64,000 nucleotides of DNA from Candidatus Spongiisociaceae bacterium. Its GTDB lineage: Bacteria > Actinomycetota > Acidimicrobiia > Spongiisociales > Spongiisociaceae. This document shows positions 1 through 64,000 of the stretch, in pieces. The notes under the pieces were generated by a model. That model did not search any database and had not been told where the DNA came from. It was given only the letters and a program-made list of their open reading frames with translations. The stretch spans positions 1,602,246-1,666,245 of the forward strand of contig OZ251535.1 of assembly GCA_965243165.1 (NCBI GenBank). The letters are read 5' to 3'. A program made the translations under genes and the position numbers. Positions within the stretch are counted from its first letter, which is position 1. The number at the start of each line of letters is the position of its first letter.

Positions 1-55
1 GGTTGGAAATCGAACTTCGAAACATGATTGCCTGAGGTTCTTGTCCGGGCGGCCT
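1..55 (+). repeat. Partial copy (3' end only) of a ~300-350-bp non-coding repeat element also present at 46928-47225 (+) and 61141-61470 (-)
   Basis: Bases 1-50 (ggttggaaatcgaacttcgaaacatgattgcctgaggttcttgtcc) align to the reverse complement of 61141-61200 and to the 3' end of the 47.2-kb copy (gggttggatt...). The window starts inside the element. Confidence 0.6.
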
Positions 56-200
56 TGGAGGTGCCCGCTGGATGTCCGAACCGCCGGTGTATTGCGGATG
101 CCTGCGCAGATCGGTAGAGTCCGCGGTGATTCTTGTGCGCGTTGCGGCCTCTGCGGCTTCATAGAGCCGGTTCGCTCCGCGTGGAACGGATGTATCAGCC

Positions 201-1436
201 ATGAGGAGGATATCGAAGATGATGAAATACCGATGGTTGCGCCTGTCGTGCTTGGTCGTGTTCGCTTCGCTGGTGTTCGCCGCCTGCGGCGGCGATTCGA
301 GCGACGAGACGACGACCACCGCCGCCGCGCCCACCACCACGACCACCGCCGCGACGACCACGACCGCCGCGACGACCACCACCGAGGCCATGGCCGACGA
401 CATGGACAGCGACATGGCCGACGGCAGCGATATGGACGGCGATATGGCCGACGGCGGCGATACGGCGGGGGACATGGACGAAGTGGACATGGACTACCCA
501 ACCGCTGAATCGCTCGAGGGCTACAAAGCGGTGGCCCGCCCCGCGTCGCAGCGGTGGACGATCGGATACGGCGACGGCTTGTCGGGCATTCCGTTCACCG
601 ACTCGGTTACCGACAGCATCAACGAGGTGGCCGAGGCGATGGGCGTCGACATCGTCTACTGCGACAACGCATACGACCAGGAGAAGACGGTCCAGTGCTC
701 CGAGCTGATCGTGTCCCAGGGCGCCGACGGGGTGATCTTCGCCAACTGGATCGCGGGCACCGAGGAGCTGATCACGGGGATATTCCTCGACGCGGGCCTT
801 GTCTGCGTGGCTTACGACGGCCCCCATGAGGGTTGCAAGGCGTTCGGCCCCGACAACTACGAGGCTTCCGCAGAGGCGGGCCGCTTCTTGGGCCGGTACG
901 CCGTGAACCACGGTTGGGACCCGGCCGAGACCGAGCTGATCGTTCTCTGGACGCCGGGCGTGCAGGTGATGGCGGACCGCCGGGACGGCTCCATCGCCGG
1001 GGTGAAGGAGATCTTCGACATTCCGGATGAGAACATCCACACCGACATCCCGCACGAGACGTTCGAGGACGTCCAGGCCAACGTCACCTCTTGGGTCACC
1101 GCCAATCCCGAAGCCAAGAACGTGCTCTGCTTCGGCCACAGCGACCAGCCGGGCGTGGACTGCGCCGTGGCGTTGGAGGCGGGGGGGTTCCTGGGCCGGG
1201 CGGCGTCGGCCAGCCTGGGCGCCTCCGACGAGGCGCTGGTCGATCTCCGCACCCGGACCGACGAGGAGTCGATCTTCAAGGCCACCATCTCGTACTTCCC
1301 CGAGCGCTACGGCGAATACCTCGTTCCGATAGTGGTCGACATGCTCGAAGGCCGGGAGGGCGATGTTCCGGACAGGATCATCCCGGCGGTGTCGCCGGTT
1401 ACGCGCAACAACGTCATGGAGCTCTACCCCGGCTGA
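201..1436 (+). CDS. Sugar ABC transporter substrate-binding lipoprotein (periplasmic binding protein type I, ribose/monosaccharide family)
   Basis: 411 aa. N-terminal signal peptide with a lipobox (LVFAACGG), followed by a Thr/Ala-rich and Asp/Met-rich low-complexity linker. C-terminal PBP1 fold residues. Directly followed by the ATPase and permease genes. Confidence 0.8.
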   Translation: MRRISKMMKYRWLRLSCLVVFASLVFAACGGDSSDETTTTAAAPTTTTTAATTTTAATTTTEAMADDMDSDMADGSDMDGDMADGGDTAGDMDEVDMDYPTAESLEGYKAVARPASQRWTIGYGDGLSGIPFTDSVTDSINEVAEAMGVDIVYCDNAYDQEKTVQCSELIVSQGADGVIFANWIAGTEELITGIFLDAGLVCVAYDGPHEGCKAFGPDNYEASAEAGRFLGRYAVNHGWDPAETELIVLWTPGVQVMADRRDGSIAGVKEIFDIPDENIHTDIPHETFEDVQANVTSWVTANPEAKNVLCFGHSDQPGVDCAVALEAGGFLGRAASASLGASDEALVDLRTRTDEESIFKATISYFPERYGEYLVPIVVDMLEGREGDVPDRIIPAVSPVTRNNVMELYPG

Positions 1437-1454
1437 TAGGCCGGTCCTGATCAC

Positions 1455-1501
1455 GCCTTCGGAGGCCCGGAACCGCCTGTTCGATTCCGGGCCCCGAAGG
1501 C
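1455..1501 (+). terminator. GC-rich nested stem-loop between the SBP and ATPase genes (possible attenuator or weak terminator; no U-tract)
   Basis: An outer gccttcg...cgaaggc stem encloses a perfect 9-bp stem ggcccggaa/ttccgggcc. Position is intra-operonic, so it may set the SBP:ATPase transcript ratio. Confidence 0.3.
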
Positions 1502-1540
1502 GCGCGGGTGTAATATGCCCGAAATCCCGGTCGAAGGGTT

Positions 1541-2314
1541 ATGACAGACACCAAGCAGCCGTTGCTCACCATGAGGGGTGTGTCCAAGGCGTTCGGCCAC
1601 GTCCAGGCGTTGGTCGACGTCGACCTCGATGTAGAGCCCGGCGAGGTGATGGGCCTGCTGGGCGACAACGGGGCCGGCAAGTCCACTCTCATCAAGATAC
1701 TCTCCGGCGTCTACCGCGCCGACGAGGGGTGGTTCACCCGCGACGGCGCCGCCGCACACATAGCCAGTCCGAGCGACGCCCAAGCCCTGGGCATCGCCAC
1801 CGTCTACCAGGACTTGGCGCTGGTGGAGACGCGGGCGGTGGCCCACAACATCTACCTGGGGCGCGAGCCGCGCCGATGGGGGATGCTCAGCCGACGCAAG
1901 ATGGAAAAGGACGCCCAAGAACTCCTGACGAACCTCAACATAAACCTGCCGTCCGTCAAGGTGGATGTGGAGATTCTGTCCGGCGGGCAGCGGCAGGCGG
2001 TGGCCATCTCGCGGGCCCTTGCCCAGGGCGGGGACATCCTGCTGCTCGACGAACCCACCGCCGCGCTGGGCGTCGAACAGACCGAGCAGGTCCATCAGCT
2101 GGTGGGGAGCATGCGGGACCAGGGCAAATCGATCATCCTCATCACCCACGACCTGAGCGACGTGCTGAAGGTGGCCGACCGGATCGCGGTGCTGCGCCAG
2201 GGCCGACTCTGGGCCGACGTCCGGGCCGCCGACACCGACCTCAACCATATAATCGGCTGGATAACCGGCGCCCTGCCTTCCCAGTTCTCCAAGGCCGAGG
2301 AGGCGGCGGCATGA
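1541..2314 (+). CDS. Sugar ABC transporter ATP-binding protein
   Basis: Walker A GDNGAGKST, ABC signature LSGGQRQ, Walker B ILLLDEP. The upstream long ORF 1363.. is a fused-frame artefact. Confidence 0.9.
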   Translation: MTDTKQPLLTMRGVSKAFGHVQALVDVDLDVEPGEVMGLLGDNGAGKSTLIKILSGVYRADEGWFTRDGAAAHIASPSDAQALGIATVYQDLALVETRAVAHNIYLGREPRRWGMLSRRKMEKDAQELLTNLNINLPSVKVDVEILSGGQRQAVAISRALAQGGDILLLDEPTAALGVEQTEQVHQLVGSMRDQGKSIILITHDLSDVLKVADRIAVLRQGRLWADVRAADTDLNHIIGWITGALPSQFSKAEEAAA

Positions 2315-3300
2315 GCACCAGAACCGCCTATCTCAGAGAGCCGCTCCCCTTGTTGAAGAAGCTGTTCAGCGGCCGGGACTGGACCATCCCCGGCCTGATC
2401 CTGACGCTGGTTGCGCTGATGGTCTACTTCGGCGCCCAGTCGGAGTTCTTCTGGTCGGTCAGCAACTTCCTGAACATCGGGCGGTCGATATCCATCAGGG
2501 GCATCATCGCCATCGGGCTGACCATCGTGCTGATAAGCGGCGGGCTCGACCTGTCGATCGCGGCCGTGGCGGCCGTGGCGGGCATGGTGGCCGCCATGCT
2601 CATAGACACAGGCATGAACGGAATCCCGGCGGGGCTGATCGCCTTGGCCGCCGCCATGGTTCTGGGCGCCGTCAACGGTTCGGTCATCGTCAGGCTCCGC
2701 ATCAACCCGATCATCGCCACCCTCGCCACCCTGCTGCTCTTCCGGGGGATGGCCTACGTGGTGAGCGGCGGCGACAACGTCGTCATCGGGGTGAACACCT
2801 GGTCGTATCTCGGGCGGGGGACCTTCCTGGGAGTGCCCGTCGCCCTGCTGGTCATGCTGGGCATCATGGCCGCCGGCATCCTCTTCATGCGCTACTCGGT
2901 TCTCGGAAACTACCTGTATGCGATCGGCGGCAACTCCGAGGCCTGCCGCAACGTGGGGATGAAGGTCGACCGCATCCGCTTCGGCACCTACATGGCCACC
3001 GCGCTCCTGTCGGGACTCGCCGGCATCATCCTCATGTCCCAGGGAGGCACCGCGCAGCCCGCGGCCCTGAACGGCGCCGAGCTCGACATCTTCACTTCCG
3101 TGCTGCTGGGCGGGGTGGCCCTGACCGGCGGGCGGGGCAGCCTCTTCGGCACCCTGCTCGGCCTGTTCATCGTCGGCGTCATCACCAACGGGTTCATCCT
3201 CATCGGCCTCCAGATCTACTGGCAGGACGTCGCCCGGGGCGTCATCCTGATCCTCGCCGTAGCGCTGGACAGCATCCGCCGCGGCGGCGGCTACCGCTGA
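2311..3300 (+). CDS. Sugar ABC transporter permease (RbsC/BPD-type inner-membrane component)
   Basis: The ATG overlaps the ATPase stop (ATGA coupling). Multi-TM hydrophobic protein typical of ribose-type permeases. Confidence 0.85.
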   Translation: MSTRTAYLREPLPLLKKLFSGRDWTIPGLILTLVALMVYFGAQSEFFWSVSNFLNIGRSISIRGIIAIGLTIVLISGGLDLSIAAVAAVAGMVAAMLIDTGMNGIPAGLIALAAAMVLGAVNGSVIVRLRINPIIATLATLLLFRGMAYVVSGGDNVVIGVNTWSYLGRGTFLGVPVALLVMLGIMAAGILFMRYSVLGNYLYAIGGNSEACRNVGMKVDRIRFGTYMATALLSGLAGIILMSQGGTAQPAALNGAELDIFTSVLLGGVALTGGRGSLFGTLLGLFIVGVITNGFILIGLQIYWQDVARGVILILAVALDSIRRGGGYR

Positions 3301-3453
3301 CTTCGCGGGCGCCGGCCGGCGCCCTTGCGCGCCCTGGCCGCGATACGATTTGACGCGGGTATGAACAACGGGTCAACGGCGGTGATAAGATGGCAGCATC
3401 GCCGGCGGGCGCCGCGCCGAATCCGGCGGGGCGCAGTTTTCACAGGAGGCTCG

Positions 3454-3705
3454 ATGTCCGAACAGGCCCAGCCCGGACCAGGCGGCGGGCGCGCAGAAGC
3501 GAACCCCGACCTCGTCTTCGGCATGGCCGTGGCTAAGGGCGCCTTGGCGGGCATACCTGTGATGCTGGTGTTCCTCAGCATCGCCGTCTGGCTCATAACC
3601 GACCAGAGCGCGGTGGATTCGATCGTCATCGCCCTCCTGCCGGGAGTGCTGTTGGGGGTGTTCGGCGGCGGGTTCCTCGGCGTACTTCGGGGAATGGATC
3701 ACTGA
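3454..3705 (+). CDS. Small hypothetical membrane protein (2 TM)
   Basis: An aggagg RBS 8 nt upstream of the ATG at 3454. High GC3. Two hydrophobic helices. No recognisable family. Confidence 0.45.
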   Translation: MSEQAQPGPGGGRAEANPDLVFGMAVAKGALAGIPVMLVFLSIAVWLITDQSAVDSIVIALLPGVLLGVFGGGFLGVLRGMDH

Positions 3706-3779
3706 GACCGCACAGCAGGCAGGCGCAGCCCGAAAGAATCTTTGCCGATCGGGGGGCTTCCGCCCTCAGGGTATTCGAA

Positions 3780-4115
3780 TCACGAAAAACTGTCGATGGC
3801 GTCCTGCGTCGAGTCGTAGACCGCGATTATCTTGTCGAAGCCGCTTATCTTGAAGACGGCGCTGACCTGTTCGGACAACGCACAGACCGCAAATCTCCGT
3901 CCGGCCCTGTCCAGTTCCTTGGCGGTCAGCAGAGCAATCCGCAGCCCGGCGCTGTTCATGAACTCCACATCCTCCAAATCGAGGATCACATTTTGGTCGT
4001 TTTGGCCGACGGCCTCTTCGAGTTGCTCCTCGAAACCCTCGGCGCGGGCGCTGTCCAAGCGCCCCGAAGCCCTGAGGATCAACGCGCCTTCACGGCGCTC
4101 GGATACTATGGACAT
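3780..4115 (-). CDS. STAS-domain anti-sigma-factor antagonist (SpoIIAA/RsbV-like)
   Basis: Motifs ...LDLEDVEFMNSAGLRIAL... and a C-terminal ...ISGFDKII.. typical of STAS. Start taken at MSIVSE (4115), 2 nt after the HK stop. An alternative start at 4148 is possible. Confidence 0.8.
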   Translation of the reverse strand: MSIVSERREGALILRASGRLDSARAEGFEEQLEEAVGQNDQNVILDLEDVEFMNSAGLRIALLTAKELDRAGRRFAVCALSEQVSAVFKISGFDKIIAVYDSTQDAIDSFS

Positions 4116-4116
4116 C

Positions 4117-6360
4117 TCACACCTCCACTGTTTGTTCGTCCTCCGCAACTTCGTGCTGCGGTTTGGACAGAGGAAGTTCGATGATCATGGCGGTGAACTC
4201 CCCCTCTTCCGACTCTACCCTGATATTTCCGCCGTGCTCGCGGACTATGTCGCTGGTGAGGGCCAGACCGAGGCCGGTCCCCTCGTCGGTGGGTTTGGTG
4301 GTGAAGAAGGGGTTGAAGACCTTGTCGATCACTTCTTGGGGGATGCCGGTGCCGTTGTCCCGCACCACGACCACGGCTTTGTCCTCCTCGCGGCGGGTCT
4401 TGAGCAGCACCTTCGGCATGTACGGCCCATCTTCCTGCGGGGCTTTCTCCATCTCCGCCCGTTTCTTGTCGGTCGCATAGCAGGCGTTGCCCACCAGGTT
4501 GAGGAAGGTTCTCCCCAGGTCCTGGGTGATGGCGTCTATTTCTCCCATCTCCGGGTCGAGGTCCCGTTCGATGGTGAGGTTGAAGTTCGGGTCGGTCGCC
4601 CGGGCGCTGTGGTAGGCGAGCAGGGCGTGCTCGTTGAGCAGCTCGTTGAGGTCTACCCTCCGCCACTCGCCTCCGCCCCGGCCCATCATGAGCATGTCGT
4701 GCACGATGCGGTTGGCGCGCTCGCTGTGGTTGCGGATCCGCTTCAGGTTGTCGGTCAGGTCCTGGGTGATCTCGAGGATGAACTCCTTGGGGTCTTCGTC
4801 ATCCCCGTCACCGCCGCCCGACCCGCCGTTCTGGTCCAGGTCTTCCAGCTCTTCGATCAGCTCTTCGATCAGCTCCTCGGACACCTCCGAGAAGTTCTTG
4901 ATGAAGTTCAGCGGGTTGCGTATCTCGTGCGCCACTCCGGCGGTCACCTGGCCCAGAGCGGCCAGCTTCTCGCGCATGACGATCTGATCCTGGGCGCGCT
5001 GCAGATCCTCGAGCACCACCTCCAGCTGGCTGTTCTTCTCGCCCAGCTCCTCGGCCAGCTGCTCTACCAGGTTGAGCCGCTGCACCTCCAAGGCGTGGCG
5101 GCGGAACACCTCCAAAGCTTGAGCCATCTCGGCCACCTCGTCCTGCCCTTTCACGTCCACCTCTTCTTCCAGATCGCCCTCGGCCATGCGGCGCATCCGG
5201 GCCGACAGCTTGCCGATCCGGCGCACCAGGATGCGGCCCACGAACCCCCAGCTGATCAGCAGGGCCCCGGCGATGCCGACCGCGCTGATCACCAGCAGCA
5301 GGGTGCGTCCGGTGCCGATGGCCTGGGTGGAGGCGGCGTTGGCGGTGTTGGCGTCGACTTCGGCGGCGGTGACCAGCCGGTCCACCTGGCCGATCAGGTT
5401 GAGCGCCAAACCCTGGTTCTGCGCCATCAGAGCCTGCTGCTGGTTGCCCAGCTCCAGCCGCTGAATCAGCAGGTCGAAGCCGTCCCCCTCCTGAGAACCC
5501 ATCTCGAACAGCCGGTTGAAGATGGGTTGGATATCGGCCGTAAGCTCCGATTCGCCGAGGGTCCCCATGCTGATGGCGAGGTGGCCGGCGGCGGATTCGA
5601 AGCCCTCCTGCAGGGGCTCGATGAAGGCCGGGTCCGATACGTTGAAGGCGCTGGACATCTGCTGGGCGGCCACGGTCGCCTCGGACAGCAGCGCCGACAG
5701 GTGGCGGTAGCGGTTGAACTCGGGCGGGGACATATGCAGCTCGCGCGGCGCCGGCGCCGCCCCCAGCTCCCGGTAGCCGGTTATCTGGTAGAAGAGCTGA
5801 TCGTCGATGGCCGGGACCACGATGTTTTCGAGGCGGCTGCGCAGGTCGATCAGTTCCAGCCGCAGGGCTTCTCTCCTGGCGTTCAGATCGAATATCTGGG
5901 GCATGGCCTCCTCGATGGTGTCCAGGTTGGCGAACAGCGTCTGGGAGTTGCTGCGGATGCTCTCGAAGCGTTCTCTGATCAGCCAGTCGCTGAAGCCGCC
6001 TTCGGGGTCGGCCAACTGGCCCATGCCGCCCTCCATGATCTCGATCTGTTCTTCGAAACCCTGCCTCGCCCGGGCTATCTCCAGCGAGACGGAGGTCAGC
6101 TCGGCGGGTGTGCCGGTGCTGGTCAGGCGGGGGGCGGCCGCCGCCAAGGTGCTGGTGTACTCGGCGATGCGGAGCGCCGAGGTCATCTCGGGCAGGCTCA
6201 CCTCGGACACCTGGGTCTGGGCGGAGTCCACCCGGTTGAACGAGATCCAGCCCACCACGCTGGCGGCGATGGTCAGCATCAGGGCGGCGCCGATGCCCAT
6301 GTACATCTGAGTAGAGATGCGGTTGCGGAGAGCCAAAATCCGCTTCACCCGGTCGAGCAC
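4117..6360 (-). CDS. Sensor histidine kinase with a large (~330 aa) periplasmic sensor domain, HAMP, HisKA and HATPase_c
   Basis: 747 aa. A TM helix follows the N terminus and a second TM lies near aa 340. H-box AHEIRNPLNFI. G-boxes DNGTGIP...GTGLGLAL. Contains the in-frame repeat ELIEELIEELEDL. Confidence 0.85.
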   Translation of the reverse strand: MLDRVKRILALRNRISTQMYMGIGAALMLTIAASVVGWISFNRVDSAQTQVSEVSLPEMTSALRIAEYTSTLAAAAPRLTSTGTPAELTSVSLEIARARQGFEEQIEIMEGGMGQLADPEGGFSDWLIRERFESIRSNSQTLFANLDTIEEAMPQIFDLNARREALRLELIDLRSRLENIVVPAIDDQLFYQITGYRELGAAPAPRELHMSPPEFNRYRHLSALLSEATVAAQQMSSAFNVSDPAFIEPLQEGFESAAGHLAISMGTLGESELTADIQPIFNRLFEMGSQEGDGFDLLIQRLELGNQQQALMAQNQGLALNLIGQVDRLVTAAEVDANTANAASTQAIGTGRTLLLVISAVGIAGALLISWGFVGRILVRRIGKLSARMRRMAEGDLEEEVDVKGQDEVAEMAQALEVFRRHALEVQRLNLVEQLAEELGEKNSQLEVVLEDLQRAQDQIVMREKLAALGQVTAGVAHEIRNPLNFIKNFSEVSEELIEELIEELEDLDQNGGSGGGDGDDEDPKEFILEITQDLTDNLKRIRNHSERANRIVHDMLMMGRGGGEWRRVDLNELLNEHALLAYHSARATDPNFNLTIERDLDPEMGEIDAITQDLGRTFLNLVGNACYATDKKRAEMEKAPQEDGPYMPKVLLKTRREEDKAVVVVRDNGTGIPQEVIDKVFNPFFTTKPTDEGTGLGLALTSDIVREHGGNIRVESEEGEFTAMIIELPLSKPQHEVAEDEQTVEV

Positions 6361-6362
6361 GG

Positions 6363-7598
6363 CTATCTCTCCCTCATCCGGTCGGTGGGCTGGTAGCGCC
6401 CGTCGGGGCCTATGACGGTCAGGAACACCCGGTCCGATCCTTGGTTGTCGCCCTCACCGTAGCTGAGCGGGAATTCGTCCAAGGCGAGTTCTTGGGCCGT
6501 CAACAGAGCGTCGAGGAAGCAGGCGCGGGTGAGGCCGGCCCCGCACCCCTCCAGTCCGGCCACCGCCAGCCTGCCCGACAGATAGCCCTCCAGAGACACG
6601 AACCCGGGCTCCGCATCGGGGTCGTAGTCGGACAGCGCCCGCAGGTACGAGTCCACCACCGGCAGCGAATCGTCGGTGGGGAAGGGCACTACTTGGGTTA
6701 CGTACACCCCCTCGCCGTAGCCTCCCAGCTCTTCCAGTGACTGGGCCAAGGCGTTGCTGCCCACGAACGAGATCGTTATGAACACCGGGTCGAAACCGGA
6801 GTGGCGCGCCCAGGCGATCAGCTCCGCCACCGGGCGGTAGGCGCCCACGATGATCACCCCCTCGGGTTCACCCGCCATGAGGTCTATCAGCCCGGTCTTC
6901 ACCGCGGTGGTGTTGCGGGGGTACAACCCGATGGCCGTAGGCCTCATGCTGCGCCGGGTCAGGGCGGCCAGCGCCCCCCCGTAGCCGGCGCGACCGAAGG
7001 AATCGTCCTGGTACATGATGGCGATGCGCTCGATGCCCAGGTCCTCGGTCATGCGGGCGACCATCTCCTCGGTTTCCTGGGCGTAGGAGGCCCGCAGGTT
7101 GACGATGTTCGTCCAGCTGTCGTCGCGCAGGAAGGCGGCGCCGGTGAAAGGCGCCACGAAGGGTGTGTCCGCCTCGGCCGCCACGGGCGTGGCCGAGCGG
7201 GAGGTAGGCGTCCCCACCTCGCCGATCAGGGCGAATACCCGTTCCTCGTTGATCAGCTGCTGGGTGTTGGCGATGGCCGCCTCCGGTTCGTAGCCGTCGT
7301 CCAGGGTCACCAGCTCGAGGCGCCGGCCGTGGACTCCGCCCGACTGGTTGGCTTCGTGGAAGGCGGCCTCGATGCCCAGCCGCATGCCTATGCCGAGTTC
7401 TTGGGCGGGGCCGCTGAAGGCGGCCGACTGACCGAACACCACCCGGTCTTCGAACACCCCCGGCGTGTTCGCCGGCCTGGGGCGGGTGGAGGCGGTCGTG
7501 TCCGCCGCGCCGGCGGCGGCGGTGACGGCGGGGGCGCTGCTGGACGGCCCGCCGTTGCCGGAACCGCATCCAACTGCTAACAAGGCAACGGCCCCCAA
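6363..7598 (-). CDS. Periplasmic solute-binding lipoprotein, Liv/branched-chain-amino-acid (PBP1 type I) family, encoded inside a signalling operon
   Basis: A lipobox LLAVGCGS is followed by an Ala-rich linker and a LivK/J-like fold (RVVFGQSAAFSGP...). The track start at 7598 is a TTG. The gene overlaps the HK start. No ABC permease or ATPase genes are adjacent. Confidence 0.75.
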   Translation of the reverse strand: MGAVALLAVGCGSGNGGPSSSAPAVTAAAGAADTTASTRPRPANTPGVFEDRVVFGQSAAFSGPAQELGIGMRLGIEAAFHEANQSGGVHGRRLELVTLDDGYEPEAAIANTQQLINEERVFALIGEVGTPTSRSATPVAAEADTPFVAPFTGAAFLRDDSWTNIVNLRASYAQETEEMVARMTEDLGIERIAIMYQDDSFGRAGYGGALAALTRRSMRPTAIGLYPRNTTAVKTGLIDLMAGEPEGVIIVGAYRPVAELIAWARHSGFDPVFITISFVGSNALAQSLEELGGYGEGVYVTQVVPFPTDDSLPVVDSYLRALSDYDPDAEPGFVSLEGYLSGRLAVAGLEGCGAGLTRACFLDALLTAQELALDEFPLSYGEGDNQGSDRVFLTVIGPDGRYQPTDRMRER

Positions 7599-7639
7599 TC
7601 CGAGGGCGAAGGGCAGAGCACCTGTCCGGCGGCGGGGCT

Positions 7640-8074
7640 TTATTTGTCCCTCCCGATCTCCAGGGTCAAGTAGTTCCGGTCGGTTTCTCTTCGGTAGCTG
7701 ATCTCGTCCACCATCGTCTTGATCAGGTAGATGCCCAGCCCTCCGATCGGCCGGGACTCCAGCGGGGAGTTCAGATCAGGCAGGGGAGCGTCGGTCAACG
7801 GGTTGAAAGCAGGGCCGTCGTCCGACAGCTCCACAACTACCGATTCCGGTTGAGAATCGATCGTTATCTCATACTCCTCCAATCCGTTTGCCCTCCCATG
7901 TGTAAGAGCATTGACCTCCAGCTCTTCGAGGACCAGATTGACCGTGTATACCAGCTTGGGGGGCCAGCCTTCCTTTTCGCCGAGCATGACTATCTCGGAG
8001 TACACGTGATCCAGCAAGGCGGAGTTGGTGTCTTCCGCCTTGAGATCGATCTTCAGAGAGAGCGAACCCTTCAA
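7640..8074 (-). CDS. Anti-sigma regulatory factor / serine protein kinase (RsbW/SpoIIAB-like GHKL)
   Basis: 144 aa. Motifs ...VNLVLEELEVNALTHG... and ...GGLGIYLIKTMVDE. Overlaps the upstream PP2C gene by 4 nt. Confidence 0.8.
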   Translation of the reverse strand: MKGSLSLKIDLKAEDTNSALLDHVYSEIVMLGEKEGWPPKLVYTVNLVLEELEVNALTHGRANGLEEYEITIDSQPESVVVELSDDGPAFNPLTDAPLPDLNSPLESRPIGGLGIYLIKTMVDEISYRRETDRNYLTLEIGRDK

Positions 8075-9243
8075 TTGCCGTCCTCGCTGTAGAACAAAGT
8101 CAGGCAGGTGATGTCGTCCGACTGCACGGTATCGCCGGCGAAGGCATGCACCGCTTCGAAGATCGCTCGGTTCGCCTCCTTGGAATTCTTGGGGGGTGAT
8201 CCCTTGAATACATCTTGGAAACGGTTCATTCCAAACTCTTCCTGATCGGCGTTCATCGCCTCGGTTACACCGTCGGTGTAGAGTATCAAAGTGTCTCCCG
8301 GCGAGAGGCTTATCGTGCTCTGGGGATAGGAGAGGCCGGGAGCTATGCCCAGCGCCACCCCGCCGATGTAAGGGAGCAAAGTGGAGCTGCCGTCGCTGTG
8401 GACGATGAGGGGCGGGTTGTGTCCGCCGTTGGCGTATGTCAACACGCCGTCATCTGGAGAATAGACCGCGTATATGACGGTCACGAACAGGCCGGCTTCA
8501 TTGTCTTCGTGGAGCAGATTGTTGACATCCTCCATGACCTTGCCGGGTTCTTCGAGTCCGATGGCTGTTCCCTTCAGCAAGGTTCGGCTGGACATCATGA
8601 AGAGGGCAGCCGGCACTCCCTTGTCGGAGACATCAGCTATAGCTATACCAACGCGGCCGTCCTCCAGCTTGAAAAAATCATAGAAGTCACCCCCCACATC
8701 TCGGGCGGGCTCCATGTTGGCCCATATTTCATAGTTGATGTCCTTTGGAAAGCGGGTGGGCAGGATCGACTGCTGCATCTTGTTGGCGACATTCAACTCG
8801 TTTTGGAGAGTGATCAATTTGTCCCTGGAAGCGAGGGCTTCACGCCATTCGATCATGTGCTTCAAGGTGCGGTCGATGGTGTGCCGAAGGTCATCAAAAT
8901 CCAAAGGTTTGGTGACGAAATCGAAGGCACCTCGGTTCATGGCGGTTCTGATGTTCTCCATGTCGCCGTAGGCCGAGATTATTACCGAGCGGATGTTGGG
9001 GTCGACCTTAGGTATCTGTTCGAGCAAGGTCAAACCGTCCATCTGCGGCATGTTTATGTCGGAGAGAACCATATCTATGTCTTGGTAGTAGTTCAGCTTT
9101 TCCAGGGCATCGATGCCGTTGTGGGCAAAGACGAACTCATACTTGCCCCTTCTGATGGAGCGCCTCATACGCTGCAGGATGAGGGGCTCTACATCTGGCT
9201 CATCGTCCACGACCAGTATCTTGTATTTGTCCTTTAGTTCCAC
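8071..9243 (-). CDS. Response-regulator receiver fused to a PP2C/SpoIIE serine phosphatase (RsbU-like)
   Basis: N-terminal REC domain (ILVVDDEPD...DMVLSDINMP...DFVTKP). C-terminal PP2C domain (GGDFYDF...IADVSDKGVPAALFM...TDGVTEA). Noticeably lower GC (~50%) than the neighbouring genes. Confidence 0.85.
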   Translation of the reverse strand: MELKDKYKILVVDDEPDVEPLILQRMRRSIRRGKYEFVFAHNGIDALEKLNYYQDIDMVLSDINMPQMDGLTLLEQIPKVDPNIRSVIISAYGDMENIRTAMNRGAFDFVTKPLDFDDLRHTIDRTLKHMIEWREALASRDKLITLQNELNVANKMQQSILPTRFPKDINYEIWANMEPARDVGGDFYDFFKLEDGRVGIAIADVSDKGVPAALFMMSSRTLLKGTAIGLEEPGKVMEDVNNLLHEDNEAGLFVTVIYAVYSPDDGVLTYANGGHNPPLIVHSDGSSTLLPYIGGVALGIAPGLSYPQSTISLSPGDTLILYTDGVTEAMNADQEEFGMNRFQDVFKGSPPKNSKEANRAIFEAVHAFAGDTVQSDDITCLTLFYSEDGN

Positions 9244-9319
9244 TTTCTAGCTCACACTTCGGTATCGAGGGCTGGTGTTCCTGCTCGGCACAGGATTGAT
9301 CAGGAGTCGACCGGCTCGA

Positions 9320-9658
9320 CTAGCCCTGCAAGGCTGAAGACGCCGCGGCAAGGTCATCGTGAACATCTATGATCTGGTCGAAGCCGCTGATCATGAAGAT
9401 CTCGCGAACCATGTCGGACAGAGAGCAGATCGCGAACTTCTTGTCCTTTTGCTTGAGGTCCTTGGCGATCAACAAGATGACCCTGAGGCCGGCGCTGCTG
9501 ATGTAGTCGAGGTTCTCGAAGTCCAGGATCACAGTGCCGTCCTCGGAGGTGATCACAGCTTCCACCGAGTTCTGGAATTCGGAAGCGTTGGAGCCGTCGA
9601 TGCGGCCGTCGGTCTTTACGACCAGCTTCCCGCCTTCTCTTTCCGTGTTGATATTCAC
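9320..9658 (-). CDS. STAS-domain anti-sigma-factor antagonist, second copy
   Basis: Motifs LDFENLDYISSAGLRVIL and ISGFDQIIDV. First gene of the minus-strand operon. Confidence 0.8.
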   Translation of the reverse strand: MNINTEREGGKLVVKTDGRIDGSNASEFQNSVEAVITSEDGTVILDFENLDYISSAGLRVILLIAKDLKQKDKKFAICSLSDMVREIFMISGFDQIIDVHDDLAAASSALQG

Positions 9659-10034
9659 TTGGCCAGTCCTTTCCCTCGGAGTCCGTGTGCACCCGGAGGC
9701 CGCGCGGCGCCTCTGGCCGGCAGTCTAACAGGTTGGAGTGTAACACCTCCCCGTCTGCCCCGGTCGGCCGCCGGGCCGCGCCGGGCGGGGCGGCCCGGCG
9801 GTTCCGGCTTGCGGGCGGCCCCGCCTTCGATCGTTCACAGGGGCCGGGCGAGGCCGAGGACACCGGCAAAGCTCCCCTCTGACCTGGGGGTTGTCTCCGC
9901 AGGCAACCTTCTGCTCCGAGTCCAGGCCGAGGCCCCGCCCGCAGGCGTTCAACAACCGGAGAAATTGTATCATCGGCCCGGGGCCCTGCCCGCCGGCGGG
10001 CGGGCCGTCGATTCGAGAACTCGGGAGGAGAGAC

Positions 10035-11306
10035 ATGCGGTCGGGGAAGGCGCGGCCAGAAGGGGGGCTGCGCAGGCAGCTGGCGGTGTGCGGGGCGTCG
10101 ATGCTCTTGGCGGCGGCCTGCGCCCCGGATTACACACCGGGGCCTCTGGGGGCGGTGGAGGTGGGGCCGGGGGAGAAGATCCAGGTGCGGATGTTCCTGT
10201 CCCCCGACGAGGGGGGGTCGGGCATCACCAACCAGCGGATCGTACCGATCGCCTTGGAGCACTACGGACCGGTCCGCGGTTTCGAGGTGAGCCTCGGCGG
10301 CGGCAACGTCGACGACGACTGCACCCCCGAGGGCGGGCGGTCCGCCGCGCAGACGATCATCGACGAGGGGCGGGTGATAGGAGTGATCGGCACCACCTGT
10401 TCGGCGGCGGCGGCCGAGGCGTCGCCCCTGCTGACCGGGGAAGGGTTGGTGATGATCTCGTCGACCAACACCTCCCCGAGGCTCACCTCCGACCTGGCGG
10501 GCAACCCCGGCGAGTACCGCCGCGAAGGGTATTACCGGACTTCGGACAACGACCTGCTCCAGGGCGCCTCGGTGGCGCGGTTCCTGCACCTGGAGAAGGG
10601 CGTCACCAGGGCGGCGGCGGTCCACAACGGCGACGTGTACACCGAGAGCCTGGCCCGGGCCTTCGCCGGCTCGTTCCGGGGAATGGGGGGTGAGATCGTC
10701 TGGTTCGGCGCGGTGGACGAATCCCGGGAGGACATGTCGGCGGTGCTCGCCGAGATGGCGGCCGGCTCGCCCCAGGCGCTGTACTTCCCCGTCAGCAGGG
10801 AGAACGCCTTTGGATTGGTGCAGGGCGCGGCGGAGACGGCCGGTATGGAAGACGTCCTGCTGCTCACCTCCGACGCTTTGCTGGAGGACATCTTCATGGA
10901 GCGGGAAGAAACCGAGGGGGTGTTCTTCTCGGGGCCCGACAACCGCTTCCGCGGCGCCGAGAACCAGAGCACCGGACAGCACGCAGCCGACATCCTCGCC
11001 GAGTACCGGGCGGAGTACGGCCATGATCCTGAGACCCCCTTCTGGGCCCACACCTACGACGCCGCCGTGCTGCTGCTCGACGCGATCGAGGCCGCCTCCT
11101 TCGTGGACGGCGGGACGCTGGTGGTGGACCGGTCCGCAGTGCGGGAGCATCTGAACGGGATTTCGGAGTACGGGGGGATCATCGGGTCGATCACCTGCGA
11201 CGAGTTCGGCGACTGCGGGGTGGGGAAGCTGGTCGTCATCGAGCACATCGACTCCGGCGGCCTGGCCGCCTCCAAGGCCAACATCGTCTACGAGTTCGGA
11301 ACCTGA
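10035..11306 (+). CDS. Liv-type (branched-chain amino acid/amide) ABC substrate-binding lipoprotein, orphan
   Basis: ATG at 10035 preceded by a gggaggag RBS. Signal peptide with lipobox LAAACAP. Motif GVIGTTCSAAA, typical of the LivJ/K family. No transporter genes follow it. Divergent from the partner-switching operon. Confidence 0.8.
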   Translation: MRSGKARPEGGLRRQLAVCGASMLLAAACAPDYTPGPLGAVEVGPGEKIQVRMFLSPDEGGSGITNQRIVPIALEHYGPVRGFEVSLGGGNVDDDCTPEGGRSAAQTIIDEGRVIGVIGTTCSAAAAEASPLLTGEGLVMISSTNTSPRLTSDLAGNPGEYRREGYYRTSDNDLLQGASVARFLHLEKGVTRAAAVHNGDVYTESLARAFAGSFRGMGGEIVWFGAVDESREDMSAVLAEMAAGSPQALYFPVSRENAFGLVQGAAETAGMEDVLLLTSDALLEDIFMEREETEGVFFSGPDNRFRGAENQSTGQHAADILAEYRAEYGHDPETPFWAHTYDAAVLLLDAIEAASFVDGGTLVVDRSAVREHLNGISEYGGIIGSITCDEFGDCGVGKLVVIEHIDSGGLAASKANIVYEFGT

Positions 11307-11403
11307 GCGCCTCCCCCCGGCGGGCCTGAAGAGGCGGTGATCCCGAAGGGGAGGGCGGGGCGGTTAGCATGGGCGCGCGCTCGGTATCGCGGAAAGGAAT
11401 CGA

Positions 11404-11856
11404 ATGCTCGAAGCCCTGTTGTTCTTGCACATCCTCGGGGCGGCGGCCTGGTTGGGCGCCAACCTGGTGCGGGCCTTGGCCGGCCGGGCCTTTGCGAAGG
11501 GAGAAGACGCCGCCGCCGCCTCCTGGCACCGGACCACCATCACCGTCGGGCGGTTGATCCACACCCCGGCCGCCGTAGTGGTGTTCATCACGGGGTTCGG
11601 CCTGATCGGGATGTCGGAAGGCCGCTTCGAGATGACCGACCCCTTCGTGGTGGTCGGCATCATCGTGGTCGTGGTGGGGGCGGTGCTCGGCATGGCCGTG
11701 CTGGGCCCCAACGGAGAGCGGATCGCCTCCGCCTACGAGCAGGGCGACCGCCAGCTCGCCGAAACAGTGGCCCGCCGCTCGAGCGTGGTCGGATGGTTCG
11801 ACACCGCATTGGTCGCCTTCGCCACCCTGGTCATGGTGCTCCACTGGGGCGCCTGA
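11404..11856 (+). CDS. Hypothetical integral membrane protein (4 TM, DUF2269-like)
   Basis: 150 aa and highly hydrophobic, with host-like GC. Confidence 0.5.
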   Translation: MLEALLFLHILGAAAWLGANLVRALAGRAFAKGEDAAAASWHRTTITVGRLIHTPAAVVVFITGFGLIGMSEGRFEMTDPFVVVGIIVVVVGAVLGMAVLGPNGERIASAYEQGDRQLAETVARRSSVVGWFDTALVAFATLVMVLHWGA

Positions 11857-11892
11857 GGTTCGTCATGCTCAAGGCCTGATCGAAGCGGCCGG

Positions 11893-12339
11893 TCAGATAG
11901 TTTTTCCGCCGCACTTCCGCACCCTCGGTAAAAGGGCTGTGCCGTTGGCCTGCCGCAGTGGTCCATACCGCCTTGTGTCTACTCTTCTTCTATACTTGTA
12001 GGCCAACAAAACCTGTGGTCTGTATGATCCAAGTTCGCCGAACTGCTCGGAATTTTCAGCTATAATATTCAAACCCGATTGTACTTGTTCCCAAGCCTTC
12101 TTACGCAGTTGTCTCTTTATCTCTATTACAAACCACTCGTATCTGTTGTTATATTTTCTTAGTACAAGAAGGTCTGGTTTCTTCGTTCCTTTTTCAAGAA
12201 ATGACTGGCATTTATCACAATCTATAGCCATCAGGAATCCCTGGAAGTCAAGGACACATTCTTGATGATCTATAGGGTTGCCGGAAATCAAGCACCCGTG
12301 TTGAAAGTGGATGGCACGTAGGTGCTCTACTTCTATCAC
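11893..12339 (-). CDS. Small protein with a PD-(D/E)xK-like nuclease core, translationally coupled to the upstream AAA ATPase (candidate defence effector)
   Basis: 148 aa in a low-GC (~40%) segment. A GTG start overlaps the ATPase stop (GTGA). Contains ...KPDLLVL...YEWFVIEIKRQ.. (D...ExK). Cys/His-rich N terminus (HFQHGC...H.EC...CDKC). Confidence 0.55.
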   Translation of the reverse strand: MIEVEHLRAIHFQHGCLISGNPIDHQECVLDFQGFLMAIDCDKCQSFLEKGTKKPDLLVLRKYNNRYEWFVIEIKRQLRKKAWEQVQSGLNIIAENSEQFGELGSYRPQVLLAYKYRRRVDTRRYGPLRQANGTALLPRVRKCGGKTI

Positions 12340-13790
12340 GCTAGTAGATCTAATAGATCTGCTGTGTCTTCTGACAGCTCGTTGGCGACCTCAAGGTACT
12401 CGTCTTCGGATATACCCCAGTCAGGCTCAATTATTTCTTGAGTGACCCGAACAGGTCCAGCAGATTGGGAGTGTTGGAACCTATATACAGCTATATCATC
12501 AATAGCAATGTGCTCAGTACCTGGATATGTATCAGTATTCTTATTTAGTTTATTCTTCAATTGCCCCCGCAGGATACAATTCGATAACTCATGAAGTAAT
12601 ATCGAACTGTGTGTTGCACATACCACCTTTATGCCCTGGTTGACCAGGCCGACCAAGACTCGGGCAACGAGTCGAATGGCCTCGGGATGCAAATGTGATT
12701 CTGGTTCATCGATGATGAGCAGATCGTTGGGTGATACGAGGTGTTCCATCCACATGGCTAGGGGAGCAAGGTCCGCTACCATTGAAGAAGCGCGATGGAC
12801 CGCGATCCTGTGTCCATCTTGTTGATATTCCAGGGTAGGGACCATATTCTCCGCTGATCCTGCCCGGATACTGCCCCCCATGACTTCTCTCAATAGAGTT
12901 TGTGTGCCAGTTGTATCGGATTTGTCATCTCTGCGGGATCTAGTCTGGGAGTGTGGTCGGCGCGAGCCTATTATATTCGCCAATGACGAGACGAAATCCA
13001 AGGCGACTCCACCGAGTGAGGAGTCAGGAATTTTGGACAAGCCAAATCGCTTTTTGTCGAGATCCAAGCGCAATTTTATCACATCGGTCCACGCATTGAG
13101 CAAACCTGATCTTCCGGCTGGCAGATAATGTGCCTTACCATTTAGGCCTATGCGGCGAAAAAACTCACTCCAGACCGTGCTTGTTATAAGAAAAGATATC
13201 TCCCGATTACGTATCCCTTTGTCTCCCTCCTTTTTACTCATATTCTGCCAAAACATGAACTCGGATCGGATGTAATTACCTGACTTGTCCAAAGTAAGAA
13301 ATTTGTCTGGCACTTTAAGCGGACGCAGGGATCCAGTTTCAGCATTTTTGAAAAGACAAGTTCTCGCTTTATCTATTAGATCTTGATGGAGTTCGACCTT
13401 TATTTCTGTTGGTTGGTCCCATCTTGTTATATCTCCTAGGTCTGGTACTCCAAAATATTCCAGTAGATAATTCTGGAGCTCATCCCCGGAGTTATTGAGT
13501 AGGTTATTGATCCAATAATTGGCTTTATCTTCTAGCTCAGACGGAAACTTAAATGGATACTCGGAAGCAGTCTGTGCTGCTCGCAATAGGAGCTCTATTT
13601 CATCATCATCTAGGGCGTCTAGCAAGCCATAGGGCTTTACTGCTTTGTGGGTTGCATAGATAGCCTGGGCAAGGTAGGTCTTGCCCGTATTGTTCTTTCC
13701 TATCAGCACAGTGAGAGGCTTCAGCTCGACGTCGGCGTGTTCGATAGGGCCGAGATTCTCGACCACGAGTCTGAGATTGGTTGCGCCCAT
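12336..13790 (-). CDS. AAA_21/ABC-type (OLD/PtuA/AriA-like) ATPase, candidate anti-phage defence ATPase
   Basis: Walker A LIGKNNTGKT. Walker B with the diagnostic LLIIDEPESHLHP. His-loop VCATHS. ATG at 13790 preceded by a ggaaggaaggga RBS (the track's 13808 start is a TTG). Low GC relative to its flanks. Confidence 0.8.
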   Translation of the reverse strand: MGATNLRLVVENLGPIEHADVELKPLTVLIGKNNTGKTYLAQAIYATHKAVKPYGLLDALDDDEIELLLRAAQTASEYPFKFPSELEDKANYWINNLLNNSGDELQNYLLEYFGVPDLGDITRWDQPTEIKVELHQDLIDKARTCLFKNAETGSLRPLKVPDKFLTLDKSGNYIRSEFMFWQNMSKKEGDKGIRNREISFLITSTVWSEFFRRIGLNGKAHYLPAGRSGLLNAWTDVIKLRLDLDKKRFGLSKIPDSSLGGVALDFVSSLANIIGSRRPHSQTRSRRDDKSDTTGTQTLLREVMGGSIRAGSAENMVPTLEYQQDGHRIAVHRASSMVADLAPLAMWMEHLVSPNDLLIIDEPESHLHPEAIRLVARVLVGLVNQGIKVVCATHSSILLHELSNCILRGQLKNKLNKNTDTYPGTEHIAIDDIAVYRFQHSQSAGPVRVTQEIIEPDWGISEDEYLEVANELSEDTADLLDLLA

Positions 13791-13862
13791 GTCCCTTCCT
13801 TCCGACAACAGCTTAGCCTGTCCTTGGGGCGTATTGGCTCTATGTCAGCCCGAACGCCCAGT

Positions 13863-14579
13863 TTATTGCGGAAGGCTGCGGATGGTCTCGAGGGCGATCC
13901 TCACCATGCCGTCGAAGGTGCGCTCCCGCTCGTCGGGGGAGGAGGCTTCGCCGGTGACGAGGTGGTCGGAGACGGTAACGACGGCCAGCGCCCGCGCCCG
14001 CTCCTCGGCGGCGATGGCGTACAGCCCGGCCGCTTCCATCTCCACCGCCAGCACCCCCATCCGCTGCCAGATCTCGAGGGCGTTGTCGTAGGTGTTGTAG
14101 AACAGGTCGGAGGTGTGGAGGTTGCCGACGCGGGCCTCGATGCCCAGCCGGCCGGCGGCGTCGGCGGCCGCCCGCAGCAGCCCGAAGTCGGCGGTGGGGG
14201 CGTAGTCCCATCCGTTGTAGCGCCGGCGGTTGACGGTCGAGTCGGTGCAGGCGCCGATGGCCAGGATCGCATCCTTCATCTTCACGTCGGGGGAGATGCC
14301 GCCGCAGGTGCCCACCCGGATGAGGTTCTTCACCCCGTAGGTGCGGATCAGCTCGGTGATGTAGATGGACGCCGACGGCACCCCCATGCCGGTGCCCATC
14401 ACAGACACCGGAACGCCCCGGTAGGAGCCGGTGAACCCCAGCATGTTGCGGACCGAGGTCACCTCCGCCGCGTCTTCGAGGAAGGCCTCGGCTATGTAGC
14501 GGGCGCGCAGCGGGTCGCCCGGCAGCAGGATCGACTCTGCGAACGCCCCTTCGGGGGCCGATATATGGGGGGTGGCCAC
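13863..14579 (-). CDS. deoD: Purine nucleoside phosphorylase, DeoD type
   Basis: 238 aa. Motif [12 protein letters not shown]...VGTCGG...MEAAGLY, hallmarks of the PNP/UDP family 1. Confidence 0.9.
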
Positions 14580-14695
14580 AGATTCCTCCTTCTCCTCGGC
14601 GGGCGGCTCGGGCTCGGGCGCCTCGGCCGGCCCCGTCTTCGTTCCACCATGTGGTACGGTTGCCCGCGAGTCTAGACCCGCCCCGGGGAGGCCGA

Positions 14696-15430
14696 ATGAG
14701 CAGCGTGCGGTCCATCGAGCGGGCCTTCGCGTTGCTCGAGGCCGTCTCGGTTTCCGAGCAGGGGGTCACCGGCCTGGCCGAACGGGCGGGCATTCCCAAG
14801 AGCACGGCGGCGCGGATCCTCAAAACCCTGGAAACGATGGGGGCGGTGGAGAGGGCGCAGGAGGGCGTCTACCGGATCGGGCCCAAGGTGTACGGGCTGT
14901 CCGCCGCCCGGAGCCGGTCGGCCGAGCTGCTGCACAAGGCCCGCCCCCGCCTCGAGATGCTGGCCAGGGTGCTGGGCGAGGACGCCGGGCTGGCGGTGCA
15001 GGACGGCAACCAGGTCCACTTCATCGCCCAAGAAGACGCCGACAACAACGTGGTGGTGCGGGACTGGACGGGGACGCTGCTCCCTATGTACGTGGTTCCT
15101 TCCGGCCTGGTCATCCTGGCCCACTGGCCGCCGGACCAGCTGGACCGCTACCTGAGGGAGAAGCTCAAGCCCTACACCCGGCGCACGGTTACGGATCCGG
15201 CGCTCATCCGCAAGCGCCTGAAACGCATCCGCGAGGAGGGGTGGGCGTGGGTCATCGAAGAGTTCGTGGAGGGCATCAACTCGGTCGCCTCCCCCGTCTA
15301 CGACGACCGCGGGCGGGTGCTGGCCGCCGTCCACGTGCACGGCCCTTCCTACCGCTTTCCGGGCCGGTCCTCCCAGGGGGCGATCGCGGCCGAGGTGGCC
15401 CGGGCGGCGGCGCAGGTTTCCTCCTACTGA
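14696..15430 (+). CDS. IclR-family transcriptional regulator
   Basis: N-terminal HTH (RAFALLEAV...[23 protein letters not shown]) and a C-terminal IclR effector domain. Confidence 0.85.
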
Positions 15431-15498
15431 CCGAGCATTCTCGGGTCCGCCCTCGTTCGGGGGGCGGGTTCGCGTCCGTTGCCGCGGGCGGAGGGCCG

Positions 15499-16053
15499 TC
15501 AGGGAGTGGAGTGCTTGCGGGCGGCGAACACCCGGCGGACCATCGGCTCGAAGAACTCCAACGGCAGCGGCTCGTAGTCCGGATCGAAGCAGTTCTGGTC
15601 GTAGCGGGCGCAGAACTCCACCGCATCCCCGTACCAGGGGTGGTCCTCGAAGACGTCGCGGGCGTTGCGGTCCCCGCCGAAGTGGTGGAAGTAGTAGTAG
15701 CCCTGGAACAGGCCGTGATGGCGGATGATCCAGTAGTTCTTCTCGGAGACGTAGGGCCGCAGGATGTCCGCCGCCGCCTGGCTGTGGTTGTAGGGGGAGA
15801 TCAGGTCGCCGATGTCGTGGAGCAGGCAGCACACCACGTACTCCTCGCTCCGCCCGTCCCGGTGGGCGCGGCTGGCCGACTGCAGGGCGTGTTCGAACCG
15901 GCTGATCCGGTAGCCGGTGTCCCCCTCGTTCCACTGCACCCACTCAAGCAGCCGGTCCACGTAGTCGGCGTGGAGGCCCTCCTCCAGGCGGGCGAGGAGC
16001 TCGTAGTCCTCCTTGGTGCCGTCTTCCATCCTGGTGAAAGAGACCTGTCGCAT
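15499..16053 (-). CDS. HD-domain phosphohydrolase-like protein
   Basis: 184 aa C-terminal segment of a long artefactual ORF. Motif HD...(CLLHDIGD) with His-rich motifs. ATG at 16053. Confidence 0.6.
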   Translation of the reverse strand: MRQVSFTRMEDGTKEDYELLARLEEGLHADYVDRLLEWVQWNEGDTGYRISRFEHALQSASRAHRDGRSEEYVVCCLLHDIGDLISPYNHSQAAADILRPYVSEKNYWIIRHHGLFQGYYYFHHFGGDRNARDVFEDHPWYGDAVEFCARYDQNCFDPDYEPLPLEFFEPMVRRVFAARKHSTP

Positions 16054-16197
16054 ATTCGCTCTCCGTGCTGGGTCCGGGCCGGCGCCGGGGGGCGGGAACG
16101 GCGGTTTCCCCTCGGCCTCGGCGCTTTCATCACTCAAGCGCCCGGCGGGGGTAGTATTCATTCCGCACAGGCCGGTTTCGCACCAGGAGTTTACAAC

Positions 16198-18048
16198 ATG
16201 ATGAGAGATGTCGAACGGGAACGCCTCGAGATCGACCAGACGATCGGGGACATGACGCTGGTCGACCTGATGGACCGCAACGCCGAGAAGCACGGCAGCC
16301 TGGCGGCCCTCCGGTGGGAAGCCGACGACGGGGTGCGCACCCTGAGCTGGGCCGCCTACCGGCGGCAGGTGCGGGAGGCGGCCGCCGGTCTGCTGGCCTT
16401 GGGCGTCGGGCGGGGGGCGTTCACGGCCCTGCAGGCCTCCAACCGGCCCGAACATGTGATCGCGGACCTGGGCGTCGTGTACGCCGGGGCCACCCCGGTC
16501 TCGGTCTACAACACCCTCGCCCCCTCCCAGATCAAATACATCGCCGGCCACTGCTCGGCCTCGGTCGCGGTCGTGGAGAACACCGACTACCTCGACCGTT
16601 GGGAGGAGATAAAGGGCGAATTGCCGGACCTCGGCTGCATCGTGGTCATGGAGCTCTCGGAGGACCGCCGCACCGAAGGGGTGATCTCTTGGGGCGATCT
16701 GCTCGCCAAGGGCAAGGCCGCCTTGGAGGAGACCCCCGATCTGGTCGACCGTTCGGCGGGGGAGGTCTCCCCGGGCGATCTGGCCACCCTCATCTACACG
16801 TCCGGCACCACCGGAACCCCCAAGGCGGTGATGGTCACCCACCGCAACCTGCTGTGGACCCTCGAGTGCGTGGCCCGCACCTTCCTGGACATCCCCGACC
16901 ATCTGCGGCTGGTGTCGTATCTGCCGCTCGCCCACATCGGGGAGCGGGTGGTCAGCCACTACGCGCCGATGTGGTGGGCCGGCTCCGCCCGCTACGTGCC
17001 CGACCTGACGCAGGTGCTGCCGGCGGTGCAGGAGACCCGCCCCGACGTGTTCTTCGCGGTGCCGAGGGTGTGGGAGAAGTTCCACGCCGGGCTGATGGCC
17101 AAGCTGGAATCCAACCCCAACGCCCGCAAGCGCGCCTTGGCCCTCAAGGCGGTGGATCTGGCCTGGTCCGTCCAGAAGCTCGAGCATTCGGGCGGCAAGC
17201 CCGGACTGGGGGACAGGATCAAGCTGGCCCTGTTCGACCGTCTGGTCTTCTCGAAGATCCGACATGGGCTGGGGCTGGACGAGCTGGTGCTGGCCATCTC
17301 GGCCGCCGCCCCCGTCTCGCCCGAACTGCTGATGTTCTTCCGCGGCATCGGCGTCCCCGTCTTCGAGCTGTACGGCATGACCGAGTCGACCGGCCCCGGC
17401 GCCACCAACCGTCCGGGCAGCGACCGGATCGGCAGCGTCGGCCCCGCCATGCCGGGGGTGGAGATCGCCACCGAGGACGACGGGGAGGTGCTGATCCGGG
17501 GCGGGCTGGTCACCGCCGGGTACTACAAGGATCCGGAGGGCACCGCCCAGACCTTCGACGACGACGGCTGGCTGCACACCGGAGACCTGGGCCGCCTCGA
17601 CGGCAACGGTTTCCTGTCGATCGTCGGGCGCAAGAAGGAGATCATCATCACCGCCGCCGGCAAGAACGTGGCGCCGGCCCGGCTGGAGAACATGATCAAC
17701 GAGCACGCCCTCATCTCCCAGGCCTGCCTGGTGGGGGACGGGCGCCGCTACCTGACGCTGCTGGTGGCTCTCGACCCCGACAACGCCCCCGGATGGGCCG
17801 AGAGCAACGGGGTCGAGTACGAGAGTTTCGAGGCCTTCAGCCGCACCCCCCGGGTGGCCGAGGAGGTGGAGCGGATCGTAGAGGCCGCCAACGGCGAGGT
17901 CGCCCGGGTGGAGCAGGCCCGCAAGTGGTACATCGCCTCCGAGCCCTGGACGGTGGAGACCGGAGAGCTGACCCCCTCCCTCAAGCTGAAGCGCCGGGTG
18001 GTGCTGGAGAACTACTCCGCCCAGATCGAGGAGATGTACGCCGACTGA
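16198..18048 (+). CDS. Long-chain-fatty-acid--CoA ligase (AMP-dependent synthetase, FadD type)
   Basis: AMP-binding motif YTSGTTGTPKAV and a GDLGRLDGNGFLSIVGRKKE motif. The ORF 14572..18048 is this gene with a spurious N-terminal extension. Confidence 0.9.
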   Translation: MMRDVERERLEIDQTIGDMTLVDLMDRNAEKHGSLAALRWEADDGVRTLSWAAYRRQVREAAAGLLALGVGRGAFTALQASNRPEHVIADLGVVYAGATPVSVYNTLAPSQIKYIAGHCSASVAVVENTDYLDRWEEIKGELPDLGCIVVMELSEDRRTEGVISWGDLLAKGKAALEETPDLVDRSAGEVSPGDLATLIYTSGTTGTPKAVMVTHRNLLWTLECVARTFLDIPDHLRLVSYLPLAHIGERVVSHYAPMWWAGSARYVPDLTQVLPAVQETRPDVFFAVPRVWEKFHAGLMAKLESNPNARKRALALKAVDLAWSVQKLEHSGGKPGLGDRIKLALFDRLVFSKIRHGLGLDELVLAISAAAPVSPELLMFFRGIGVPVFELYGMTESTGPGATNRPGSDRIGSVGPAMPGVEIATEDDGEVLIRGGLVTAGYYKDPEGTAQTFDDDGWLHTGDLGRLDGNGFLSIVGRKKEIIITAAGKNVAPARLENMINEHALISQACLVGDGRRYLTLLVALDPDNAPGWAESNGVEYESFEAFSRTPRVAEEVERIVEAANGEVARVEQARKWYIASEPWTVETGELTPSLKLKRRVVLENYSAQIEEMYAD

Positions 18049-18086
18049 CCCGCGCCGTTCCCGGCCGGTCGCCTCGGCAGGCTGAT

Positions 18087-19076
18087 ATGGGCCCTTCCCG
18101 GCTTCCCAGGGCGGTGGTTACACGCCGCCCGCCCGGCGCCGCCGAGGCGATGCTGGCGGAGGCGGCCGAGGTGTGGACCTGGCCGGAGAACCGCCCTATT
18201 CCGAGGGGTGAGCTGCTGGCCGGGGCGGGGGAGGCGGACGGCCTCTACTGCATGCTCACCGACCGGATCGACTCGGAGCTGCTGGACGCCGCCCCGCGGC
18301 TGGCTGCGGTCAGCCAGATGGCGGTGGGGGTGGACAACATCGATTTGGCGGCGTGCACGGCGAGGGGGATTCCGGTGGGCCACACCCCGGACGTTTTGAC
18401 CGAGGCCACCGCCGACGCCGCCTTCGGCCTGTTGATAGCCGCCGCCCGCCGCTTCAGGGAAGGGATGGAGGACGTCGCGGGGGGCCGGTGGGGGGAGTGG
18501 GACCCCATGTACATGGTCGGATCGGACATTTTCGGCTCCACCCTCGGCGTGGTCGGCCTCGGCCGGATCGGCCGGGCGGCGGCCCGCCGGGCGTCCGGCT
18601 TCGGGATGCGGATTCTCTACACCAAGCGCCGCCGCGACCCCGCCGCCGAGAAAGAACTGGGTGTGGAGTACCGCCCATTCGAACAGTTGCTGGCCGAGTC
18701 CGACCACGTGATGGTGCTGACCAGCCTCCACCCCGGCACCCATCGGCTGATCGACCGGGCTGCGCTGGCCGCCATGAAGCCCTCCGCCACCCTCGTAAAC
18801 GCCTCCCGCGGTCCGGTGGTCGACACCGACGCCCTGGCCGAAGCCTTGGCCGCCGGGTCGATAGCGGCGGCCGGACTGGACGTGACCGACCCGGAACCCC
18901 TTCCCCCCGGCCACCCGCTCGCCTCCTTCCCCAACTGCTTCATCGTCCCCCACATCGGAAGCGCCACCGTCCGCACCCGCATCCAGATGGCCGAGCTGGC
19001 GGCGGCCAACCTGACATCCGCCCTCCAAGGACAGCGGATGCCCCACTGCATCAACCCCGAGGTCTACTCGGCTTGA
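18087..19076 (+). CDS. D-isomer-specific 2-hydroxyacid dehydrogenase (glyoxylate/hydroxypyruvate reductase family)
   Basis: NAD-binding motif GVVGLGRIGRAAARR. Catalytic region ...NASRG...D...HIGSAT. Start at MGPSRLPRAVVTRR. Confidence 0.85.
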   Translation: MGPSRLPRAVVTRRPPGAAEAMLAEAAEVWTWPENRPIPRGELLAGAGEADGLYCMLTDRIDSELLDAAPRLAAVSQMAVGVDNIDLAACTARGIPVGHTPDVLTEATADAAFGLLIAAARRFREGMEDVAGGRWGEWDPMYMVGSDIFGSTLGVVGLGRIGRAAARRASGFGMRILYTKRRRDPAAEKELGVEYRPFEQLLAESDHVMVLTSLHPGTHRLIDRAALAAMKPSATLVNASRGPVVDTDALAEALAAGSIAAAGLDVTDPEPLPPGHPLASFPNCFIVPHIGSATVRTRIQMAELAAANLTSALQGQRMPHCINPEVYSA

Positions 19077-19089
19077 CTATCATGGGCTG

Positions 19090-22000
19090 ATGGGCAACCC
19101 AGGTAGATCAGTTTCCCAGAGATGGGAAGGTCCTGATGGACCGCTCGGCGAGTACATCCGTAAGGAGACTCATAATACGTTAGAAGCGTATCGAAATCAA
19201 CCTAACTATGTTGATAGAGATGGCAAGGCTGAGGAATCCAAGGCAAAAGGTGGTTACGCTGGCCGTCAGTTGTTAGAGCTGGTTCAGAACAGCGCCGATG
19301 CTTTGGAAGGAACCAAAGGTGGACGTATAGAGGTGCATCTGGATCAAAATTATCTCTATTGTGCTGACAACGGCAATCCTATCGGCAAAGACGGTATAAC
19401 CGCTTTGATGTTTTCCTATCTGTCAACCAAACAAGGAGTGAACCAGATCGGCAGGTTTGGATTAGGTTTTAGATCGGTGCTAGAGATTACAGACAGTCCA
19501 GAATTCTTTTGCCGTGCGGGGTCCTTTGGTTTTTCTAGATCACGTGCCAAAGAAAAAATTGAAGACTTTTATCCCGATGCTCAATACTATCCTGTTTTGA
19601 ATTTGCCATTTCCGTTAGCACCTGAGCCAGAGTTCGAAAGTGATCCAATCCTGAAAGGACTTAGTACGTGGGCGATGAATATTGTTCGCCTTCCTTTGAA
19701 GCCAGGCGCGGGCGATGGTCTTATCAAACAGATAAGATCGTTTCCATCTGAATTGCTGTTATTCGTTGAGCATGTGAAGGAGATGAAGCTTTCAATGAAA
19801 GAATATTGTTCTAAGGTGACTCTTGAAAGAGTTGATGACTTATATCTTCTCCATAAGGATGATGATCACAGTCTTTGGAAACTTTTTGAGTGCATCTATG
19901 AGCTATCTGACGAGGCTTTAGAAGACGCGAAACCAGTTTATGAAGAGGACAGTGTCCTTATCACCTGGGCTGTACCAATTGATCGGATGAACGCTCCGAG
20001 TTATAAGAATTTTTGGATTTTCTTCCCTACGAAAACAGCAAGTCTTGTAGCAGGTATTCTCAATGCTCGCTGGAAGCCACATGAAGACCGTCATAACCTA
20101 CTATCAGGGGCTTATAATAAAGAACTTATTGATGACACGGCTGATCTTATTATCGACTATTTAGATCAGCTTTCCACTGATGATGATCCAGCTCAACATT
20201 TGGATGCCTTACCGCGCCGACTTGAATCCGGTGATAGTGCACTCACAAATCAACTCCGTGACAAGCTATATTCTGGTCTAGTAGAGCATGAGGTGGTTCC
20301 AGATCAGGATGGCCAATTGCAGAAGATTCGAGACATTTCATATCCGCCGATCAATCTGCCAGTAGAGGCACTAAATATGTGGTCCGATTGCAAGGTTCGA
20401 CCTTCAGAATGGCTCCATCATACGGCTCGTACTCGTACAAGATTCTCGGTTATAGAAAGGATATTCGAATTTGCTAAAAATGGTCGGAGTAGTTTGCTAT
20501 ATTCATATTTACAAATTGGAAGTTCCAGACATGTCCCGGTTTCTAGCCTATCCGAATGGTTGGAGGCATTGGTAAATACTGCTAGCTCGGAAGAAGATTC
20601 TGTTCACGCTTCAATAGTTGCTGTCCAGATTGCTGCTATATTGATTGACGATGATAAATGGCAGGACACAGAATTTGGTAATATCTTGCTTTCAGCTAGT
20701 AATAACTGGTGTCTTCTTGATGCAGATAGTCTCTTTTTGGGCGGAGAGGAGGAACATACAGATATGTCAAAAGCAAGCCTTGTGCATCCTCAATTGGAAT
20801 CCGATCCTGAAACCCTGAGAATCTTGCAAGAATATTTTCGATTTGATTCAATGAGCTCAGAATTAGCCTTCCGAAGAAAGGTTGAAGATCTGTACCAAAG
20901 GGGAGAATGGGAGAAACTTTGGACTATATCCCGAGATGCTAATGCATTGTGGTTACAGATTATTCAGGATCAGCCTTGCTGGTATAATGTTCTTCGGCTC
21001 CGTAGTGTGTCTGGTGAGTGGTATCGCTTTTCAGAGTTACTATTACCGGGATATATTGTGCCTAGTGATGGTAGTCGAGATGCCATAAATGCTATTGATA
21101 TAGAGTATCATCATCAAGACCTTGACCTTGTGCAAAAACTCGGCATGCCCGATAGACCGATAGAGAATTATGATTATAAAGAAATAGAATCTCGAGAGTA
21201 CAATAGGTATAAATATATTTGTTATAGACAATATCTTGACGAAGAATTCCTTTATTCACATCCACGAAGAAACTTGATGGAATTTGATGATCATATGGCG
21301 ATAGGTCCTCTTAAATTATTCGAATACCTGTCTGAAGAGGGTAATGCATTATACACAGAGGCAATCCTTGAATATGACAGCATATTTGAGCCTTGGATAT
21401 TAAGGTATAAAGGGAAATCTACAGAGTACCCCAGTAAGGAGTTTGACTCCCCAGCTATAAAAGCTCTGTTAGAGGATGGTCATATCAGAGTAGGTAATTA
21501 CGGTATTTCTAAACTCTCAGATGGACTAGGCATTAAACCAAAGTCTGAACATGTGAGACGTTGGCTTCTTGAGCACCGTAATTCTAGCCTCTTTCGCAAA
21601 GCTTTTGATATAGAGATAGTTCCAACTATTGAGTTGCTAGGCAAAAGCACGCCGGTTCTTTTAGTTGATGAATGGCCGGGATTAAAACAACATTTAAACC
21701 GTCTTGGATTATCAGACCTTGAATTGATACGGTGTAATCAAATTGGCTTTGATAGTAGCGGTTTTGAGCTAAGCTGTTGGGTAAAGGGAGATAATATATA
21801 TACTTTAGGTGGAGATGAAAGGGATGAACTCCAAGCGATAGTTCTAGAGATCAAGCTGTCGCTTACAGAATCCGAGATAACACAGATCATCTCTCGACAG
21901 ACGGCTGAGGATATCAAAGCAGCTCGCGCCAAAATCCGTAGTAAGTCAACGGATGCCGAACGGTTACTAGCCGCAGTGGGTGAAAGAGCATTGATACACG

Positions 22001-23541
22001 GACTTCCCGCGGCTTTAAGGCGGTACAGAGAGGAAGAAGATCAAGAAGCAGCTGGTATCAGGGCTGCTGAGGCAACTATAGCTATTTACGATGTCGGAGC
22101 TCTATGGGAATATCGAGACCTTCTCCAGGATTTAAGTCCACCAAGTAGATGGGCAGGAAGCCGGCCAGCAGTTGAATTCGTTAGATCGCTCGGGTTTAGC
22201 GAAGAATGGGCTGGACAATCTAGAAGAGGTCGTCCGCCATTTATTGAAGTTGACGGTCCATTTAATTTACCTAAGCTTCATGATTATCAGCGTAAGATAG
22301 CCAACAATCTGAGAGCGATGTTGCGACGAGATATTCTTGAAAGAAGACGCGGCCTCATAAGTCTGCCAACGGGGGCAGGTAAGACGCTCGTAGCAGTCCA
22401 AGCTATTGTTGAAGCAATACGCAACGATGAATATACGGGGGGCGTGCTTTGGATCGCCGATCGAGACGAGCTTTGTGAGCAGGCAGTAGAGGCATGGCGA
22501 CGAGTTTGGTCCAACATAGGAGTTGATGCGGCCCCTTTGCGTATTTCCAGATTATGGCAGGGTAATAAGAATCCTACACCAGTGGGCTTTCAGCATGTCA
22601 TCGTTGCATCTATACAAACACTGAATAGTCGGGTGGTCAGGCAATCTGAAGATAGTAGATTTCTTGAGGCCTTCAAGTTAGTGGTATTTGATGAAGCACA
22701 TCATTCAATTGCACCTAGCTATACACAGGTTATGGCTAAACTTGGATTGACCTTTAGGCGAAAAGAAGATGAACCCTTCTTGATCGGACTGACTGCTACA
22801 CCATACCGCGGGCACAATGAGGAGGAAACACAGCGTCTAGCTAAACGCTATGAGCAGAACAGACTAGATGCTGGGGCTTTTTCAAGTGCTTATGTAGATC
22901 ATTTTTCAAGTGCTTATGCAGATCAAATGACTAACCAACTGCAAGATACAAGAGTCTTGGCGTTCGCCGATCATGAAACTATTGAAGGAGGTGATTTTAC
23001 TCTCACTAAAGAAGCATTACAAGAAATGCTTGAAAAAGGAGTTGCTTGGCTCCCGCCAAGCTTTGAAATTGCGATGGGACTAGACCGTGATAGAACACGG
23101 CGTATTCTTAGGGCGTACGATGAACATATTCGCGGCCAAGGCTGGCCAACACTTATTTTTGCTACTTCAGTAGACCATGCTAGAACATTGGCTGCTCTGC
23201 TTAATGAAGCTGGAGTAACTGCAAGGTCAGTAGATGGAACTACCCCGCATGTGGTTCGTCGTAAAATTGTCAAAGATTTTAGGGCTGGTCAAATTGAGGC
23301 ACTAGTGAACTATAATGTGTTTACTGAGGGGTTTGATGCTCCGCAAACGCGGGCGATCATGGTAGCACGTCCTGTCTATAGCCCCAATCTATATTTCCAG
23401 ATGATCGGGCGAGGTTTACGCGGGCCAAAAAACGGCGGCAATGAAAGGTGCTTGATCCTCAACGTCAAGGACAACATTGTGAACTACGAGGAGAAGCTTG
23501 CTTTCACAGAGCTGGATTGGCTTTGGGCAGACGGACATTGA
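19090..23541 (+). CDS. Giant (1483 aa) fusion protein with an N-terminal MORC/sacsin-type GHKL ATPase, a ~700-aa uncharacterised middle region and a C-terminal DEAH-box SF2 helicase (ResIII-like); candidate single-gene defence/restriction protein
   Basis: Low GC (~42%) against ~69% flanks. N-terminal Bergerat-fold motifs LELVQNSADA...DNGNPIG...GRFGLGFRS. C-terminal helicase motifs: I (PTGAGKT), II (VFDEAHH), III (TATP), VI (QMIGRGLR). Confidence 0.8.
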   Translation: MGNPGRSVSQRWEGPDGPLGEYIRKETHNTLEAYRNQPNYVDRDGKAEESKAKGGYAGRQLLELVQNSADALEGTKGGRIEVHLDQNYLYCADNGNPIGKDGITALMFSYLSTKQGVNQIGRFGLGFRSVLEITDSPEFFCRAGSFGFSRSRAKEKIEDFYPDAQYYPVLNLPFPLAPEPEFESDPILKGLSTWAMNIVRLPLKPGAGDGLIKQIRSFPSELLLFVEHVKEMKLSMKEYCSKVTLERVDDLYLLHKDDDHSLWKLFECIYELSDEALEDAKPVYEEDSVLITWAVPIDRMNAPSYKNFWIFFPTKTASLVAGILNARWKPHEDRHNLLSGAYNKELIDDTADLIIDYLDQLSTDDDPAQHLDALPRRLESGDSALTNQLRDKLYSGLVEHEVVPDQDGQLQKIRDISYPPINLPVEALNMWSDCKVRPSEWLHHTARTRTRFSVIERIFEFAKNGRSSLLYSYLQIGSSRHVPVSSLSEWLEALVNTASSEEDSVHASIVAVQIAAILIDDDKWQDTEFGNILLSASNNWCLLDADSLFLGGEEEHTDMSKASLVHPQLESDPETLRILQEYFRFDSMSSELAFRRKVEDLYQRGEWEKLWTISRDANALWLQIIQDQPCWYNVLRLRSVSGEWYRFSELLLPGYIVPSDGSRDAINAIDIEYHHQDLDLVQKLGMPDRPIENYDYKEIESREYNRYKYICYRQYLDEEFLYSHPRRNLMEFDDHMAIGPLKLFEYLSEEGNALYTEAILEYDSIFEPWILRYKGKSTEYPSKEFDSPAIKALLEDGHIRVGNYGISKLSDGLGIKPKSEHVRRWLLEHRNSSLFRKAFDIEIVPTIELLGKSTPVLLVDEWPGLKQHLNRLGLSDLELIRCNQIGFDSSGFELSCWVKGDNIYTLGGDERDELQAIVLEIKLSLTESEITQIISRQTAEDIKAARAKIRSKSTDAERLLAAVGERALIHGLPAALRRYREEEDQEAAGIRAAEATIAIYDVGALWEYRDLLQDLSPPSRWAGSRPAVEFVRSLGFSEEWAGQSRRGRPPFIEVDGPFNLPKLHDYQRKIANNLRAMLRRDILERRRGLISLPTGAGKTLVAVQAIVEAIRNDEYTGGVLWIADRDELCEQAVEAWRRVWSNIGVDAAPLRISRLWQGNKNPTPVGFQHVIVASIQTLNSRVVRQSEDSRFLEAFKLVVFDEAHHSIAPSYTQVMAKLGLTFRRKEDEPFLIGLTATPYRGHNEEETQRLAKRYEQNRLDAGAFSSAYVDHFSSAYADQMTNQLQDTRVLAFADHETIEGGDFTLTKEALQEMLEKGVAWLPPSFEIAMGLDRDRTRRILRAYDEHIRGQGWPTLIFATSVDHARTLAALLNEAGVTARSVDGTTPHVVRRKIVKDFRAGQIEALVNYNVFTEGFDAPQTRAIMVARPVYSPNLYFQMIGRGLRGPKNGGNERCLILNVKDNIVNYEEKLAFTELDWLWADGH

Positions 23542-24093
23542 TGCTAGATGATCCTTTGCTGTTGGGCCAGACTGGCTCGTTCTGTCGGCGGCACTCTTGG
23601 CGGCGTGCGGCTCGGTGGCACAAGATATATCCCCGAGCCTCACGACCCACGAATCATTCCGTCTGCTTCCGAGGCGGCGGCGATTTCTCCGTCTTATGAC
23701 GTATTGACAGCCGATACCATGAGCTTTCAGGATGGTTTGGAGATAAACGGGCTCTTCGGAAACGAGAGAGGTAGGGGCAGGGCGGAGGTGTCATGGTCAG
23801 GTTTTGTTTGCGAGTGCCGCGTCCTGGTGTCCGTCCCGAGAGGGGCGGATCTGGTTGAAAGCCGCTGGCATGGACCATCTGGCAGCCTCACCCGCACCGG
23901 TAGATTCAGGTTTAGAGTGGCAACACTCAGCTCAGCTATCATTACCGGCTGTGATTGCATTCCCCTCTCCCGACTGGACATACCAGCCTCGCGCCGCCCG
24001 TGACCTACCCGACGTGATGGAAGCGCCGGACAGGCGGGGGCCGTTCGTGGTGCCCATCTCCCTCATTTTGAAGAGGCGGATTAGGGTGAAACG

Positions 24094-24336
24094 ATGAGCC
24101 GGAGTGATTGGAGCGGGTTCGGGTGGCGTCCGGCCCTCGCCGCCGTGTTGATTGGGTGGTTCTTGCCGGTTGCGGCTCTTTGGGCGGCTGTCATCGTTGC
24201 CTTGTTCTCGCTGTGGGCCTGGCGGGCCGAGGGGAGGCGCCGGGCCGGTCTGCTGCTGGGCGCCGCTTCGTGCATGGCGGCGGCCGCCGGCCTCCGTCTG
24301 CTGTCGGCGGTTCCTGTTGTCATCGAGATGACTTGA
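24094..24336 (+). CDS. Small hypothetical membrane protein
   Basis: 80 aa with two TM helices. An agggtga RBS-like sequence upstream. Weak support. Confidence 0.3.
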   Translation: MSRSDWSGFGWRPALAAVLIGWFLPVAALWAAVIVALFSLWAWRAEGRRRAGLLLGAASCMAAAAGLRLLSAVPVVIEMT

Positions 24337-24462
24337 TTCCTGGGTTTCTGGCCGACAGTGGTATGTTGATTGATAAACAAGAACAAGATCGTTCGCTAGT
24401 ATCAGGCCGAAGTACGAGGCGGCGCCGCGATCGGACAGCGGTCAGGACGGGGAAAATCGGAA

Positions 24463-24975
24463 ATGGCGGAATCGACAGGCCGGATCATCGACGACGGGAT
24501 CGACTGGAGGCTCGGCAACTGGGGGGAGGTGGTGCCGGACGACTACCGCAGGATCGAGGCGGCGGCCCGGATGGAACAGCTCGCCGGCGTCTTGTCGGAC
24601 GAGATGGATCGGGTGGCGGACGAGGAAGGCCTGATCAACCAGGGCGACTACAAGGTCCTGTCGACGGTGCGGTTGGCGGAGCACAGGGGCGAACCCATCA
24701 CCGCCATCGAAGTGGCGCGGCGGTTGGAGATGACGGCGGCGACCATGGTCAACCGGATCGACCGGCTGGAGGCGCTCGGCTACGTCCGGCGGAACCCCCA
24801 CCCGCTCGACCGGAGGGCGGCCTACCTGGGCATCACCTCAGAGGGGATAGCCTGCGCGGAGAGGACGGTCCGCCGGCGCACCGAGGTGCGGGAGCGTTAC
24901 CTGTCGGCGCTGACCAAAAGAGAGCGCCAATCCTTCACCAGGTTGCTGCGGAAGCTGGCCGCGGCTTGGATGTAG
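24463..24975 (+). CDS. MarR-family transcriptional regulator
   Basis: Winged HTH ...ITAIEVARRLEMTAATMVNRIDRLEALGYVRR..DRR. Confidence 0.8.
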   Translation: MAESTGRIIDDGIDWRLGNWGEVVPDDYRRIEAAARMEQLAGVLSDEMDRVADEEGLINQGDYKVLSTVRLAEHRGEPITAIEVARRLEMTAATMVNRIDRLEALGYVRRNPHPLDRRAAYLGITSEGIACAERTVRRRTEVRERYLSALTKRERQSFTRLLRKLAAAWM

Positions 24976-24993
24976 GGCCCCCGGCGGGTTGGT

Positions 24994-25806
24994 TCAGCCT
25001 GACGCCCGTTCCTGCAGGAATCGTTCGAGGGCCCCTTCTCGCCGGGCAGTAGGAGCGAGCGGCGTCCGTTTGCCGTCAGAGCGGACGAGCGCGCCGCGCC
25101 GGGTGAGTTCATCGAGCCTCTCCTCGAGCGCCGCCGGGGATGGGCCGCCGGGGCCGGCCTCGGAGATCGTCACCAGCAGGACGCCGGCGTCCGCCTCGAC
25201 CGTTGTCTCGGGGCCGAGGGCCCGGTTGCTGATTCCCAGGGACGAGCCGGCTTCGAGGGCTTCGCCATGCAGGTTCCACTTCGCTCCGGTGATGGTTACC
25301 CCGGCTGCGGTTCCGCCGAGGGGAATCACGCTGAAGACGGCCCCGGCTGCGGCGGGGAGGGTGAGCGGGCCCCGGCCGCCGTGCACCGTATAGGCCGTCT
25401 CCCGCTCCATCACCCAGCGCACCCGGGTATTCCGCAGGGCCGGGGAGGCGATCACCGCCGCGTTCCCCAGCAGGTGGTCGAGCCGCCCCCCGCCCCCTCC
25501 GATCACCGTGATCTCGTCCGCCCCCCGCCGGAGGGCCGCCGCCAGCGCCAGCTCCAGGTCGGTGGCGTCCTTGTCGGGCGGGTGAGCCTCTATCTCGGTT
25601 CCTTCGTCGAACACCGCGTCGAGCGCCTCTTTGCCGATCGAGTCGAGGTCGCCCACCAGGACGTCCACCGTCCGCCCTGCGGCCGCCGCCAGACGGGCGC
25701 CCGAGTCCGCCGCCAGCACCAGGCCGGGGGCGGGAAGGCCGGCCAGCCGCCCGGCCGAGACCGGATCGCCTCCGGTGAATATATGGACGGAGAGCGCGGC
25801 GCGCAT
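24994..25806 (-). CDS. Thiamine pyrophosphokinase
   Basis: 270 aa. Motif VGDLDSI...DKDATDLELAL, the TPK catalytic signature. The ATG overlaps the stop of the upstream propeller gene. Confidence 0.75.
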   Translation of the reverse strand: MRAALSVHIFTGGDPVSAGRLAGLPAPGLVLAADSGARLAAAAGRTVDVLVGDLDSIGKEALDAVFDEGTEIEAHPPDKDATDLELALAAALRRGADEITVIGGGGGRLDHLLGNAAVIASPALRNTRVRWVMERETAYTVHGGRGPLTLPAAAGAVFSVIPLGGTAAGVTITGAKWNLHGEALEAGSSLGISNRALGPETTVEADAGVLLVTISEAGPGGPSPAALEERLDELTRRGALVRSDGKRTPLAPTARREGALERFLQERASG

Positions 25807-27266
25807 CAGGAAGAGGGCGTCGGGGAGGCCGGAGAGAAGGCCGCCATGGAGCCGGGCCCCACCAGGATGGGGTTTTCTTCGTCCAGGGGCTGGAAGAACA
25901 CGTAGTCGTCGTTGCGGTCGAAGGCTGCATACACGAAGCCGGAGCTGTCGGGCGCCCAGAGGTCGTGGCTCAGGTCGTACTGGCCCCAGAAGAGCAGGTA
26001 GCTGCGCAGGAAGGTGTCGGTAGGAACGATGTCCTGGTAGCGGGTGATGCCCCCCGAATCGTAGACGCTCACCGTCATGGCGTTGAGGCCGGCGCCCAGC
26101 AGGAGGATCTTGCGGCTGTCGGGGCTCCACTGCCAGGCGAAGGCGCCGGGGGCGTCGATCTCCTCCGTGCGCCCGGCGGCGAGGTCCACCACCCGCATGG
26201 CCGTGGTCGTTCCGAGGTTCTGTATGGAGTAGGCCACCGACTCCCCGTCGGGCGACAGGGAGAAGTTGAAGTAGCCGGCGCCCCTGCCCAACACCTCGAT
26301 CTCTCCGGTGTCGAGGTCGTGGATGACCAGCTCGTCCCGCCGTTCTTCCGGGCTGTCCGGGTCTGCGCCGCCCGGTTCGGGGGGGCGGACGTAGAGGATC
26401 GACCGGCCCTCGTCGGTCCAGGCCGCCGCTTGGAAATCGGAGTTGGCGGGAACGGGGGCCTCGAGGGGAGAGGAGTCCCCCGTGTCCGGGTCCAGCAACG
26501 CCAGGCTGGTCCTGCCCAGGCGGGTGATCAGCTCGTTCCCCTCCGGGGACCAATGGAAGTAATAGGAAGTGGACGAGTTCATCGGGACGACGGCCTCGCG
26601 GTCGAGGTCGAGGATGGCCAGGGCCACCCGGCCCGGATCGGGCGAACCGAGCATCCCCAGCGCCCGCCCGTCGGGGCGCCACTGCATGTAGTAGACCCCG
26701 AACGGCGTTTCGTAGGAGCGCGCCGCACCCCCCTCCGCCCGGCCCACCGACACCGAGGCGCCCTCCGGGGAGATGCGCGCCCAGGCCACCAGGCTCCCGT
26801 CCGGCGACCAGGTGGGTTGGCTCACGAACTCCCCCTCGGCCGCGTACAGCTCGACCTGTTCGGTGTTGGGGCCGAAGACGGTGACCGACCGGCCGGAGGG
26901 CCCGTTCACCGCCATCTGCATGGCTTCCAGGTCGAGTTCTCGCGGCGAGATGTCCAGCGGGGCGGGCGGGCGGGGGGCGTCCTGTCCGGGTTCGGCGGGG
27001 GCGTCCGTTGTCGTCTGGCCGGCGGCCGGGGCGGCTTCGGCGGCGTCCGATCCGGAAGGGTCCGCTTCTGCCGCCTCCGTCGGGGACGGTCGGGTTTCGG
27101 CGGCGGCCGGAGCGGTGGATGCGGGGGGAAGGGCCGTCTCCGGCGCGCCCTCGAAGACCACTTCGCTGCCGGATGAAGAGCAGGCGGCGGTGAGGAGGAT
27201 TCCGGCGGCGAGCAGGGCGGCGGCCGACGATGCGGGGCGCCTGGCGTGAGCCGCGCGGGTCGTCAT
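25806..27266 (-). CDS. Secreted/lipoprotein beta-propeller protein (TolB/PD40-like WD40 repeats)
   Basis: Start at MTTRAAH with a lipobox LLTAACSSS. Repeated ...SPDG...WSPDG... blades. Confidence 0.7.
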   Translation of the reverse strand: MTTRAAHARRPASSAAALLAAGILLTAACSSSGSEVVFEGAPETALPPASTAPAAAETRPSPTEAAEADPSGSDAAEAAPAAGQTTTDAPAEPGQDAPRPPAPLDISPRELDLEAMQMAVNGPSGRSVTVFGPNTEQVELYAAEGEFVSQPTWSPDGSLVAWARISPEGASVSVGRAEGGAARSYETPFGVYYMQWRPDGRALGMLGSPDPGRVALAILDLDREAVVPMNSSTSYYFHWSPEGNELITRLGRTSLALLDPDTGDSSPLEAPVPANSDFQAAAWTDEGRSILYVRPPEPGGADPDSPEERRDELVIHDLDTGEIEVLGRGAGYFNFSLSPDGESVAYSIQNLGTTTAMRVVDLAAGRTEEIDAPGAFAWQWSPDSRKILLLGAGLNAMTVSVYDSGGITRYQDIVPTDTFLRSYLLFWGQYDLSHDLWAPDSSGFVYAAFDRNDDYVFFQPLDEENPILVGPGSMAAFSPASPTPSS

Positions 27267-27313
27267 GATTCGACTGTAACATGGGACCGTTGCACGAGCG
27301 GCGAGGATGGAGC

Positions 27314-27955
27314 ATGACGACCAGCGAAACAATGACCGCCGAAGCGCTGATGAACTTCAGCGAGGAGGCCGTCGAGCGGATAATCGAGATACGCGATCAG
27401 GAGCCGGGCGACGACGACTACGGCCTGCTCATCGAGATCACCGGCATGCAGGGCATACAGTTCGGCTACTCGTTGTCGTTCATTTCGCTGGCCGAAGTGG
27501 ACGCCGCCGACCACGTGGAGCGCCACGGCGGCCTGACGGTGGTCATCCCGGCCGCCGACTGTGAAAACATGTCCGGCGCCACCCTCGCCGTGTCGACCAA
27601 CCCGGCCGCTCCGGGCCTGGCCATCGACAACCCCAACAACCCTGCGCCCCCCGCCCCGCGTCCGCCCGCCGGCGACCTCACCGGCCCCATCGCCGAGCAG
27701 GCGACCCAGGTGATCGAACAGCAGATCAACCCCGCCATCGCCGCCCACGGCGGCTACGCCCGGCTGGTGAGCGAGGAGAACGGGGTGATCTACCTGGAGA
27801 TGGGCGGCGGCTGCCAGGGGTGCGGGATGGCCGCCATGACCCTGCGGCAGGGGATCGAGCGGATCCTGCGCGATTCCATTCCCGAGATCGTCGAGATCGT
27901 CGACGTCACCGACCACATGAGCGGCGAGAACCCCTACTACGCGGCGTCGCACTGA
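27314..27955 (+). CDS. Fe-S cluster biogenesis protein NfuA-like (degenerate A-type carrier domain + Nfu domain)
   Basis: N-terminal IscA/ErpA-like domain (IEITGMQGIQFGYSLSF). C-terminal Nfu domain with CQGCG. Confidence 0.7.
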   Translation: MTTSETMTAEALMNFSEEAVERIIEIRDQEPGDDDYGLLIEITGMQGIQFGYSLSFISLAEVDAADHVERHGGLTVVIPAADCENMSGATLAVSTNPAAPGLAIDNPNNPAPPAPRPPAGDLTGPIAEQATQVIEQQINPAIAAHGGYARLVSEENGVIYLEMGGGCQGCGMAAMTLRQGIERILRDSIPEIVEIVDVTDHMSGENPYYAASH

Positions 27956-28421
27956 TTTTCAAGATGAACAGCCAGGGTCGGCGGAGCCCGCCTTTCCATC
28001 CGGCTGCTGAAAGTTTGTCACACCCTCCTGATATCTTGGGGCGGTACAGAAACCGCAGCCGGTCCGGATGCTGCGGTCATACAGAGGCCGCTCCGCCCGG
28101 GGCCGGGGCTCCAAGGGCGGGGCGGTCGACCTGGCTGTGCCGAGGCGGATCGGGCGCAGAGGGCCGCAACGCGCCCTCGGCGTCCGAAGACGGTGGTTCG
28201 GCGGCGGGGGAGGGGGCCCGGCGGAAGCCGGGGCGGGGGGCGGAGAACGCGAAAAACGGTGTTCTCCGTGCTCCTCGGGCTTGGTTTCGGTTTCGAGCGG
28301 GTTGAATTCCTGTCGAGCGGCAGTGGGCGTCTCGGGTCTGCCAAGTCAGCAGCGTACGGGACAGCCGATCGACTATCGGCGCTTGGATTCGGCGGGCCCA
28401 TGGAACCGCCGGCGGGGCGGG

Positions 28422-29201
28422 TCAGTCATAGATGAACCAGCCGTCCGGCGCCTGCGGTCTGTCGGGCGGGGCGCCGTCGGCCTCGATGCCGGCCGCCGGC
28501 GCCGGTGATGTGAGCCATACGGAGCTTTCGGTTCCGAGGGAGCAGGGGTAGTCGGCGGCTTTCCGTTCTCCCAGCAGGATGCTGCATTCTGCTTCGAGCG
28601 CGCACCGCCAGGAGAAGTCGATCCGTTCCACCCCGGCGGCCTCCAGGCGGCGGGAGGTTTCCTCGAAAGTGCTCCGGCCGACGAGCTCGTCGGCGGCCGC
28701 CAGCGAGTCGACGACCACCCGCGAGGCCCGGGCCGGGCTCTCGTACCGGAGCTGGCGGGACCACGGGAGGTTGGTGTAGTCCTTCATCCAGAAGGCCCAG
28801 GCGCTGGCCGGTTCGACCAGCGGCGCCGTCCAGAGCCTGTACAAGGGCCTCCATGTGAAGAGCCCGCCCGCCTGTCCGGATGCGGACGGAACCTCTTCTC
28901 GTTCCTTTCGCCTCCGCAGGCGGCGCCTGCCGCGGGGCGGGTCCGCCAAGGTCACGTGCACCGCCGGCAGGTCGAACCGTCCGGCGAGCGCACCGCTGAG
29001 CGAACGGCACATGGCCCGGATTTCGTCGATCGCTTCGAGGTCCGCCCGGCTGGTTGCCGTCGGCCGCCCCGTGTGCTGCGCGGAGTAGAGGCTGCCCATG
29101 ATCCCGATGAGGGCGTCGGCCGCCGGGCGTTCGTCGACGGAGTTGGCTTTTTTGACCATCTTGATCAGGTCGGAGAGGCCTCCGCCGCTGAGAACATCCA
29201 T
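28422..29201 (-). CDS. Hypothetical protein
   Basis: 259 aa ORF with strongly biased high GC3. No recognisable motifs. Confidence 0.45.
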   Translation of the reverse strand: MDVLSGGGLSDLIKMVKKANSVDERPAADALIGIMGSLYSAQHTGRPTATSRADLEAIDEIRAMCRSLSGALAGRFDLPAVHVTLADPPRGRRRLRRRKEREEVPSASGQAGGLFTWRPLYRLWTAPLVEPASAWAFWMKDYTNLPWSRQLRYESPARASRVVVDSLAAADELVGRSTFEETSRRLEAAGVERIDFSWRCALEAECSILLGERKAADYPCSLGTESSVWLTSPAPAAGIEADGAPPDRPQAPDGWFIYD

Positions 29202-29334
29202 GCCGGGCGGCAGCCGTTCAGGAGTCGATGTCGATCGTCTCGGACACCCGGCCGAGCATACATGCAGCCCTTCTCGGACGGCGGTCCGGGCGGCGCCCGA
29301 AGCCGGGGAGGAGGCTCTCCAAGATTTACCCCCC

Positions 29335-29366
29335 GTTCACCCCGAGGGAGACGGCGCTTAACACCG
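29335..29366 (+). promoter_or_regulatory. Possible PHO-box-like direct repeats upstream of pstS
   Basis: GTTCACC at 29335-41 and TTAACACC 22 nt downstream, ~45-75 nt upstream of the pstS ATG. Resembles actinobacterial PhoP/RegX3 direct-repeat units. Weak. Confidence 0.25.
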
Positions 29367-29409
29367 GCCCCCTAACTTGCCCTGCGGCTCTCGATTGAAG
29401 GAGGATTCC

Positions 29410-30543
29410 ATGACACACCGAAAGACGCGGCGCGCCCGCGCCGCCGCTTTCCTGGCTGCGGCTGCGCTGGCGGCCGCGGCCTGCGGAGGCGGGGGAACCG
29501 GAGGCGGGGTGACCACCATCGCCGTTACCGCCCCCCCGGCCGAGGCAGAGGCCGCCCCGGCGGCGGACAGCGGCTCGGACACCGCGTCCGGCGGCGGGGC
29601 GGAAGCGGCGGAGACGGCGGCCTCTTCCGGTGCGTCGGATGGGGGGGTGTTCGGTTTGGCGCCGGTCGATCCGTTGTCGGCGTCGGGGAATATCGCGGTT
29701 GCGGGTTCGTCTACGGTGTTTCCATTGGCGGAGTCGATGGCGGCCCGGTTCGAGGATGAGGGTTTTTCGGGGTTGGTGACCGTCGACTCGATTGGTTCGG
29801 GGGCCGGCTTCGAGCGGTTCTGCGTGGCCGGCGAGTCGGATGTCTCGAATGCTTCTCGTCCGATCAGGGACACCGAGGTGGAGTCGTGCGAGTCGATCGG
29901 CCGGACGCCGATCGAGTTCCGGGTGGGGACGGATGCGTTGGCGGTTACGGTGTCGCCGGGCAATACCTTTGCTGCGGATTTGACGGTGGAGGAGCTGGGG
30001 GTGTTGTTCTCGACGGCCGATGTTTGGTCCGATGTCCGGGCCGGGTTTCCTGCGAATCCGATCCAGCGCTTCATTCCGGGCACGGATTCGGGTACGTTCG
30101 ATTACTTCGTGGAGGAGATCTTCGATGAGGACGAGGGTCCGATCCTGGCGGCGGGGAATACGCAGCTGTCGGAGGACGACAACGTGTTGGTGCAGGGGAT
30201 CTCGGGTGACGGCTGCAACCCTTCTGACGCCTCGACGACGTGCGCCGTTGGTTTCTTCGGGTATGCGTACTACGCGGAGAACAGGGATCTGTTGTCGGTG
30301 TTGAGCATCGAGGGGGTCGAGCCGACTGCGGAGTCGGTGAATGCGAATACGTATCCGTTGGCCCGTCCGCTGTTCATGTATTCGACGGCGTCGATCATTG
30401 CGGAGAAGCCGCAGGTGGGCGCCTTCTTGAGCTTCGTGCTTCAGTTCGTGAACGAGGAGATCGGGGAGGTGGGTTACTTCCCGGCGCCTGATGCGGTGCT
30501 GCAGTCCGCCGCCGACGAACTCAAAGCCGCCGCCGGCGGCTGA
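29410..30543 (+). CDS. pstS: Phosphate ABC transporter substrate-binding lipoprotein PstS
   Basis: Lipobox AAAACGGG. Motif GSSTVFPL, conserved in PstS. gaaggagg RBS. Confidence 0.9.
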   Translation: MTHRKTRRARAAAFLAAAALAAAACGGGGTGGGVTTIAVTAPPAEAEAAPAADSGSDTASGGGAEAAETAASSGASDGGVFGLAPVDPLSASGNIAVAGSSTVFPLAESMAARFEDEGFSGLVTVDSIGSGAGFERFCVAGESDVSNASRPIRDTEVESCESIGRTPIEFRVGTDALAVTVSPGNTFAADLTVEELGVLFSTADVWSDVRAGFPANPIQRFIPGTDSGTFDYFVEEIFDEDEGPILAAGNTQLSEDDNVLVQGISGDGCNPSDASTTCAVGFFGYAYYAENRDLLSVLSIEGVEPTAESVNANTYPLARPLFMYSTASIIAEKPQVGAFLSFVLQFVNEEIGEVGYFPAPDAVLQSAADELKAAAGG

Positions 30544-30738
30544 TCGGGGAGCGGGCGGAACCGTCGGGAAAGCTTCTGCGAGCGGGGGGCCGGCGCCTCC
30601 CGGGCCCCCCGCTCCCGCTGTCTAGGATTCTGGGAAAGGAGGCCCGAAATCGCTGCTGCAGGAACGGAGGGCGCCGCCGCCGGGGCCGGGGCGCTCAGCC
30701 TTCGCCGGAGGCGCCGCCCCGGCGAGGCGGCGATTCGG

Positions 30739-31626
30739 GTGCTGCTGTTCGCGGCGGCGGCCGTTTCGATCCTCACCACGGTGGGCATCGTCTTCGAGCT
30801 GGGCAAGGAGGCCCTGCTTTTCTTCCGGTCGGAGGAGGCCTCCGTCGGGGAGTTCCTCACCTCCACCCGCTGGCAGCCGGCCATCCTCGACTTCGGCGTC
30901 TGGCCGCTGGTGCTGGCCACCTTGACCACTTCCGCAACGGCCATGGTGGTGGCGCTGCCCTGCGGGCTGGCCACCGCCGTCTATCTGAGCGAGTACGCCT
31001 CGCCCCGGGTGCGGGGGGTGATCAAACCGATCCTCGAGGTGCTCGCCGGCATCCCCACCGTGGTGTACGGCTACTTCGCCCTCACCTTCATGACCCCCCT
31101 GCTCCGCTCCGTCCTGGGGGCGGGCGTCGTGGAGATATTCAACACCGCCTCGGCGGGGATCGTGGTCGGCATTCTCATCATCCCGCTGGTCAGCTCCATG
31201 TCCGAGGACGCCCTGCATGCGGTTCCGATGCCGCTGCGGGAGGCTTCCTACGGGGTGGGGGCCACCAAGCTGGAGACCTCCCTCCGGGTGGTGCTGCCGG
31301 CCGCCCTGTCGGGCATCACCGCCGCTTGCGTGGTGTCGATCTCCCGGGCGGTAGGCGAGACCATGGTGGTGGCCATCGCGGCGGGGGCCGGACCCAAGAA
31401 CTTCACCTTCGGGGAGGACAGCCTGTTCGGCTACGTACTCAACCCGTTCGTGGCGGGGGAGACCATGACCGGCCACATCGTCCGCATCAGCGGCGGCGAC
31501 CTGAGCTACGACTCCATCGACTACAACTCGATCTTCGCCATCGGGCTGGCCCTGTTCGTCATCACCCTGGGCCTCAACGTGGTCAGCCGCCGGTTCGTGG
31601 CCCGCTTCCGGGAGGTGTACGAATGA
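30739..31626 (+). CDS. pstC: Phosphate ABC transporter permease PstC (start uncertain; probably an upstream non-ATG start)
   Basis: BPD_transp_1 EAA-like loop. 6 TM. The in-frame open region extends upstream to ~30620 without an ATG. Confidence 0.8.
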   Translation: MLLFAAAAVSILTTVGIVFELGKEALLFFRSEEASVGEFLTSTRWQPAILDFGVWPLVLATLTTSATAMVVALPCGLATAVYLSEYASPRVRGVIKPILEVLAGIPTVVYGYFALTFMTPLLRSVLGAGVVEIFNTASAGIVVGILIIPLVSSMSEDALHAVPMPLREASYGVGATKLETSLRVVLPAALSGITAACVVSISRAVGETMVVAIAAGAGPKNFTFGEDSLFGYVLNPFVAGETMTGHIVRISGGDLSYDSIDYNSIFAIGLALFVITLGLNVVSRRFVARFREVYE

Positions 31627-32990
31627 CCCCCCGCCCCCCGGACGCCCGGGAAGGCGCGCCGGAGCTGTTCGCATCCTCTCCTCAGATGATGCGCCGCCGC
31701 CGGAAGGGCGCGGCCGTCAAGTTCGTCCTGCTGCTGGCGCTCATGGCGGCGGTGGCGGCATTGGTCACCCTCATCATCACCGTGGTCAACAGCTCGTTCG
31801 GGCTGGCGGCGGTGGAGAACTCCCGGTCCCCCTCCGAGCTGGCCGCCGGCCTGGGGCATCCGGAGGGGACCGCGCTCGACTCGCTCGGCAAAGAGGACCT
31901 GACGGCGCTCCTGGAAGCCGAGATCTCCAACAACCTGGGGCGGCGCTTCGAGCGGGAGCAGCGCTTCTTCGACGACCGGCTGGTCTTCGAGGACATCTAT
32001 GCGTTCAACGAACTGTGCATGTCGGAGGCGCCGCCCCCCGCCTGCAGTCTTCCGGCCCGGAGCAGAGAGCAGGTGTACGAGCTGGTGGTGGAGCGGGTGG
32101 TGGAGCCCGCCGTCGTCGGCGCCTGGTCGCTCATCGACTCGGTGTTCGACCGGCGCGGAATCGAAGCCGAGGCCGCCGCCGAACACCCGGAAGCCGAGCT
32201 GGCCTTCCGGTCCTGGATTTCCTGGGACTTCATCAGCAGCCCGCAGTCCCCTGATCCGGCCGCCGCCGGCATCCGCACCGCCCTGTTGGGTTCCCTGTGG
32301 GTGGTGCTGATAACCCTGATCTTCTCCTTCCCGATCGGGGTGGGCGCCGCCATCTACCTGGAGGAGTACGCCAAGGAGAACCGCCTCAACTCGATCATCC
32401 AGACCAACATCAACAATCTGGCGGGCGTTCCCTCGATCATCTACGGCATGCTGGGCCTGGCCATATTCGTGCGGACCCTGGAGGTGTTCACCAGCGGCTC
32501 TTTCCTCGGCGGGGGAGGGGGCGCCACCGCCAACGGGCGCACCATCGTCTCGGCCGGCCTCACCCTCGGCCTGCTGATCCTGCCGCTGATCATCATCAAC
32601 GCCCAAGAGGCGATCCGGGCGGTTCCGGGTTCCCTTCGGCAGGCCGGAATGGCGCTGGGTTCCACCAAATGGCAGACGGTGCGGGCGCATGTGCTCCCCA
32701 ACGCCCTGCCCGGCATCCTCACCGGCACCATCCTGGCGGTGGCCCGGGCGCTGGGCGAGACGGCGCCGCTGGTGGTGGTGGGGGCGTCCACCTTCATCAC
32801 TGCCGACCCCGCCGGCCCCTTCTCGAAGTTCACGGCGCTGCCCATCCAGATCTACCAGTGGACCAGCCGGCCCCAGGATGAGTTCCGCAACATCGCCGCC
32901 GCCGCGATAATCGTCCTGCTGGTTCTGCTGTTGACGCTGAACGCGGCGGCGGTGCTGCTCAGGAATCGTTATTCTCGGAGGACGGCATGA
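31623..32990 (+). CDS. pstA: Phosphate ABC transporter permease PstA (long form with a large periplasmic loop)
   Basis: The ATG overlaps the pstC stop. C-terminal permease core ...[18 protein letters not shown]... Confidence 0.85.
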
Positions 32991-33835
32991 CGATGGAAGA
33001 GACTCGGACGGCGGTCGGGGCGATGACAGAACAGACCCTTCCCAGAGGCGCCGAAATGGATTCCGCCTCCGGCGCCTTCGTCATGGAAACCGAGCGCCTC
33101 GACGTCTACTACCAGCGGTTCCGAGCGCTCAAGGACGTAACGCTGTCCTTCCGCGACCGTCAGATCACCGCCCTGATCGGACCTTCCGGCTGCGGCAAGA
33201 GCACCCTGCTGAGAACCCTCAACCGCATGAACGACTTGGTGCCCACCGCCCGAATGGAGGGGGAGGTCAGGTTCCACGGCCAGAACATCTTCGATGAATC
33301 GGTCGATCCGGTGGAGCTGCGCCGCCGGGTGGGGATGGTGTTCCAGAAGCCCAATCCGTTTCCCAAGAGCATCTACCAGAACGTGGCGTGGGGGGCCAAG
33401 ATCAACGGGGTGAAGGACGGCCTCGGCGATCTGGTCGAGCATTCCCTCCGCCAGGCGGCCCTGTGGGACGAGGTGAAAGACAAGCTGGACGAGAGCGGGT
33501 ACTCCCTGTCGGGCGGCCAGCAGCAGCGGTTGTGCATCGCCCGCGCCATCGCCGTCAAGCCGGAGATCATCCTCATGGACGAGCCCACCTCGGCGCTCGA
33601 CCCGGTGGCCACCCTGCGCATCGAAGAGCTCATCCAGGAGCTCAAGGTCGAATACACGATCATCATCGTCACCCACAACATGCAGCAGGCCGCCCGCGCC
33701 TCCGACTACACCGTGTTCCTCAACATGGACCGCGACCGGGCCGGATACGTGGTGGAGTCCGGTTCGACCAACACGCTGTTCACCAACCCCGCCAGGGCCG
33801 AGACCGAGGACTACATCACCGGGCGGTTCGGATGA
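32987..33835 (+). CDS. pstB: Phosphate import ATP-binding protein PstB
   Basis: Walker [10 protein letters not shown]. Signature [14 protein letters not shown]. Walker [16 protein letters not shown] overlap with pstA. Confidence 0.95.
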
Positions 33836-34517
33836 CCGAGTTCCGCAGCCAGTTCCACGCCGAGCTCAACGAGATGGAGGTGCTGCTGCTCGACATGGCC
33901 GAGCTGGCCGAGCGCCAGATCGTGGACGCGGTGGAATCCCTCCTCAAGGGGGACGCCGAGGCGGCCCGCCGGGTGCGGAGCGGCGACCGTCAGATCGACC
34001 AGATGTACGTGGCGGTGGAGCGGCGCTGGCACGAGATCATGGCGCGCCAGACGCCGGTGGCTTCGGATCTCCGCCTCATGTCGCTCATCCTCCAGGCCGG
34101 CCACAGCCTGGAGCGGATGGGGGATCAGGCCTCCAACATCGCCTACATCACGGAGGTAACCGACGGCCTGCCGCAGAACGCCACCATCCTCCTGCATATC
34201 CGGGAGATGCGGTCGGTCGTGGTGCCGATGCTGCAGACCGCCATGGAGTCGCTGATCAAGCGGGACCTGAACCTGGCGCTGCGCCTCCCGGAGATGGACG
34301 ACCCGGCCGATTGGCTCAACCGCAACATCTGGAAGGAGGTGGCGGCCTGCGGCCCCGACCCCGACCTGCTCGAATGGGCGGTGCAGATGATCCTGGCGGC
34401 GAGGGCGCTGGAACGGGTGGGGGACCGGGCGGTCGACATCGGGGAGCAGGTGGCCTTTCTGCTGACCGGGGAGTTCCGAGAGTTTCCGGAGGGCTGGATG
34501 ACGATGCAGCAGCCGCG

Positions 34518-34521
<4 letters not shown>
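33832..34521 (+). CDS. phoU: Phosphate signalling complex protein PhoU
   Basis: Two PhoU repeats (E..M...A......D....A..V...D..ID). ATGA overlap with pstB. Confidence 0.9.
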
Positions 34522-35236
<715 letters not shown>

Positions 35237-35240
<4 letters not shown>

Positions 35241-36481
35241 TCAGGGTTGACAGGTTCCGGGAAGCGGCGGGCCGGAACGTTCTCAGGTGGATCTGCCCCC
35301 CCGCCTTGCTGCTGGCGGGTCTGGCGGCTCTCTCGGGGCCGGCGCCCTGGCCCTGGATAGGCGGTTCGGCGGCTCTGGCGGGCGCCGGGGCGTGGTTGTG
35401 GGCCGGCCGCCTCGGACGCCGGGCGGAGGCAGAGGCCGGGCGGCGCATCGGCGAGCTGAACGCCGTCAACGCCCGGCTGGCGGACGGAGAGAAGCTGCAC
35501 GCCGCCCTCCTGGAGTCGCTGCCGGTGGGGGTGATGGCGGTGGGCGCCGAACGGCCGGTGTACGCCAACCGGACGGCGGTCGATTTCCTGGGGGGGCGGG
35601 TGACCGAAACGGGGACGCCGCTGCCGGCCGCGGTCCGTTCCGTTACCGCCGAGGCCCGCCGGGGCCGGGCCTCCTCGGGGCAGTTCGTTCAGGGCCTCCC
35701 CCGCCGCATCATCGAGGTGTCGGCCCATCCGCCGGACGGGGGGGGAGGCGGCGCCGGCCTGATCATGATCCACCTGGTCGACGTAACCGAGCGCCGGGAG
35801 ACCGACCGGATACGGCAGGACTTCGCAGCGGCCGCCTCCCACGAGCTCAAGACCCCGGCGGCGGCCGTCCGGGCGGCGGCCGAGACGGTGCTGACGGCCT
35901 TGGAGGACGACCCGGAAGTGGCGCTGGACTTCGCAGGGCGCATCCTCGACAACGCGGTCCGCATGTCCCGGATCGTCAACGACCTGCTGGACCTGTCCCG
36001 CCTCGAATCCGGCGCCCTGAAGGAAGAGCCTTTCGATCTGGCCGACGTGCTCGGCGAAGAGGCGCAGCGCTTCGGCGGCGCCAGCCCGGCGGTCGAGTTC
36101 GGGGCCGACCCCACCCCCATGCTGGGCAACCCCTCCGACATGGCCCTCGCTTTCAGGAACCTGCTGGAGAACGCCGTCCGCAACACCCCCGGCAACGGCT
36201 GGGTGAGAGCCTCGGTGGGTTCGGAGAACGGCGAGGCCCGGGTGGAGGTGTCCGACAACGGCGCTGGCATCCCCGCCGCCGACCTACCCCGCATCTTCGA
36301 ACGCTTCTACCGGGTGGACGAAGCCCGCTCCCGCGCCGCCGGCGGCACCGGCCTGGGCCTGGCCATAGTCAAACATGTAGCCGATCTGCACCGAGGCCGG
36401 GTGGAGGCGGAAAGCCGCCTGGGAGAAGGCTCCACCTTCCGGATCTGCGTGCCGGTCATACCGCCCGGCCCCGCCGGCTGA
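35237..36481 (+). CDS. Sensor histidine kinase (SenX3/PhoR-like)
   Basis: N-terminal TM. H-box ASHELKTP. N/G boxes NLLENAVRNT...DNGAGIP...GTGLGLAIV. ATGA overlap with the RR gene. Confidence 0.85.
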
Positions 36482-36490
36482 GATAAAGAC

Positions 36491-37123
36491 TTACGGTCGA
36501 CGGACGGGCCTTTCCGCCGCCTGCCGCTCGGGTCTGCGGGCCAAAGCGCCGGCAAGGCGGTCGGCGAGGGCCTGCTCGCCGATGCTGCGCAGCTGTTCCG
36601 ACAGCTCCGGCCGCGACTTCGGGAAGACACCCGCCTTGCTGAGCGCGGCGCGGGCCAGATGCGTCAACATGGAGATCCGGAGCTCCGCGGCGGCGTCGAG
36701 GTCGCCGATGGACAGCATTTCGTCGTAGAGGGTTCGAGTCCTGTCTGCGCCGGCCCGCGCCTCGACTGCGGACGGCGGCGTGAGGCGGTCGTTCCAGTCG
36801 GCGCACAGCCGCGTCCACCAGGCGTCCCGCTCGAACAGCGCGTGACCGTACCGCACGGTCCAGGAAAGGTAGTCGTCTCCGGCCGCCAATTTCTGTAAGA
36901 CTGCGGCCTGCTCGTACAACCGCAGATCCACATCGATCGGCCTCCTCCTCAAGTCGGGCGGGTGGTTCCGGTACACCATCACGAGGTCGAGGTCGTCGCT
37001 GTACTCCACGTCCCGCACGGCGGAGCCGGAAGCGACGACCGCCGTTGCCGCTTCGTTGCTTCTCGCGGTCCGCACTGCCTGAAGCGTCCATTCCCGAGCT
37101 TCTCCGCTGGACCATGAACGCAC
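36491..37123 (-). CDS. Nucleotidyltransferase (MNT-fold) protein, possibly fused to a HEPN-like C terminus
   Basis: Minimal NTase motif GSAVRDVEYSDDLDLVMVY. The C-terminal half is alpha-helical with an Rx5H-like RISMLTH. GTG start at 37123 inferred. Embedded in a longer artefactual ORF. Confidence 0.5.
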   Translation of the reverse strand: MRSWSSGEAREWTLQAVRTARSNEAATAVVASGSAVRDVEYSDDLDLVMVYRNHPPDLRRRPIDVDLRLYEQAAVLQKLAAGDDYLSWTVRYGHALFERDAWWTRLCADWNDRLTPPSAVEARAGADRTRTLYDEMLSIGDLDAAAELRISMLTHLARAALSKAGVFPKSRPELSEQLRSIGEQALADRLAGALARRPERQAAERPVRRP

Positions 37124-37167
37124 CGCGCCGAGTGAGAAACCCGCGGTGCGCGGCCCTACCAACTGCC

Positions 37168-38526
<1,359 letters not shown>

Positions 38527-38696
38527 CGAATAACCGGCGCTGGCGAGGGGAATGGCGGTTCTCCTTGCGTAGAGGAAGTCGGGCGGCCATGCAGGTTAGC
38601 CTGCGATACTCTGGTTGCACCCTTCGCGCTCCGACGCCCCTGCTGCCGGTGCACCGGAGCGGCGGGCAATCGGGAAGGAGCGCGGGAGAAGCGCCG

Positions 38697-40439
38697 ATGG
38701 TGAGCAACTTGGAGCTGGCCGCCCTGTTCGGGGAGATGGCCGCGCTCACCAAGATCGCCGACGGCAGCGCCCAGTCCTTCCGGGCGCGCGCCTACGAGGC
38801 CGCCGCCAAGACCATCGAGGGGCTGTCCGCCAAGGCGGCGGAACTGTCTGCGGCCGAGCTGAAGAAACTGCCGGGCATCGGCGGCGCCACCGCCGCCAAG
38901 ATCCGCGAGTACGCCGATTCGGGGCGGATCGCCAAGCTGGAACAGCTGCGGGAGGAGTTCCCGCCGGACTTCCGGGCGCTGGTGAACGTCCCCGGCCTCG
39001 GTCCGAAGCGGGCGGTGCAGCTGCGGAACGAGCTGGGGGTGGGCTCCGCCGAGGAACTGGCGGCGGCCCTCGAAGCGGGGGCGGTGCGGGAGCTGGCGGG
39101 CTTCGGCGAACGGATGGAAGCCAACCTGCGGCGGGCCATGCAGCGGCTGGGCATGTCCGGCAAAGAGCGCCGCACTCCGATCCTGACCGCCATGCGCGAG
39201 GCGGAATGGCTGTTGGCCGAGGTGCGGGCGCTGCCGGGGGTGGAGGCCGCCGCCTACTGCGGGAGCCTGCGGCGTTTCCGGGACACGGTGGCCGACCTCG
39301 ACATCCTGGTGGGGACCTCCGATTCGGGGGCGGTGGCCGAGCGGCTGGTGAACCTGGGGTGGATCCGCCGGGTGATCGCCTCGGGGGGCACCAAGACCTC
39401 GGTGGTGAGCCAGTCGGGCCTCCAGGTGGACGTGCGGATGGTGCCGATGCGCCGGTGGGGGGCGGCGGTCCTGTATTTCACCGGTTCGCAGGCCCACAAC
39501 ATCCGGCTGCGCCGTCTGGCCATCCAGCGGGGGTGGACGCTCAACGAATACGCCCTGTCCGACGCCGGCGCCGGGGTGGAGATCGCGGCGCAGACCGAGG
39601 AGGAGATCTACGCGGCGCTGGGGCTGCCGTGGATTCCGCCCGCCATCCGGGAGGACCGGGGGGAGATCGAGGCGGGGCTGGGGGGCGGGCTGCCCGGCTT
39701 GGTGACGGACGGGGACCTGCGGGGCGATCTGCACGTCCACACCGACCTGTCGGGGGACGGGGACGATTCCCTGGAGGCGGTGCTGGCGGCGGCGGCGGAG
39801 ATGGGCTTGGATTACATCGCCGTTACCGACCACGCCGAGAACCTGGCCGTCAACGGAGCAAGCCGGGGGGAGATGCTGGCCCAGCGGCGGCGGATCGCTT
39901 CCCTCCAAGAGGAATATCCGGGGATGCGGATACTGCATGGAGTGGAGCTGAACATCGCTCCGGACGGCTCGCTCGACTACGACCGCGATTTCCTGATGGG
40001 ATACGACTGGTGCGTCGCCTCGGTGCACAGCCACTTCGACCTGGCAGCCGCCGAGCAGACCGAACGGCTGGCGGCGGCGGTGAGGCATCCGGCGGTGAAT
40101 GCGGTCGGCCATCTGCTGGGGCGGCGGATCGGGCGGAGGCCCGGCATCGAAGTGGACGTGGAGGCGGTGCTCGACGCCGCCGAGGCGACCGGTACGGCCA
40201 TCGAGATCAATTCCCACCTCGACCGGCTCGACGCCCCCGTGGAGGTGCTGTGGCAGGCGAGGCGCCGCCCCGGCGTCCGCTTCGTCATCTCCACCGACGC
40301 CCACCGGGTCGGCGAGCTGGCCCAGTCCAAATGGGGTGTGCTGCAGGCCCAGCGGGGATGGGTGGAAAAAGACAGAATCGCCAACACCTGGCCGGCCGAG
40401 CAGTTTCTGGACTGGGTTCGGGAGGTTCGAGGGGGATGA
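38697..40439 (+). CDS. polX: DNA polymerase/3'-5' exonuclease PolX (Pol beta-like domain + PHP domain)
   Basis: HhH motifs (LPGIGGATAAKI, VPGLGPKRAVQL). Pol X palm. C-terminal PHP motifs HVHTDLSGDG...HAEN... Confidence 0.85.
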   Translation: MVSNLELAALFGEMAALTKIADGSAQSFRARAYEAAAKTIEGLSAKAAELSAAELKKLPGIGGATAAKIREYADSGRIAKLEQLREEFPPDFRALVNVPGLGPKRAVQLRNELGVGSAEELAAALEAGAVRELAGFGERMEANLRRAMQRLGMSGKERRTPILTAMREAEWLLAEVRALPGVEAAAYCGSLRRFRDTVADLDILVGTSDSGAVAERLVNLGWIRRVIASGGTKTSVVSQSGLQVDVRMVPMRRWGAAVLYFTGSQAHNIRLRRLAIQRGWTLNEYALSDAGAGVEIAAQTEEEIYAALGLPWIPPAIREDRGEIEAGLGGGLPGLVTDGDLRGDLHVHTDLSGDGDDSLEAVLAAAAEMGLDYIAVTDHAENLAVNGASRGEMLAQRRRIASLQEEYPGMRILHGVELNIAPDGSLDYDRDFLMGYDWCVASVHSHFDLAAAEQTERLAAAVRHPAVNAVGHLLGRRIGRRPGIEVDVEAVLDAAEATGTAIEINSHLDRLDAPVEVLWQARRRPGVRFVISTDAHRVGELAQSKWGVLQAQRGWVEKDRIANTWPAEQFLDWVREVRGG

Positions 40440-40454
40440 TTCCATCCAGTCAGG

Positions 40455-41702
40455 TCAGTAGAGGTGTCCTTCGAGGCCGAGCAGCCATAGGGTGAGGATG
40501 GTGAGGGCGAGGCCGGCTGCGGCGCAGATCGTCCAGTCGATCAGGCGGGCGGCGAGTCTTCTGCCGGTTTTGGCGGGCGGGCGGGTGGTGTTGCGGTTTG
40601 GTTGGCGGGGGTGGTCTGGGGTGACGGCGGTGCGGGTGATTTGGTCGTGCCAGCCGCGTCGTTGGGTGTTGAAGAGGGGGGAGGCGGCGGTGAGGAGGAA
40701 GATGGGTATTCCGGCTAGGGGGATGAGGAGGGGGAGGTGGAGGGCGGCCCATCTGGCGGTTGTGCGGGTCCATCGGGGGGTTTGTCTGCCGGGGGTGCGG
40801 ATGGTTTGGATTCGGGTGAGGCGTTTGCCGATCGTTCGTCCGAGGGCGGCGGTTGTCAGGGTTTCGTAGAGGAGGAAGGGCGCCAGGAACAGACCGGCTG
40901 CGGCCGGGTAGGCGAGGAGGATGAAGGCCAAGAGGTCGACTCCGTTCGTATCGCTTCCGGTGTCTTCGTCGTTGCCGCCGAGGCCGGTCCGCATCAGGAG
41001 TTGTTCCAGCAGCGGGTTGAGGACTGTGATGCTCACGTCGTTTGTGGTTCCGTCTCTTCCCGCCGGGATGCCGGCGCGGATGCGGTCCAGCAGGTCCGCT
41101 TTCTTGGCGGGGGTGTCGACCACATCATGGAGTGCGACGGCAACTTCGATCTGTCCGGTTGTGATGTCTGGGGAAGACGTTATACCTGTTACCTCTTCGT
41201 AGCCGGATATGATGTCGTGAACGATCTGATGGCGTTTGGTGAGGCCTGCTTCGGTGAATCCCCGGTTTTCGATGATTCGGATGTCACGCGGGAAGGCTCG
41301 GACGGCTTCAACTGCCTCGGCGGGCGCTGTTCCGGTGAAGGATACAAACCCATTCACGCCGTCTTCGATCCAAGAACCTGTAAAGTCTTCCGGAAACTTT
41401 TCCCTGATTTGGTTGACCAAATAGCCGAACGGGCTTTGCCAGGCGTAATTCTCGATTGCTTCTTCGAGCGAGATGCCTTCCTGTTCTGCCAGAAATTCCA
41501 GGTCGCGGCAACGTTCTCCTGGAATTATTCCGGCGGCCAGCTGTTCGATTGGGTCCACTTTGGTCAGGGTGGTGGTAGTGACCAGAGTTCCGTATACGGG
41601 TGTACAGGTCCATGCGTTGCCGGCAGTCGGCATTGTGAGCAGGGATACCGCCAGCATTCCCAGCATCCACCCTGCCAGTGAGCTGCGCGTTCGGGTTGTC
41701 AT
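40455..41702 (-). CDS. Membrane protein with an N-terminal secreted domain homologous to the S1 protease pro-region, fused to a C-terminal RDD-family membrane domain (cassette A, gene 3)
   Basis: Signal peptide MTTRTRSSLAGWMLGMLAVSLLTMPTAGNAW. Residues ~50-230 align with the pro-region of protease 42889-44223 (EQEGISLEEAIENYAWQ...AFPRDIRIIENRGFTEAGL). C terminus carries RDD motifs (LGRTIGKRL...RRGWHD). The ATG overlaps the upstream gene stop (ATGA). Confidence 0.75.
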   Translation of the reverse strand: MTTRTRSSLAGWMLGMLAVSLLTMPTAGNAWTCTPVYGTLVTTTTLTKVDPIEQLAAGIIPGERCRDLEFLAEQEGISLEEAIENYAWQSPFGYLVNQIREKFPEDFTGSWIEDGVNGFVSFTGTAPAEAVEAVRAFPRDIRIIENRGFTEAGLTKRHQIVHDIISGYEEVTGITSSPDITTGQIEVAVALHDVVDTPAKKADLLDRIRAGIPAGRDGTTNDVSITVLNPLLEQLLMRTGLGGNDEDTGSDTNGVDLLAFILLAYPAAAGLFLAPFLLYETLTTAALGRTIGKRLTRIQTIRTPGRQTPRWTRTTARWAALHLPLLIPLAGIPIFLLTAASPLFNTQRRGWHDQITRTAVTPDHPRQPNRNTTRPPAKTGRRLAARLIDWTICAAAGLALTILTLWLLGLEGHLY

Positions 41703-42844
41703 GGGCCGCCTCGGTGTGCTTCGGAGGTTGGAACGACGATAGCGCCGGCGGCTTTGTCGTGCCATCCGCGCCGTTGGGAGTCGAAGAGGGGGGAGGCGGC
41801 TGTCAGGAAGAAGATGAGTATTCCGATGATGGGGAGTGCCAGGAGGGGAAGGTAGATCACAATCCATCTGATGCTGGCTCTCTTCCATCCTGGAACTCGG
41901 CCGTTGCCGATGCACACCACTCGGGTCTGGGTGAGAATTTTTCCGATCGTTTCTCCTCGAAGAGCAATCAGCGGCAACTCGTAGATGACCACCGAGGCTA
42001 AGACAGCAACGAAACCTATATGAAGTATAGATATAGCTATCCAGAGGTCGGATTCAGGTAACAGGCTCTGAACAGTAATCTGGAATGGTTCTATAAACGC
42101 AATACCTTTGTATATATCTATAAAAGTAGATCCTTCAAGTTCCAACAATCCTATCGACCATATCACAAGAGTGATCCCAGCTATTGAATATAGCAACCAG
42201 TCAATAGTTCGGGACAGGAACCGCTTATGCGTGGGAACTGAAAGAGAAACATTGTCCTGGATGGCCGGTGTTTTAGATGCTTGGGTAACAATTGTGCCCG
42301 CGATCTTGTCATGCCATCCGCGTCTTTGAGGGTCGAAGAGGGGGGATATAACTGTCAAGAGGAAAATTATTATTCCGATTATAGGAACCAGAAGAGGAAG
42401 ATATATTATCGCCCATCGCACGCTGGACATCTTCCATCCCGGAACGCGGCCGTTACTGTTATGAGTTACTTTGATTCCCATCATTATCTTCCCGATAGTC
42501 TGACCCCTGGCGGCGGTCATCGGAAGTTCATATAGAAGCGATGGAACCAGTAACAGGATTACACAGGCTAAGTGTATAGCAAAAATGGATAACCAAGGTT
42601 GAAAGTCAGGTACAGCATAAGTCTCAAACCATAATCTATAGGATTGTGAAGGAACTGAATCTCCACCTCCCAAGCCCACATAAGTTCTTGTAAAGCCGGT
42701 TACCCAGATTAGAGAGGACATCCCCCAGATCAGAGAGGACATCCAAAGCCAGATGCCTATAACAACATATAGTAACCAATCAATACATCGAGCTAATATG
42801 CGCCCTATCGATTCAGATTGATTGATACCGATAAGGCTCGCCAT
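41699..42844 (-). CDS. Tandem RDD-domain integral membrane protein (cassette A, gene 2)
   Basis: Two RDD units (GQTIGKIMMGIKV...RRGWHDKIAGT and GETIGKILTQTRV...RRGWHDKAAG) with multiple TM helices. Low GC. Confidence 0.75.
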   Translation of the reverse strand: MASLIGINQSESIGRILARCIDWLLYVVIGIWLWMSSLIWGMSSLIWVTGFTRTYVGLGGGDSVPSQSYRLWFETYAVPDFQPWLSIFAIHLACVILLLVPSLLYELPMTAARGQTIGKIMMGIKVTHNSNGRVPGWKMSSVRWAIIYLPLLVPIIGIIIFLLTVISPLFDPQRRGWHDKIAGTIVTQASKTPAIQDNVSLSVPTHKRFLSRTIDWLLYSIAGITLVIWSIGLLELEGSTFIDIYKGIAFIEPFQITVQSLLPESDLWIAISILHIGFVAVLASVVIYELPLIALRGETIGKILTQTRVVCIGNGRVPGWKRASIRWIVIYLPLLALPIIGILIFFLTAASPLFDSQRRGWHDKAAGAIVVPTSEAHRGGP

Positions 42845-42888
42845 TAGTTACTCCTTTCCTTGTGTTATTTTGTGCTTCATAATTGTGT

Positions 42889-44223
42889 TTATGAAGTAGC
42901 TACTGTCCAGCCTGGGAAGGCATCATCAATGTGATGAACCGGTGTAAAAAGATCCCGACGTTTTAAGCCAAATATCCAGTTGCCACTGTGAATACCGTAT
43001 GCAGTGGTTCCATGAAACCAAGGGCCTCCAGAATCACCTCCTCTGGCCTTTCTATTATGCATAGCAACCAGCTTTCGTCCTTCAGGATAGTATACGCTGC
43101 CCCTGTATACTCTGTCTACAGTGTAGCCGCTAGATTTCCCATATTTTCGCAACCATTGGCCTTCCATTGGTACTCCAGTAGATTCAACAAACTGATAATC
43201 GTTTGGTCCGCTGTCGTAACGAAATTCGTTCACAAGGGTATAGCCAGAAGGAACAGAATGTCTCTGAAGGTCCCCCCATTCTCCTTGATGTTCTATCCCC
43301 CAACCTAGCCGAAGATAAATAGAGCCGTCAATTAATCTTTGATTATTGCCACAGTGTCCTGCAGTAGAAATATGTCTCCTTCCACTCGTATGTTCAAGAA
43401 CAAAGCCCACTGTGCATGTGCTGAGATGCATTCCTCCTGTTACATCCTCATCTCCCCCGCCAGGAGTGGAGGTTACAATATTGAAAAGAACGTCTTTATT
43501 AGTCCCAGTACTGGCAACACTCCCGACTGGAAGGTTAGCTTGGAGAAGATCAAGCATAGATGTCTTCTCCTCAGGAGTAGATTCTGAGTTTTTTAGTACT
43601 ACTTCCACGGTTAGTAGTCCAGTTCCGATATCGTAGGTTGAGGCGGCTGTATCTATATTATCGTTGCCTATCACGCTATTATGAACTGAATCGAGACGTT
43701 GTCTAAGATCGGCTTCGGTGAAGCCCCGGTTCTCGATGATCTGCACGGCACGCGGGAAGGCCCGGATGGAACTCGCAGCACCGGCGGGCGCTGTTCCGGA
43801 GAAGGCCACCCAAGCTGTCAGATCTTCTTCGATCCGGGCTCCGGCGAAATCACCCGGATAATCTTGGCGGATTTCGTTGACCAAATAGGCGAGCGGGCCT
43901 TGCCAGGCGTACTTCTCGATCGCTTTGTCGAGTGAGATGCCTTCCTGTTCGGCCTGCCAGGTCAGCTGCTCGCGAAGCGCTTCGGATATTTCTCCCGCCG
44001 CGAACCGGGAAACCGGGTCGCTCGGGTTGCTCGGTGCCTTTTCGTCGGTTCCCCCTCCGCCGGAGGGTGCGCCGGTGCTGGGGGTTCCGAACCCGCCGTC
44101 GTCGGATCCGGGGGGTGAAACGGCCTGAACGGTCGAGGGGACGACCAGCGCCAACGCCAGCAACAGCAGGATGCCCGCCCTCGCCTTCGTGCGCCTCCGA
44201 ACTCTGCGTCTGCGGATCATCAT
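42889..44223 (-). CDS. Secreted S1-family serine protease, alpha-lytic protease/streptogrisin-like (S1E), with an N-terminal pro-region (cassette A, gene 1)
   Basis: Signal peptide, then a ~200-aa pro-region. Catalytic His in TAGHCG and Ser in GDSGGPWF. Paired Cys residues. Confidence 0.85.
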   Translation of the reverse strand: MMIRRRRVRRRTKARAGILLLLALALVVPSTVQAVSPPGSDDGGFGTPSTGAPSGGGGTDEKAPSNPSDPVSRFAAGEISEALREQLTWQAEQEGISLDKAIEKYAWQGPLAYLVNEIRQDYPGDFAGARIEEDLTAWVAFSGTAPAGAASSIRAFPRAVQIIENRGFTEADLRQRLDSVHNSVIGNDNIDTAASTYDIGTGLLTVEVVLKNSESTPEEKTSMLDLLQANLPVGSVASTGTNKDVLFNIVTSTPGGGDEDVTGGMHLSTCTVGFVLEHTSGRRHISTAGHCGNNQRLIDGSIYLRLGWGIEHQGEWGDLQRHSVPSGYTLVNEFRYDSGPNDYQFVESTGVPMEGQWLRKYGKSSGYTVDRVYRGSVYYPEGRKLVAMHNRKARGGDSGGPWFHGTTAYGIHSGNWIFGLKRRDLFTPVHHIDDAFPGWTVATS

Positions 44224-44420
44224 GAGATGCCTCCTGCCATCCTGCTTCTATTGCTTCTTCGAAGATATCACATCTAACAGGGTTCCGGAGGCTGAAACCG
44301 CATATTTCATAATTGTGTGCAATATGCAAAACCAAAGGATTGCATATTGTATACAATCTCAGCAAAACAGGTTAGCCTCACCGCTCGAGTCCGACTGATA
44401 CAGTTTATCTTCGCTGGCGA
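44224..44420 (-). promoter_or_regulatory. Low-GC promoter/leader of cassette A with a GntR-type palindromic operator; ~90% identical to 55130-55277 upstream of cassette B
   Basis: Near-dyad TGCAATATGCAA-N10-TTGCATATTGTA. The second arm also contains the perfect palindrome TTGTATACAA (GntR-like t.GT...AC.a). AT-rich -10-like hexamers. Confidence 0.5.
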
Positions 44421-44439
44421 GCTGATCGGTGCCGCTATT

Positions 44440-44700
44440 GGATCAATTCCCACCTCGACCAGCTTTGACGCCCCAGTCAAAGGTGCTGCGGCGGGCGAGA
44501 TGCCGCCTCGGTGTCCGCTTCGTCATCTTCACCGAGGCCTGCCGAGTCGGTGCTCCAGACCAGTCAAAGTGGGGGTGGGCTGCAGGCAGCGGAGCAGGAT
44601 GGAAGAGACAGGATCGCCAACACCTGGACAGCCGGGCGGTTCTCGACTGGGTTCGGAAGGTCTGCCGGGGTGACCGGACGTCTCTGCGGAGTGTCGGGCG
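44440..44700 (+). pseudogene. Degenerate duplicate of the polX 3' end (~75% identical to 40185-40440)
   Basis: ORF 44429..44713 translates to ...GVRFVIFTEACRVGAPDQSKWGW...DRQHLD.RAVLDWVRKV, against PolX ...GVRFVISTDAHRVGELAQSKWGV...DRIANTWPAEQFLDWVREV. Together with the intact polX end it brackets cassette A. Confidence 0.65.
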
Positions 44701-44723
44701 GCGGCGGCGTTAGGCTCCCGTCC

Positions 44724-45083
44724 ATGGACGGGCAAGGTACGGGAACGGGCGCGGACGCCGTCGGCCGGGGCGGAAGTTCTCTGGACCGGTTGGTGCGGGC
44801 CCACCCCCATGGGGTGATCCTCACGGTCTGGGTGACGCCTCGGGCGGTGCGCAGCGAGGTGGCGGGGCCGCATGGATCGTATCTGCGGGTGCGGGTCGCG
44901 GCCCCCGCCGAGGGGGGGCGGGCCAACCAGGCCGTTGTCCGCCTGCTTTCCAGCACCTTCGGGTGCCGGGTGGATCTGTTGTCCGGCGCCAGGAGCCGCA
45001 TCAAGCGCATGCTGCTGCGGGGCGCTGACCCCGACTCGGTGACCGCCGCCGTCGCCGCCGTTGCCCGGCGGGGCCGCAGATGA
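44724..45083 (+). CDS. DUF167 (YggU-like) protein
   Basis: Motif ...ILTVWVTPRAVRSEVAGPHGSYLRVRVAAPAEGGRANQAVVRLL.., characteristic of DUF167. Confidence 0.6.
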   Translation: MDGQGTGTGADAVGRGGSSLDRLVRAHPHGVILTVWVTPRAVRSEVAGPHGSYLRVRVAAPAEGGRANQAVVRLLSSTFGCRVDLLSGARSRIKRMLLRGADPDSVTAAVAAVARRGRR

Positions 45084-45138
45084 TGCGCAGGCGGGGCGGC
45101 CCTGCTACTTTCACGGCGTCCAGCAACGCCGGAGGTGG

Positions 45139-45531
45139 ATGATGCCGGTTCTGCGCCGAAGAAAGAAGCTGGCCGATTCAACGCTCGCCTATTTCAAGAG
45201 GATCCTCCAAGAGCGGGAGCGGGAGCTGTTGGCGGTCATTGCCGAACACGAGGCGGAGCGCCAAGAGGTGCGCATGGCCGAGACGGCGGCCGAGCGCAGC
45301 CCCGACCCCGACTCGGCCGACGGCGGGTCCATGGCTTTCGAGTTCGAGAAGGAGCTGTCTGTCGACCGCAACACCCGAGACATCCTGGCCCAGGTCCGCT
45401 CGGCCTTGGCGGCGGTGGAGGACGGCGTCTACGGCGTGTGCCGGGTTTGCCGGAGCCCCATCAGGGTGGCGCGGCTCCGAGCCCTTCCCCACACCAGCCT
45501 ATGCGTGGCTTGCGCCTCGAAAAGGCGCTGA
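45139..45531 (+). CDS. DksA/TraR-family C4 zinc-finger transcription factor
   Basis: Coiled-coil N terminus. C-terminal CRVC...CVAC zinc finger. ggaggtgg RBS. Confidence 0.75.
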   Translation: MMPVLRRRKKLADSTLAYFKRILQERERELLAVIAEHEAERQEVRMAETAAERSPDPDSADGGSMAFEFEKELSVDRNTRDILAQVRSALAAVEDGVYGVCRVCRSPIRVARLRALPHTSLCVACASKRR

Positions 45532-45980
45532 CCGTCCGGCGGCGCCGGGCCGCGCTGGTTGGGGCGGTGGTGTTGACGGCCGATCAGATCACCAAGCTGT
45601 GGGCCCGCACCGCCCTGGCGGACGGCGGCATCGAGGTGATACCGGGTTTCCTGCGGTTCCATCTGGGCGAGAACGCCGGCTCGGCCTTCTCCCTCTTCCA
45701 GGGCCAGGGCCCGCTGCTGGGGCTGGCGGCCGCCGCCGCCTCCGTTTTCATCCTGGTGATAGTCGAGCGGGCGGGCGCCCGTCTGGAGGTGGCCGGGCTT
45801 TCCTTGATCCTGGGCGGCGCGGTCGGCAACCTGGCCGACCGGGTGGTGAAAGGCCCCTGGTTGACCGGGACGGTCACAGATTTCATCGACTTCAGCTTCT
45901 GGCCGAACTTCAACCTGGCCGACTCGGCGATCACCCTGGGCGTGGCGGGGATGCTGTGGGCGGCGAGACGAGGCGGATGA
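45501..45980 (+). CDS. lspA: Lipoprotein signal peptidase II
   Basis: Conserved LspA regions: ADQITKLWA, NAGSAFSLF, FNLADSAITLG. Confidence 0.8.
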   Translation: MRGLRLEKALTVRRRRAALVGAVVLTADQITKLWARTALADGGIEVIPGFLRFHLGENAGSAFSLFQGQGPLLGLAAAAASVFILVIVERAGARLEVAGLSLILGGAVGNLADRVVKGPWLTGTVTDFIDFSFWPNFNLADSAITLGVAGMLWAARRGG

Positions 45981-46924
45981 CCGTCCCCGAATCGATGGAG
46001 GGGGAACGGTTCGACGCCGCCCTCGCCCGGTTGGCGGGGGTGAGCCGCTCCCGGGCGCGGCGGCTGATCGAGTCGGGCGAGGCTGGCCTGTCCCCGGTGG
46101 GCGGGGCGGGCGCCCCCGGCCGGACCGGCGTCCGGCGCATCCGGCTGAACACGCGGGCGGCGGCGGGCGACCGTATCTGGTTCCGGCCGCCGGAGGAACC
46201 CGTCCTCGGCCCCGAACCCATCCCCCTCGCCGTGCTCTACGAGGATCCGCACCTGGCGGTGATCGACAAACCGGCCGGCCTGGTCGTCCACCCCGGGGCG
46301 GGCAACTGGGGCGGCACCCTCGTATCGGCCCTGCTTCACTGCTGGCCGGAGGTGGAAGGGGTGGGGGAGCACCCCCGGTGGGGCATCGTCCACCGGCTCG
46401 ACAAGGACACCTCCGGGGCGATGGCGGTCGCCCGCCGCCCGGAGGCGCACCGCGGCCTGTCGGCGGCGCTGGCGGCCCGCCGGGTGAATAGGAGCTACCT
46501 GGCGCTGGTGCACGGCGCCTTCACCGCCGGCGCCGGGACCATCGACGCCCCCATCGACCGCCGCCGGGGCCGCCGCTTCGTCGGCCCGGACGGGAAACCG
46601 GCGGTTACCCGCTACCGTCGTCTGTCGGAGTGGCGGCGGCCCGGTCTCAGCCTTTTGGAGATCACCCTGGAGACGGGCCGCACCCACCAGATCAGGGTCC
46701 ACCTGGAGTCGATCGGGCGGCGGGTGGTGGGCGACGCCCTCTACGGCAAGCCGGGCGGCGGAGGGGCGCCCGATCCCGGGAGGCAGTGGCTGCATTCCCG
46801 GCTTCTGAGCTTCACCCACCCGATCACGGGGGCGCCCGTCGAGGCGGAGGCCCCCCTCCCCCCGGAGCTGCGGTCTTCCCTGGATGAGCTCGGCCCCCCC
46901 GACCTGGGCGCCGCCCCCGGGTGA
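45977..46924 (+). CDS. RluA-family 23S rRNA pseudouridine synthase (RluD-like)
   Basis: S4 domain plus the catalytic motif HRLDKDTSG. ATGA overlap with lspA. Confidence 0.85.
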   Translation: MTVPESMEGERFDAALARLAGVSRSRARRLIESGEAGLSPVGGAGAPGRTGVRRIRLNTRAAAGDRIWFRPPEEPVLGPEPIPLAVLYEDPHLAVIDKPAGLVVHPGAGNWGGTLVSALLHCWPEVEGVGEHPRWGIVHRLDKDTSGAMAVARRPEAHRGLSAALAARRVNRSYLALVHGAFTAGAGTIDAPIDRRRGRRFVGPDGKPAVTRYRRLSEWRRPGLSLLEITLETGRTHQIRVHLESIGRRVVGDALYGKPGGGGAPDPGRQWLHSRLLSFTHPITGAPVEAEAPLPPELRSSLDELGPPDLGAAPG

Positions 46925-46927
46925 AGC

Positions 46928-47225
46928 AAGGAACCGAAGCGGTCGAGCCTGCGAAAGTTCTCCGAACATACGTACCCCTAGCCGGAAGCCCGAAAATTTG
47001 GTATACCTATTGGGCTGAAGCACAAACACCGCCGCGAGTTCTGGAGAGGGCGGCGGTCAGAGAGACGGATCCCGTTCGGTCCGGCCCCGTCGGGCCGGGG
47101 GCGGCCTTGTGCGGCCCGGCGGATTTTCGTTCAAGGAGGCGGCGGCGGGGGATGGGCCCGGGTTTGCCGGCGGGGAGGGGCCGATTTTCGCGTTCTCGAG
47201 GGCATTTGGGTTGGATTGAAGGAGC
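46928..47225 (+). repeat. Full copy of the ~300-bp non-coding repeat element; inverted partner at 61141-61470
   Basis: ~90% identity over ~290 bp to the reverse complement of 61.2-61.47 kb. Indels between copies break every reading frame. Contains the palindrome ggtatacc and GC hairpins (ccggccccgtcgggccgg). Confidence 0.7.
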
Positions 47226-47403
47226 GGACGGCGGCGTGTTTGCCTCAGCGGGTTTGCCGAAAGGAGGGTATCTATGGCCTATATCGGCAGATGTCATGTT
47301 TGAGGCGCAACGGGCGCTGGCGAGTCGGTCTATGCCTGACGGCAGGGGCGGCCGACCGCTCGCTCGAGGCTCCCGGGCAGCCAGCTGGGCCGCTCTCCAA
47401 GGG

Positions 47404-47589
47404 TCAGTCGTCTTCGGTTTCGGTCGGGGAGGGTTCCGGATCGGGGTCGGCCGGAGAAATGTGGGAGTAGTAGCCCGCTATGTAGAACACTATCTGCAGC
47501 AGGACGAACACGCCCAAGGTTATCCACGGCCACCGAACCATCAGTTCCCCGAGTTCACCGACCAGCCTAACCACCGCATTCCCCTTCAA
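47404..47589 (-). pseudogene. Duplicated 3'-end fragment of the DUF2339 gene (tandem duplicate of 47650-47835)
   Basis: The ORF ends ...SPADPDPEPSPTETEDD, against the DUF2339 C terminus ...SPVPPADPDPEPSPTETEEAA. About 170 bp of nucleotide identity, including the 3' flank. Confidence 0.6.
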
Positions 47590-47733
47590 CCTCGACTGGC
47601 ATCATCGTAGTTTACATCGTTGATTGACATCGGGAACGCAACGGGTGCCCGCGAGTCGGTCTATGCCTGACGGCAGGGGCGGCCGACCGCTCGCTCGAGG
47701 CCCCCGGGCAGCCGGCCGGGCCGTTTCCAGGGG

Positions 47734-50475
47734 TCAGGCGGCTTCTTCGGTTTCGGTCGGGGAGGGTTCCGGATCGGGGTCGGCCGGAGGGACGGGGGAG
47801 AAGTAGCCCACTATCAGCAGCAGGACGCCCACGCCCAGGAAGGACACCACCCGGGCCAGGGTTCCGGTGTTGCCGAGGTCTACCAGGAACAGCTTCACCA
47901 CCACCACTCCCATCAGGGCGGCGCCTGCGATCCATACCGGACGCCGGACGAGCCGCCCGCCGGCCACCATCGCGCCCAGCCCGGCCAGCCCCCACAGGAT
48001 CGACAGGGACGCCTGCAGCAGGGTGGAGTCGAACATGTCTCCGAATCGGAACGGCACATCGAACCAATGGTGGACGGTGCGCACCGCACTCATCGTCAAC
48101 AGCAGCATCCCGAAAGCGGCCGTCCATCCAACCCAGTTGCGCCGGACGACGGACAGTTCCCAGCCCTCGAAGGGGGCGGTCCGGCGCCGCCACAGGAAAG
48201 CCGCGGCAGCCGTCAGGACGACGGCCGCCTCCAGCGGGTTGAGCAGCGGCAGATAGACCAGCGGACGCGGATCGCCGTCGGATGTCAGCAGGAGCACCGC
48301 CGACGCCGCCGTCAGCCCCGCCAGCAGCATCCCCGCCCCGGCGGTGAGGTAGACGCGCCGATACGGGCGGAGAGGCCAGGGGATGCGGCGCCCGTTCCAC
48401 AGCGGGATGGAGGCGGCCGCCAGCGCGGCGGCGACCCCCGCCGACGCGGGCCACACCCCGTCCGCCGCCCGATCGACCAGCGCGGACGCCTCCAAGGCGG
48501 CGAGCGCTGCAACCAGCCAGAGGCCCCCTGCGTGCAGGGCGGCCGCCAGTTTCGGGAACTGGTCCTCCCGCAGCCGCAGGAACAGGTAGAACACCGCCAG
48601 CGCGGCCGGCCAGGCCGCCCATCCGTATTCGTCGAACGGATGGCCGAGCCGCTCGGAATCCTCCCAGACAACTGTTATGAGCAGCGCCGCCGCCATGGCC
48701 GGCAGGACCGCCGTTCCCAGCGCCGCCAGCCGCGGCCAGCGCAGATGAGGCGCCGCCAGCGCCGCCCCTCCCAGACAGGCGGTCGTCCACACCAGCACGG
48801 CGGCCAGTTCGGCGTAGGAGAGCTGGTTGGCGATTTCCGTCGACCCGCCCCACAGGAGCCACGCCGCCCCCCATATCATCCCCATCCAAACCGCCGTCAG
48901 GCCGGAGGGGGTTCGGTGCCGCTCCCGGTCGTACAGCCAGGCCGAGAACAGCCCGGCCGCGGCCAGGAGGGCCGACCCGGCCAGATAGGGGTTGACCACC
49001 GGGAGGGCGTCGGCCGGATAGGGCAGCTCGACCAGCAGGAACCACATGAAGCTGACCCCCGCCAAGCCTTGGAGAAAAGCGCCGCCCGCCGCCAGCAGAC
49101 GGAAACGGCGGCGCAGGCCCATCCACACCACCGCCGCTCCTTCCGCCGCCCATATCAGGGATATGTAGAAGGCGTCGAAGGCCAGCGGGACGGCCAGCGA
49201 GGCGAAGAACAGGCCCAAGCCCAAGTGGGCGTCGCTCAGCAGCCTCCGCTCCCGGAAGACCCGCCAGTGGGCGGCCAGCAGCCCGCCGTGGAGGGCGGCC
49301 AGCCCCAAGGCGCTGAAGGCCGGTCCGTATTCGGTGTGGCCGACCAGCTCGTTCTGCAACAGGAAAACGGTGAACGGAGCTCCGAAGATCAGCGGCCCGT
49401 CTACCGTCCACCGGGCGGCCGGGCTGCGCTCCCGCCCCCGGATCTCCAGAAGCAGGGGCGCCGATATGTACATGACCGCGAACAGGGCCAGGAATATCTG
49501 GGCGGAGGCCATTTGGACGGGGTCGTAGCGGAGCAGCAGCCAGTGGGCGCTCACCCCGTATGTGAAGATGAAGCCCAAGAGGCTCAGCTCCGGCCAGCCT
49601 TTGAACCAGGTGAGGGCCAGCACCGCGGCGCCGAGCACCGCCATGTAGGTGAAGAGGAGCAGATGGTTCCCGTCGTCCACCGAGATCAACACCGGCGCCA
49701 GGAACCCGCCGATGAGGCCCAGCACCGACAGGGCGCGGGAGTCCTGCACCGTTGACAGCGCTCCGGTCCACACGGTGATCGCCACCACCGCGGCTATAGC
49801 GGCGGGGCCGGGCAGCACCTCGTAGCGGATGAGCGAGGCGTACACGGTCAGATAGAGGACCGCCGACCCTCCTCCCTGCAGGCTGAGCGCGTACATCAGA
49901 TTGCGCCGCCGCACCCACAGCCCCACCCCGGTCATGGCCGCTCCGAACAGGGCGGCCGCGGCCAGCCGCATTTCCAGGGTGAGGGTGATCCAGCCCCGGT
50001 TCAAGGCGGTCTGGATCAGGAATCCCAGCCCGATCAACGACAACAGGACCCCCGCTTTCACCGGGGCGTTGCCGGCGGTGAACCAGTTCTTGACGGCCCG
50101 CGCCGGTGCGCTCAGCAGCGCGGCGAGAGGGTCCTGCCGCGGAGGGTCCTCTTCGATTCGAGCCGGGGCGGCGGCAACCGGTTCGGGGCGCGGCCCCGCC
50201 GGAGACGGACGGGCGGCGGCAACCGGCGCGGGAGCCGCCCGGGGTGCGGCGGCCGGGGGCGGCGGAGCGGGGGCGGCGGGCGGAGCCTCCTTCGCGGGCG
50301 GGGCCGGTGCGGCCGCCTCGGCTTCGGGCTTTTGGCCGGCCTCCAGCTGTTCTACCCGTTTCCGGAGGCGGGTCACCTCGGCGCTCAATCGGCTGATCCG
50401 CACGGCCATAGGGATGAGGACGGGCGCCGTCGCCGCCAAGACGAACAAGACGGGCAAGACGATGTACAAACCCAC
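47734..50475 (-). CDS. DUF2339-family large polytopic membrane protein with an N-terminal coiled coil
   Basis: 913 aa. A GTG start at 50475 follows a ggaggggct RBS. Coiled coil (RISRLSAEVTRLRKRVEQLEAG), a Pro/Ala-rich linker, then >20 TM helices. The track ORF's N terminus (MDPHNRQMGRPPPPP...) is read-through of the upstream repeat. Confidence 0.75.
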   Translation of the reverse strand: MGLYIVLPVLFVLAATAPVLIPMAVRISRLSAEVTRLRKRVEQLEAGQKPEAEAAAPAPPAKEAPPAAPAPPPPAAAPRAAPAPVAAARPSPAGPRPEPVAAAPARIEEDPPRQDPLAALLSAPARAVKNWFTAGNAPVKAGVLLSLIGLGFLIQTALNRGWITLTLEMRLAAAALFGAAMTGVGLWVRRRNLMYALSLQGGGSAVLYLTVYASLIRYEVLPGPAAIAAVVAITVWTGALSTVQDSRALSVLGLIGGFLAPVLISVDDGNHLLLFTYMAVLGAAVLALTWFKGWPELSLLGFIFTYGVSAHWLLLRYDPVQMASAQIFLALFAVMYISAPLLLEIRGRERSPAARWTVDGPLIFGAPFTVFLLQNELVGHTEYGPAFSALGLAALHGGLLAAHWRVFRERRLLSDAHLGLGLFFASLAVPLAFDAFYISLIWAAEGAAVVWMGLRRRFRLLAAGGAFLQGLAGVSFMWFLLVELPYPADALPVVNPYLAGSALLAAAGLFSAWLYDRERHRTPSGLTAVWMGMIWGAAWLLWGGSTEIANQLSYAELAAVLVWTTACLGGAALAAPHLRWPRLAALGTAVLPAMAAALLITVVWEDSERLGHPFDEYGWAAWPAALAVFYLFLRLREDQFPKLAAALHAGGLWLVAALAALEASALVDRAADGVWPASAGVAAALAAASIPLWNGRRIPWPLRPYRRVYLTAGAGMLLAGLTAASAVLLLTSDGDPRPLVYLPLLNPLEAAVVLTAAAAFLWRRRTAPFEGWELSVVRRNWVGWTAAFGMLLLTMSAVRTVHHWFDVPFRFGDMFDSTLLQASLSILWGLAGLGAMVAGGRLVRRPVWIAGAALMGVVVVKLFLVDLGNTGTLARVVSFLGVGVLLLIVGYFSPVPPADPDPEPSPTETEEAA

Positions 50476-50567
50476 AGCCCCTCCCTTCTGGGCCGATCCT
50501 AGCGAAGGAGAGTCTTCCTGTTCGGACTGTGTTCCTTCCGCCGGTCGATGCGCCGGGGTGATTCCGT

Positions 50568-51050
50568 TCAGTAGAGGTGTCCTTCGAAGCCGAGCAGCCA
50601 TAGGGTGAGGATGGTGAGGGCGAGGCCGGATGCGGTGCAGATCGTCCAGTCGATCAGGCGGGCGGCGAGCCTTCTGCCGGCTGCGGCGGGCGGGCGGGTG
50701 GTGTTTCGGCTTGGTTGGGGGTCTGGGGTTACGGCGGTGCGGGTGATTTTGTCGTGCCATCCGCGTCGTTGGGGGTCGAAGAGGGGGGAGGCGGCGGTGA
50801 GGAGGAAGATGGGTATTCCGGCCAGGGGGATGAGCAGGGGGAGGTGGAGGGCGGCCCATCTGGCGGTTGTGCGGGTCCATCTTGGGGTTTGTCCGCCGGG
50901 GGTGCGGATGGTTTGGATTCGGGTGAGGCGTTTACCGATCGTTCGTCCGAGGGCGGCGGTTGCCAGGGTTTCGTAGAGAAGGAAGGGTGCCAGGAACAGG
51001 CCGGCGGCGGCCAGGTAGACGAGGAGCAACAGCACCAAGGGGTCGACGCC
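50568..51050 (-). repeat. ~480-bp direct repeat (3' end of the pro-region-RDD fusion gene). Copies at 40455-40935 (~90% id) and a partial third copy at 51712-51845
   Basis: Nucleotide alignment of the two cassette termini. The encoded C termini (…RTIGKRLTRIQTIRTPG.QTPRWTRTTARWAALHLPLLIPLAGIPIFLLTAASPLF...LGLEGHLY) are nearly identical. The segment is high-GC, unlike the rest of the cassettes. Confidence 0.75.
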
Positions 51051-51701
51051 GCGGCCGGCATCGCTTTCACCACCCGGCACATCTGGCTCAGTTCCGTCTC
51101 CGGTGTTCATCAACATTTCGAGGCGGTGCAGGAGTGGATTCATAACGATCAGGTCAATGTCATCTATGGTTCCGTCTCTTCCGGCTGGAATTTCAGCACG
51201 GATGCGGTCTAGTATGGTTGCTTTCTTGGCGGGAGTGTCGACCGAATCGTCGAGCACGAAGTTCACCGTGAATTGTCCTGTGGCTATATCGAAGGTAGAT
51301 CCAGTTTCTATTACGCTTTCGTTGTTCCATACGATATCATGAACGATGGTGAGTCGTTCTTTGAGTTGTGCTTCGGTGTAGCCGCGGTCCTCGATGATTT
51401 GTATGTCGCGGGGAAACGCCAGAATTGTTTCTACGGCGCCGGCGGGGGCTTCTCCAGCGAAGGCGATCCAAACCGTCTGGTCGTCTTCGATCCGAGCTCC
51501 TGCAAAATCTTCTGGATATTCTTCCCGGATATCGTTGACCATCGTAGACAGTGATCCCTTTGTAAGGGTGGCAGCGGCGGCCAGAGCATCGGATACGAGT
51601 GTACTGGCCCATGCGTTGCCGGCGGTCAACGCTGCAAGTAGGAAAACCGCCAGCATTCCCAGCAACCGCCATGTCTGTGAGCTTCGCCTCCGGGTACTCA
51701 T
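50568..51701 (-). CDS. Pro-region-like domain fused to an RDD membrane domain (cassette B, gene 4). Shorter pro-like domain than its paralogs
   Basis: Signal peptide MSTRRRSSQTWRLLGMLAVFLLAALTAGNAWA. Pro-like segment (…ILAFPRDIQIIEDRGYTEAQL…). RDD C terminus. Start overlaps the upstream gene stop. Confidence 0.75.
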   Translation of the reverse strand: MSTRRRSSQTWRLLGMLAVFLLAALTAGNAWASTLVSDALAAAATLTKGSLSTMVNDIREEYPEDFAGARIEDDQTVWIAFAGEAPAGAVETILAFPRDIQIIEDRGYTEAQLKERLTIVHDIVWNNESVIETGSTFDIATGQFTVNFVLDDSVDTPAKKATILDRIRAEIPAGRDGTIDDIDLIVMNPLLHRLEMLMNTGDGTEPDVPGGESDAGRGVDPLVLLLLVYLAAAGLFLAPFLLYETLATAALGRTIGKRLTRIQTIRTPGGQTPRWTRTTARWAALHLPLLIPLAGIPIFLLTAASPLFDPQRRGWHDKITRTAVTPDPQPSRNTTRPPAAAGRRLAARLIDWTICTASGLALTILTLWLLGFEGHLY

Positions 51702-52576
51702 CGGCCGCCTCCTGTTTGCCGATTGTTCGTCCGAGGGCGGCGGCTGCCAGGGTTTCGTAGGAGGAAGAGCGTCAGGAGCAGGCTGGCGGCGGCTAAGCAG
51801 ACGAGGAGTAACAGCACCAGGGGGTCAACGCCGCGGCCGACTTCGCTTTCACCATCCGGCATACCTAGCTCGGGTCCGCCTTCGATGCGATCGACAACCT
51901 TCAGGTCGATGTCATCTATGGTTCCGTCTCTTCCCGCCGGTATTTCAGCGCGGATGCGGTTTAGTATGGTTGCTTTCTTGGCGGGGGTATCGATTGAATC
52001 ATGCAGTACGATAGTAACTTGGATCTGTCCGGTAGTGATGGAGTAAGTCGATATGTAATCTATCACCTCTTCGTAGCTGGACGCGATTCCGGAAACAATC
52101 CCGTGGCGTTTGTTGAGGGTTGCTTCGGTGAATCCCCGGTTTTCGATGATTCGGATGGGGTGTGGGAAGGCTCGGATGGCTTCAACGGCCTCGGCGGGCG
52201 CTGTTCCGGTGAAGGATACAAAACCATTCACGTCGTTCCTGATCCAAGAGCCTGTAAAGTCTTCGGGATATTTTTCCCTGATTTCGTTGACTAAATAGGA
52301 GAACGCGTCTTGCCAGGCGTACCTCTCAATGGATTCTTCGAGCGAGATGCCTTCCTGTTCTGCTATCAATTCCAGGTCTTGGCAAAGGTATCCAGAGATT
52401 ATTCCGGCGGCCAGCTGTTCAACTGGGTCGGCCTTTGTCAGGGTAGTATTGGTGTCTGGAGTGTCGGATACGGTTGTACAGGTCCATGCGTTGCCGGCGG
52501 TCGGCGCTGCGAGCAGGGAAACCGTCAGTATTCCCAGCAACCGCCATGCCAATGAACTGCGGGCTCGGGTTTTCAT
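51698..52576 (-). CDS. Pro-region-like secreted protein, a C-terminally truncated paralog of the pro-region-RDD fusions (cassette B, gene 3); likely a degenerate copy
   Basis: The N-terminal 230 aa are ~75% identical to 40455..41702. The TM region ends in the out-of-frame tail ...RNPGSRRPRTNNRQTGGGR. The alternative frame at 51712-51760 still encodes AAALGRTIGK (RDD motif), so a frameshift plus deletion is inferred. Confidence 0.6.
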   Translation of the reverse strand: MKTRARSSLAWRLLGILTVSLLAAPTAGNAWTCTTVSDTPDTNTTLTKADPVEQLAAGIISGYLCQDLELIAEQEGISLEESIERYAWQDAFSYLVNEIREKYPEDFTGSWIRNDVNGFVSFTGTAPAEAVEAIRAFPHPIRIIENRGFTEATLNKRHGIVSGIASSYEEVIDYISTYSITTGQIQVTIVLHDSIDTPAKKATILNRIRAEIPAGRDGTIDDIDLKVVDRIEGGPELGMPDGESEVGRGVDPLVLLLLVCLAAASLLLTLFLLRNPGSRRPRTNNRQTGGGR

Positions 52577-53730
52577 GAGCTGCCCCTCGACTGTTGGCGG
52601 CCTTGAAGCCCTTCGGAGGTTGGAACGACGATGGTGCCTGCGGCTTTGTCGTGCCATCCGCGCCGTTGGGGGTCGAAGAGGGGGGAGGCGGCTGTCAGAA
52701 GGAAGACCAGTATTCCGATGATGGGTAGTGCGAGGAGGGGAAGGTAGAGCACCATCCATCTTATGCTGGCTTTCTTCCATCCGGGAACTTGGCCGTTGTC
52801 GATGCATACTACTTGGGTCTTGGTGAGTATTTTTCCGATTGTTTCTCCTCGAAGAGCAGTCAGCGGCAACTCGTAGATAACTACCGAGATGAAGACAATG
52901 GTGAAGGAATTATGAATTCCAAATACAGCCAACCAGAAGTCGGATTCATATATCATCCGTCTTATACCCTCAATCTGATAAGAGATGCTCAATGGTTCTA
53001 TGGCAACCCTGCTATTGTATAGGTCTATGAAGGTTGATCCTTCGAGTTCTAGCAATCCAATTGACCATATCAGAAAGGTAACTCCAGCTATTGAATATAG
53101 CAGCCAGTCGATAGTTCGGGCCAGCAACCGTTTGTGTGCACCGGTTGGAAAGAGAAGTGATGTTCTTGATTCTTTGTCTTTACTTACTGGAGCGACGAGT
53201 GTGCCAGCGATTTTGTCGTGCCAGCCGTGTCGTTGAGAGTTGAACAGCGGTGATGCGGTTGTCAGGAGGAAAATCAGTATTCCGATTATTGGAATCAGAA
53301 GAGGAAGGTAGAGTATCGCCCATCTTATGCTGGATCTTGTCCATCCTGGAAAGTGGCCCTTATTGTTGTGGGTTACTTTGATTCCCATCAGTATCTTCCC
53401 GGCTGTTTGCCCTCTCGCGGCGATCAGCGGTAGTTCATATAGAAGAGATGGAAGTAGTAATAGTATTACACCGGCCAGATGTATAGCAAAGATAGATGTC
53501 CAGGGTTGGAGGTCAGGTATCGCATAGGTTTCGATCCATGTTACCGGAGGCGGCGGAGGGTCAGGTTCAACCTGATAAGTACTCCGTTTTGTTCCCGTCA
53601 AGAGTGCTATCCAATCTTGAGATGATAATAAAAGAGTTATGCCTGTAATAACATAGATCGTCCAATCGATGCACCGAGCTAATACGCGCCTCGTTGATTC
53701 AGATTGGTTGATCTTTATGATGCTTGCCAT
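52573..53730 (-). CDS. Tandem RDD-domain membrane protein (cassette B, gene 2), paralog of 41699..42844
   Basis: Start MASIIKINQSES, matching MASLIGINQSES in the paralog. Two RDD units (GQTAGKILMGIKV...RHGWHDKIAG and GETIGKILTKTQV...RRGWHDKAAG). Confidence 0.7.
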   Translation of the reverse strand: MASIIKINQSESTRRVLARCIDWTIYVITGITLLLSSQDWIALLTGTKRSTYQVEPDPPPPPVTWIETYAIPDLQPWTSIFAIHLAGVILLLLPSLLYELPLIAARGQTAGKILMGIKVTHNNKGHFPGWTRSSIRWAILYLPLLIPIIGILIFLLTTASPLFNSQRHGWHDKIAGTLVAPVSKDKESRTSLLFPTGAHKRLLARTIDWLLYSIAGVTFLIWSIGLLELEGSTFIDLYNSRVAIEPLSISYQIEGIRRMIYESDFWLAVFGIHNSFTIVFISVVIYELPLTALRGETIGKILTKTQVVCIDNGQVPGWKKASIRWMVLYLPLLALPIIGILVFLLTAASPLFDPQRRGWHDKAAGTIVVPTSEGLQGRQQSRGSS

Positions 53731-53779
53731 TTTCTTTTTGCCCTCCTCGTCTCCTGCTATTACCTTTATAGCCGATGGT

Positions 53780-55129
53780 TTATGAAGTAGCGACATCCCA
53801 ACCAGGAAAGGCGTCTTCAATATGATGGACCGGAGTAAAAAGGCTTCTCCTTTTACTGGCTGGACGCCCTATATCATTTTTGTAGCCAAAATGAATACCA
53901 TAGGCGGTGTCTCCCCGGAACCATGGACCCCCAGAATCTCCTCCTTGAGTTGTATGACTAAACATTGCTACTAGATGTTCTGCTATACCGGCATTAACAA
54001 CACCTCTGTAGACCCAATCTGATTTATAACCTGTGGACATTCCATAATTTAATAATACTTGACCTTCCACTGGGACTCCGGTTGACAAGATCGGCCGAGA
54101 GTGCCGCCCGCTGCTATTATAACGAATACTATTTGTCAGAGTGTGTCCTGAAGGTACGGAATGCCGTTGAAGGTCTCCCCATCGTCCTTCATGTTCGTCT
54201 TCAAAAGTCAATGTTATCCTAATATTGCCGTCCCTCAATGTCTGATTGTTGGAACAGTGGCCTGCAGTGGAGATATTCCTCTCCCCGTTTGAGTTCTCAA
54301 GAACAAACCCTGCTGTGCACCGGCTGAGATGTGTCCCGCCTCGTATGTCGGATTCAGCTCCGCCCGCTATGTCACTTACGACATTCAGAGTCACGTCGCT
54401 GGTTCCAACGTTGGCAACGCTTCCGATCGGGAGTTCGGCGCGTAGAAGATCCGACAGTGCTTTCTTCTGTGCGGGGGTGTCAGCCGAATCCTCGATTGCG
54501 ACGGTTACCTCCAACCGGCCGGTAGCGAGGTCGTAGGTCGAGACAGCGTCTTCGACCTTGTCGTTTGCCATCACGCTGTCATGAACGGCGGTGAGGCGCC
54601 GATTGAGGCCAGCTTCGGTGAAACCCCGGTTCTCGATGATTTGCACGGCGCGCGGGAAGGCGCGGATGGAGCTCGCAGCACCGGCGGGCGCCGTTCCGGA
54701 GAAGGCCACCCAGGCTGTCAGATCTTCTTCGATCCGGGCTCCGGCGAAATCATTCGGATAATCTTGGCGGATCTCGTTGACCAGATAGGCGAGGGGGCCT
54801 TGCCATGCGTACTTCTCAATCGCTTTGTCGAGTGAGATGCCTTCCTGTTCGGCCTGCCAGGTCAGCTGTTCGCGAAGGGCTTCGGAGATCTCTCCCGCCG
54901 CGAACCGGGCAACCGGGTCACTGGGGCTGCTCGGCGCCTCTTCGTTGCCTCCCCCTCCGCTGGCTGGTACACCGGCGCCGGGGCCGGGGGTTCCGAACCC
55001 GCCGTCGTCGGATCCGGGGGGTGAAGCGGCCTGAACGGCCAAGGGGAGGACCAGCGCCAGCGCCAGCAACAGCAGGATGCCCGCCCTCGCCTTCGTGCGC
55101 CTCCGAGCTCTGCGTCTGCGGATCATCAT
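53780..55129 (-). CDS. Secreted S1E (alpha-lytic/streptogrisin-like) serine protease with pro-region (cassette B, gene 1), paralog of 42889..44223
   Basis: Signal peptide. Pro-region ~90% identical to the cassette A protease. The mature domain has diverged (TAGHCSNN, GDSGGPWF). Confidence 0.85.
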   Translation of the reverse strand: MMIRRRRARRRTKARAGILLLLALALVLPLAVQAASPPGSDDGGFGTPGPGAGVPASGGGGNEEAPSSPSDPVARFAAGEISEALREQLTWQAEQEGISLDKAIEKYAWQGPLAYLVNEIRQDYPNDFAGARIEEDLTAWVAFSGTAPAGAASSIRAFPRAVQIIENRGFTEAGLNRRLTAVHDSVMANDKVEDAVSTYDLATGRLEVTVAIEDSADTPAQKKALSDLLRAELPIGSVANVGTSDVTLNVVSDIAGGAESDIRGGTHLSRCTAGFVLENSNGERNISTAGHCSNNQTLRDGNIRITLTFEDEHEGRWGDLQRHSVPSGHTLTNSIRYNSSGRHSRPILSTGVPVEGQVLLNYGMSTGYKSDWVYRGVVNAGIAEHLVAMFSHTTQGGDSGGPWFRGDTAYGIHFGYKNDIGRPASKRRSLFTPVHHIEDAFPGWDVATS

Positions 55130-55277
55130 GAGATTCCTCCTGTCATCCGGCTTCCTATTGCTTCTTCGAAGATATCACATCGAATAGGGTTCCGGAGGCT
55201 GAAACCGCCTATTTTGTAATTGTGTGCAATATGCAAAACCGGAAGATTGCATATTGTATACAATCTCAGCAAACCGG
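55130..55277 (-). promoter_or_regulatory. Promoter/operator region of cassette B, lying between the GntR gene and the protease gene
   Basis: Contains the same TGCAATATGCAA / TTGCATATTGTATACAA dyads as the cassette A leader. Low GC. Confidence 0.5.
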
Positions 55278-55976
55278 TCAGGCCATGGCGTTGTTTCGGC
55301 GCGCTGATATCAGTTGTTGTATTTCGGAAGAGACTGCCGTCAGGTGCTCGGCGATCCACTGCTCGGCCCGGTCGGAGTCCTTGGCTCGGATGGCTTCCGT
55401 CAGGACTTTGTACATCGAATGCCGGTGCGGGGCTGCGTCGACGCTCATCCAGTAGCGGCCCAGTCCGGTGCGGAGCCTGCCCACGATGGCGGCGGTCAGC
55501 GGGCAGTGGGCGGCGGTGTAGACGCGCTGGTAGAACCGGTCGGTGAGCTCCCGCCGCCGGGCGGGGTTATCCTCGCCGTCGATCTGCTTCGCCAGTTCGG
55601 TGAGCTCGTCCACGGCGGCGGGGGTGATCCGTTCGATCGCCAACCGCAGGGCGAAGGTCTCCAACAAGATGCGGAGCTGGTAGGTCTCCTCCAGCTCCTC
55701 GGGTTCGAGCATTCGGACCGTTGCCCCCCGGTGGGGGGCGTAATCCACCAGGCCTTCCGCGGCGAGGGTGTGGAGGGCGGCGGTCACCGGCACCCGCGAG
55801 GTGTTCAGCTCTTTGGCCAGGGCCGCTTGGCGCAGCCTTTGCCCCGGTTTCAGGACGCCGGTGATGATCGCCTCGCGCAGAGCGGCCGTTACGGCTTCTT
55901 CCACCGTGCTGTAACGCAGGTTGGCCCGGTGGGCTATCTCTGCGAGAGTTCCTTCTGCGGCCATCCGCCCGGCCAT
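55278..55976 (-). CDS. GntR-family transcriptional regulator (FadR/FCD subfamily)
   Basis: N-terminal wHTH (...GQRLRQAALAKELNTSRVPVTAALHTLAAEGLV). C-terminal all-helical FCD domain. Sits immediately upstream of the cassette B operator. Confidence 0.8.
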   Translation of the reverse strand: MAGRMAAEGTLAEIAHRANLRYSTVEEAVTAALREAIITGVLKPGQRLRQAALAKELNTSRVPVTAALHTLAAEGLVDYAPHRGATVRMLEPEELEETYQLRILLETFALRLAIERITPAAVDELTELAKQIDGEDNPARRRELTDRFYQRVYTAAHCPLTAAIVGRLRTGLGRYWMSVDAAPHRHSMYKVLTEAIRAKDSDRAEQWIAEHLTAVSSEIQQLISARRNNAMA

Positions 55977-56009
55977 ATCCCGCCCCGGCTGTGGGTGTCT
56001 CCGCCCAGG

Positions 56010-56981
56010 CTACCAGGGGTGTCCGGGGCCGGTCGGCGGAGGGGGCCGCCTTCGGGGGCCGAGGAACTCGGCGGCAACGTCTAGGAACAGGCGGGGGGTT
56101 TCCAGCATCGATATGTGCCCGGCCCCGGTGATGGGGGTGAAGGTCCAATCGGGGCGGATGCGGGCGACCGCCTCGGCGGCTTTGTGGGGAACCACGGAGT
56201 CCGCCGTTCCATGCATGAGTAGCGTGGGCGCCTCTATCTTCATCACCATTCGGTCGTATTTCCGGGGCGGGGTCATCAGGCCGAAGATGGAACGGAAGGC
56301 GGTGAACTGGGTCTTGGGCAGCCAGGGCATGCGGCAGCGCTCGTTGGACGAGGCGAGGTGCAGGCGCCGGGCCGCCGGGGAGATCGATCCGCCGCCGGTC
56401 AGCAGAGCCAGCGCATCGTCGATCCGCCGCTCGGGCACCCCGCTGCGGTACACCCAGGCGATCAGGACCCGGTTGAGGCCGGGGGTCATGTAGAGCAGGA
56501 GCGTCATGATCCAGACGGGGTGGAGGGAGCGTATGTCCCAGCAGGGGGCGGGCGGGTCGAGCAGCACCAGCCGCTCTATAAGCTCAGGCCGCCCGCCCGC
56601 CAGCAGCATGGCTGCCAGCGCCCCCATCGAGTTGCCGACGATCACCGCCGGGCGGTCGGTGCGGGCCTCGATGAACCCGGCCAGGAATTCGGCCTGGGCG
56701 TGGATCGAAGAGGAGCGCCCCGCCAGGGGGGAGCGCCCGAAGCCGGGCAGGTCGGGGGCGAGCACCCTCCCGAAGCGGGTCATCTCGGCCCCCACTTCCA
56801 TCCAGTTGATGCCCGCGCCCCCCAGCCCGTGCACCAGCAGCACCAGCCGCCCTTCCCCCCCGTAGTCGATGCCGTGGACCGGGCCGTCCAAGTCGACCGT
56901 GAAGCGCTTCAGGGCCGCCGCCTCCGCCGGGTGCGCCGCCGCCCCGCCGGCGGAGGAGGCTGCGGGGCCGCCGGATGACAT
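56010..56981 (-). CDS. Alpha/beta-fold hydrolase
   Basis: Motif HGLGG, a GNSMG nucleophile elbow and a C-terminal His (GAGH). Confidence 0.7.
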   Translation of the reverse strand: MSSGGPAASSAGGAAAHPAEAAALKRFTVDLDGPVHGIDYGGEGRLVLLVHGLGGAGINWMEVGAEMTRFGRVLAPDLPGFGRSPLAGRSSSIHAQAEFLAGFIEARTDRPAVIVGNSMGALAAMLLAGGRPELIERLVLLDPPAPCWDIRSLHPVWIMTLLLYMTPGLNRVLIAWVYRSGVPERRIDDALALLTGGGSISPAARRLHLASSNERCRMPWLPKTQFTAFRSIFGLMTPPRKYDRMVMKIEAPTLLMHGTADSVVPHKAAEAVARIRPDWTFTPITGAGHISMLETPRLFLDVAAEFLGPRRRPPPPTGPGHPW

Positions 56982-56987
56982 GGCGGT

Positions 56988-57953
<966 letters not shown>

Positions 57954-58075
57954 GACGGCGGTCTGCCCGTCCGGGGATGCGTCTCCGGATGCGGCGGCCG
58001 CTGCTGAGCCGGCGCCGGAGGCGGGGGAGTCGGAGAAGCCGAAGTTCTCGCCGGCGCTGGCCGTTCTCGCCGCCG

Positions 58076-59044
58076 TCACGGGGCGAACACCCCCTCCTCC
58101 ACGGAGGCCGGATCCGGCCAAGGGCTCGCCTCGGCGAACGCCGCCGCGTCGTCGGCGGCCTCCCGGCAGCGGCGGGCGGTTTCATCGAGGAAGGCCCGGT
58201 CCACCGTTCCGTCCTCAAGCAGCTTCCGTTCGTACCGGTCGATCGGGTCCCGCTTCCTCCACTTCTCCAGCAGCTCCTCCGGCACGTATTCGGCGCCGTC
58301 GTGGATGGCGTGGCCCAGCATCCGCATCGTCCTGGCCTCGATCAGAGAGGGTCCGCCGCCCGGCCTGGCCCGTTCCAGCGCCGCCGACGCCGCCCGGTAG
58401 ACGGCCTCCACGTCGTTGCCGTCCACCTCCTCGGCGGGAACACCGGCCGCCCGGCTGCGGCGGACGATGTTGCGTCCGGCCAGGTGCCGGTGGACGGGGG
58501 TGGAGTAGGCGTACTGGTTGTTCTCCACCACGATCACCAGGGGCGCCTGGTAGAGGGCCGCCATGTTCAGCACCTCGTGGAACAGCCCGGTGGCGGTCCC
58601 CCCGTCGCCCAGGTAGGCCATGGCGGCCCTCGGCCGGCCCCGGTAGGTGAAGGACATGGCCGCCCCCAGGGCGGTGGAGACCGACTGGGGGATGTGGCTG
58701 ATGAACCCCACGATGCCGAGGGAGAGGTCGCCGCATCCGTGCAGGTTGGCGTCCCTCCCGCCGGTCACGCCCCCGGCCCGCCCCAGCTGGTTGGCAAAGA
58801 TGCGGCGGGGGGTCATGCCCCGGATCAGGTAACAGCCGAGGTCGCGGTGGAGGGGGGCGGCCACGTCGTCGGGGGCGAGGGCGGCGCCGGTGCCCACACT
58901 GATCGCTTCGTGGCCCCGCTGGTTGAAGGTGCCGCCCACCCCCCGCCCCTGTTTCCAGAGGGCGGCCAGCCGGTCGTCCAAGGTGCGGGTGAGCCGCATC
59001 CAGTAATGAAGCTCGCGGCGCAGCTCGTCCGGCAGGGGTTCCAT
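58076..59044 (-). CDS. 2-oxoacid dehydrogenase E1 component alpha subunit (TPP-dependent)
   Basis: TPP-binding motif GDGGTATG...VENNQYA. Confidence 0.85.
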   Translation of the reverse strand: MEPLPDELRRELHYWMRLTRTLDDRLAALWKQGRGVGGTFNQRGHEAISVGTGAALAPDDVAAPLHRDLGCYLIRGMTPRRIFANQLGRAGGVTGGRDANLHGCGDLSLGIVGFISHIPQSVSTALGAAMSFTYRGRPRAAMAYLGDGGTATGLFHEVLNMAALYQAPLVIVVENNQYAYSTPVHRHLAGRNIVRRSRAAGVPAEEVDGNDVEAVYRAASAALERARPGGGPSLIEARTMRMLGHAIHDGAEYVPEELLEKWRKRDPIDRYERKLLEDGTVDRAFLDETARRCREAADDAAAFAEASPWPDPASVEEGVFAP

Positions 59045-59082
59045 GCCCCGATTCTACGCGCCGCTCCGGCGCCCGCCGGGGG

Positions 59083-61092
59083 TCAGGGGCCGCAGGCGGG
59101 GGGAACAGGGTCGTCGGACAGGGCGTCGAGCAGGGAAAGCGCCCCGGCCGCCTCTTCGCCGAAGGGGCGTCGGCCCTCCGCTGCGCCTTGCCGGCTTCGG
59201 CGGCCGGCCTGCCGGAGCGCGTTGGCGAACAGGTGCCGGGAAACGGCTTCGGGGGCGGTGATCCGGCCTTCGGCCAAGAGGCGGGCGCCCCGCTCCAGGC
59301 AGGCCTCCAGGAATTCTCGCTCTTGCTCTTCTGCTGCTTGCCCCTGCCCGGTGCGGAGGGCGGGCCGGGCGGCCAGCTCCTCGGCGGCCACCAGGTAGGC
59401 CTCCAGGTAGGGCCGGAGCACCCAGGGGGCGCAGTGGGGGCGGAGCCGCTCCAGCAGCCGATCCGCCGCCCCCTGCGCCAGCAGGTCCTCCCAGACGGGT
59501 TCCCTCCGTTTCATCTCCTGGTGGATTTCGTCGAAGAAGGCGCGGCGGGCGGGGAAGAAGAACTCGGATCCCAGCAGGTTCCTCAAATCAGACACCTGAT
59601 TCCAGAAGGCGAGCACGGGGCTGCGCGCCGGGGAGCCGTCCGCCGCTCCCGCCCCCGCGGCCGCGGCTAGCCCCGCCTCGGCGGCGGCGGGGGTTACGAA
59701 GAAGTGGATGATGGTGTTGCGGTAGTAGCCGGCGGCCAAGCGGCGGCCGGGCGGAATGCGGTAGGCCGGGGGCGCTCCTTCCTGCCCGGCGGCTTCGGGC
59801 GGGGCCTCGACCTCGACCACCCCGTGTTCCTCCAGTCCGCGCATGATCCGATCCAGGCCTTCGGGGTCTTCCAGGACGTCGAGCGGTTCGGTGGCGGGCA
59901 GGCCCCGCTCCTTGGCGCAGGCGGCCAGCCCGGACAAGGCGGCGGCCAGCTCGGGGCGGGTGAGCGGACGCCCGCCGGCCGCCAGCAGGGGCGCGGCGGC
60001 CAGGGCGGAGGGGGTCAGGGGGGTGATCCGGTTGATCCTGATGCACACCTCGGCGGCGGTCCGCTGGAGGGCGGTGCGCCTTTCTTCATCGGCGGGGCCG
60101 TCCGCCAGCGCCTCCCGGAGCGGCAGCGGCTCCCCGAAGCGGAGGTGGATGCTGCCGTTGGGCCTGCGGAGCGCCCGGATCGTTCCCACCAGCCAGGCGA
60201 AGGTCTCGGGTTGTTTGTCCAACCCCGCCTGCTCGGCGGTGTAGCAGTCCAGCTCGTGGACGTGGTCGTAGCTGATCGAGGTGGGGACCAGGCAGACGTC
60301 GGAGCGGCCGGAGGCTTCGAGGGCGTCGGCGGCGTAACCCAGCAGTCCGTAGCGGGGTGTGAGGAGCTTGCCGGTGCGGCTCCTGGTCCCTTCCATGTAC
60401 CACTCCAGGGAGGCGCCCCGCTCGATCAGATATTCGAAGTAGGAGCGGAGGACGAACTTGTAGAGGGGGTCGTCGCCGAAGGTGCGCCGGATGAAGAACA
60501 GCCCCGACCGGCGGGCGAGGGGGCCGATCGGGAAGAAACTCATGTTGACCCCCCCGGCTGTCTGGTGGTTGCGGTGGCCGTTCTCCCAGAGCACCCGCCG
60601 CAGCACCAGATGATCGAGGTTGGACTTGTGGGAGGGCAGGAAGACGAGGGGGCGGCCGTCCGCCGTGCGCTTCAGTTCTTCCAGCCGGCCGGGGTCGTAG
60701 CGGATCTGGTCGAACCCCCGGCGGTAGAGGATGCGCGTCGCGCAGGCCACTGCGTTCACGACCATCGGGGAGTGGGCTGCGGCGATCTCCTTCAGATAGC
60801 GGTCGGCCCGCCGGTTCACCTCGGCGGCGCCGGGGCTCGGATCGAGTTCTTCGGCCAGCCGGGCCAGGCCTTCCTGGAAGCCGGGGCGGCGCCGGACGTC
60901 CTCCCTGACGGGCCGGGGCGTCCTCCGCAGGGGGCCGCCGGATTCCCGCCGCCGGGCGGCCTTCCGCGCAGCCGGGGGCGGCTTGGCGTCCATCGGCGTC
61001 AGCGGACGCCCGCCGGAGGGCCGGGGTTGGGCGCGGGGCGGGGGGCGGACGCTCCGCCCCTTCCGGCCTGCGGCCGAAGACGATCCGAACAT
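59083..61092 (-). CDS. Glycerol-3-phosphate/lysophospholipid acyltransferase (PlsB-like GPAT family)
   Basis: HX4D acyltransferase motif (PSHKSNLDHL). Motifs FIRRTF and EGTRSRTGKLL. Start at MFGSSS (61092) is uncertain; MDAKPPP at 60993 is an alternative. Confidence 0.7.
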   Translation of the reverse strand: MFGSSSAAGRKGRSVRPPPRAQPRPSGGRPLTPMDAKPPPAARKAARRRESGGPLRRTPRPVREDVRRRPGFQEGLARLAEELDPSPGAAEVNRRADRYLKEIAAAHSPMVVNAVACATRILYRRGFDQIRYDPGRLEELKRTADGRPLVFLPSHKSNLDHLVLRRVLWENGHRNHQTAGGVNMSFFPIGPLARRSGLFFIRRTFGDDPLYKFVLRSYFEYLIERGASLEWYMEGTRSRTGKLLTPRYGLLGYAADALEASGRSDVCLVPTSISYDHVHELDCYTAEQAGLDKQPETFAWLVGTIRALRRPNGSIHLRFGEPLPLREALADGPADEERRTALQRTAAEVCIRINRITPLTPSALAAAPLLAAGGRPLTRPELAAALSGLAACAKERGLPATEPLDVLEDPEGLDRIMRGLEEHGVVEVEAPPEAAGQEGAPPAYRIPPGRRLAAGYYRNTIIHFFVTPAAAEAGLAAAAGAGAADGSPARSPVLAFWNQVSDLRNLLGSEFFFPARRAFFDEIHQEMKRREPVWEDLLAQGAADRLLERLRPHCAPWVLRPYLEAYLVAAEELAARPALRTGQGQAAEEQEREFLEACLERGARLLAEGRITAPEAVSRHLFANALRQAGRRSRQGAAEGRRPFGEEAAGALSLLDALSDDPVPPACGP

Positions 61093-61140
61093 GACCCTGT
61101 CACCGGGCCGCAATCCTAGATTGGCGGCTCCAAGGTTTAC

Positions 61141-61470
61141 CCCCGACAAGAACCTCGTGCAATCATGATGGCTCGAAGTTCGATTCCAATTCCAACCCAA
61201 ACGCCCCCAAGTCCGCGAAAATCGGCCCCTCCCCGCCGGCAAACCCGGGCCCATCCCCCGCCGCCGCCTCCTTGAACGAAAATCCGCCGGGCCGTACGAG
61301 GCCGCCTCCGGCCCGACGGGGCCGGAACGAACGGAATGCCGTTTCTGACCGCCGCCCTCTCCAGAACTCGCGGCGGTGTTTGTGCTTCAGCCCAATAGGT
61401 ATACCAAAATTCGGGGCTTCCGTATAGAGGTATGTTCGGAGAAGATTTCGCGGACTCGACCGCTTCGATC
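61141..61470 (-). repeat. Inverted copy of the ~300-bp non-coding repeat element, in the divergent plsB-like/dtd intergenic region
   Basis: Reverse-complement alignment with 46928-47225 and with window bases 1-50. Confidence 0.7.
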
Positions 61471-61625
61471 CTCCGGCCTCGCTCGGAGGTGCCCCAAATC
61501 CAGGGAGGGCAGGCTCGGAAGCGGCGTTCATGACGGCCTCTGCCGCACGCCTCGCCCCAACCGCTCATCTCGGCAGCGAGCGGCAATGCCTTGCCTTACG
61601 GGCGGGCGAGGGTAGGTTTGACCTC

Positions 61626-62081
61626 ATGCGGGCGCTCATCCAGCGGGTAGATCATGCTTCGGTGTCGGTGGACGGCGAGGTGACGGGCCGGGTGGGGAAC
61701 GGTCTGCTGGTTCTGGTGGGGGCGGGCCGGGCGGATACCGAAACCGACGCCCGCGCTCTGGCCGCCAAGGTGGCGGGGCTGCGCATCTTCCCCGACGACG
61801 GCGGAAGGTTCAACCTGTCCCTGCGGGACGTTGGGGGCGCAGTGCTGGTGGTCAGCCAGTTCACCCTGTACGCCGACGTGCGCCGGGGCCGCCGCCCCAG
61901 CTTCACCGGGGCGGCCCGCCCGGAGCAGGCCGAACGCCTGGTGGACGAGTTCGCCCGGGCGGTCGAGGCGGAAGGCGTCGAGGTGGCCGAGGGCCGGTTC
62001 GGCGCCATGATGCAGGTAGACCTCCGCAACAACGGCCCCTTCACCCTCATGGTCGAGACCGTGGACGGCCGGGTTGTATGA
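61626..62081 (+). CDS. dtd: D-aminoacyl-tRNA deacylase
   Basis: N terminus MRALIQRV. Motifs SQFTL and NGPFT. Confidence 0.9.
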
Positions 62082-62301
62082 ACCTGCCGCAGCCTGGGCT
62101 TTCACATCCGATTTGCCCGCCTTCCCCGTTCTGATATGTGCAACCTGTCGAATCTGTCATACCCCCCTCGTACCTTGAACATGGTGAAACTACGACCCCG
62201 CCCTCCAAGTCTGGGGCGGCTTCCAGGCTGGGGCCGAAGTCGGTGATGTGTCCGCCGCGGGTGATATCGTCCCTGCCGGGCGCCGCAGGAAAGGAGAGGC
62301 C

Positions 62302-64000
62302 GTGAAAGAAGTGTCCTTCAACGAGAGGTTCGCGGACGCCCTGCGGATCGCGTCCGGTTGGGATGACAGCTGGATCGTGAAGGACAGCGCCGATGTGGGG
62401 CTGTTCGTCGAGGAACGCAGATCTCCTGACGTGTTGCTGATCTTGCCCAACTCACCTCCGATAGTGGTCGAATGCAAGTTCGATGACGGGTCGGGCGACC
62501 CGGTGGAAGACGCCAAGAAAGAATTGGGGCTCACCATTTCCCAGGCGGGGGCGGGCGCATCCGGACGGAATATCCACGCCGCGGCGGCGGTGTATTACCC
62601 GCCGGGAGCCCGACAATGGGGAGATCAGGAAGTCGTAGCCAGGTTCGTTGACAGCGGCGAGCAAGTGCGGTGGAAGTTCATCTCGGGAAGAGGCGCCGAC
62701 TACTGCGCTCTCTGGCCCGAGCGGGGCTGGTTGACCGGTTCTGTATTCGACTTTGCTGACAGTATCGCTAAAACGGCGACAGACGCCGAGATAATTGATT
62801 TGGCCGCCGGGGGCGCCGCGAGCTGCATCTTGGCGGCGGCGGCTTCGCTCGATGCGGTGCTGGGCAACCACCCCGCCGAGAAGGAACGGATCAGCGCTCT
62901 GATGGGTTCACCGGACGATATCAGAATCGGATTGCAGGTGGCGTGTCTGGTGTGGTTCGATTCGATGCTCATCTTGAACGAACTGGGGAGAAGAAACCCG
63001 CGATTCGGCAGCACCGCATCCTGCCGGGATGAGGTCGGCAAAATCTTCGCTCAGAAGATAAAGGAAGAGTGGGGAAAGGTGCTCGCGGTCAACTATGACT
63101 CGGTGTTCCGCCCTGCCTTCGATGCGTTTCCTCAGGTTTTGCCGCCGGCCTCCTTCTGTGACACCTTTACAACCCTCGCGAACGCGGTCGACGAGGCAGA
63201 ACAATACTTGCTGGGAGAAACTGCGGACTTGGCGGGGGGAATCTTCGCCCGAGTCATGGACGACGGGCAGCGGAAGAACTCGGCTGCTTTCTACACCCGC
63301 CCCGAAGCGGCTGAATATCTGACCTATCTTACCCTTCCTGATGTTGCGGAACTTTCCGATGATTGGCGGAGTTGGAGGATCGCCGACTTCGCCTGCGGGA
63401 CAGGCACCCTCCTGCGGGCGGGGTACCGGCGGCTGCAACAGTTCGCATCCGGCCGCGGGGCGCCGCTCGACGCCTACCACCGAGCGATGATAGAGGAGGG
63501 GTTGTGCGGGGTGGATGTTGCCCCTATCGCTGTCCACCTCACCGCCGCCGGGATCGTGGGCCTGCGGCCGGAAGTCGATTACAACCCGACCAACATCGGG
63601 CTGGCGAGGATCGGAGCAACAGACGGAGGGAACGGTGGGGTCTTTACCGGGTCGGTCGAGCTGTTGGGGGAGCATGAAACTCGGCTGTTCACCGACAACT
63701 ACGACACCCAGAAGGGGACGGAGATTGAGAACGGCCAGGGCGTTTCCGTCTTGGCAGCCGAAGACGGCTCCTTCGACGCGGTGTTGATGAACCCCCCTTA
63801 CTCCCGGACCGGCGGGGGGCAGAAGCTGTTCGACCTGTCGGGCATTTCCCCCTCGGACCGGCGGGCGGCGCAGAAGCGGGTCTGGAAGCTGGCCCAAGGC
63901 ACCTGCGGTGACGGCAATGCCGGTTTGGCTTCGGTGTTCGCGGCGATAGGCGACCGCAAGCTCAAAGACGAGATGCGCATGGGTCTGGTGCTCCCGTTGA
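62302..64000 (+). CDS. Type IIG/IIL restriction-modification enzyme, 3'-truncated by the window end. N-terminal PD-(D/E)xK endonuclease and gamma-class N6-adenine methyltransferase (MmeI/BREX-PglX-like). Not in the supplied ORF track
   Basis: Open frame from a GTG at 62302 (RBS aggaaaggagagg) to the window end, with no stop over >560 codons. Endonuclease motif PD...VVECK. MTase motif I DFACGTGTLL. MTase motif IV VLMNPPY. GC is slightly below the flanks. Confidence 0.65.
   Translation, partial: MKEVSFNERFADALRIASGWDDSWIVKDSADVGLFVEERRSPDVLLILPNSPPIVVECKFDDGSGDPVEDAKKELGLTISQAGAGASGRNIHAAAAVYYPPGARQWGDQEVVARFVDSGEQVRWKFISGRGADYCALWPERGWLTGSVFDFADSIAKTATDAEIIDLAAGGAASCILAAAASLDAVLGNHPAEKERISALMGSPDDIRIGLQVACLVWFDSMLILNELGRRNPRFGSTASCRDEVGKIFAQKIKEEWGKVLAVNYDSVFRPAFDAFPQVLPPASFCDTFTTLANAVDEAEQYLLGETADLAGGIFARVMDDGQRKNSAAFYTRPEAAEYLTYLTLPDVAELSDDWRSWRIADFACGTGTLLRAGYRRLQQFASGRGAPLDAYHRAMIEEGLCGVDVAPIAVHLTAAGIVGLRPEVDYNPTNIGLARIGATDGGNGGVFTGSVELLGEHETRLFTDNYDTQKGTEIENGQGVSVLAAEDGSFDAVLMNPPYSRTGGGQKLFDLSGISPSDRRAAQKRVWKLAQGTCGDGNAGLASVFAAIGDRKLKDEMRMGLVLPL

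Follow-up and report, generated by a model that had tools for sequence, protein, structure and literature searches.

How does a cassette of chromosomal genes come to lie between a housekeeping gene and a second, unreadable copy of that gene's own end? The question is raised by the polX locus in a 64,000-nt stretch of DNA, hereafter the window, from a Candidatus Spongiisociaceae bacterium (contig OZ251535.1, positions 1,602,246 to 1,666,245).

The working polX gene (38697..40439, plus strand) encodes a 580-aa family X polymerase with a PHP domain (Pfam HHH_8, DNA_pol_B_thumb, and PHP), and the protein is 90-95% identical in amino acids to the polX products of relatives. Its 3' end (40175..40439, plus strand), the left and in-frame copy of the repeat, recurs in the same orientation at 44412-44673 with 79-83% identity and seven indel events. 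When the window was compared with itself by blastn, 40175-40426 matched 44412-44661 at 78.8% over 255 nt (E = 4.8e-49), which places the similarity well past chance level. A MAFFT alignment of 40185-40440 with 44440-44700, where the original prediction had seen the polX tail recur, gave 83% mean column identity over ~230 common columns with several indels. The repeat is thus real, although the ~75% identity first proposed for it was slightly low. The core with clear homology is 40204-40439 against 44459-44673, and fainter similarity extends back to 40175 and 44412; the first ~47 nt of the distal copy (44412-44458) are much more diverged than the remainder, with ~62% identity. The window-type polX end reads ...EKDRIANTWPAEQFLDWVREVRGG.

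We refer to the distal copy as the relic (44412..44700, plus strand), the displaced resident polX 3' end plus ~27 nt of native spacer. It is frameshifted, as had been predicted: seven indel events separate it from the working copy and leave no translatable frame, and tblastn finds just a 48%-identical fragment. The relic runs ~27 nt beyond its old stop codon (TGA, 44671-44673) into the spacer that lies natively 3' of polX in relatives, and this polX-downstream type of spacer matches L013, L017, and L001. The spacer behind the working copy, J1 (40440..40454, TTCCATCCAGTCAGG), which runs from the polX stop to the geneC stop, is unlike that of the relic and belongs to the type found to the left of a second cassette, cassette B.

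The two copies bracket cassette A, an insert of ~4.0 kb (40440-44411) whose GC content falls to 0.42, compared with ~0.70 in the flanks, in agreement with the 4-kb low-GC insert originally described. It encodes three genes on the minus strand. GeneC (40455..41702) has a signal peptide, a protease-prodomain-like region, an RDD membrane domain (Pfam), and, at the C-terminus, a short TM segment. The pro-region of geneA is a paralogue of the geneC N-terminal part, and the L001 homologue has the same C-terminal end. GeneB (41699..42844) encodes a membrane protein with two RDD domains (Pfam RDD x2, E = 6e-38). GeneA (42889..44223) encodes a secreted S1 serine protease of the streptogrisin/alpha-lytic type with a long pro-region, an assignment based on a weak Pfam Trypsin match, a GDSGGP motif, and similarity of residues 256-415 to the PDB sequences of SGPA and 2oua. 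None of the cassette proteins received a name from NCBIfam. Upstream of geneA lies a regulatory region (44224..44376, minus strand) with a conserved palindromic element at 44312-44357, and in a promoter and terminator scan of 40300-44800 the number of sites was not above that in shuffled sequences.

The edges of cassette A coincide with chromosomal neighbours. On the left it begins at the polX stop; on the right, its homology to cassette B reaches as far as 44376, which corresponds to the stop codon of the GntR gene in cassette B. These edges indicate that cassette A is a piece of chromosome and not an element with ends of its own. Between the right edge and the relic lies a filler of ~35 nt (44377..44411), which does not significantly resemble either polX or the 3' end of the GntR gene. 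We had considered a fragment of the GntR gene 3' end at this edge, and rejected it since the 35 nt that follow 44376 match nothing significantly.

The search for mobility genes agreed with the original prediction that no integrase or transposase is present. In the window cassettes, Pfam and NCBIfam gave only RDD and trypsin-like domains, and no recombinase domain was found in the cassette copies of L001, L016, L017, and L024 (Pfam tables and, for L001, the ORF list). There are no tRNA genes in 36000-62500 and no Rfam matches over 38000-62500. No relatives of the cassette were found on viral contigs or on mobilisable plasmids, the only plasmid match being a 30%-identical Nocardiopsis protease. 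As for the traits of a transposon or insertion sequence, there is no transposase, the cassette was not reported to end in terminal inverted repeats, and the duplication is ~260 bp.

Inspection of the polX neighbourhood in relatives, proposed as a check in the original prediction, revealed sites both with and without a cassette. In L013, L019, L020, and L021 the site is empty: malic, an intact polX, and DUF167-dksA-lspA-rluD follow one another without a cassette. These are four independent assemblies of one relative, whose polX is 92% identical to that of the window in nucleotides. L013 matches the window over 38692-40437 at 91.9% and then contiguously over 44412-46927 at 90.6%, so that the relic and the genes downstream of it are collinear with the empty-site genomes. 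In L017 the layout is that expected of a donor, polX / RDD-RDD-protease / R2, with the cassette directly convergent on polX, and its protease gene is nearer to that of cassette A (78% nucleotide identity) than to that of cassette B (68%). The cassette family also lies directly beside polX in L001, whereas in L024, a more distant relative, the cassette is found at an unrelated locus without polX. The idea that the cassette normally sits beside polX in the donor lineage thus holds for the close relatives and not beyond them. A genome in which a window-type polX end adjoins a cassette of the A type was not found outside the lineage of the window and L012. The slot downstream of polX varies in its content: it is occupied by a low-GC methyltransferase-like gene in L001 and by ~5 kb of other genes in L002, and it is empty in L004.

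The junctions are not an assembly artefact, since they are common to three independent assemblies of sister strains. The cassette-relic-DUF167 junction is reproduced in L015 (98.6% identical over 40799-47082) and in L012 (~94%), and the polX-cassette junction in L022.

Behind the relic lies the DUF167-dksA/TraR-lspA-rluD operon (44724..46924, plus strand; Pfam), which directly follows the intact polX in the empty-site relatives and is collinear with L013 and L019. In L009, L011, and L014 the operon is found behind a response regulator instead. It was thus itself relocated next to polX earlier in this lineage and is not the ancestral neighbour of polX. The original locus of DUF167-rluD and DUF2339 in L001 and L002 was reached through protein look-ups. 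Cassette B (50568..55273, minus strand), 6 kb further on, comprises four genes (two geneC-like, geneB', and geneA') flanked by DUF2339 and by R1, a GntR gene. A paralogue of cassette A with ~75% nucleotide identity, it is collinear with L016. The linkage of rluD, repeat, DUF2339, and cassette B is that of the window assembly alone, the sister contigs ending at the 283-bp repeat. The dS between cassettes A and B is 0.47-0.92, as against 0.18 between the window and L013, which means that cassette A is no recent copy of the nearby and much older paralogue. Cassette B is context and has no part in the duplication of the polX end. The original prediction had taken account of neither the relocated operon, nor the older cassette B, nor the restriction of the polX link to close relatives.

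A tentative mini-remnant of the polX end was spotted by eye at 50535..50567 (plus strand), where GCCGGGGTGA at 50552-50561 is followed by TTCCGT and abuts the stop of the cassette B geneC'. Its score is marginal, with 54/1000 and 57/1000 shuffles scoring as high. The same motif at 44664-44673 could suggest a target duplication of 10-15 nt flanking DUF167...DUF2339; this idea is kept as tentative only, weakened by the marginal shuffle scores and because the relic runs ~27 nt past the motif into native spacer.

The relic decays neutrally, and its changes are blind to codon position (18/12/15 substitutions at positions 1/2/3). It has accumulated seven indel events in the window and five in L012, and between these two strains it is 81% identical, while the flanks are 93.5-96.3% identical; the private changes of the window relic are biased from GC to AT (14 vs. 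3). In a neighbor-joining tree the relics cluster together (99%) and are joined by the working copy of the window (81%), with L013 outside. By this grouping, the event came after the empty-site lineage had split off, and the polX sequences involved were very similar. The repeat is the product of an old natural event, with a neutral divergence of roughly 10% per lineage.

The differences between the two copies give some indication of where recombination took place. Changes found only in the working copy concentrate in 40358-40436, with eight there and one in 40224-40357 (Fisher p = 0.0015 vs. the relic lineage); restricted to those in common with L022, they are four and one (p = 0.038). The two copies differ in a complementary manner, the relic side in the 5' half (9 vs. 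2) and the working copy in the 3' half (4 vs. 1; Fisher p = 0.036), which is the pattern that a single crossover predicts. A crossover at about 40320-40369 would fit, and the final ~80 nt of the working polX probably came in with cassette A. A strict Campbell model expects the 5' half of the relic to be derived from the donor. Its differences there show no excess of third codon positions (3/9) and so resemble decay more than functional divergence, which leaves the reciprocal-chimera test as suggestive (p ~0.04). A scan of informative sites over the whole of polX gave a mosaic, with no clean recombination tract or breakpoint upstream of the repeat.

These observations lead us to the following scheme. 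The recipient would have been a genome in which polX led straight into DUF167-dksA-lspA-rluD, as kept in L013 and L019-L021. The incoming DNA would have been a piece of chromosome from a close strain, in which the cassette of S1 protease and RDD proteins stood tail-to-tail against polX, and would have started ~260 bp before the end of polX, taken in the whole cassette, and ended at the stop codon of the GntR gene that follows. It would have integrated by homologous recombination in the polX 3' end. With the cassette inserted, polX would have remained intact while its terminal stretch and the spacer downstream of it were both replaced by new ones, and the ~260 bp that had formed the end of the resident polX, together with their native spacer, would have been displaced 4.2 kb downstream, still joined to DUF167, there to lose their reading frame and decay. 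The insertion by homologous recombination that had originally been proposed is supported by the empty site, the donor-type layout, and the spacer types, and from these sequence comparisons we consider it probable that cassette A entered the polX tail in this way, most likely as a circularised molecule through a single (Campbell-type) crossover. We infer the circular intermediate from the fact that DNA was duplicated rather than deleted, by analogy with E. coli, in which circularised DNA and a single crossover gave duplications of 109-950 bp of the homologous segment, and true homology-facilitated illegitimate recombination (HFIR) yielded deletions (Amarir-Bouhram et al., 2011, PMC3240628).

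The same final structure would result from an HFIR-like event, in which a linear donor anchored in polX by homology had its GntR-stop end joined illegitimately at a point ~260 bp before the polX stop, duplicating that segment. The 35-nt filler, followed by ~47 nt in which the relic is highly diverged, resembles an illegitimate junction, the changes in the relic look like pure decay, as would fit a wholly resident relic, and HFIR has been proposed for the analogous displacement of 3' ends at T6SS and rhs loci (Kirchberger et al., 2017, PMC5361080). However, described HFIR events delete recipient DNA, and the duplications in E. coli were traced to circular single crossovers (Amarir-Bouhram et al., 2011, PMC3240628). 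Here recipient DNA was duplicated and not deleted, the junction at 44377-44411 has no assignable microhomology, and the complementary differences of the two copies weakly favor a reciprocal crossover. On balance, we regard the one-ended route as rather unlikely.

The footprint also fits a site-specific island directed at the polX 3' end, with a surrogate gene end of its own and an integrase since lost, comparable to the elements that enter tRNA or protein genes at their 3' ends: the insert provides an intact gene end, the displaced old end lies at the far side, and the inserts in the slot differ among relatives (L001 and L002, with nothing in L004). Such an origin is very unlikely, given that no recombinase domain occurs in the cassettes of the window (A and B) or of the four relatives searched, that three genes fill the cassette and leave no space for a lost one, and that the repeat is long and uniformly homologous, with no short stretch of identity as a core and no tRNA gene nearby. 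The edges at natural chromosomal neighbours and the lack of viral or plasmid relatives also speak against it. Even less probable, indeed scarcely credible, is a tandem duplication in situ of the polX 3' end and the cassette, with A and B as the copies and the DUF167...DUF2339 block inserted between them later. Cassettes A and B do share orientation and edges, and the left flank of cassette B has the short motif resembling the polX end. The duplication is contradicted by the A-B dS, far older than the polX-end repeat, which postdates the split of the window from L013, and by the empty-site genomes, in which polX is already joined to DUF167 without cassette A; the relic spacer, moreover, is of the L013/L017 type and not of the cassette B type.

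A further reading goes beyond the single event. The cassette with its bracketing polX-end repeats might constitute a module mobilised by homology without a recombinase, in which recombination between the repeats would release the cassette as a circle with one polX fragment, and these circles, or comparable DNA taken up from neighbours that had lysed, would recombine back into the polX of other strains by a single crossover. This would account for the 5' half of the relic resembling an already decayed fragment and not functional donor sequence. If true, the polX 3' end would be a population-wide docking site among sponge-symbiont Acidimicrobiia, at which diverged alleles of the protease/RDD cassette and other low-GC cargo are shuffled. 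We consider it quite doubtful that the locus works in this way.

Taken as an acquisition by homologous recombination, the locus documents such an event in uncultured sponge symbionts with a completeness that is unusual for a natural case, since the site can be recovered both with and without its cassette, along with the donor-type layout and a footprint in neutral decay. It suggests that chromosomal cassettes without a mobility gene can pass between strains while the target gene is kept intact, and that an essential operon (lspA, rluD) can be severed in this manner from its former upstream gene. The space behind polX is a recurrent insertion slot in this family, and the relic provides a local neutral clock for these genomes. 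The current understanding of recombination mechanisms is unchanged: the polX locus is a natural and well-documented case of a process already known and no new kind of element.

Among known systems, integrase-borne islands and prophages in gene 3' ends likewise supply an intact end with the insert and leave the old end at the far junction; the polX insert differs from them in having no integrase, no short identical att core, and edges at chromosomal gene boundaries. HFIR was reportedly described by de Vries and Wackernagel and by Prudhomme and colleagues, both in 2002. As in that process, a one-sided homologous anchor lets foreign DNA without a homologue integrate, but in its classical form recipient DNA is lost where the illegitimate join is made, and at polX ~260 bp were duplicated. 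Displacement of C-terminal or 3' ends at rhs, CDI, and T6SS effector-immunity loci is said to have been reported by Jackson and colleagues in 2009. It has been treated in these loci by Kirchberger et al. (2017, PMC5361080). There, too, recombination in a conserved part of the gene brings a new 3' end with its cargo and leaves the old 3' end as a downstream orphan, without an integrase, and repeated events build arrays. However, polX encodes a repair polymerase and no polymorphic toxin, its replaced end is nearly the same allele so that the function of the gene is not swapped, and the cargo lies convergent and outside the gene.

Another close parallel is the Campbell-type integration of circular DNA (insertion-duplication) seen in suicide-plasmid mutagenesis. 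Both leave a direct repeat of the homologous segment on either side of the insert and the target gene intact on one side, and neither needs a dedicated recombinase. The ~260-bp repeat falls within the range of the insertion-duplications recovered experimentally (Amarir-Bouhram et al., 2011, PMC3240628). The polX case differs in being natural and old, with one repeat since decayed, and in its vehicle, which was apparently a circularised chromosomal fragment of a related strain and not a plasmid.

The 3′ end of polX (38697–40439, + strand) is present twice in the window. Its last ~260 bp have a second, directly oriented copy 4.2 kb downstream, as the original prediction had claimed. A MAFFT alignment of 40185–40440 with 44440–44700 gave 83% identity over ~230 shared columns with several indels, and self-blastn of the window matched 40175–40426 to 44412–44661 (78.8% over 255 nt, E=4.8e-49). 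The distal copy, said to be out of frame, has seven indel events and is not translatable as polX; we call it the relic (44412–44700) and the in-frame end the working copy. The low-GC insert between them was also borne out, with GC falling from ~0.70 to 0.42–0.46, and an integrase, transposase, or tRNA gene was found nowhere in 36–62 kb of the window, in agreement with the predicted lack of an integrase or transposase.

The insert, cassette A, carries three genes on the − strand: geneC (40455–41702; signal peptide, a part with paralogy to the pro-region of the protease, and an RDD domain), geneB (41699–42844; two RDD domains), and geneA (42889–44223), a streptogrisin/alpha-lytic-type S1 protease with a long pro-region and PDB matches to SGPA and 2oua, plus an upstream region of 150 nt containing a palindrome. 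A malic enzyme gene (37168–38526, −) precedes polX, and DUF167, dksA/TraR, lspA, and rluD (44724–46924, +) follow the relic. An 800-nt repeat-rich spacer separates rluD from DUF2339 (47734 to ~50470, −). Cassette B (50568–55273; geneC′, geneC″, geneB′, geneA′) lies between DUF2339 and the GntR/FCD regulator R1 (55278–55976, −), beyond which is the R2–R5 block (hydrolase, E1 dehydrogenase subunits, GPAT). Cassette B has ~75% nucleotide identity to cassette A and one extra geneC-like gene.

Three more low-GC islands occur in the window (8071–9243, 12336–13808, and 19090–23541, the last with a 1483-aa ORF; GC 0.44–0.54 against a background of ~0.69), and none of them matched cassettes A or B. A 283-bp sequence is present twice in inverted orientation with 90% identity, just after rluD (46935–47215) and between the GPAT gene and dtd (61191–61467). 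It could be a small repeat element and had no Rfam match; ~400 nt of its second copy are missing from the relative L001, and the sister-strain contigs L012 and L015 end inside it. A ~200-bp direct repeat (47306–47516 and 47637–47837, 85% identity) adjoins it.

Inspection of polX neighbourhoods in relatives revealed the site without a cassette. Contig L013 (Logan) has an intact polX, 91.9% identical in nucleotides to that of the window, followed by a 48-nt spacer and directly by DUF167-dksA-lspA-rluD; the relic and operon (44412–46927) aligned contiguously to it at 90.6%. The same malic enzyme/polX/DUF167 layout was found in three assemblies from other samples (L019, L020, L021). The relic is collinear with these empty-site genomes past the old TGA (44671–44673) and through a ~27-nt spacer, which also follows polX in L017 and L001. 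Therefore, the relic is the resident polX terminus, still joined to its former downstream neighbours. Of the occupied sites, L015 is 98.6% identical to window 40799–47082, and L012, at ~94% identity, reproduces the cassette-relic-DUF167 junction. In L012, 42928–44040 (1.1 kb, most of geneA; site at L012 2130) is deleted, and geneB, geneC, and the relic are still present. L022 comes from the sample that also gave L012; its polX, with a window-type C-terminus, leads into the window's polX-cassette spacer and then the 3′ end of geneC.

The relics of the window and L012 (44459–44673 and L012 2529–2745) are 81% identical, that is, 19% different, against 93.5–96.3% identity for the cassette, upstream region, and operon around them. 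Relic substitutions are spread evenly over codon positions 1, 2, and 3 (18, 12, and 15), indel events number seven in the window and five in L012, and private changes of the window-lineage relic are biased from GC to AT (14 vs. 3). The relic is decaying neutrally. Its 19% divergence compares with a synonymous divergence of 0.10–0.13 between the same two strains, so its rate of change is somewhat above that of synonymous sites, in keeping with synonymous sites being constrained or under biased gene conversion in a 70%-GC genome (GC3 ~0.9).

A polX scan of reference genomes matched sponge-associated Acidimicrobiia (Ca. Spongiisociaceae): L001 (90% aa identity), L002 (84%), and L003–L005 (65–69%). 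Behind polX, these have the R-block and not DUF167. R2 adjoins polX directly in L004, ~5 kb of other genes fill the slot in L002, and the L001 slot holds a 40%-GC gene of 1043 aa (11797–14928), which looks like a DNA methyltransferase/type IIG restriction enzyme, followed by one geneC-like gene. Insertions have recurred at this 3′ flank of polX. In L009, L011, and L014 (rluD 82–85% aa), the DUF167-rluD operon is preceded by a response regulator and followed by an AAA_14 gene, with dnaE next in line in L009 and L011, the two contigs reaching that far; only the window, L012, and L013 lineages have DUF167-dksA-lspA-rluD behind polX. The juxtaposition of polX and DUF167 is therefore a derived state: a housekeeping block with essential genes had moved to the 3′ side of polX by the time cassette A came in. 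The region from 40.4 to 55.3 kb is lineage-specific throughout; the rluD-to-DUF2339 linkage is known from the window's assembly alone.

A donor-type arrangement is found in L017, a 67-kb contig with the order R2/protease-RDD-RDD/polX, where the last RDD gene converges on polX with 19 nt between the ends. Its protease gene has 78% nucleotide identity to that of cassette A and 68% to that of cassette B. The spacer behind the working copy (TGA TTCCAT...TCAGTAG) is of the type adjoining cassette B (TGA TTCCGT TCAGTAG) and unlike the one behind the relic, so cassette A brought its own polX-proximal junction. At the other edge, A/B homology ends at 44376/55282, exactly at the GntR-gene stop codon in B. 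With edges at polX and at this stop, the mobilised piece looks chromosomal, without ends of its own, like a stretch taken out from −260 of polX up to the next gene.

The cassettes of this family seen in close relatives all lie in the polX/DUF2339-to-R-block interval (window A and B, L012, L015, L016, L017, L001). L024 (protease 61% aa) has a GntR-protease-RDD-RDD module at an unrelated locus, and L026 (47% aa) has a homologue beside an AbiE system. The claimed placement of the cassette beside polX in the donor lineage holds for close relatives, directly so in L017, and is absent from the more distant L024. The family is small (41 proteins at E<=1e-10), and neither viral contigs nor mobilisable plasmids yielded a member. 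A ~46-nt palindrome ahead of the protease gene, ATTGTATACAATATGCAAT-N10-11-TTGCATATTGCACACAAT, is kept in every cassette copy, even with the protease just 61% identical (window 44312–44357 in A and 55219–55264 in B; L016 ~3728–3782; L017 ~9868–9915; L024 ~7846–7893). Its half-site TTGTATACAA resembles GntR/FadR-type operators. A GntR/FCD gene is immediately upstream of the palindrome-bearing cassette in B, L016, and L024; cassette A and L017 have none.

Synonymous divergence (dS) from the window is 0.10–0.13 for L012, 0.18 for L013, and 0.29–0.32 for L001. The cassette alleles here have diverged far beyond the genome around them: cassette A and B genes have dS of 0.47–0.92 and dN of 0.21–0.24, and cassette B is collinear with L016 at ~84%. 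Cassette A is therefore no recent copy of the neighbouring B, and this dS rules out an in situ tandem duplication. In an NJ tree of the duplicated segment, the two relics formed a group (99%) that was joined by the working copy of the window (81%) and excluded L013; four to seven sites supported relics plus working copy and none a relic plus L013. Thus, the event took place after divergence from the empty-site lineage and before the window and L012 separated. At the time of duplication, both polX ends had almost identical sequences, and the donor end closely resembled that of the recipient.

Changes unique to the working copy number eight in its last ~80 nt (40358–40436) and one in 40224–40357, against 8 and 22 in the relic lineage (Fisher p=0.0015); counting just those shared with L022 gives four vs. 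one (p=0.038). Third codon positions account for five of the eight, and five of the eight match L002 or other relatives, a pattern that fits an import of sequence better than new mutations. Relic-stem changes are distributed oppositely (nine in the 5′ half, two in the 3′ half). A single reciprocal crossover at ~40320–40369 predicts this complementary distribution (p=0.036, 2x2 test), a result we regard as suggestive only, because relic-side changes have no third-position bias. The first ~47 nt of the relic (44412–44458) are much more diverged (~62% identity), and the 35 nt preceding it matched nothing.

The lack of a recombinase, the chromosomal ends of the insert, and a left join within homologous sequence indicate that integration was by homologous recombination in the polX 3′ end. 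The homologous segment was duplicated and not deleted, which is just what a single crossover with a circular molecule yields. Such a Campbell-type crossover of circularised DNA, which the original prediction proposed, is probably how cassette A entered. It is supported by the empty site, by the donor-type layout, and by the absence of mobility genes; the picture now also includes that DUF167-rluD(-DUF2339) had earlier been relocated behind polX and that cassette B was an older resident. The same structure would result from a one-ended homologous crossover combined with illegitimate joining upstream of its anchor, a route we consider unlikely. An E. coli assay for homology-facilitated illegitimate recombination gave instead 56/60 recombinants with duplications of 109–950 bp, attributed to single-crossover events of circularised DNA (PMC3240628). 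Selection plausibly favoured the duplication outcome, because a double crossover in polX and the GntR gene/R-block would delete the intervening lspA/rluD operon. The cassette A insertion is a clear natural instance of an already known process. The displaced polX end is analogous to the displaced gene 3′ ends of T6SS effector-immunity and rhs loci, for which the one-ended model was proposed (PMC5361080).

Follow-up and report, generated by a model that had tools for sequence, protein, structure and literature searches.

The stretch of DNA analysed here (the window, 64,000 nucleotides), part of an uncultured, Acidimicrobiia-like genome, carries two paralogous gene cassettes on the minus strand, cassette A (40455-44366) and cassette B (50568-55273), which align at 75-78% DNA identity overall. 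Each comprises one gene for a prepro-S1E serine protease and one for a tandem-RDD membrane protein, together with one (A3, cassette A) or two (B1 and B2, cassette B) genes for tethered domains resembling the pro-region of the protease, an arrangement that bears out the initial annotation of the locus. All seven predicted proteins are identical to public gene calls; they are listed here with the adjoining features.

40455-41702, minus strand: A3, signal peptide, Pro-like domain, juxtamembrane helix and partial RDD (415 aa)
41699-42844, minus strand: A2, tandem-RDD membrane protein (381 aa; six hydrophobic segments by hydropathy and loop charges)
42889-44223, minus strand: A1, prepro-S1E serine protease (444 aa)
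44224-44366, minus strand: cassette A upstream region (promoter/leader), sharing ~94% identity with its counterpart ahead of B0
44412-44661, plus strand: degenerate, frameshifted copy of the final ~250 bp of polX (79% identity to 40175-40426, with indels)
50568-51701, minus strand: B2, signal peptide, Pro-like domain without its two N-terminal helices, and partial RDD (377 aa)
51698-52576, minus strand: B1, signal peptide, complete Pro-like domain, single transmembrane segment (TM) and basic tail (292 aa)
52573-53730, minus strand: BR, tandem-RDD membrane protein (385 aa)
53780-55129, minus strand: B0, prepro-S1E protease, paralog of A1 (449 aa)
55130-55273, minus strand: cassette B upstream region, conserved with its cassette A counterpart
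55278-55976, minus strand: GntR/FCD-family regulator, directly upstream of cassette B

In both cassettes the tandem-RDD gene, not a Pro-like gene, comes straight after the protease gene, across a spacer of 44-49 nt that contains a ribosome-binding site. The 4-nt start/stop overlaps (ATGA) initially ascribed to the cassettes as a whole occur only at the A2/A3, BR/B1 and B1/B2 junctions.

Judged by sequence and predicted structure, the proteases are Sec-exported prepro-enzymes of the streptogrisin/alpha-lytic (S1E) type. A1 consists of a signal peptide (residues ~1-34), a low-complexity linker, a Pro domain (~69-250), a flexible junction (253-263) and a catalytic domain (~259-444), and its AF2 model reaches pLDDT >90 in the pro and catalytic domains alike. 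The catalytic domains match S1E proteases only in PDB sequence searches (phmmer; NAPase, SGPA and TFPA, E 1e-6 to 3e-3), and the top fold matches in Foldseek are NAPase, TFPA, aLP and SGPB (E ~1e-11), with a catalytic triad (H290, D318, S398) that is invariant across 25 family members. The Pfam Trypsin profile (PF00089) aligned only with the C-terminal ~45 residues and fell short of its gathering threshold (19.7 and 20.1 bits against 20.6); the A1/B0 family is a divergent S1E branch without a model of its own. A complete cis Pro domain is present in both enzymes, and its position between signal peptide and S1E catalytic domain recurs in 81 of the 150 best family representatives. The S1E-only matches, the invariant triad and the predicted Pro fold of the N-terminal domain agree with the earlier description of an alpha-lytic-type secreted protease carrying its own pro-region.

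The membrane proteins A2 and BR, 65-67% identical to each other, each match Pfam RDD (PF06271) above its gathering threshold in two stretches (E 5.9e-38 and 130.7 bits for A2; E 6.6e-41 and 140.2 bits for BR) and possess the R...D...D signature and TM segments. A3 and B2 give partial matches (E 1e-16; 62 and 60 bits, respectively) that cover profile positions ~40-137 and then ~30 positions from the start of another unit; in A3, this part corresponds by BLASTP to A2 residues 87-241, comprising TM2 and TM3 of unit 1 and TM1 of unit 2. B1, with a single TM, has no Pfam RDD match, so the fusion of pro-region to RDD that had been proposed for all three proteins holds for A3 and B2, with a partial RDD, and not for B1. 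A 2-nt deletion after TM1 shifts the frame of the B1 tail, which marks this gene, from its sequence, as a frameshift-truncated derivative of a Pro-like-RDD gene; the same form is found on contigs of four other strains.

The Pro-like domains of A3, B1 and B2 are ~180 aa long (~46-235 in A3) and are not joined to a catalytic domain. Their counterpart in A1 and B0 spans residues ~70-265, at 39-48% identity (BLASTP E 1e-43 to 1e-57; A3 against A1/B0, 1e-49 to 1e-54; B1 against B0, 2e-57), a sequence homology far above chance. Their assignment, with the protease N-terminal domains, to known Pro regions fared unevenly: PF02983 (Pro_Al_protease) matched none of the seven proteins or 21 pro-domain sequences even at E <= 10, and a PDB sequence-profile search from the Pro-like domain met 2pro only at E 0.62, so the link to Pro regions rests on predicted fold and position. 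The AF2 model of A3 (pLDDT >90 over residues 50-230) adopts a two-subdomain alpha/beta fold whose four best Foldseek matches in the PDB are alpha-lytic protease Pro region chains (E 1e-4 to 1e-3). B2 lacks the first two helices of this fold, and all three proteins have a helix and a TM where the alpha-lytic Pro region has its C-terminal tail. The domain is predicted to lie outside the cell, on the cytoplasmic membrane, in line with the extracytoplasmic placement proposed initially: the signal peptide looks cleavable, the domain itself is acidic (K+R 17, D+E 36), and the loops that follow the first TM are basic. The tethered copies also share a conserved Cys pair N-terminal to the domain and an invariant motif, DTPAKKA...IPAG.DGT, that is specific to them. 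Values of dN/dS between 0.28 and 0.57 over dS 0.2-1.1 (orthologs and paralogs, A3 included) indicate that the fusions are under purifying selection, relaxed where the ratio approaches 0.57.

Divergence between the cassettes is concentrated in the protease. At the DNA level, the cassettes are 84-95% identical from the promoter through the signal peptide and the first two-thirds of the pro region, and the C-subdomain of the pro region and the catalytic domain form a core at 58-62% between arms at 84-96%. At the protein level, A1 and B0 share 94-98% of residues 69-174, 51% of residues 175-249, 77% of the whole pro region and 62% of the mature domain; the suggested pro-region identity of ~90% applies to residues 69-174 and not to the C-terminal third or the pro region as a whole. 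The RDD parts of A3 and B2 are 90-96% identical in DNA, and A3 is a hybrid, resembling B1 in its 5′ half and B2 in its 3′ half. All tethered domains are nearer to B0 than to A1, and their C-subdomains show 57-67% identity to each other, 29-36% to A1 and 38-44% to B0, regardless of cassette. The low GC noted at the outset proved to be mosaic: the catalytic domains have a GC3 of 0.34-0.38 and the tandem-RDD genes one of 0.43-0.55, but the signal-peptide region and the RDD parts of A3 and B2 reach ~0.8, with flanking genes at 0.83-0.90. By its sequence, the polX duplicate is the distal boundary of the cassette A insertion; in the relative L001, polX is present but the cassette is absent. The fusions appear to have arisen from duplicated protease-RDD units by deletions that would have removed the catalytic domain together with the first RDD helix and so produced the downstream genes. 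In this way the signal peptide and Pro-like domain would have come into frame with RDD helices (A3, B2) or with a single helix (B1), and the Pro-like domain would be displayed on the external side of the cytoplasmic membrane, at exactly the position expected for RDD loop 1.

The upstream regions contain a perfect palindrome, TTGTATACAA, at 44347-44356 (cassette A) and 55254-55263 (cassette B), its only occurrences in the window, where 0.01 would be expected. In relatives, 5 of the 93 loci searched carry a single copy ahead of each protease gene; the palindrome is a candidate operator. A GntR/FCD gene likewise sits beside the protease locus in L002, L003 and L085, and L001 has a truncated one; adjacency suggests that its product is the likely regulator of the protease operons, probably controlling expression via the conserved palindrome.

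Tethered fusions are confined to a narrow clade (12 proteins among 5.8 billion), within which the architecture, including the C-terminal partial RDD, is kept down to ~50% identity (P0007-P0009). Adjacency of protease and RDD genes is seen in this window and in L002, L003, L024, L083 and L085, of which L003 and L024 belong to distant Acidimicrobiia. L085 retains the remnant of a second protease, and deletions are seen in L001 and L089, where the protease gene is gone from the locus and intact tandem-RDD and Pro-like genes are kept. Such protease-less loci lie on metagenome contigs of 18-35 kb, and a protease may be encoded elsewhere in the genome. Unrelated proteins that combine a Pro-like domain with a C-terminal TM (P0077, P0090, P0091 and P0121) indicate, from their sequences, that the same idea arose independently elsewhere. 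Flanking DNA is sufficient for a judgement in two of them, P0077 and P0091, and neither has an intact protease in its neighbourhood; P0091 adjoins an ECF sigma factor gene.

The themes behind this arrangement are known from propeptide-like inhibitors, Lif foldases and the SppA-SppI pair. Free-standing propeptide-like inhibitors include yeast PBI2 and POIA1 (MEROPS I9) and CTLA-2 and BCPI (I29), which likewise represent a duplicated protease pro-domain in a gene of its own, acting on the mature enzyme. These are soluble proteins of the subtilisin and papain clans, whereas the copies described here are S1E-type and membrane-tethered; we know of no propeptide-like inhibitor for S1E proteases and of none that is membrane-tethered. 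The alpha-lytic Pro region (2PRO/3PRO/4PRO; PF02983) and the streptogrisin pro-peptides resemble the A1/B0 domain in predicted fold and position, but the present family lacks detectable sequence-profile similarity to alpha-lytic Pro; furthermore, the A3/B1/B2 domain is a separate gene product without a catalytic domain and, unlike alpha-lytic Pro, which is cleaved and degraded, would stay permanently tethered, a helix and anchor replacing the C-terminal tail. In Bacillus subtilis, the RDD membrane protein SppI (YteJ) complexes with and inhibits its operon-partner protease SppA (PMC7568657), and here too an RDD membrane protein is encoded beside a serine protease, an adjacency of genes that is conserved across Acidimicrobiia. 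However, SppA is a membrane-bound S49 peptidase, and SppI inhibits through its own C-terminal domain, without a pro-domain-like ectodomain. The protease here is a secreted S1E enzyme by sequence and fold and so differs in class from that of an SppA-SppI-type pair. Lif/LipH/LimA proteins, which are membrane-anchored private steric chaperones (PMC3352829, PMC13381987), are likewise operon-encoded partners of a secreted hydrolase, but Lif is absent from the fold matches of the Pro-like domain, with no fold relation seen, and its client has no cis pro-domain, unlike A1 and B0. The view that no such operon type had been described is accordingly qualified by these precedents, and it stands for tethered S1E pro-domain paralogs, on which our literature search found no paper.

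The affinity of alpha-lytic Pro regions for the native protease is sub-nanomolar, and they are active in trans. By analogy, the most likely role of the tethered domains is to bind the mature protease at the cell surface, in the favoured form as an inhibitory, protective "shield" against the cell's own or a neighbour's protease and, as a close second form, as a dock that keeps the enzyme on the cell without inhibiting it; the tandem-RDD protein would be the older partner of the protease and may be a membrane regulator, as SppI is for SppA. This reading, in which the tethered copies are binders of the mature protease and more probably inhibitory shields than foldases, is our tentative preference, held at slightly less than an even chance. 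It is supported by the homology of the tethered domains to the N-terminal domain of the proteases, their predicted outside topology (to which the Cys pair is added), the marks of selection and conservation, the intact cis Pro, the protease-less loci of L001 and L089, the independent Pro-like TM proteins, the polymorphic protease core, the conserved protease-RDD adjacency and the SppI precedent. Against it count the failure of any Pfam or PDB sequence profile to reach Pro regions, the closeness of all tethered domains to B0 with C-subdomains that fit specific cognate pairs poorly, the signs of decay (frameshift truncation in B1, missing N-terminal helices in B2, dN/dS up to 0.57), the chance that the protease-less relatives encode a protease elsewhere, and the tandem RDD as the gene next after the protease.

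The tethered copies could alternatively be Lif/LipH-like membrane-anchored private steric chaperones that fold the protease in trans at the Sec exit. The Pro fold predicted in A3, the trans foldase activity of the alpha-lytic Pro region and the common operon with the protease all suit this role. That activity nevertheless requires a substrate-like C-terminal tail, here swapped for a helix and TM, and an extra foldase would be redundant since both proteases carry an intact cis Pro, modelled with high confidence. Most family members across phyla also lack a tethered copy (among 80 representative-genome loci, a pro-like match with no catalytic domain after it occurs in 3 and a pro-RDD fusion in none). 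Despite the precedent of Lif, itself grouped with Pro regions as a steric chaperone (PMC3352829, PMC13381987), tethered foldases are therefore unlikely, and a binder or inhibitor is favoured by the complete cis Pro together with the persistence of the fusions after loss of the protease gene from the locus.

That same instability, with units being born (second-protease remnant in L085) and lost (L001, L089), could mean that the fusions are mere by-products of repeated duplication and deletion with no role of their own, to which the frameshifted B1, the N-terminally truncated B2, the hybrid A3 and the very narrow distribution would correspond. Such debris is quite unlikely, because the selection estimates, the odd partial RDD retained to ~50% identity and the tethered-specific motif argue against junk; open reading frames and ATGA translational coupling are maintained as well, and analogous tethered proteins exist elsewhere. 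Only a slim chance is given to a sensor, in which the Pro-like ectodomain, bound or cleaved, would report extracellular protease to the RDD, and a cytoplasmic signal would feed back on expression. An intramembrane site that is conserved and faces the cytoplasm has been proposed for RDD, which frequently occurs in fusion with signalling domains (PMC12419801), SppI has been discussed as a possible sensor/activator (PMC7568657), a regulator gene and conserved palindrome flank the operons, and an ECF sigma factor gene lies beside P0091. However, A3 and B2 lack a cytoplasmic output domain, B1 and the other single-TM forms lack RDD entirely, and nothing ties GntR to the RDD proteins.

The initial annotation had suggested that the tethered domains dock or chaperone the protease or confer immunity to it; its structural premises (Pro fold, outside topology) were upheld, and its strict cognate-immunity version is weakened, as variation in the tethered domains does not follow the two protease variants. 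The refuting outcomes it had named were borne out by half, since sequence profiles failed to link the domain to Pro regions but its predicted topology is not cytoplasmic. As in polymorphic toxin/immunity loci, conserved N-terminal and flanking segments surround a divergent C-terminal enzyme domain, and several putative downstream binder paralogs are kept where the enzyme is lost; in contrast to those loci, the putative immunity domains show C-subdomain identities that do not follow the enzyme variant, and export relies on Sec alone and involves no dedicated delivery system. It is a doubtful proposal that the protease is a polymorphic diffusible antagonist, for example a bacteriolytic enzyme such as the Lysobacter alpha-lytic, L1 and L5 proteases, and that the tethered Pro-like domains are a new class of immunity protein derived from its intramolecular chaperone. 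If so, strains without the protease would keep the tethered domains as "orphan immunity", and the single-TM versions that evolved independently in other phyla would do the same job.

The two paralogous cassettes comprise seven minus-strand genes, and public gene products are identical to all seven cassette proteins at the chosen starts:

42889-44223, minus strand: A1, protease, 444 aa
41699-42844, minus strand: A2, tandem RDD protein, 381 aa
40455-41702, minus strand: A3, Pro-like domain and partial RDD, 415 aa
53780-55129, minus strand: B0, protease, 449 aa
52573-53730, minus strand: BR, tandem RDD protein, 385 aa
51698-52576, minus strand: B1, Pro-like domain, 292 aa
50568-51701, minus strand: B2, Pro-like domain and partial RDD, 377 aa

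Alignment of cassette A with cassette B (40455-44366 and 50568-55273) gives 75-78% DNA identity, which confirms the paralogy proposed in the initial annotation. The 4-nt start/stop overlaps described there are present as ATGA at the A2/A3, BR/B1, and B1/B2 junctions but not between protease and tandem-RDD genes, which in both cassettes are separated by a 44-49-nt spacer containing a ribosome-binding site.

The assignment of A1 and B0 to the alpha-lytic-type S1E proteases is upheld. Both fall slightly under the Pfam Trypsin threshold, and PDB sequence matches of their C-terminal ~185 residues are exclusively S1E enzymes, namely NAPase, SGPA, TFPA, a Glu-specific protease, and SFase. The AlphaFold model of A1 (pLDDT >90 at residues 78-250 and 264-444) has NAPase, TFPA, alpha-lytic protease, SGPB, and the Lysobacter L1/L5 enzymes as its closest folds, and the catalytic triad His290, Asp318, and Ser398 is invariant across 25 homologs. 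A2 and BR each contain two RDD units (PF06271, E 6e-38 and 7e-41), as first noted for the membrane protein of each cassette. The proposed pro-region-RDD fusion holds for A3 and B2, in which PF06271 covers the distal two-thirds of one unit and then the first helix of another, but not for B1, which has no RDD match in Pfam.

In A1 and B0, a Pro-like domain lies between the signal peptide and the S1E catalytic domain. The ~180-aa domain that follows the signal peptide in A3, B1, and B2 shares 39-48% identity with A1/B0 residues ~70-265 (BLASTP E 1e-43 to 1e-57), so that the domain is indeed common to the proteases and the membrane-tethered proteins. Its homology to known protease pro-regions, also claimed at the outset, did not emerge from sequence profiles but did from the predicted fold. 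The domain has no match in Pfam or NCBIfam, PF02983 included, and a 21-sequence profile searched against the PDB reached 2pro, the alpha-lytic Pro region, only at E 0.62; a CpcN match in the PDB profile search (E 9e-7) was rejected as spurious, being summed from weak repeats. In the A3 model, where residues 50-230 have pLDDT >90, the top four Foldseek PDB matches are the Pro chains of 3PRO and 4PRO (E 1e-4 to 1.2e-3, probability 1.00, target-normalised TM 0.45-0.62). A3 was chosen for this search, matches of the full-length A1 model being dominated by the catalytic domain. Because of this predicted fold and its position in the proteases, the domain is accepted as a divergent Pro region, beyond the reach of the Pfam and PDB sequence profiles.

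The Pro-like domain of A3, B1, and B2 is predicted to be exported and membrane-tethered, in line with the extracytoplasmic placement first suggested. Each N-terminus has a hydrophobic core set between a basic n-region and an A-x-A-like site (…AGNA↓W). The domain behind it is acidic (in A3, K+R 17, D+E 36), and a strong basic charge marks the loops beyond the next hydrophobic segment (K+R 9, D+E 1-2). The membrane part of A3 is the counterpart of A2 residues 87-241, and the Pro-like domain thus stands where RDD helix 1 and the acidic first loop were; judged by loop charges, this acidic loop of A2 and BR is itself probably extracytoplasmic. A Cys pair N-terminal to the Pro-like domain is conserved in A3, B1, and homologs. 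The motif DTPAKKA…IPAG.DGT is invariant in the tethered copies and absent from the cis Pro of the proteases.

Divergence between the two cassettes is uneven. The promoter, signal peptide, and Pro residues 69-174 retain 84-95% DNA and 94-98% protein identity, and the terminal RDD segments 90-96% identity, whereas from residue ~175 through the catalytic domain DNA identity is 58-62% and dS is saturated. Therefore, the Pro C-subdomain has diverged together with the catalytic domain, as expected if this subdomain contacts the enzyme as in 4PRO. The initial contrast between ~90% identical pro-regions and diverged mature enzymes accordingly applies to residues 69-174 but not to the C-subdomain.

Comparison with related loci on other contigs shows that the locus undergoes birth and death of units. 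The order in L085 is GntR, protease, tandem RDD, a 55-residue remnant of a second protease (10577-10747), and a second tandem RDD; in L083, a protease is followed by fragmentary and intact RDD genes up to polX; and in L003 and L024, from distant Acidimicrobiia (41-46% protease identity), a protease precedes two RDD genes, a lipoprotein gene, and GntR. The gene-neighbourhood survey recovered protease-RDD adjacency in all four, together with protease loss alongside retained Pro-like genes in L001 and L089. Both of the latter lack the locus-B protease gene and keep intact tandem-RDD and Pro-like genes. In L001, which encodes a two-domain fusion (P0002) and an A3 ortholog, a 24-residue C-terminal protease remnant (6529-6603) is fused after a truncated GntR; in L089 (4801-7069), a second tandem-RDD gene replaces GntR and protease.

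The simplest history for the fusions is tandem duplication of protease-RDD units, after which an in-frame deletion would have removed the catalytic domain and RDD helix 1 to yield Pro-like-RDD proteins. A3 is a mosaic with a B1-like 5′ half and a B2-like 3′ half. B1 is a Pro-like-RDD gene that the loss of 2 nt downstream of the first helix has cut short; the resulting frameshift turns the RDD cytoplasmic loop into the basic C-terminal tail RNPGSRRPRTNNRQTGGGR (51698-51760), and contigs of at least four other strains carry the same truncated form. Cassette A is a secondary copy, situated at the polX 3′ end. On its far side the terminal ~250 bp of polX recur in decayed and frameshifted form (44412-44661), 79% identical to the functional end (40175-40426); this duplicate implies insertion at this site with target or flank duplication, and polX is present without the cassette in L001. 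A mobile element was considered and rejected: integrase, transposase, tRNA, and Rfam elements are absent in or beside the cassettes, and the polX duplicate is the sole trace of insertion. The low GC attributed to the cassettes is in fact a mosaic, confined to the catalytic and tandem-RDD parts (GC3 0.34-0.55) and not extending to either cassette end (~0.8), compared with 0.83-0.90 in flanking genes. Recent horizontal transfer is only partly viable as its cause, since clade relatives have the same low-GC core; the anomaly must then be old or have been maintained.

Defence-like genes also occur in further low-GC islands of the window. One (11893-13808; 46-50% against ~69%) encodes an AAA_15/AAA_21 ATPase of 490 aa and a 148-aa protein without a Pfam match, and looks like an acquired defence-type module. 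Another (19090-24003; 40-47%) contains a gene whose 1483-aa product is sacsin-like in its N-terminal region and ResIII/DEAD/Helicase_C in its C-terminal part, with a 151-aa ORF next to it downstream; this gene, too, looks like an acquired defence-type gene. A lower-GC gene pair (7640-9243) would constitute a partner-switching module: one product is a response-regulator-SpoIIE (PP2C) phosphatase, and the other, of 144 aa, looks by eye like an RsbW-type anti-sigma kinase. A GC-rich repeat of ~280 nt with several stem-like GC palindromes and no Rfam match is found at 46935-47215 (plus strand), downstream of rluD, and at 61191-61467 (minus strand), upstream of and overlapping the start of a GPAT-like acyltransferase ORF; the copies are 90-92% identical. 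A ~210-nt direct repeat (47306-47516 and 47637-47837, 85% identical) lies in the gene-poor stretch from rluD to the 3′ end of a DUF2339 gene.

Next to the locus lies a GntR/FCD gene, both in the window (55278-55976) and in L002, L003, and L085; in L001 it is truncated. The perfect palindrome TTGTATACAA is located 125-153 nt upstream of each protease start codon examined, inside a longer imperfect inverted repeat, and is a candidate operator for this regulator. Within the window it occurs only at 44347-44356 and 55254-55263 (two against 0.01 expected), and once in each of five relatives (L002 13120, L083 7870, L084 939, L085 7848, and L086 6164). Promoter and terminator scans gave hits at chance level only.

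The Pro-domain profile retrieved 2,101 clusters (50% identity) at E <= 1e-3 from 1.84 billion representatives, a family of ~2,100 clusters for which no Pfam model exists. The pro-plus-protease architecture is widespread, occurring in Actinomycetota, Chloroflexota, Longimicrobium, Acidobacteriota, and some archaeal MAGs; among related loci collected with a protease alignment, both pro and catalytic matches are present in 75 of 83 scanned sequences (80 representative-genome loci, L001, L002, and the window). By protease identity (41-47%), Acidimicrobiia MAGs come closest. The Pro-like-RDD fusion class is very narrow, with 12 proteins among 5.8 billion, from one metagenome set and the window's genome. 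Pro-like domains without a protease may nevertheless extend further, because ~45% of the best 150 of the 2,101 profile representatives lack a catalytic domain, some of which may be gene fragments. In these best 150, four proteins from other lineages (P0077, P0090, P0091, and P0121) combine a signal peptide, a Pro-like domain, a C-terminal TM segment, and a basic tail, and others (P0075, P0098, P0100, and P0103) an N-terminal TM segment, an unknown Cys-containing domain, and a Pro-like domain. An intact protease is absent from the loci of P0077 (L091 6001-6873) and P0091 (L094 6001-6834), the only two of the four C-terminal-TM forms on contigs long enough to judge. The same tethered design thus recurs in other lineages, and membrane tethering of orphan Pro-like domains arose more than once. 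Stand-alone pro genes in L056 (Dehalococcoidia) were discounted as IS-disrupted or duplicated protease fragments. The P0091 gene adjoins ECF sigma factor and integrase genes.

The anatomy of the cassettes is well supported, and the mechanism is putative. By analogy, the preferred reading, to which we give slightly less than an even chance, is that A3, B1, and B2 are membrane-anchored binders that would capture mature protease at the cell surface; the bound protease may be inhibited, protecting the cell. Such an inhibitory role is favoured because the cis Pro is intact, Pro-like genes are kept where the protease is lost (L001 and L089), and several copies exist. In B. subtilis, the RDD protein SppI binds and inhibits its operon-partner protease SppA (PMC7568657), a system that likewise places an RDD protein beside a protease. 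A non-inhibitory dock is an alternative form of the tethered-binder idea, and one with which the end of the domain is compatible: where a cis Pro has a cleavable tail after its last strand, the tethered copies have a short conserved helix (NPLL..L; residues 228-240 in A3) and then a Gly/Asp-rich linker leading to the membrane.

A trans-acting, Lif-like foldase is rather unlikely, and would seem unnecessary since both A1 and B0 retain a complete cis Pro. The boldest reading, of similarly low probability, would make the protease a polymorphic antagonistic enzyme and the tethered domains immunity proteins derived from its chaperone, orphan immunity included; it is weakened because the tethered domains do not follow the A/B protease split, all three being somewhat closer to B0 than to A1. 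That the fusions are evolutionary debris appears more doubtful still. Selection on them is purifying and fairly relaxed (pairwise dN/dS 0.28-0.57 over Pro-like and RDD parts, dS 0.2-1.1), and homologs P0007-P0009 retain the fusion architecture, including the terminal partial RDD, at ~50% identity. A sensor coupled to RDD is improbable.

Alpha-lytic protease is the textbook kinetically trapped enzyme, whose Pro region is needed as foldase and inhibitor, and soluble inhibitors have been comparably derived from subtilisin and cathepsin propeptides. No S1E Pro-domain paralog, whether tethered or free, was described in the literature searched, and to this extent the claim of an undescribed operon type stands. 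Its component ideas are known separately, as propeptide-derived inhibitors in other protease clans, membrane-anchored steric chaperones, and RDD-protease pairs such as SppI-SppA (PMC7568657). If the tethered-binder reading is true, free-standing membrane-anchored Pro paralogs would represent a Pro module recruited for a second job, whether surface capture, self-protection, or immunity, and would be only the second lead to what the large and enigmatic RDD family does, again with a protease partner.

Follow-up and report, generated by a model that had tools for sequence, protein, structure and literature searches.

A composite inverted repeat predicted to place two secreted-protease cassettes under one FadR-subfamily GntR regulator in an uncultured acidimicrobiial lineage

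Results

Two protease cassettes and a single GntR gene

The window, by which we mean the whole 64-kb stretch of DNA analyzed here, carries two cassettes of secreted S1-like protease and RDD membrane protein genes, A and B, together with their leaders and a gene for a GntR-family regulator. All of these features lie on the minus strand:

40455 to about 41700, minus strand: pro-region/RDD fusion of cassette A
41699..42844, minus strand: double-RDD membrane protein of cassette A
42889..44223, minus strand: protease A1, 444 aa, first gene of cassette A, with a signal peptide, a pro-region and an S1-type domain
44224..44366, minus strand: leader A, shared non-coding DNA 5′ of protease gene A1
44230..44235, minus strand: ribosome-binding site AGGAGG of A1, 6 nt 5′ of the ATG, read from the sequence
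50568..51701, 51698..52807 and 52573..53820, minus strand: RDD proteins of cassette B
53780..55129, minus strand: protease B1, 449 aa, first gene of cassette B
55130..55277, minus strand: leader B, the entire intergenic gap from the GntR stop codon to the B1 start codon
55278..55976, minus strand: GntR-family regulator, FadR subfamily, FCD (VanR-like) group, 232 aa, with Pfam GntR and FCD domains

Cassette A has three genes, those for protease A1, the double-RDD membrane protein and the pro-region/RDD fusion, and a PolX gene on the plus strand (38565–40439) is convergent with its 3′ end. The translation of A1 contains the motifs TAGHCG and GDSGGP, and its Pfam Trypsin match scores 19.7 bits, slightly under the 20.6 cut-off. 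Cassette B begins with protease B1, which is 69% identical to A1 overall and 86–98% identical over the first 150 codons, and includes a DUF2339 protein as well as its RDD proteins. It is co-directional with the GntR gene, whose stop codon lies 14 nt upstream of the inverted repeat in leader B described below, while the genes 5′ of cassette A are on the opposite strand. No tRNA genes were found in 44000–64000.

As originally predicted, the gene directly upstream of leader B encodes a FadR-type GntR regulator. Its product matches Pfam GntR (PF00392; E = 1.8 × 10−15, 56.8 bits against a cut-off of 27, residues 27–87) and has the all-helical C-terminal effector and oligomerization domain FCD (PF07729; E = 1.8 × 10−19, 70.8 bits against a cut-off of 24.3, residues 97–213). 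It is the sole GntR homologue in the window, and cassette B is thus the only one with such a gene beside it. The nearest solved structures are those of FCD regulators (7xp0, McbR 4p9f and Atu1419 6z74), and the helix-turn-helix region is strongly conserved among 10 orthologues. Close homologues come only from uncultured Acidimicrobiia-like metagenomic contigs, and an exact-sequence look-up of the protein returned no record. Because NCBIfam gave no equivalog-level match, no ligand can be assigned to the protein, and the metabolic genes near it are not conserved across the genomic contexts that we compared. The FCD domain by itself makes gating by a small-molecule effector plausible.

Leader similarity and a block duplication

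Leaders A and B are identical at 132 of 144 positions (91.7%) when 44224–44366 is aligned with 55130–55273. The identity of about 90% that had been claimed for the leaders holds over these intervals and drops to 81% over the longer pair 44224–44390 and 55130–55277, with homology stopping at about 44366–44385, near the position of the GntR stop codon. Similarity had also been described as a feature of the leaders; it does cover them, but self-comparison of the window shows that the similar block extends into the first ~510 nt of the protease genes (43712–44366 versus 54612–55273, 91.5%). Over the first 150 codons of A1 and B1, third-codon positions are 82–100% identical. Because these synonymous sites of the adjoining coding sequence are as conserved as the leader, we take the whole block to be young or homogenized, and we rejected conservation between the two leaders as evidence of selection.

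Three of the related loci introduced below (L002, L004 and L015) carry one cassette, flanked by hydrolase/GntR genes on one side and by a convergent PolX gene on the other. In the window, the final 220 nt of PolX (40205–40426) recur at 44441–44661 with 80% identity, just past leader A. Since relatives have a single cassette and the PolX 3′ end recurs in this position, the window's two cassettes evidently go back to the duplication of a block that ran from the PolX 3′ end through the cassette to the leader. Roughly the final 15 nt of the GntR gene contain one of the breakpoints; by this reading of the sequence, the cassette A copy took the promoter region and the repeat with it and left the regulator gene behind.

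The surrounding DNA has several further peculiarities. The PolX fragment and cassette B are now separated by about 6 kb with DUF167, DksA-like, LspA-like, RluD-like and DUF2339 genes, of which the LspA-like and RluD-like ones were named by reading their translations only. The GC content of the cassettes is 40–50% against a background of roughly 70% (also at 41699–42844 and 52573–53820), and third-position GC in the protease genes starts at 0.84 at the 5′ end and declines to 0.32 (A1) or 0.18 (B1) toward the 3′ end. At the protein level, the 5′ third of A1 and B1 is 86–98% identical and the protease domain only 50–60%, a mosaic that points to domain replacement or a foreign source. Just beyond the DUF2339 gene lies a second copy of its 3′ end, 89% identical (47306–47481 versus 47637–47814), and a 285-nt segment at 46935–47218 has an inverted 90% copy 14 kb away at 61187–61467, both of which are further signs of local rearrangement.

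A 46-bp composite inverted repeat in both leaders

An inverted-repeat finder placed one composite element in leader A, and leader B carries its counterpart, each with a perfect and a degenerate palindrome:

44312..44357, minus strand: 46-bp composite inverted repeat A, arms 44312–44329 and 44340–44357
44347..44356, no strand: perfect palindrome TTGTATACAA of the TKGT-N2-ACMA type, in the upstream (promoter-proximal) arm of A
44313..44322, no strand: degenerate palindrome TTGTGTGCAA, matching TTGTATACAA at 8/10 positions, in the downstream arm of A
55219..55264, minus strand: 46-bp composite inverted repeat B, arms 55219–55236 and 55247–55264
55254..55263, no strand: perfect palindrome TTGTATACAA in B
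55220..55229, no strand: degenerate palindrome TTGTGTGCAA in B

Each repeat consists of two 18-nt arms, complementary at 16 of 18 positions (89%), around a 10-nt spacer. The sense strand of repeat A reads ATTGTATACAATATGCAA-tcctttggtt-TTGCATATTGCACACAAT; the arms are the same in B, and the spacers differ at three positions (tcttccggtt in B). The arm pattern is ATTGTRTRCAAWRTRCAA, that is, a TTGTRTRCAA dyad followed 3 nt on by a further TRCAA box, which places these extra boxes ~9–10 nt from the center of the dyad. The two dyads of one element lie 34 bp apart, center to center. In the upstream arm the dyad is perfect (TTGT-AT-ACAA) and in the downstream arm it matches at 8/10 positions (TTGT-GT-GCAA).

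The original prediction had described the motif TGTGCAATATGCAA-N10-TTGCATATTGTATACAA, including the perfect palindrome TTGTATACAA, in both leaders and had likened it to GntR-family operators. We found it at 44316–44356 and 55223–55263, and TTGTATACAA fits the FadR-subfamily TKGT-N2-ACMA class. The palindrome, however, is only part of the site, which is the larger 46-bp composite with its 18-nt arms.

The 46-bp element is a non-chance feature. Allowing one mismatch, TTGTATACAA matches the 64-kb window exactly twice against 0.16 matches expected, and none of 100 shuffles reached two; the 30-nt core CAATATGCAA-N10-TTGCATATTG, allowing up to three mismatches, likewise matches the window twice against 0.00 expected. 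Motif and position weight matrix (PWM) scans found no further operator copies in the window, the GntR/E1 operon upstream included. With no site 5′ of the GntR gene or of its upstream operon, the window gives no sign of the autoregulation that is frequent, if not obligatory, in the subfamily. We also considered whether the repeat marks a cassette end or a recombination site, and ruled this out given that there is one copy per cassette and that the element is also present without a cassette (L005, L013).

The element accompanies GntR orthologues in other genomes

We retrieved loci by way of GntR orthologues and of protease homologues and searched them for arms with the consensus and the PWM, by which real arms scored 27–37 bits and background remained below 10–20 bits. 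Choosing loci by their GntR or protease homology ties the sample to the hypothesis, and only the genome-wide motif match described below is unbiased. The compared loci were as follows:

L001: GntR orthologue 95%; element present, between GntR and protease; protease present
L002/L003: GntR orthologue 81%; element present, between GntR and protease; protease present
L004: GntR orthologue 81%; element present, between GntR and protease; protease present
L006/L007: GntR orthologue 66%; element present, both arms identical to the window's (36/36); protease present
L008: GntR orthologue 59%; two-arm element before the protease; protease present, 4 kb downstream of GntR
L016: truncated GntR, 2.3 kb downstream of the element; element before the protease; protease present (46%)
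L015: no GntR in 17 kb; element present; protease present (60%); neighborhood that of the window
L005/L009: GntR orthologue 68%; element present; no protease within 20 kb; neighborhood that of the window
L013 (marine contig): GntR orthologue 55%; perfect 18/18 repeat, 1.4 kb from GntR; no protease nearby
L014: GntR orthologue 52%, with an FCD deletion; no element; 64-aa protease remnant only
L017/L018: no GntR; no element; distant protease homologue (39%); no RDD gene

Outside the window, the arms are kept in nine independent loci while spacer and flanks diverge. In an alignment of 11 elements, 27 of the 46 columns do not vary, all of them in the arms except T19, the first spacer base; otherwise the 10-nt spacer and the flanks show complete divergence. 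The original prediction had made the presence of the palindrome in orthologous cassettes a test, and it is indeed found 5′ of the protease gene in L001, L002/L003, L004, L006/L007, L008, L015 and L016. More generally, the element lies at most 5 kb from every examined GntR orthologue of at least 55% identity (55–95%), in four genomic contexts, and it follows GntR also at two loci with no protease nearby, L005/L009 and L013. The element sits between divergent secreted-protein/lipoprotein genes in L005/L009 and between divergent small genes in L013, where no protease occurs within 18–20 kb. In L006/L007, the genomic neighborhood is unrelated to that of the window and the leader outside the arms is unalignable. 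A single arm stands alone in L008, 5′ of the gene for a 342-aa secreted protein that precedes GntR; the arm is therefore a unit in itself, which is how a protein site should behave. No site was found in L014 or L017/L018, where the best PWM score was below 7 bits.

A scan of 185,579 species-representative genomes with the two-arm pattern returned one locus, L009, in the Acidimicrobiia MAG OY282370.1. This is the single two-arm match on a 3.0-Mb chromosome; it falls at a locus homologous to L005 and has a GntR orthologue ~1.4 kb away, beyond the end of the fetched stretch L009. The pattern had no match in viral contigs, and the metagenome matches L011 and L012 were discarded as AT-rich chance matches.

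Because the arms are conserved and the linkage holds across loci, the element is evidently under selection, and its constant companion in the loci compared appears to be the GntR gene rather than the protease. The element and cassette of L015, with no GntR gene within 17 kb, suggest a natural precedent for control in trans; this arrangement is compatible with trans control and equally with a different binder.

Several of these loci have features of their own. The E1-alpha gene of L015 is split into two ORFs of 169 and 162 aa (4775–5742), which may be a frameshift or an assembly error. In L014 (8628–10633), where no operator was found, a 64-aa C-terminal protease remnant is accompanied by an RDD gene and by a GntR orthologue whose FCD domain lacks 26 residues; the locus appears to be a decayed version of the module. 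In L005 (10770–13584), L009 (1–2684) and L008 (8405–9739), the operator adjoins genes for acidic secreted proteins or lipoproteins of 342–388 aa and for tandem lipoprotein paralogues of 184/197 aa with no Pfam domain. No homologues of these secreted-protein and lipoprotein genes were found in the window; by their position they look like further regulon members.

Promoter position and a proposed mechanism

A candidate promoter of the σ70 type, P1, overlaps the repeat in both leaders:

55253..55281, minus strand: candidate P1 of cassette B, CTGACC-17 nt-TACAAT (consensus scan)
44346..44351, minus strand: candidate −10 TACAAT of P1, cassette A (our own scan)

P1 of cassette B, which matches the consensus at 9/12 positions (1 found versus 0.2 expected in shuffles), is the only promoter-like site that the scan found in leader B. 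The −35 of P1 overlaps the stop codon of GntR, and the −10 lies within the upstream arm. In cassette A the −10 is paired with a weak −35, CTAACC at 44370–44375, across an 18-nt spacer, and a stricter scan did not report P1 there. As the genes upstream of cassette A lie on the other strand, its promoter must lie in the leader. In the general form CTGACC/TTGACC, 16–18 nt, TACAAT, P1 is the best σ70-like match in both leaders and in L001, L002, L004, L005 and L013, reaching 10/12 in L004 (TTGACC-16-TACAAT). L005 and L013, with the element between divergent genes, have TATACAAT in both arms, which would give each direction its own −10.

Other loci depart from this picture. The TACAAT −10 is not kept in L008 and L016 (TGCAAT and TGCGAT, respectively), and no σ70-like promoter was found at the P1 position in L006, L008 or L016; the better promoter of L006, TTGACT-16-TAGCTT, is downstream of the element. 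A block GTGATATMTT...AGAAGCAATAGRAAGC 3′ of the repeat is conserved among loci with 60–95% related proteins (the window at 44224–44311 and 55130–55218, L002, L004 and L015), and its GTGATATMTT part also in L001. The block may serve as another promoter or as a 5′-UTR element, with GTGATATMTT, ~47 nt upstream of the ATG, as a possible alternative −10. In view of L006, L008, L016 and this block, the sign of regulation is something that we infer.

We propose that the 46-bp element in each leader would serve as a two-site operator for the FCD-type GntR protein encoded at 55278–55976, with the dyads bound by two GntR dimers or, depending on the presumed oligomeric state, by one tetramer. If P1 is the promoter, the element would cover about −18 to +28, a classical geometry for repression by occlusion, and the candidate −10 inside the upstream arm suggests that mode as well. 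The bound regulator would block RNA polymerase and keep the protease-RDD operon repressed, and a ligand at the FCD domain would release it. With identical arms in the two leaders, a protein that binds the B element should also bind the A element, so that a single GntR protein would act in cis on cassette B and in trans on cassette A. That one FadR-subfamily GntR acts on both cassettes was the central claim of the original prediction; with the cross-genome linkage and the identical arms in its favor, we consider it probable. Binding, repression, oligomeric state and effector control are all predicted parts of this scheme.

Alternative explanations

The main rival supposes that the element is the operator of another, unlinked regulator encoded elsewhere, and that GntR is a frequent neighbor with other duties, for example the regulation of the E1-alpha, E1-beta and hydrolase genes. 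We regard this as unlikely. GntR does follow E1/hydrolase genes on the same strand after a short gap in the window (33 nt), L001, L002–L004 and L005; L015 has kept the element and lost GntR; and the window lacks an autoregulatory site for GntR. Yet L006, L008, L013 and L016 have no E1/hydrolase context and GntR and the element still stay together there, GntR is the only regulator gene common to the compared loci, and the site matches the FadR-subfamily TKGT-N2-ACMA pattern (PMC4494728). A variant with the same binder, which we rate a little lower again, has GntR act as an activator or as a roadblock to read-through, with transcription starting from a TATCTT/TATATT box ~47 nt before the ATG or coming from the GntR gene. 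The conserved GTGATATMTT block downstream of the element and the downstream position of the best promoter-like site of L006 speak for it, as do the co-directional arrangement of GntR and cassette B and an element-to-ATG distance of 133–141 nt in 8 of 9 protease leaders. With such a promoter the element would be centered near −80, atypical for a repressor. Against this variant, the box has no acceptable −35 in the window, where the consensus scan finds P1 only, and where FCD-type relatives with GTA-TAC sites have been characterized, they repress from sites that overlap −10 boxes (PMC7797058, PMC11472048).

Inverted repeats may also act as nucleic-acid hairpins, here as a terminator or attenuator after GntR or as a 5′ stem-loop that stabilizes or gates the protease mRNA. 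An 18-bp stem is possible, with 89.9% of cells paired across 11 sequences and two-sided changes at pairs 13–34 and 15–32, and the fold of the leader RNA is slightly more stable than those of shuffles (z = −1.9). On most measures, however, covariation is not clearly above shuffles, and mismatches at pairs 6–41 and 8–39 are conserved in 9/11 and 7/11 sequences. Neither leader has a U-tract following a G+C-rich stem or a terminator call on either strand, and Rfam matches of the leader are only to miRNA and snoRNA models, at 18–19 bits against gathering scores of 39–54. A lone arm in L008 looks functional, the L015 element has no upstream gene to terminate, and a transcript from P1 would begin within the element and so could not form the stem. 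The arm pattern thus looks like two related protein sites rather than a selected stem, and we hold a hairpin function to be improbable. Least credible of all is that the leader similarity is a mere by-product of recent duplication or gene conversion with no regulatory meaning. The third positions of A1 and B1 are as similar as the leaders, and the PolX 3′ end is duplicated on the far side of leader A, as a by-product would have it; but the arms are conserved where GntR is only 55–66% identical and the flanking non-coding DNA is unalignable, and protease identities of 46–75% argue against the loci being recent horizontal copies of one another.

Discussion

Comparison with characterized FadR-subfamily operators

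Operators of the FadR subfamily share an A/T-rich palindromic consensus with TKGT/ACMA boxes, in which GT and AC are 3 nt apart in most groups and 2 nt apart in the GntR, HypR, UxuR, MdcY and PrpR groups (PMC4494728); weaker extra half-site boxes are often found 7–12 nt from the operator center (Suvorova et al. 2015, PMC4494728). The GTA-TAC class of sites includes those of Bacillus subtilis GntR (ATACTTGTATACAAGTAT), Atu1419 (ATGTATACAT) and UxuR (CTAGTATACTAG) (PMC11472048). With TTGTATACAA, TTGTGTGCAA 34 bp away and the inner boxes, the element described here appears to fit this class well. A literature search for the literal palindrome together with 'GntR' gave an irrelevant match only.

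Atu1419 of Agrobacterium fabrum is an FCD-type repressor whose palindromes, a perfect one paired with an 8/10 degenerate one, overlap −10 boxes (PMC7797058), and it is among the PDB sequence matches of the window's GntR (E = 4.9 × 10−11, residues 31–133). The two systems share the FCD-type domain, a 10-bp GTA-TAC palindrome (ATGTATACAT there, TTGTATACAA here), the pairing of a perfect palindrome with an 8/10 copy and the overlap with a −10, which here belongs to a candidate promoter. They differ in that the Atu1419 sites are 109–190 bp apart with looping by a tetramer, whereas the dyads here are 34 bp apart within one compact repeat, and in that Atu1419 controls hydroxycinnamate catabolism and the predicted target here is a secreted protease operon.

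The operator of B. subtilis GntR has an identical core, TTGTATACAA, and the same 2-nt GT-AC spacing (PMC11472048, PMC4494728), a comparison that concerns the operator only, NCBIfam having assigned the window's protein to no equivalog. That operator is a single 18-bp palindrome, and its regulator, encoded by the first gene of the operon that it represses, responds to gluconate; in the window, by contrast, the site is double and downstream of the regulator gene, and the predicted targets are a secreted protease and RDD membrane proteins. Cooperative binding of several dimers has precedent among FadR-subfamily operators (PMC8012715). The flanking TRCAA boxes of the element fall within the 7–12-nt range and recall multi-box operators (NanR, (GGTATA)3; Suvorova et al. 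2015), but box sequence and geometry differ here, and cooperative binding to the element is likewise a prediction.

Wider meaning

One 5.6-kb metagenomic contig, L010, is phage-like, with a terminase large subunit (phrog_2). At 600–735 it carries four tandem 34-bp units, TTGTACTTTGTATACAATGTGCAATCCCAGAAAG, whose TTGTATACAA dyads are 34 bp apart as in the window's element, and a separate two-arm element lies at 2387–2423, where a 116-aa ORF begins. The contig shows no GntR gene and has no match in IMG/VR. As something of a long shot, GntR and its 46-bp operator might form a portable control module with changing cargo (mostly the protease-RDD genes, and in L005/L009, L008 and L013 genes for lipoproteins or secreted proteins), an architecture that would also have been taken up by phage. 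If that were true, an L010-type phage could read or titrate the host GntR signal, timing its own genes or de-repressing the host's secreted protease.

A FadR-subfamily repressor with a TKGT/ACMA operator over the promoter is textbook regulation, and we claim no new mechanism. The predicted GntR regulator is here tied to a very rare secreted S1-like protease/RDD cassette: only 30 homologues were found at E < 1 × 10−10 among 5.8 billion proteins. For an FCD-type GntR of an uncultured Acidimicrobiia lineage, this gives a testable predicted regulon and operator. The locus also illustrates how a duplicated operon can stay under a single regulator when promoter and operator are copied and the regulator gene is not. 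The value of the finding lies in annotation and in a handle on the signal that would switch the protease on.

Follow-up and report, generated by a model that had tools for sequence, protein, structure and literature searches.

A noncoding repeat that occurs four times in the 64-kb stretch of DNA analyzed here (the window) represents a previously undescribed family of intergenic units that look mobile and that, among the matches listed, were found only in Acidimicrobiia related to Candidatus Spongiisociaceae. The copies in the window are members of this family and not the debris of a local duplication. Judging from sequence features, each unit is probably a self-contained and mobile small-RNA gene of a lineage-specific interspersed family. 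The units are noncoding, interspersed, and approximately 260 to 340 bp long.

Copies of the repeat in the window

Copy A (46935 to 47215, forward strand) and copy B (61467 to 61191, reverse strand) were 90.1% identical over 283 nt by blastn (E = 6e-106), in agreement with a sequence-only reading of the window that had described them as an inverted pair of about 90% identity. A repeat search of the window returned inverted arms of 147 nt (93%) and 92 nt (92%), and perfect blocks of 65 and 80 nt were common to both copies. One 22-mer of their core occurred exactly twice in the window, with zero occurrences expected.

The earlier reading had counted at least three copies, and a fourth, divergent core copy that it had overlooked (copy D) was found at about 28010 to 28262 on the forward strand. 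Copy B had been placed at 61141 to 61470; the repeat is present there, and its 3' end lies further out, at about 61128, with a tail of approximately 85 nt that is absent from copy A. The 3' fragment that had been noted at bases 1 to 55 is our copy C (bases 1 to about 72). It matched the tail of copy B (window positions 3 to 49 versus 61189 to 61141, 84%, E = 4e-8) and showed no similarity to or overlap with copy A; it is probably the end of a unit cut by the window start. All four copies are intergenic, which bears out the placement near gene starts and ends reported earlier. Their features are as follows, P1 and P2 being the helices described below.

46932 to 47215, +: copy A, full extent of the unit in common with copy B; starts 8 nt past the TGA of a pseudouridine-synthase gene, with the 3' end of the DUF2339 gene ahead of it
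46951 to 47017, +: upstream block of copy A, with GCGAAAG (46951 to 46957), CCGAACA (46962 to 46968), and the region homologous to the family promoter
Degenerate promoter region of copy A, +: TAGCCG at the -35 position and TATACC at the -10 position, the latter within the palindrome GGTATACC (47000 to 47007)
47018 to 47062, +: 5' motif and P1 of copy A; AAGCAC (47018 to 47023), arms ACCGCCGC (47028 to 47035) and GCGGCGGT (47050 to 47057), then a CAG linker
47063 to 47132, +: middle domain of copy A (P2 region, GC-rich irregular hairpins); differences between A and B are located in loops
47135 to 47196, +: 3' module of copy A; G-rich linker GGAGGCGGCGGCGGGGG (47135 to 47151), GGGCCC hairpin (47154 to 47183), and TTTTCGCG (47185 to 47192) plus TTCT
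61128 to 61468, -: copy B, whole unit including the 3' tail; between dtd (start about 61623, +) and a plsB-like gene (ATG 61092, -), pointing towards plsB
61214 to 61387, -: RNA-like core of copy B; AAGCAC (61387 to 61382), P1, P2, G-rich linker and GGGCCC (61271 to 61247), and TTTTCGCG (61221 to 61214)
61128 to 61213, -: lineage-specific 3' tail of copy B; GGGTTGG, ATCGAACTTCGA, GATTGCACGAGGTTCTTGTC, and CCTTGGAG in that order; also in copy C and loci L001 and L088, not in copy A
1 to 72, +: copy C, tail module only; about 130 to 150 nt upstream of a lipoprotein gene (201/219 to 1436)
28010 to 28262, +: copy D, divergent subfamily member; after a NifU-like gene (stop 27955), with a TGTCAC promoter-spacer motif
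28052 to 28059 and 28070 to 28077, +: P1 arms of copy D, ACCGCAGC and GCTGCGGT, then CAT
28192 to 28257, +: 3' part of copy D; G-rich linker (28192 to 28210), GGGGGCCC (28212 to 28219), and tail AGAACGCGAAAAAC (28244 to 28257)

The tail AGAACGCGAAAAAC of copy D is the reverse complement of the family tail. When the tail module of copies B and C was sought in all family loci and in the rest of the window, it was found only in L001 and L088. The palindrome GGTATACC, to which the sequence-only reading had drawn attention, occupies the position of the -10 hexamer in homologues; it is a lineage-specific trait, found in copies A and B and in L087, and not a family feature.

The repeat had also been called noncoding, and this was upheld. 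The indel pattern was not the same between the window copies, and no open reading frame was conserved across copies and homologues. One coding candidate was rejected: an SD-like AAGGAGG is followed by an AUG at 47152 (61254 in copy B, where it is in frame with plsB), and this AUG is replaced by CAG, CCG, and so on in homologues, being absent from L001, OZ-type copies, L012, and others.

The family in other genomes

The search motif GGCGGYGGGGG-NN-GGGCCC-N25-TTTTCGCG matched at least 77 loci in species genomes, and all of the matches listed came from Acidimicrobiia or Candidatus Spongiisociaceae MAGs or from unclassified bins. At least 55 matches lay on the 3.0-Mb chromosome OZ241842.1 and at least 9 on OY282370.1; among the matches listed, the number of units per genome ranged from 3 to more than 55. 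Only five matches were found among 241 million records of JGI metagenome contigs. Diverged copies occur in relatives. The exact 22-mer of the A/B core had no match in the genome or metagenome contig collections, which do not include the source genome and its closest kin.

When 46 copies of one genome were aligned, the mean majority frequency over 225 columns was 0.95, and a few linker or loop columns were near-random. The invariance of the G-rich linker, GGGCCC, and TTTTCGCG among the matches is partly circular, because all three belonged to the search pattern. Every motif match carries either the 5' module or an IS110 insertion; the idea that the 3' module alone is a REP-like target was dropped, as no free-standing 3' module was present among the motif matches.

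An Rfam check had been proposed with the original observation, and no known family was matched by any subfamily. With the covariance models of Rfam 15, among them those of 6S, Ms1, CcsR, HEARO, raiA, and ribozymes, the window gave no match at the gathering threshold, 18 loci from all subfamilies gave none, and copies A and B gave only chance matches at E <= 10. The chance matches at this threshold were CcsR1 within the rluD-like coding sequence (E = 0.93), M23, and snoRNAs. The earlier reading had allowed for there being only the window copies, with no structural conservation; instead, copies were found in relatives, and their helices covary.

Promoter, helices, and 3' end

The units share a fixed order of parts: an A-rich upstream block, a sigma70-like promoter, a predicted RNA of approximately 165 to 185 nt, a G-rich linker, a GGGCCC hairpin, and UUUUCGCG. 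The upstream block is about 60 nt long and starts with CGCGAAA. The promoter is of the sigma70/SigA type (TTGACx, 17 to 18 nt, then TATAGT, GATAAT, or CATATT), and a conserved 5' start, AAGCAC or AACACC, follows about 11 nt past it at fixed spacing. A strict promoter consensus rule was satisfied by 38 of 90 copies, compared with 7 of 450 shuffles, and a promoter scan returned sites at the expected place, TTGATA-17-TATAGT in L014 and TTGACT-18-CATATT in L018. Window copies A, B, and D failed the strict rule and have no recognizable promoter, and the scan gave no promoter-like site in copy A.

Helix P1 pairs a C-rich, anti-Shine-Dalgarno-like 5' arm, CACC(U/G)CC, with GG(A/C)GGU, followed by G(A/G)UCAU. 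In P1, 95.6% of cells were paired, and three of the seven pairs change on both sides (UA/CG; GC/AU/GU; CG/AU). Its covariation score was 0.304, compared with 0.155 ± 0.033 in shuffles, of which 0 of 500 scored as high, and slid controls collapsed. In a set of 30 distinct arm pairs that covered all subfamilies, pairing was present in 174 of 240 cells versus a shuffle mean of 151 ± 5 (0 of 2,000 as high). For P2, a long irregular hairpin, native partners averaged -21.7 kcal/mol versus -17.8 kcal/mol for cross-subfamily partners (p = 6e-4, 20 clusters). In P3, CCCGC/GCGGG is swapped for CCGGC/GCCGG between subfamilies. Helices with compensatory changes were seen both across subfamilies and among paralogues, although such covariation would also be expected for a single-stranded-DNA transposition intermediate.

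Between P2 and the GGGCCC hairpin lies the G-rich stretch GGUGG-N-GGCGGYGGGGG, which is unpaired in the proposed fold. The GGGCCC hairpin is followed by U4-6 and then CGCG in all copies; in some subfamilies the stem does not directly precede the U-run, and a consensus terminator scan of the 3' module made no call.

The folding energy of the whole element showed no gain over shuffles (z = +0.8 and -0.8). Owing to the poor alignment between subfamilies, RNAalifold on a 37-sequence cross-subfamily MAFFT alignment returned only six trivial pairs. When alifold was run on single subfamilies, long-range pairings between G-rich and C-rich segments prevailed and were judged untrustworthy; the named helices were therefore tested directly. 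The sense strand folded better than the antisense strand, an advantage that was discounted because the sense strand is G-rich.

Probable mobility and the ends of the unit

At the dtd-plsB site, the unit is present in the window, L001, and L088 and absent from L089, L002/L003, and L004, and L087 carries it in the opposite orientation at another junction. Filled, inverted-elsewhere, and empty states among close relatives point to mobility. In addition, three short-read contigs begin inside the unit. In low-copy genomes, the unit occupies orthologous sites in several MAGs, as a gene would.

The sequence-only reading had proposed a MITE-like element, and part of this holds: the units are short, noncoding, and interspersed, polymorphic in insertion, and present in 3 to at least 55 copies. 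No long terminal inverted repeats, target-site duplication, or matching transposase were found in or beside them. The ends show a symmetry of 5' (G)TC(C)GCGAAA(A) and 3' TTTTCGC(G)GAC in several subfamilies, for example, AGTCCGCGAAATC / GATTTTCGCGGACT in copy B and GTCGCGAAAA / TTTTCGCGAC in the RHO type, which spans only 7 to 13 bp. In the OZ type, the largest subfamily, conservation extends beyond the inverted symmetry CGCGAAA(A)...TTTTCGCG. An UP-like A-tract together with a U-tract would account for this symmetry just as well. No target-site duplication was recognizable at 43 left ends, and none was seen at the dtd-plsB site, where the flanks of filled and empty alleles are too diverged for base-level resolution. 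No related transposase was seen beside any copy, and the IS110 and IS5-like elements near copies have ends that differ from those of the unit.

One alternative is that the unit is a purely selfish, nonautonomous transposon (a classical MITE) without RNA function, its conserved blocks being transposase-binding or DNA-hairpin sites and its promoter- and terminator-like features incidental or serving only to make insertions tolerable. The copy number, which is high and differs strongly between genomes (at least 55 in one of them), the polymorphism of insertion and orientation, the assembly breaks, the symmetric ends, and a gene-end location typical of tolerated insertions would all fit. We nevertheless consider this explanation unlikely. 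MITE interiors normally drift, whereas here helices, promoter hexamers, and spacing are kept with compensatory changes across genera and old paralogues; the short symmetry, its inner position in the largest subfamily, the lack of an observed duplication or related transposase, and the gene-like orthologous placement also count against it.

Relationship to IS110 elements

In L059 (twice), L078, and L028, the unit is interrupted at CAGGT^GGTGGCGG by an IS that has a DEDD/IS110 transposase, the insertion point being the G-rich linker. IS110 elements are reported to target REP elements (PMC11208160).

Another alternative is that the unit RNA is itself a guide or scaffold for RNA-directed recombination supplied in trans. 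The unit would then be related to IS110 bridge-RNA or IS200/605 omega-RNA elements but without an ORF, and its RNA would determine where it moves. Its promoter-driven, two-hairpin layout of approximately 170 to 180 nt recalls the IS621 bridge RNA (PMC11208160), the absence of long TIRs and TSDs resembles IS110 elements, IS110 transposases occur in the same genomes, and short near-random segments interrupt an otherwise 95%-conserved unit. Against this, the unit showed no sequence similarity to the IS110 left end of L059, no recombinase gene is linked to it, Rfam returned nothing, and a match of the hypervariable segments to flanking or target DNA was not established. We regard this alternative as quite improbable.

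Position relative to genes

Copies shun genes and favor gene 3' ends or convergent gene ends. On orientation statistics that rest on crude GC3-based ORF calls, the downstream gene was co-oriented with the unit in 42 cases and opposed in 44 across the family, and 26 sites were convergent versus 9 divergent (p = 0.006). In the window, copies A and D point at the 3' end of a gene on the other strand, whereas B and C each precede a gene of the same orientation. No functional relationship links the flanking genes (at the window copies, pseudouridine synthase, DUF2339, dtd, plsB-like, NifU-like, and lipoprotein genes).

A cis-acting leader, such as a riboswitch or attenuator in the 5' UTR of plsB (copy B) or the lipoprotein gene (copy C), would match the placement of these two copies, and a promoter, a structured segment, and a terminator-like end form an attenuator layout. 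Such a function is very unlikely, because genes are avoided, convergent ends are favored, and co-orientation bias is lacking. The orientation of copies A and D, the unrelated neighbors, the empty plsB site in close relatives, and the lack of an Rfam riboswitch match argue in the same direction. Of the earlier suggestion of an sRNA or leader family, then, the leader half is not borne out, given the even orientation count, and the sRNA half has the best support, as homologues keep the promoter, compensatory helices, and the U-tract end.

The earlier proposal of a recombination hotspot or programmed switch inverting the 14-kb segment between A and B is hardly credible: inversion is physically possible because the arms contain perfect blocks of 65 and 80 nt, enough for homologous recombination, but the unit occurs in dozens of places without a paired arrangement, the order dtd-[B]-plsB reproduces an ancestral dtd-plsB adjacency seen in relatives with and without the unit, and no invertase is present among the adjacent genes. 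Two insertions produced the inverted A/B pair incidentally, and it is not a dedicated inversion switch.

Proposed function and implications

As a mobile small-RNA gene, the unit would be transcribed from its own promoter as an RNA of approximately 165 to 185 nt that folds into P1, P2, the G-rich stretch, and the GGGCCC hairpin and ends at UUUUCGCG. This RNA might act in trans, using its exposed C-rich 5' end, the G-rich linker, or both to base-pair or to bind a protein or the ribosome, and a trans-acting enzyme would move the DNA unit. The canonical promoter hexamers have been lost from copies A, B, and D. Expression of these copies may be weak, may come from read-through of upstream genes, or may depend on another factor that binds the GGTATACC palindrome.

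A bolder version, which we hold only tentatively and think improbable as a whole, is that the cassette, selfish or domesticated, spreads through sponge-type Acidimicrobiia because of its RNA and that selection keeps all of the dozens of copies intact. The RNA could then guide or scaffold a recombinase encoded in trans, or it could be abundant and serve as a regulator or decoy. In the decoy role, it might titrate ribosomes, an RNA-binding protein, or IS110 bridge RNAs by means of an anti-Shine-Dalgarno mimic (5' CACCUCC) and the G-rich segment.

If confirmed, the family would be an undescribed RNA family absent from Rfam that takes up close to 1% of the chromosome in some genomes of uncultured symbionts. 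It joins gene-like conservation (promoter, covarying helices, invariant single-stranded motifs) with transposon-like bursts of copy number and insertion polymorphism, which are usually found apart. It would offer a handle on posttranscriptional regulation or genome dynamics in an unculturable lineage, account for the points at which assemblies of these MAGs break, give IS110 bridge-recombinase elements a landing pad that is natural and conserved, and serve as a test case for the spread of small-RNA genes. For the window itself, the A/B inverted pair would represent two insertions of a genome-wide element and not a local regulatory device.

Comparison with known systems

Correia/NEMIS, BOX, RUP, and ERIC/IRU elements are short, noncoding, multicopy, and intergenic, often lie at gene ends, and can form RNA hairpins. 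BOX elements are modular, Correia elements can have promoter and terminator activity, and Correia and RUP elements have long TIRs and a TA duplication. The unit resembles these neisserial (Correia/NEMIS), pneumococcal (BOX/RUP), and enterobacterial (ERIC/IRU) repeats in size, noncoding nature, multiple copies, intergenic location, hairpins, and modularity, as well as in a copy number that varies between related genomes. It differs in being a complete promoter-RNA-U-tract cassette with helices that covary across genera, in lacking the long TIRs and TA duplication of Correia and RUP, and in being confined, among the matches listed, to Spongiisociales-type Acidimicrobiia, with no sequence relation to any of them.

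With the multicopy sRNA families Qrr1-5, streptococcal csRNAs, Listeria LhrC1-5, and the Rhodobacter CcsR or "cuckoo" RNAs (CCUCCUCCC loops), the unit shares its own promoter, a Rho-independent-like end, and a length of 100 to 200 nt. In these families, too, paralogues keep the structure while loops drift, and the region close to the 5' end exposes C-rich, anti-Shine-Dalgarno-like motifs. The unit departs from them in its number (at least 55 per genome versus 2 to 9), in its insertion polymorphism among close relatives, and in having no conserved neighbor gene; the sole CcsR1 match in the window, within a coding region (E = 0.93), is due to chance.

The unit is like IS110 bridge RNAs and IS200/605 omega RNAs in that a promoter would drive a structured RNA of about 150 to 250 nt from mobile DNA with no classical TIRs or TSDs. 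It has no attached recombinase or nuclease gene and no sequence or Rfam similarity to them, and in these genomes IS110 elements insert into it, whereas it does not form their left end. Measured against retron noncoding RNAs, which have a reverse-transcriptase gene beside them and a1/a2 repeats within the transcript, no reverse-transcriptase gene was present among the flanking genes of the window copies, and the inverted symmetry lies outside the predicted transcript. REPs are palindromes of 20 to 40 bp without promoters that are linked to RAYT transposases, whereas the unit, at approximately 260 to 340 bp, is about 10 times longer, asymmetric, and laid out like a gene from promoter to U-tract. 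What it shares with the REP/BIME elements targeted by IS110 elements (IS621, ISPpu9/10) is that IS110-family elements land specifically in an intergenic sequence that is repeated.

Copies of the repeat in the window

The repeat in the window is probably a member of an undescribed, lineage-restricted mobile family in which each unit is a self-contained small-RNA gene. Four copies were located:

46932-47215 (+): copy A, 8 nt 3' of a pseudouridine-synthase gene and facing the 3' end of the DUF2339 gene
61468-61128 (-): copy B, between the divergent dtd and plsB-like genes (plsB ATG at 61092)
3-49, at the window start: copy C, tail only, 5' of a lipoprotein gene
~28010-28262 (+): copy D, 3' of a NifU-like gene

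The repeat proposed by the sequence-only reading is genuine, and its flanking genes are as described there. By blastn, A (46935-47215, +) and B (61467-61191, -) shared 90.1% identity over 283 nt (E = 6e-106); a repeat search of the window found arms of 147 nt (93%) and 92 nt (92%), inverted and separated by about 14 kb, and a core 22-mer occurred exactly twice versus 0 expected. The start fragment matched only the part of B that A lacks (84%, E = 4e-8) and has no overlap with A. B is also longer than had been proposed, reaching ~61128, about 85 nt past the end of A, and the divergent core copy D, recovered with the family HMM and showing the part order of the family, had been missed. A and B share two identical blocks of 65 and 80 nt, the promoter-homologous region is more divergent, and within the RNA-like part it is the predicted loops that differ. 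Directly 3' of A, a tandem duplication (47306-47481 and 47637-47814, 331-bp spacing, 92 to 93% identical) spans the DUF2339 gene's 3' end.

The repeat had been called non-coding, and indels indeed differ from copy to copy. A coding reading from AAGGAGG-N12-AUG of A and B, in frame with plsB in B, was rejected because the AUG is not conserved: the 95% relative has CAG there, and other subfamilies have CCG, CAG, etc. With Rfam 15, the repeat had no match at the gathering threshold across the whole window, only chance matches for A and B at E ≤ 10, and no match in 18 related loci, whichever the subfamily.

Family and anatomy of the unit

Contigs of relatives were reached via homologues of the plsB-like protein. 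In L001, from a 95% relative, the element lies 5' of plsB and the contig begins within it; weak blastn matches to A and B elsewhere in relatives' contigs are diverged copies. Those in L004 and L002 (67% and 77% relatives) have clear sigma70-type promoters (TTGGCT-17-TATAGT and TTGACT-17-TATCAA, respectively) and a common 3' block, and their first hairpin shows compensatory changes. A scan with this block (GGCGGYGGGGG-NN-GGGCCC-N(20-32)-TTTTCGCG) found at least 77 loci, counting one genome per species. The listed matches all came from metagenome-assembled genomes (MAGs) carrying the label Acidimicrobiia or Candidatus Spongiisociaceae/Spongiisocius and from unclassified "bacterium" bins; judging from their names, these MAGs would be sponge symbionts. 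The 3.0-Mb chromosome OZ241842.1 had at least 55 matches and OY282370.1 at least 9, and several bins had 1 to 3 each among the matches listed. In 241 million JGI metagenome records there were 5 matches, 3 of which duplicated genome matches.

The unit has a ~60-nt A-rich upstream block, starting (G)TCGCGAAA or, in the OZ-type subfamily (after OZ241842.1), CACGGAATGAC-A7. The -35/-10 pair is TTGAC(T/C)-17-GATAAT or TATTAA in OZ-type, TTGnnn-17-TATAGT in L004-type, and TTGACT-18-CA(T/C)ATT in RHO-type copies, and a conserved AAGCAC or AACACC stands about 11 nt after it. A strict promoter rule was satisfied by 38 of 90 copies versus 7 of 450 shuffled controls, and a promoter scan independently called two promoters (L014 and L018) at the expected position. 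In the predicted RNA of ~165 to 185 nt, the 5' arm of helix P1 reads A(C/U)CNCC..., including CACCUCC in two subfamilies, which is the 16S anti-Shine-Dalgarno sequence; CAU comes after the G(A/G)U that closes the 3' arm. P2, a long, irregular hairpin, and a short variable linker follow, and then the 3' module: GGUGG-N-GGCGGYGGGGG, NN, a hairpin beginning GGGCCC, U4-6, and CGCG. Some subfamilies have lineage-specific tails, GGGATAGGGGCTTGACC repeats in OZ-type and the B/C tail in the window lineage. In the plsB-upstream unit of the 95% relative, an extra ~130-nt insertion lies within this tail (L001:85-225); the tail, too, is modular. Many OZ-type units are followed by ~130-bp modules bounded by CGGATAGGG...CCCTATCCG (e.g., L073:6620-7230, -), whose ends in L073 resemble the end of an adjoining IS5-like element (transposase start MRALEPEV...); this is probably a second, unrelated MITE.

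Evidence for a small RNA

Across 13 window/L004-type sequences, P1 was paired in 95.6% of cells, and both partners had changed in 3 of 7 pairs (U-A/C-G; G-C/A-U/G-U; C-G/A-U). Its covariation score was 0.304, versus 0.155 ± 0.033 for shuffled data (0 of 500 as high), and sliding the partner by one column reduced pairing to 19 to 28%. The P1 arms are ACCGCAGC/GCUGCGGU in D versus ACCGCCGC/GCGGCGGU in A and B. A set of 30 distinct arm pairs spanning every subfamily had 174 of 240 cells paired versus 151 ± 5 when partners were permuted (0 of 2,000 as high), with four pair types at one position. For P2, native 5'/3' partners gave -21.7 versus -17.8 kcal/mol for cross-subfamily partners (p = 6e-4, 20 clusters), and the P3 inner stem alternates between CCCGC/GCGGG and CCGGC/GCCGG; the 3' motifs belonged to the pattern used to find the loci. 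The global minimum free energy of the unit was unremarkable, and RNAalifold did not recover the structure from a crude global alignment. Hairpin covariation alone would look alike for RNA and single-stranded DNA; what argues for RNA is that the promoter and the U-tract are present on one strand only. Of the sRNA or leader family suggested earlier, the sRNA part is thus supported. We favor an RNA that would act in trans via its C-rich 5' end and/or G-rich linker.

In A, B, D, and L087 (from an 87% relative), no recognisable hexamers were present at the promoter-homologous positions (TAGCCG...TATACC in A; TATACG...TATACC in B) and the scan found no promoter-like site, so expression of A, B, and D is uncertain. 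A, B, and L087 have in common AAATTTGGTATACCTAT(T/A)GGGCTGAA where the hexamers are absent.

Mobility and constraint

Copy number varies widely, with a few units in some genomes and at least 55 in another, and this, together with the varying dtd-plsB spacer, points to mobility of the unit. A purely DNA-level MITE, which we consider unlikely, would also account for these features and for the ends. The spacer holds a unit directed toward plsB in the window, L001, and L088 (90%); only the 5' half, in reverse orientation at a differing junction ~15 bp away, in L087; and no element in L089 (88%), L002/L003 (77%), and L004, being short in the 77% and 67% relatives. The approximate ends have 7- to 13-bp inverted symmetry (CGCGAAA(A)...TTTTCGCG), clearest in B (AGTCCGCGAAATC and GATTTTCGCGGACT). 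No target-site duplication was seen at the unit ends inspected or in the dtd-plsB comparison, and no candidate transposase linked to the unit was found. Three short-read contigs start within the unit, as expected of a repeat, and L073 has tandem units 445 bp apart. The 5' flank of B (61468-61490, -), CCGGAGGATCGAAGCGG, is similar to the native empty-site sequence of L087/L089, TCCGTTCCTCCGG, when the latter is reverse-complemented, which could reflect target preference or a small inversion upon insertion. In B, the lineage-specific tail takes the place of the region 5' of the native plsB -10, TAGGAT.

Among 46 aligned OZ-type copies from OZ241842.1, mean majority frequency was 0.95 over 225 columns, and the near-random positions were a 5-nt linker preceding GGUGG and two isolated ones in the G-rich region (columns 184-188, 194, and 227). 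A recent burst of one master copy would not produce this pattern, which may reflect either purifying selection on each copy with saturated free sites or recombination scars. The near-random columns adjoin the IS110 insertion point.

In two different genomes, a ~1.3-kb element separates the 5' part of the unit from its 3' part:

L059:5600-6905, L059:816-2120, L078, and L028:3520-3760: IS110-family element in the unit, 348-aa DEDD transposase (PF01548 + PF02371, Pfam)

The insertion point is CAGGT^GGTGGCGG, and the left end of the element contains CGCCACCTG, complementary to the target in the unit, as a bridge-RNA target loop would predict. The unit is thus a landing site of IS110 elements; REP-type repeats are targets of IS110 elements via bridge RNA (PMC11208160). 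We give little credence to the unit's RNA being a guide for a recombinase supplied in trans.

Genomic placement

Crude GC3-based gene calls placed genes on both sides of 79 copies, with convergent pairs outnumbering divergent ones (26 versus 9, p = 0.006) and, in tandem pairs, 29 co-oriented versus 15 opposed copies (p = 0.05). Wherever a downstream gene was called, it was co-oriented with the copy in 42 cases and opposed in 44, and neighbour genes had no functional relation. These counts and unrelated neighbours argue against the leader part of the earlier proposal, and a cis-acting leader is very improbable. Low-copy genomes have the unit at orthologous sites in several MAGs. The placement is consistent with an independent unit that is either tolerated at the 3' ends of genes or directed there. 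One unit (L005:123-484, -) lies directly 5' of, and co-oriented with, an RNase P RNA gene (L005:583-815, -; RF00010, 266 bits).

A switch inverting the 14-kb segment, as once suggested, is the least probable reading: A and B could recombine in principle, but dtd-[B]-plsB is the ancestral arrangement and the comparison of gene order with relatives gave no evidence of inversion.

Other features of the window

Window 40450-44370 and 50560-55275 form a large direct duplication, cassettes A and B, with 78 to 94% identical blocks ~10.1 to 10.9 kb apart, a G+C content of 43 to 57% versus a ~69% background, and 3 to 4 minus-strand ORFs. Cassette B adjoins the GntR gene, an arrangement kept in L001. 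Cassette A is flanked by 94-bp direct repeats (40243-40336 and 44481-44574, 80% identical), the first being the 3' end of a 640-aa ORF (38523-40445) whose residues look PHP/PolX-like by eye and the second a degraded copy of it, which is the hallmark of island integration at the 3' end of a gene. Low-G+C islands (40 to 53% versus ~69%) at 19000-24000, containing a 1,483-aa ORF (19090-23541), and at 12000-14000 were probably acquired horizontally.

Comparison with known systems

As structured interspersed repeats, Correia, BOX, and ERIC come closest to the unit; as multi-copy sRNAs, Qrr, csRNA, and CcsR; and as IS110 targets, REP elements. By the features tested, the unit stands outside all of them.
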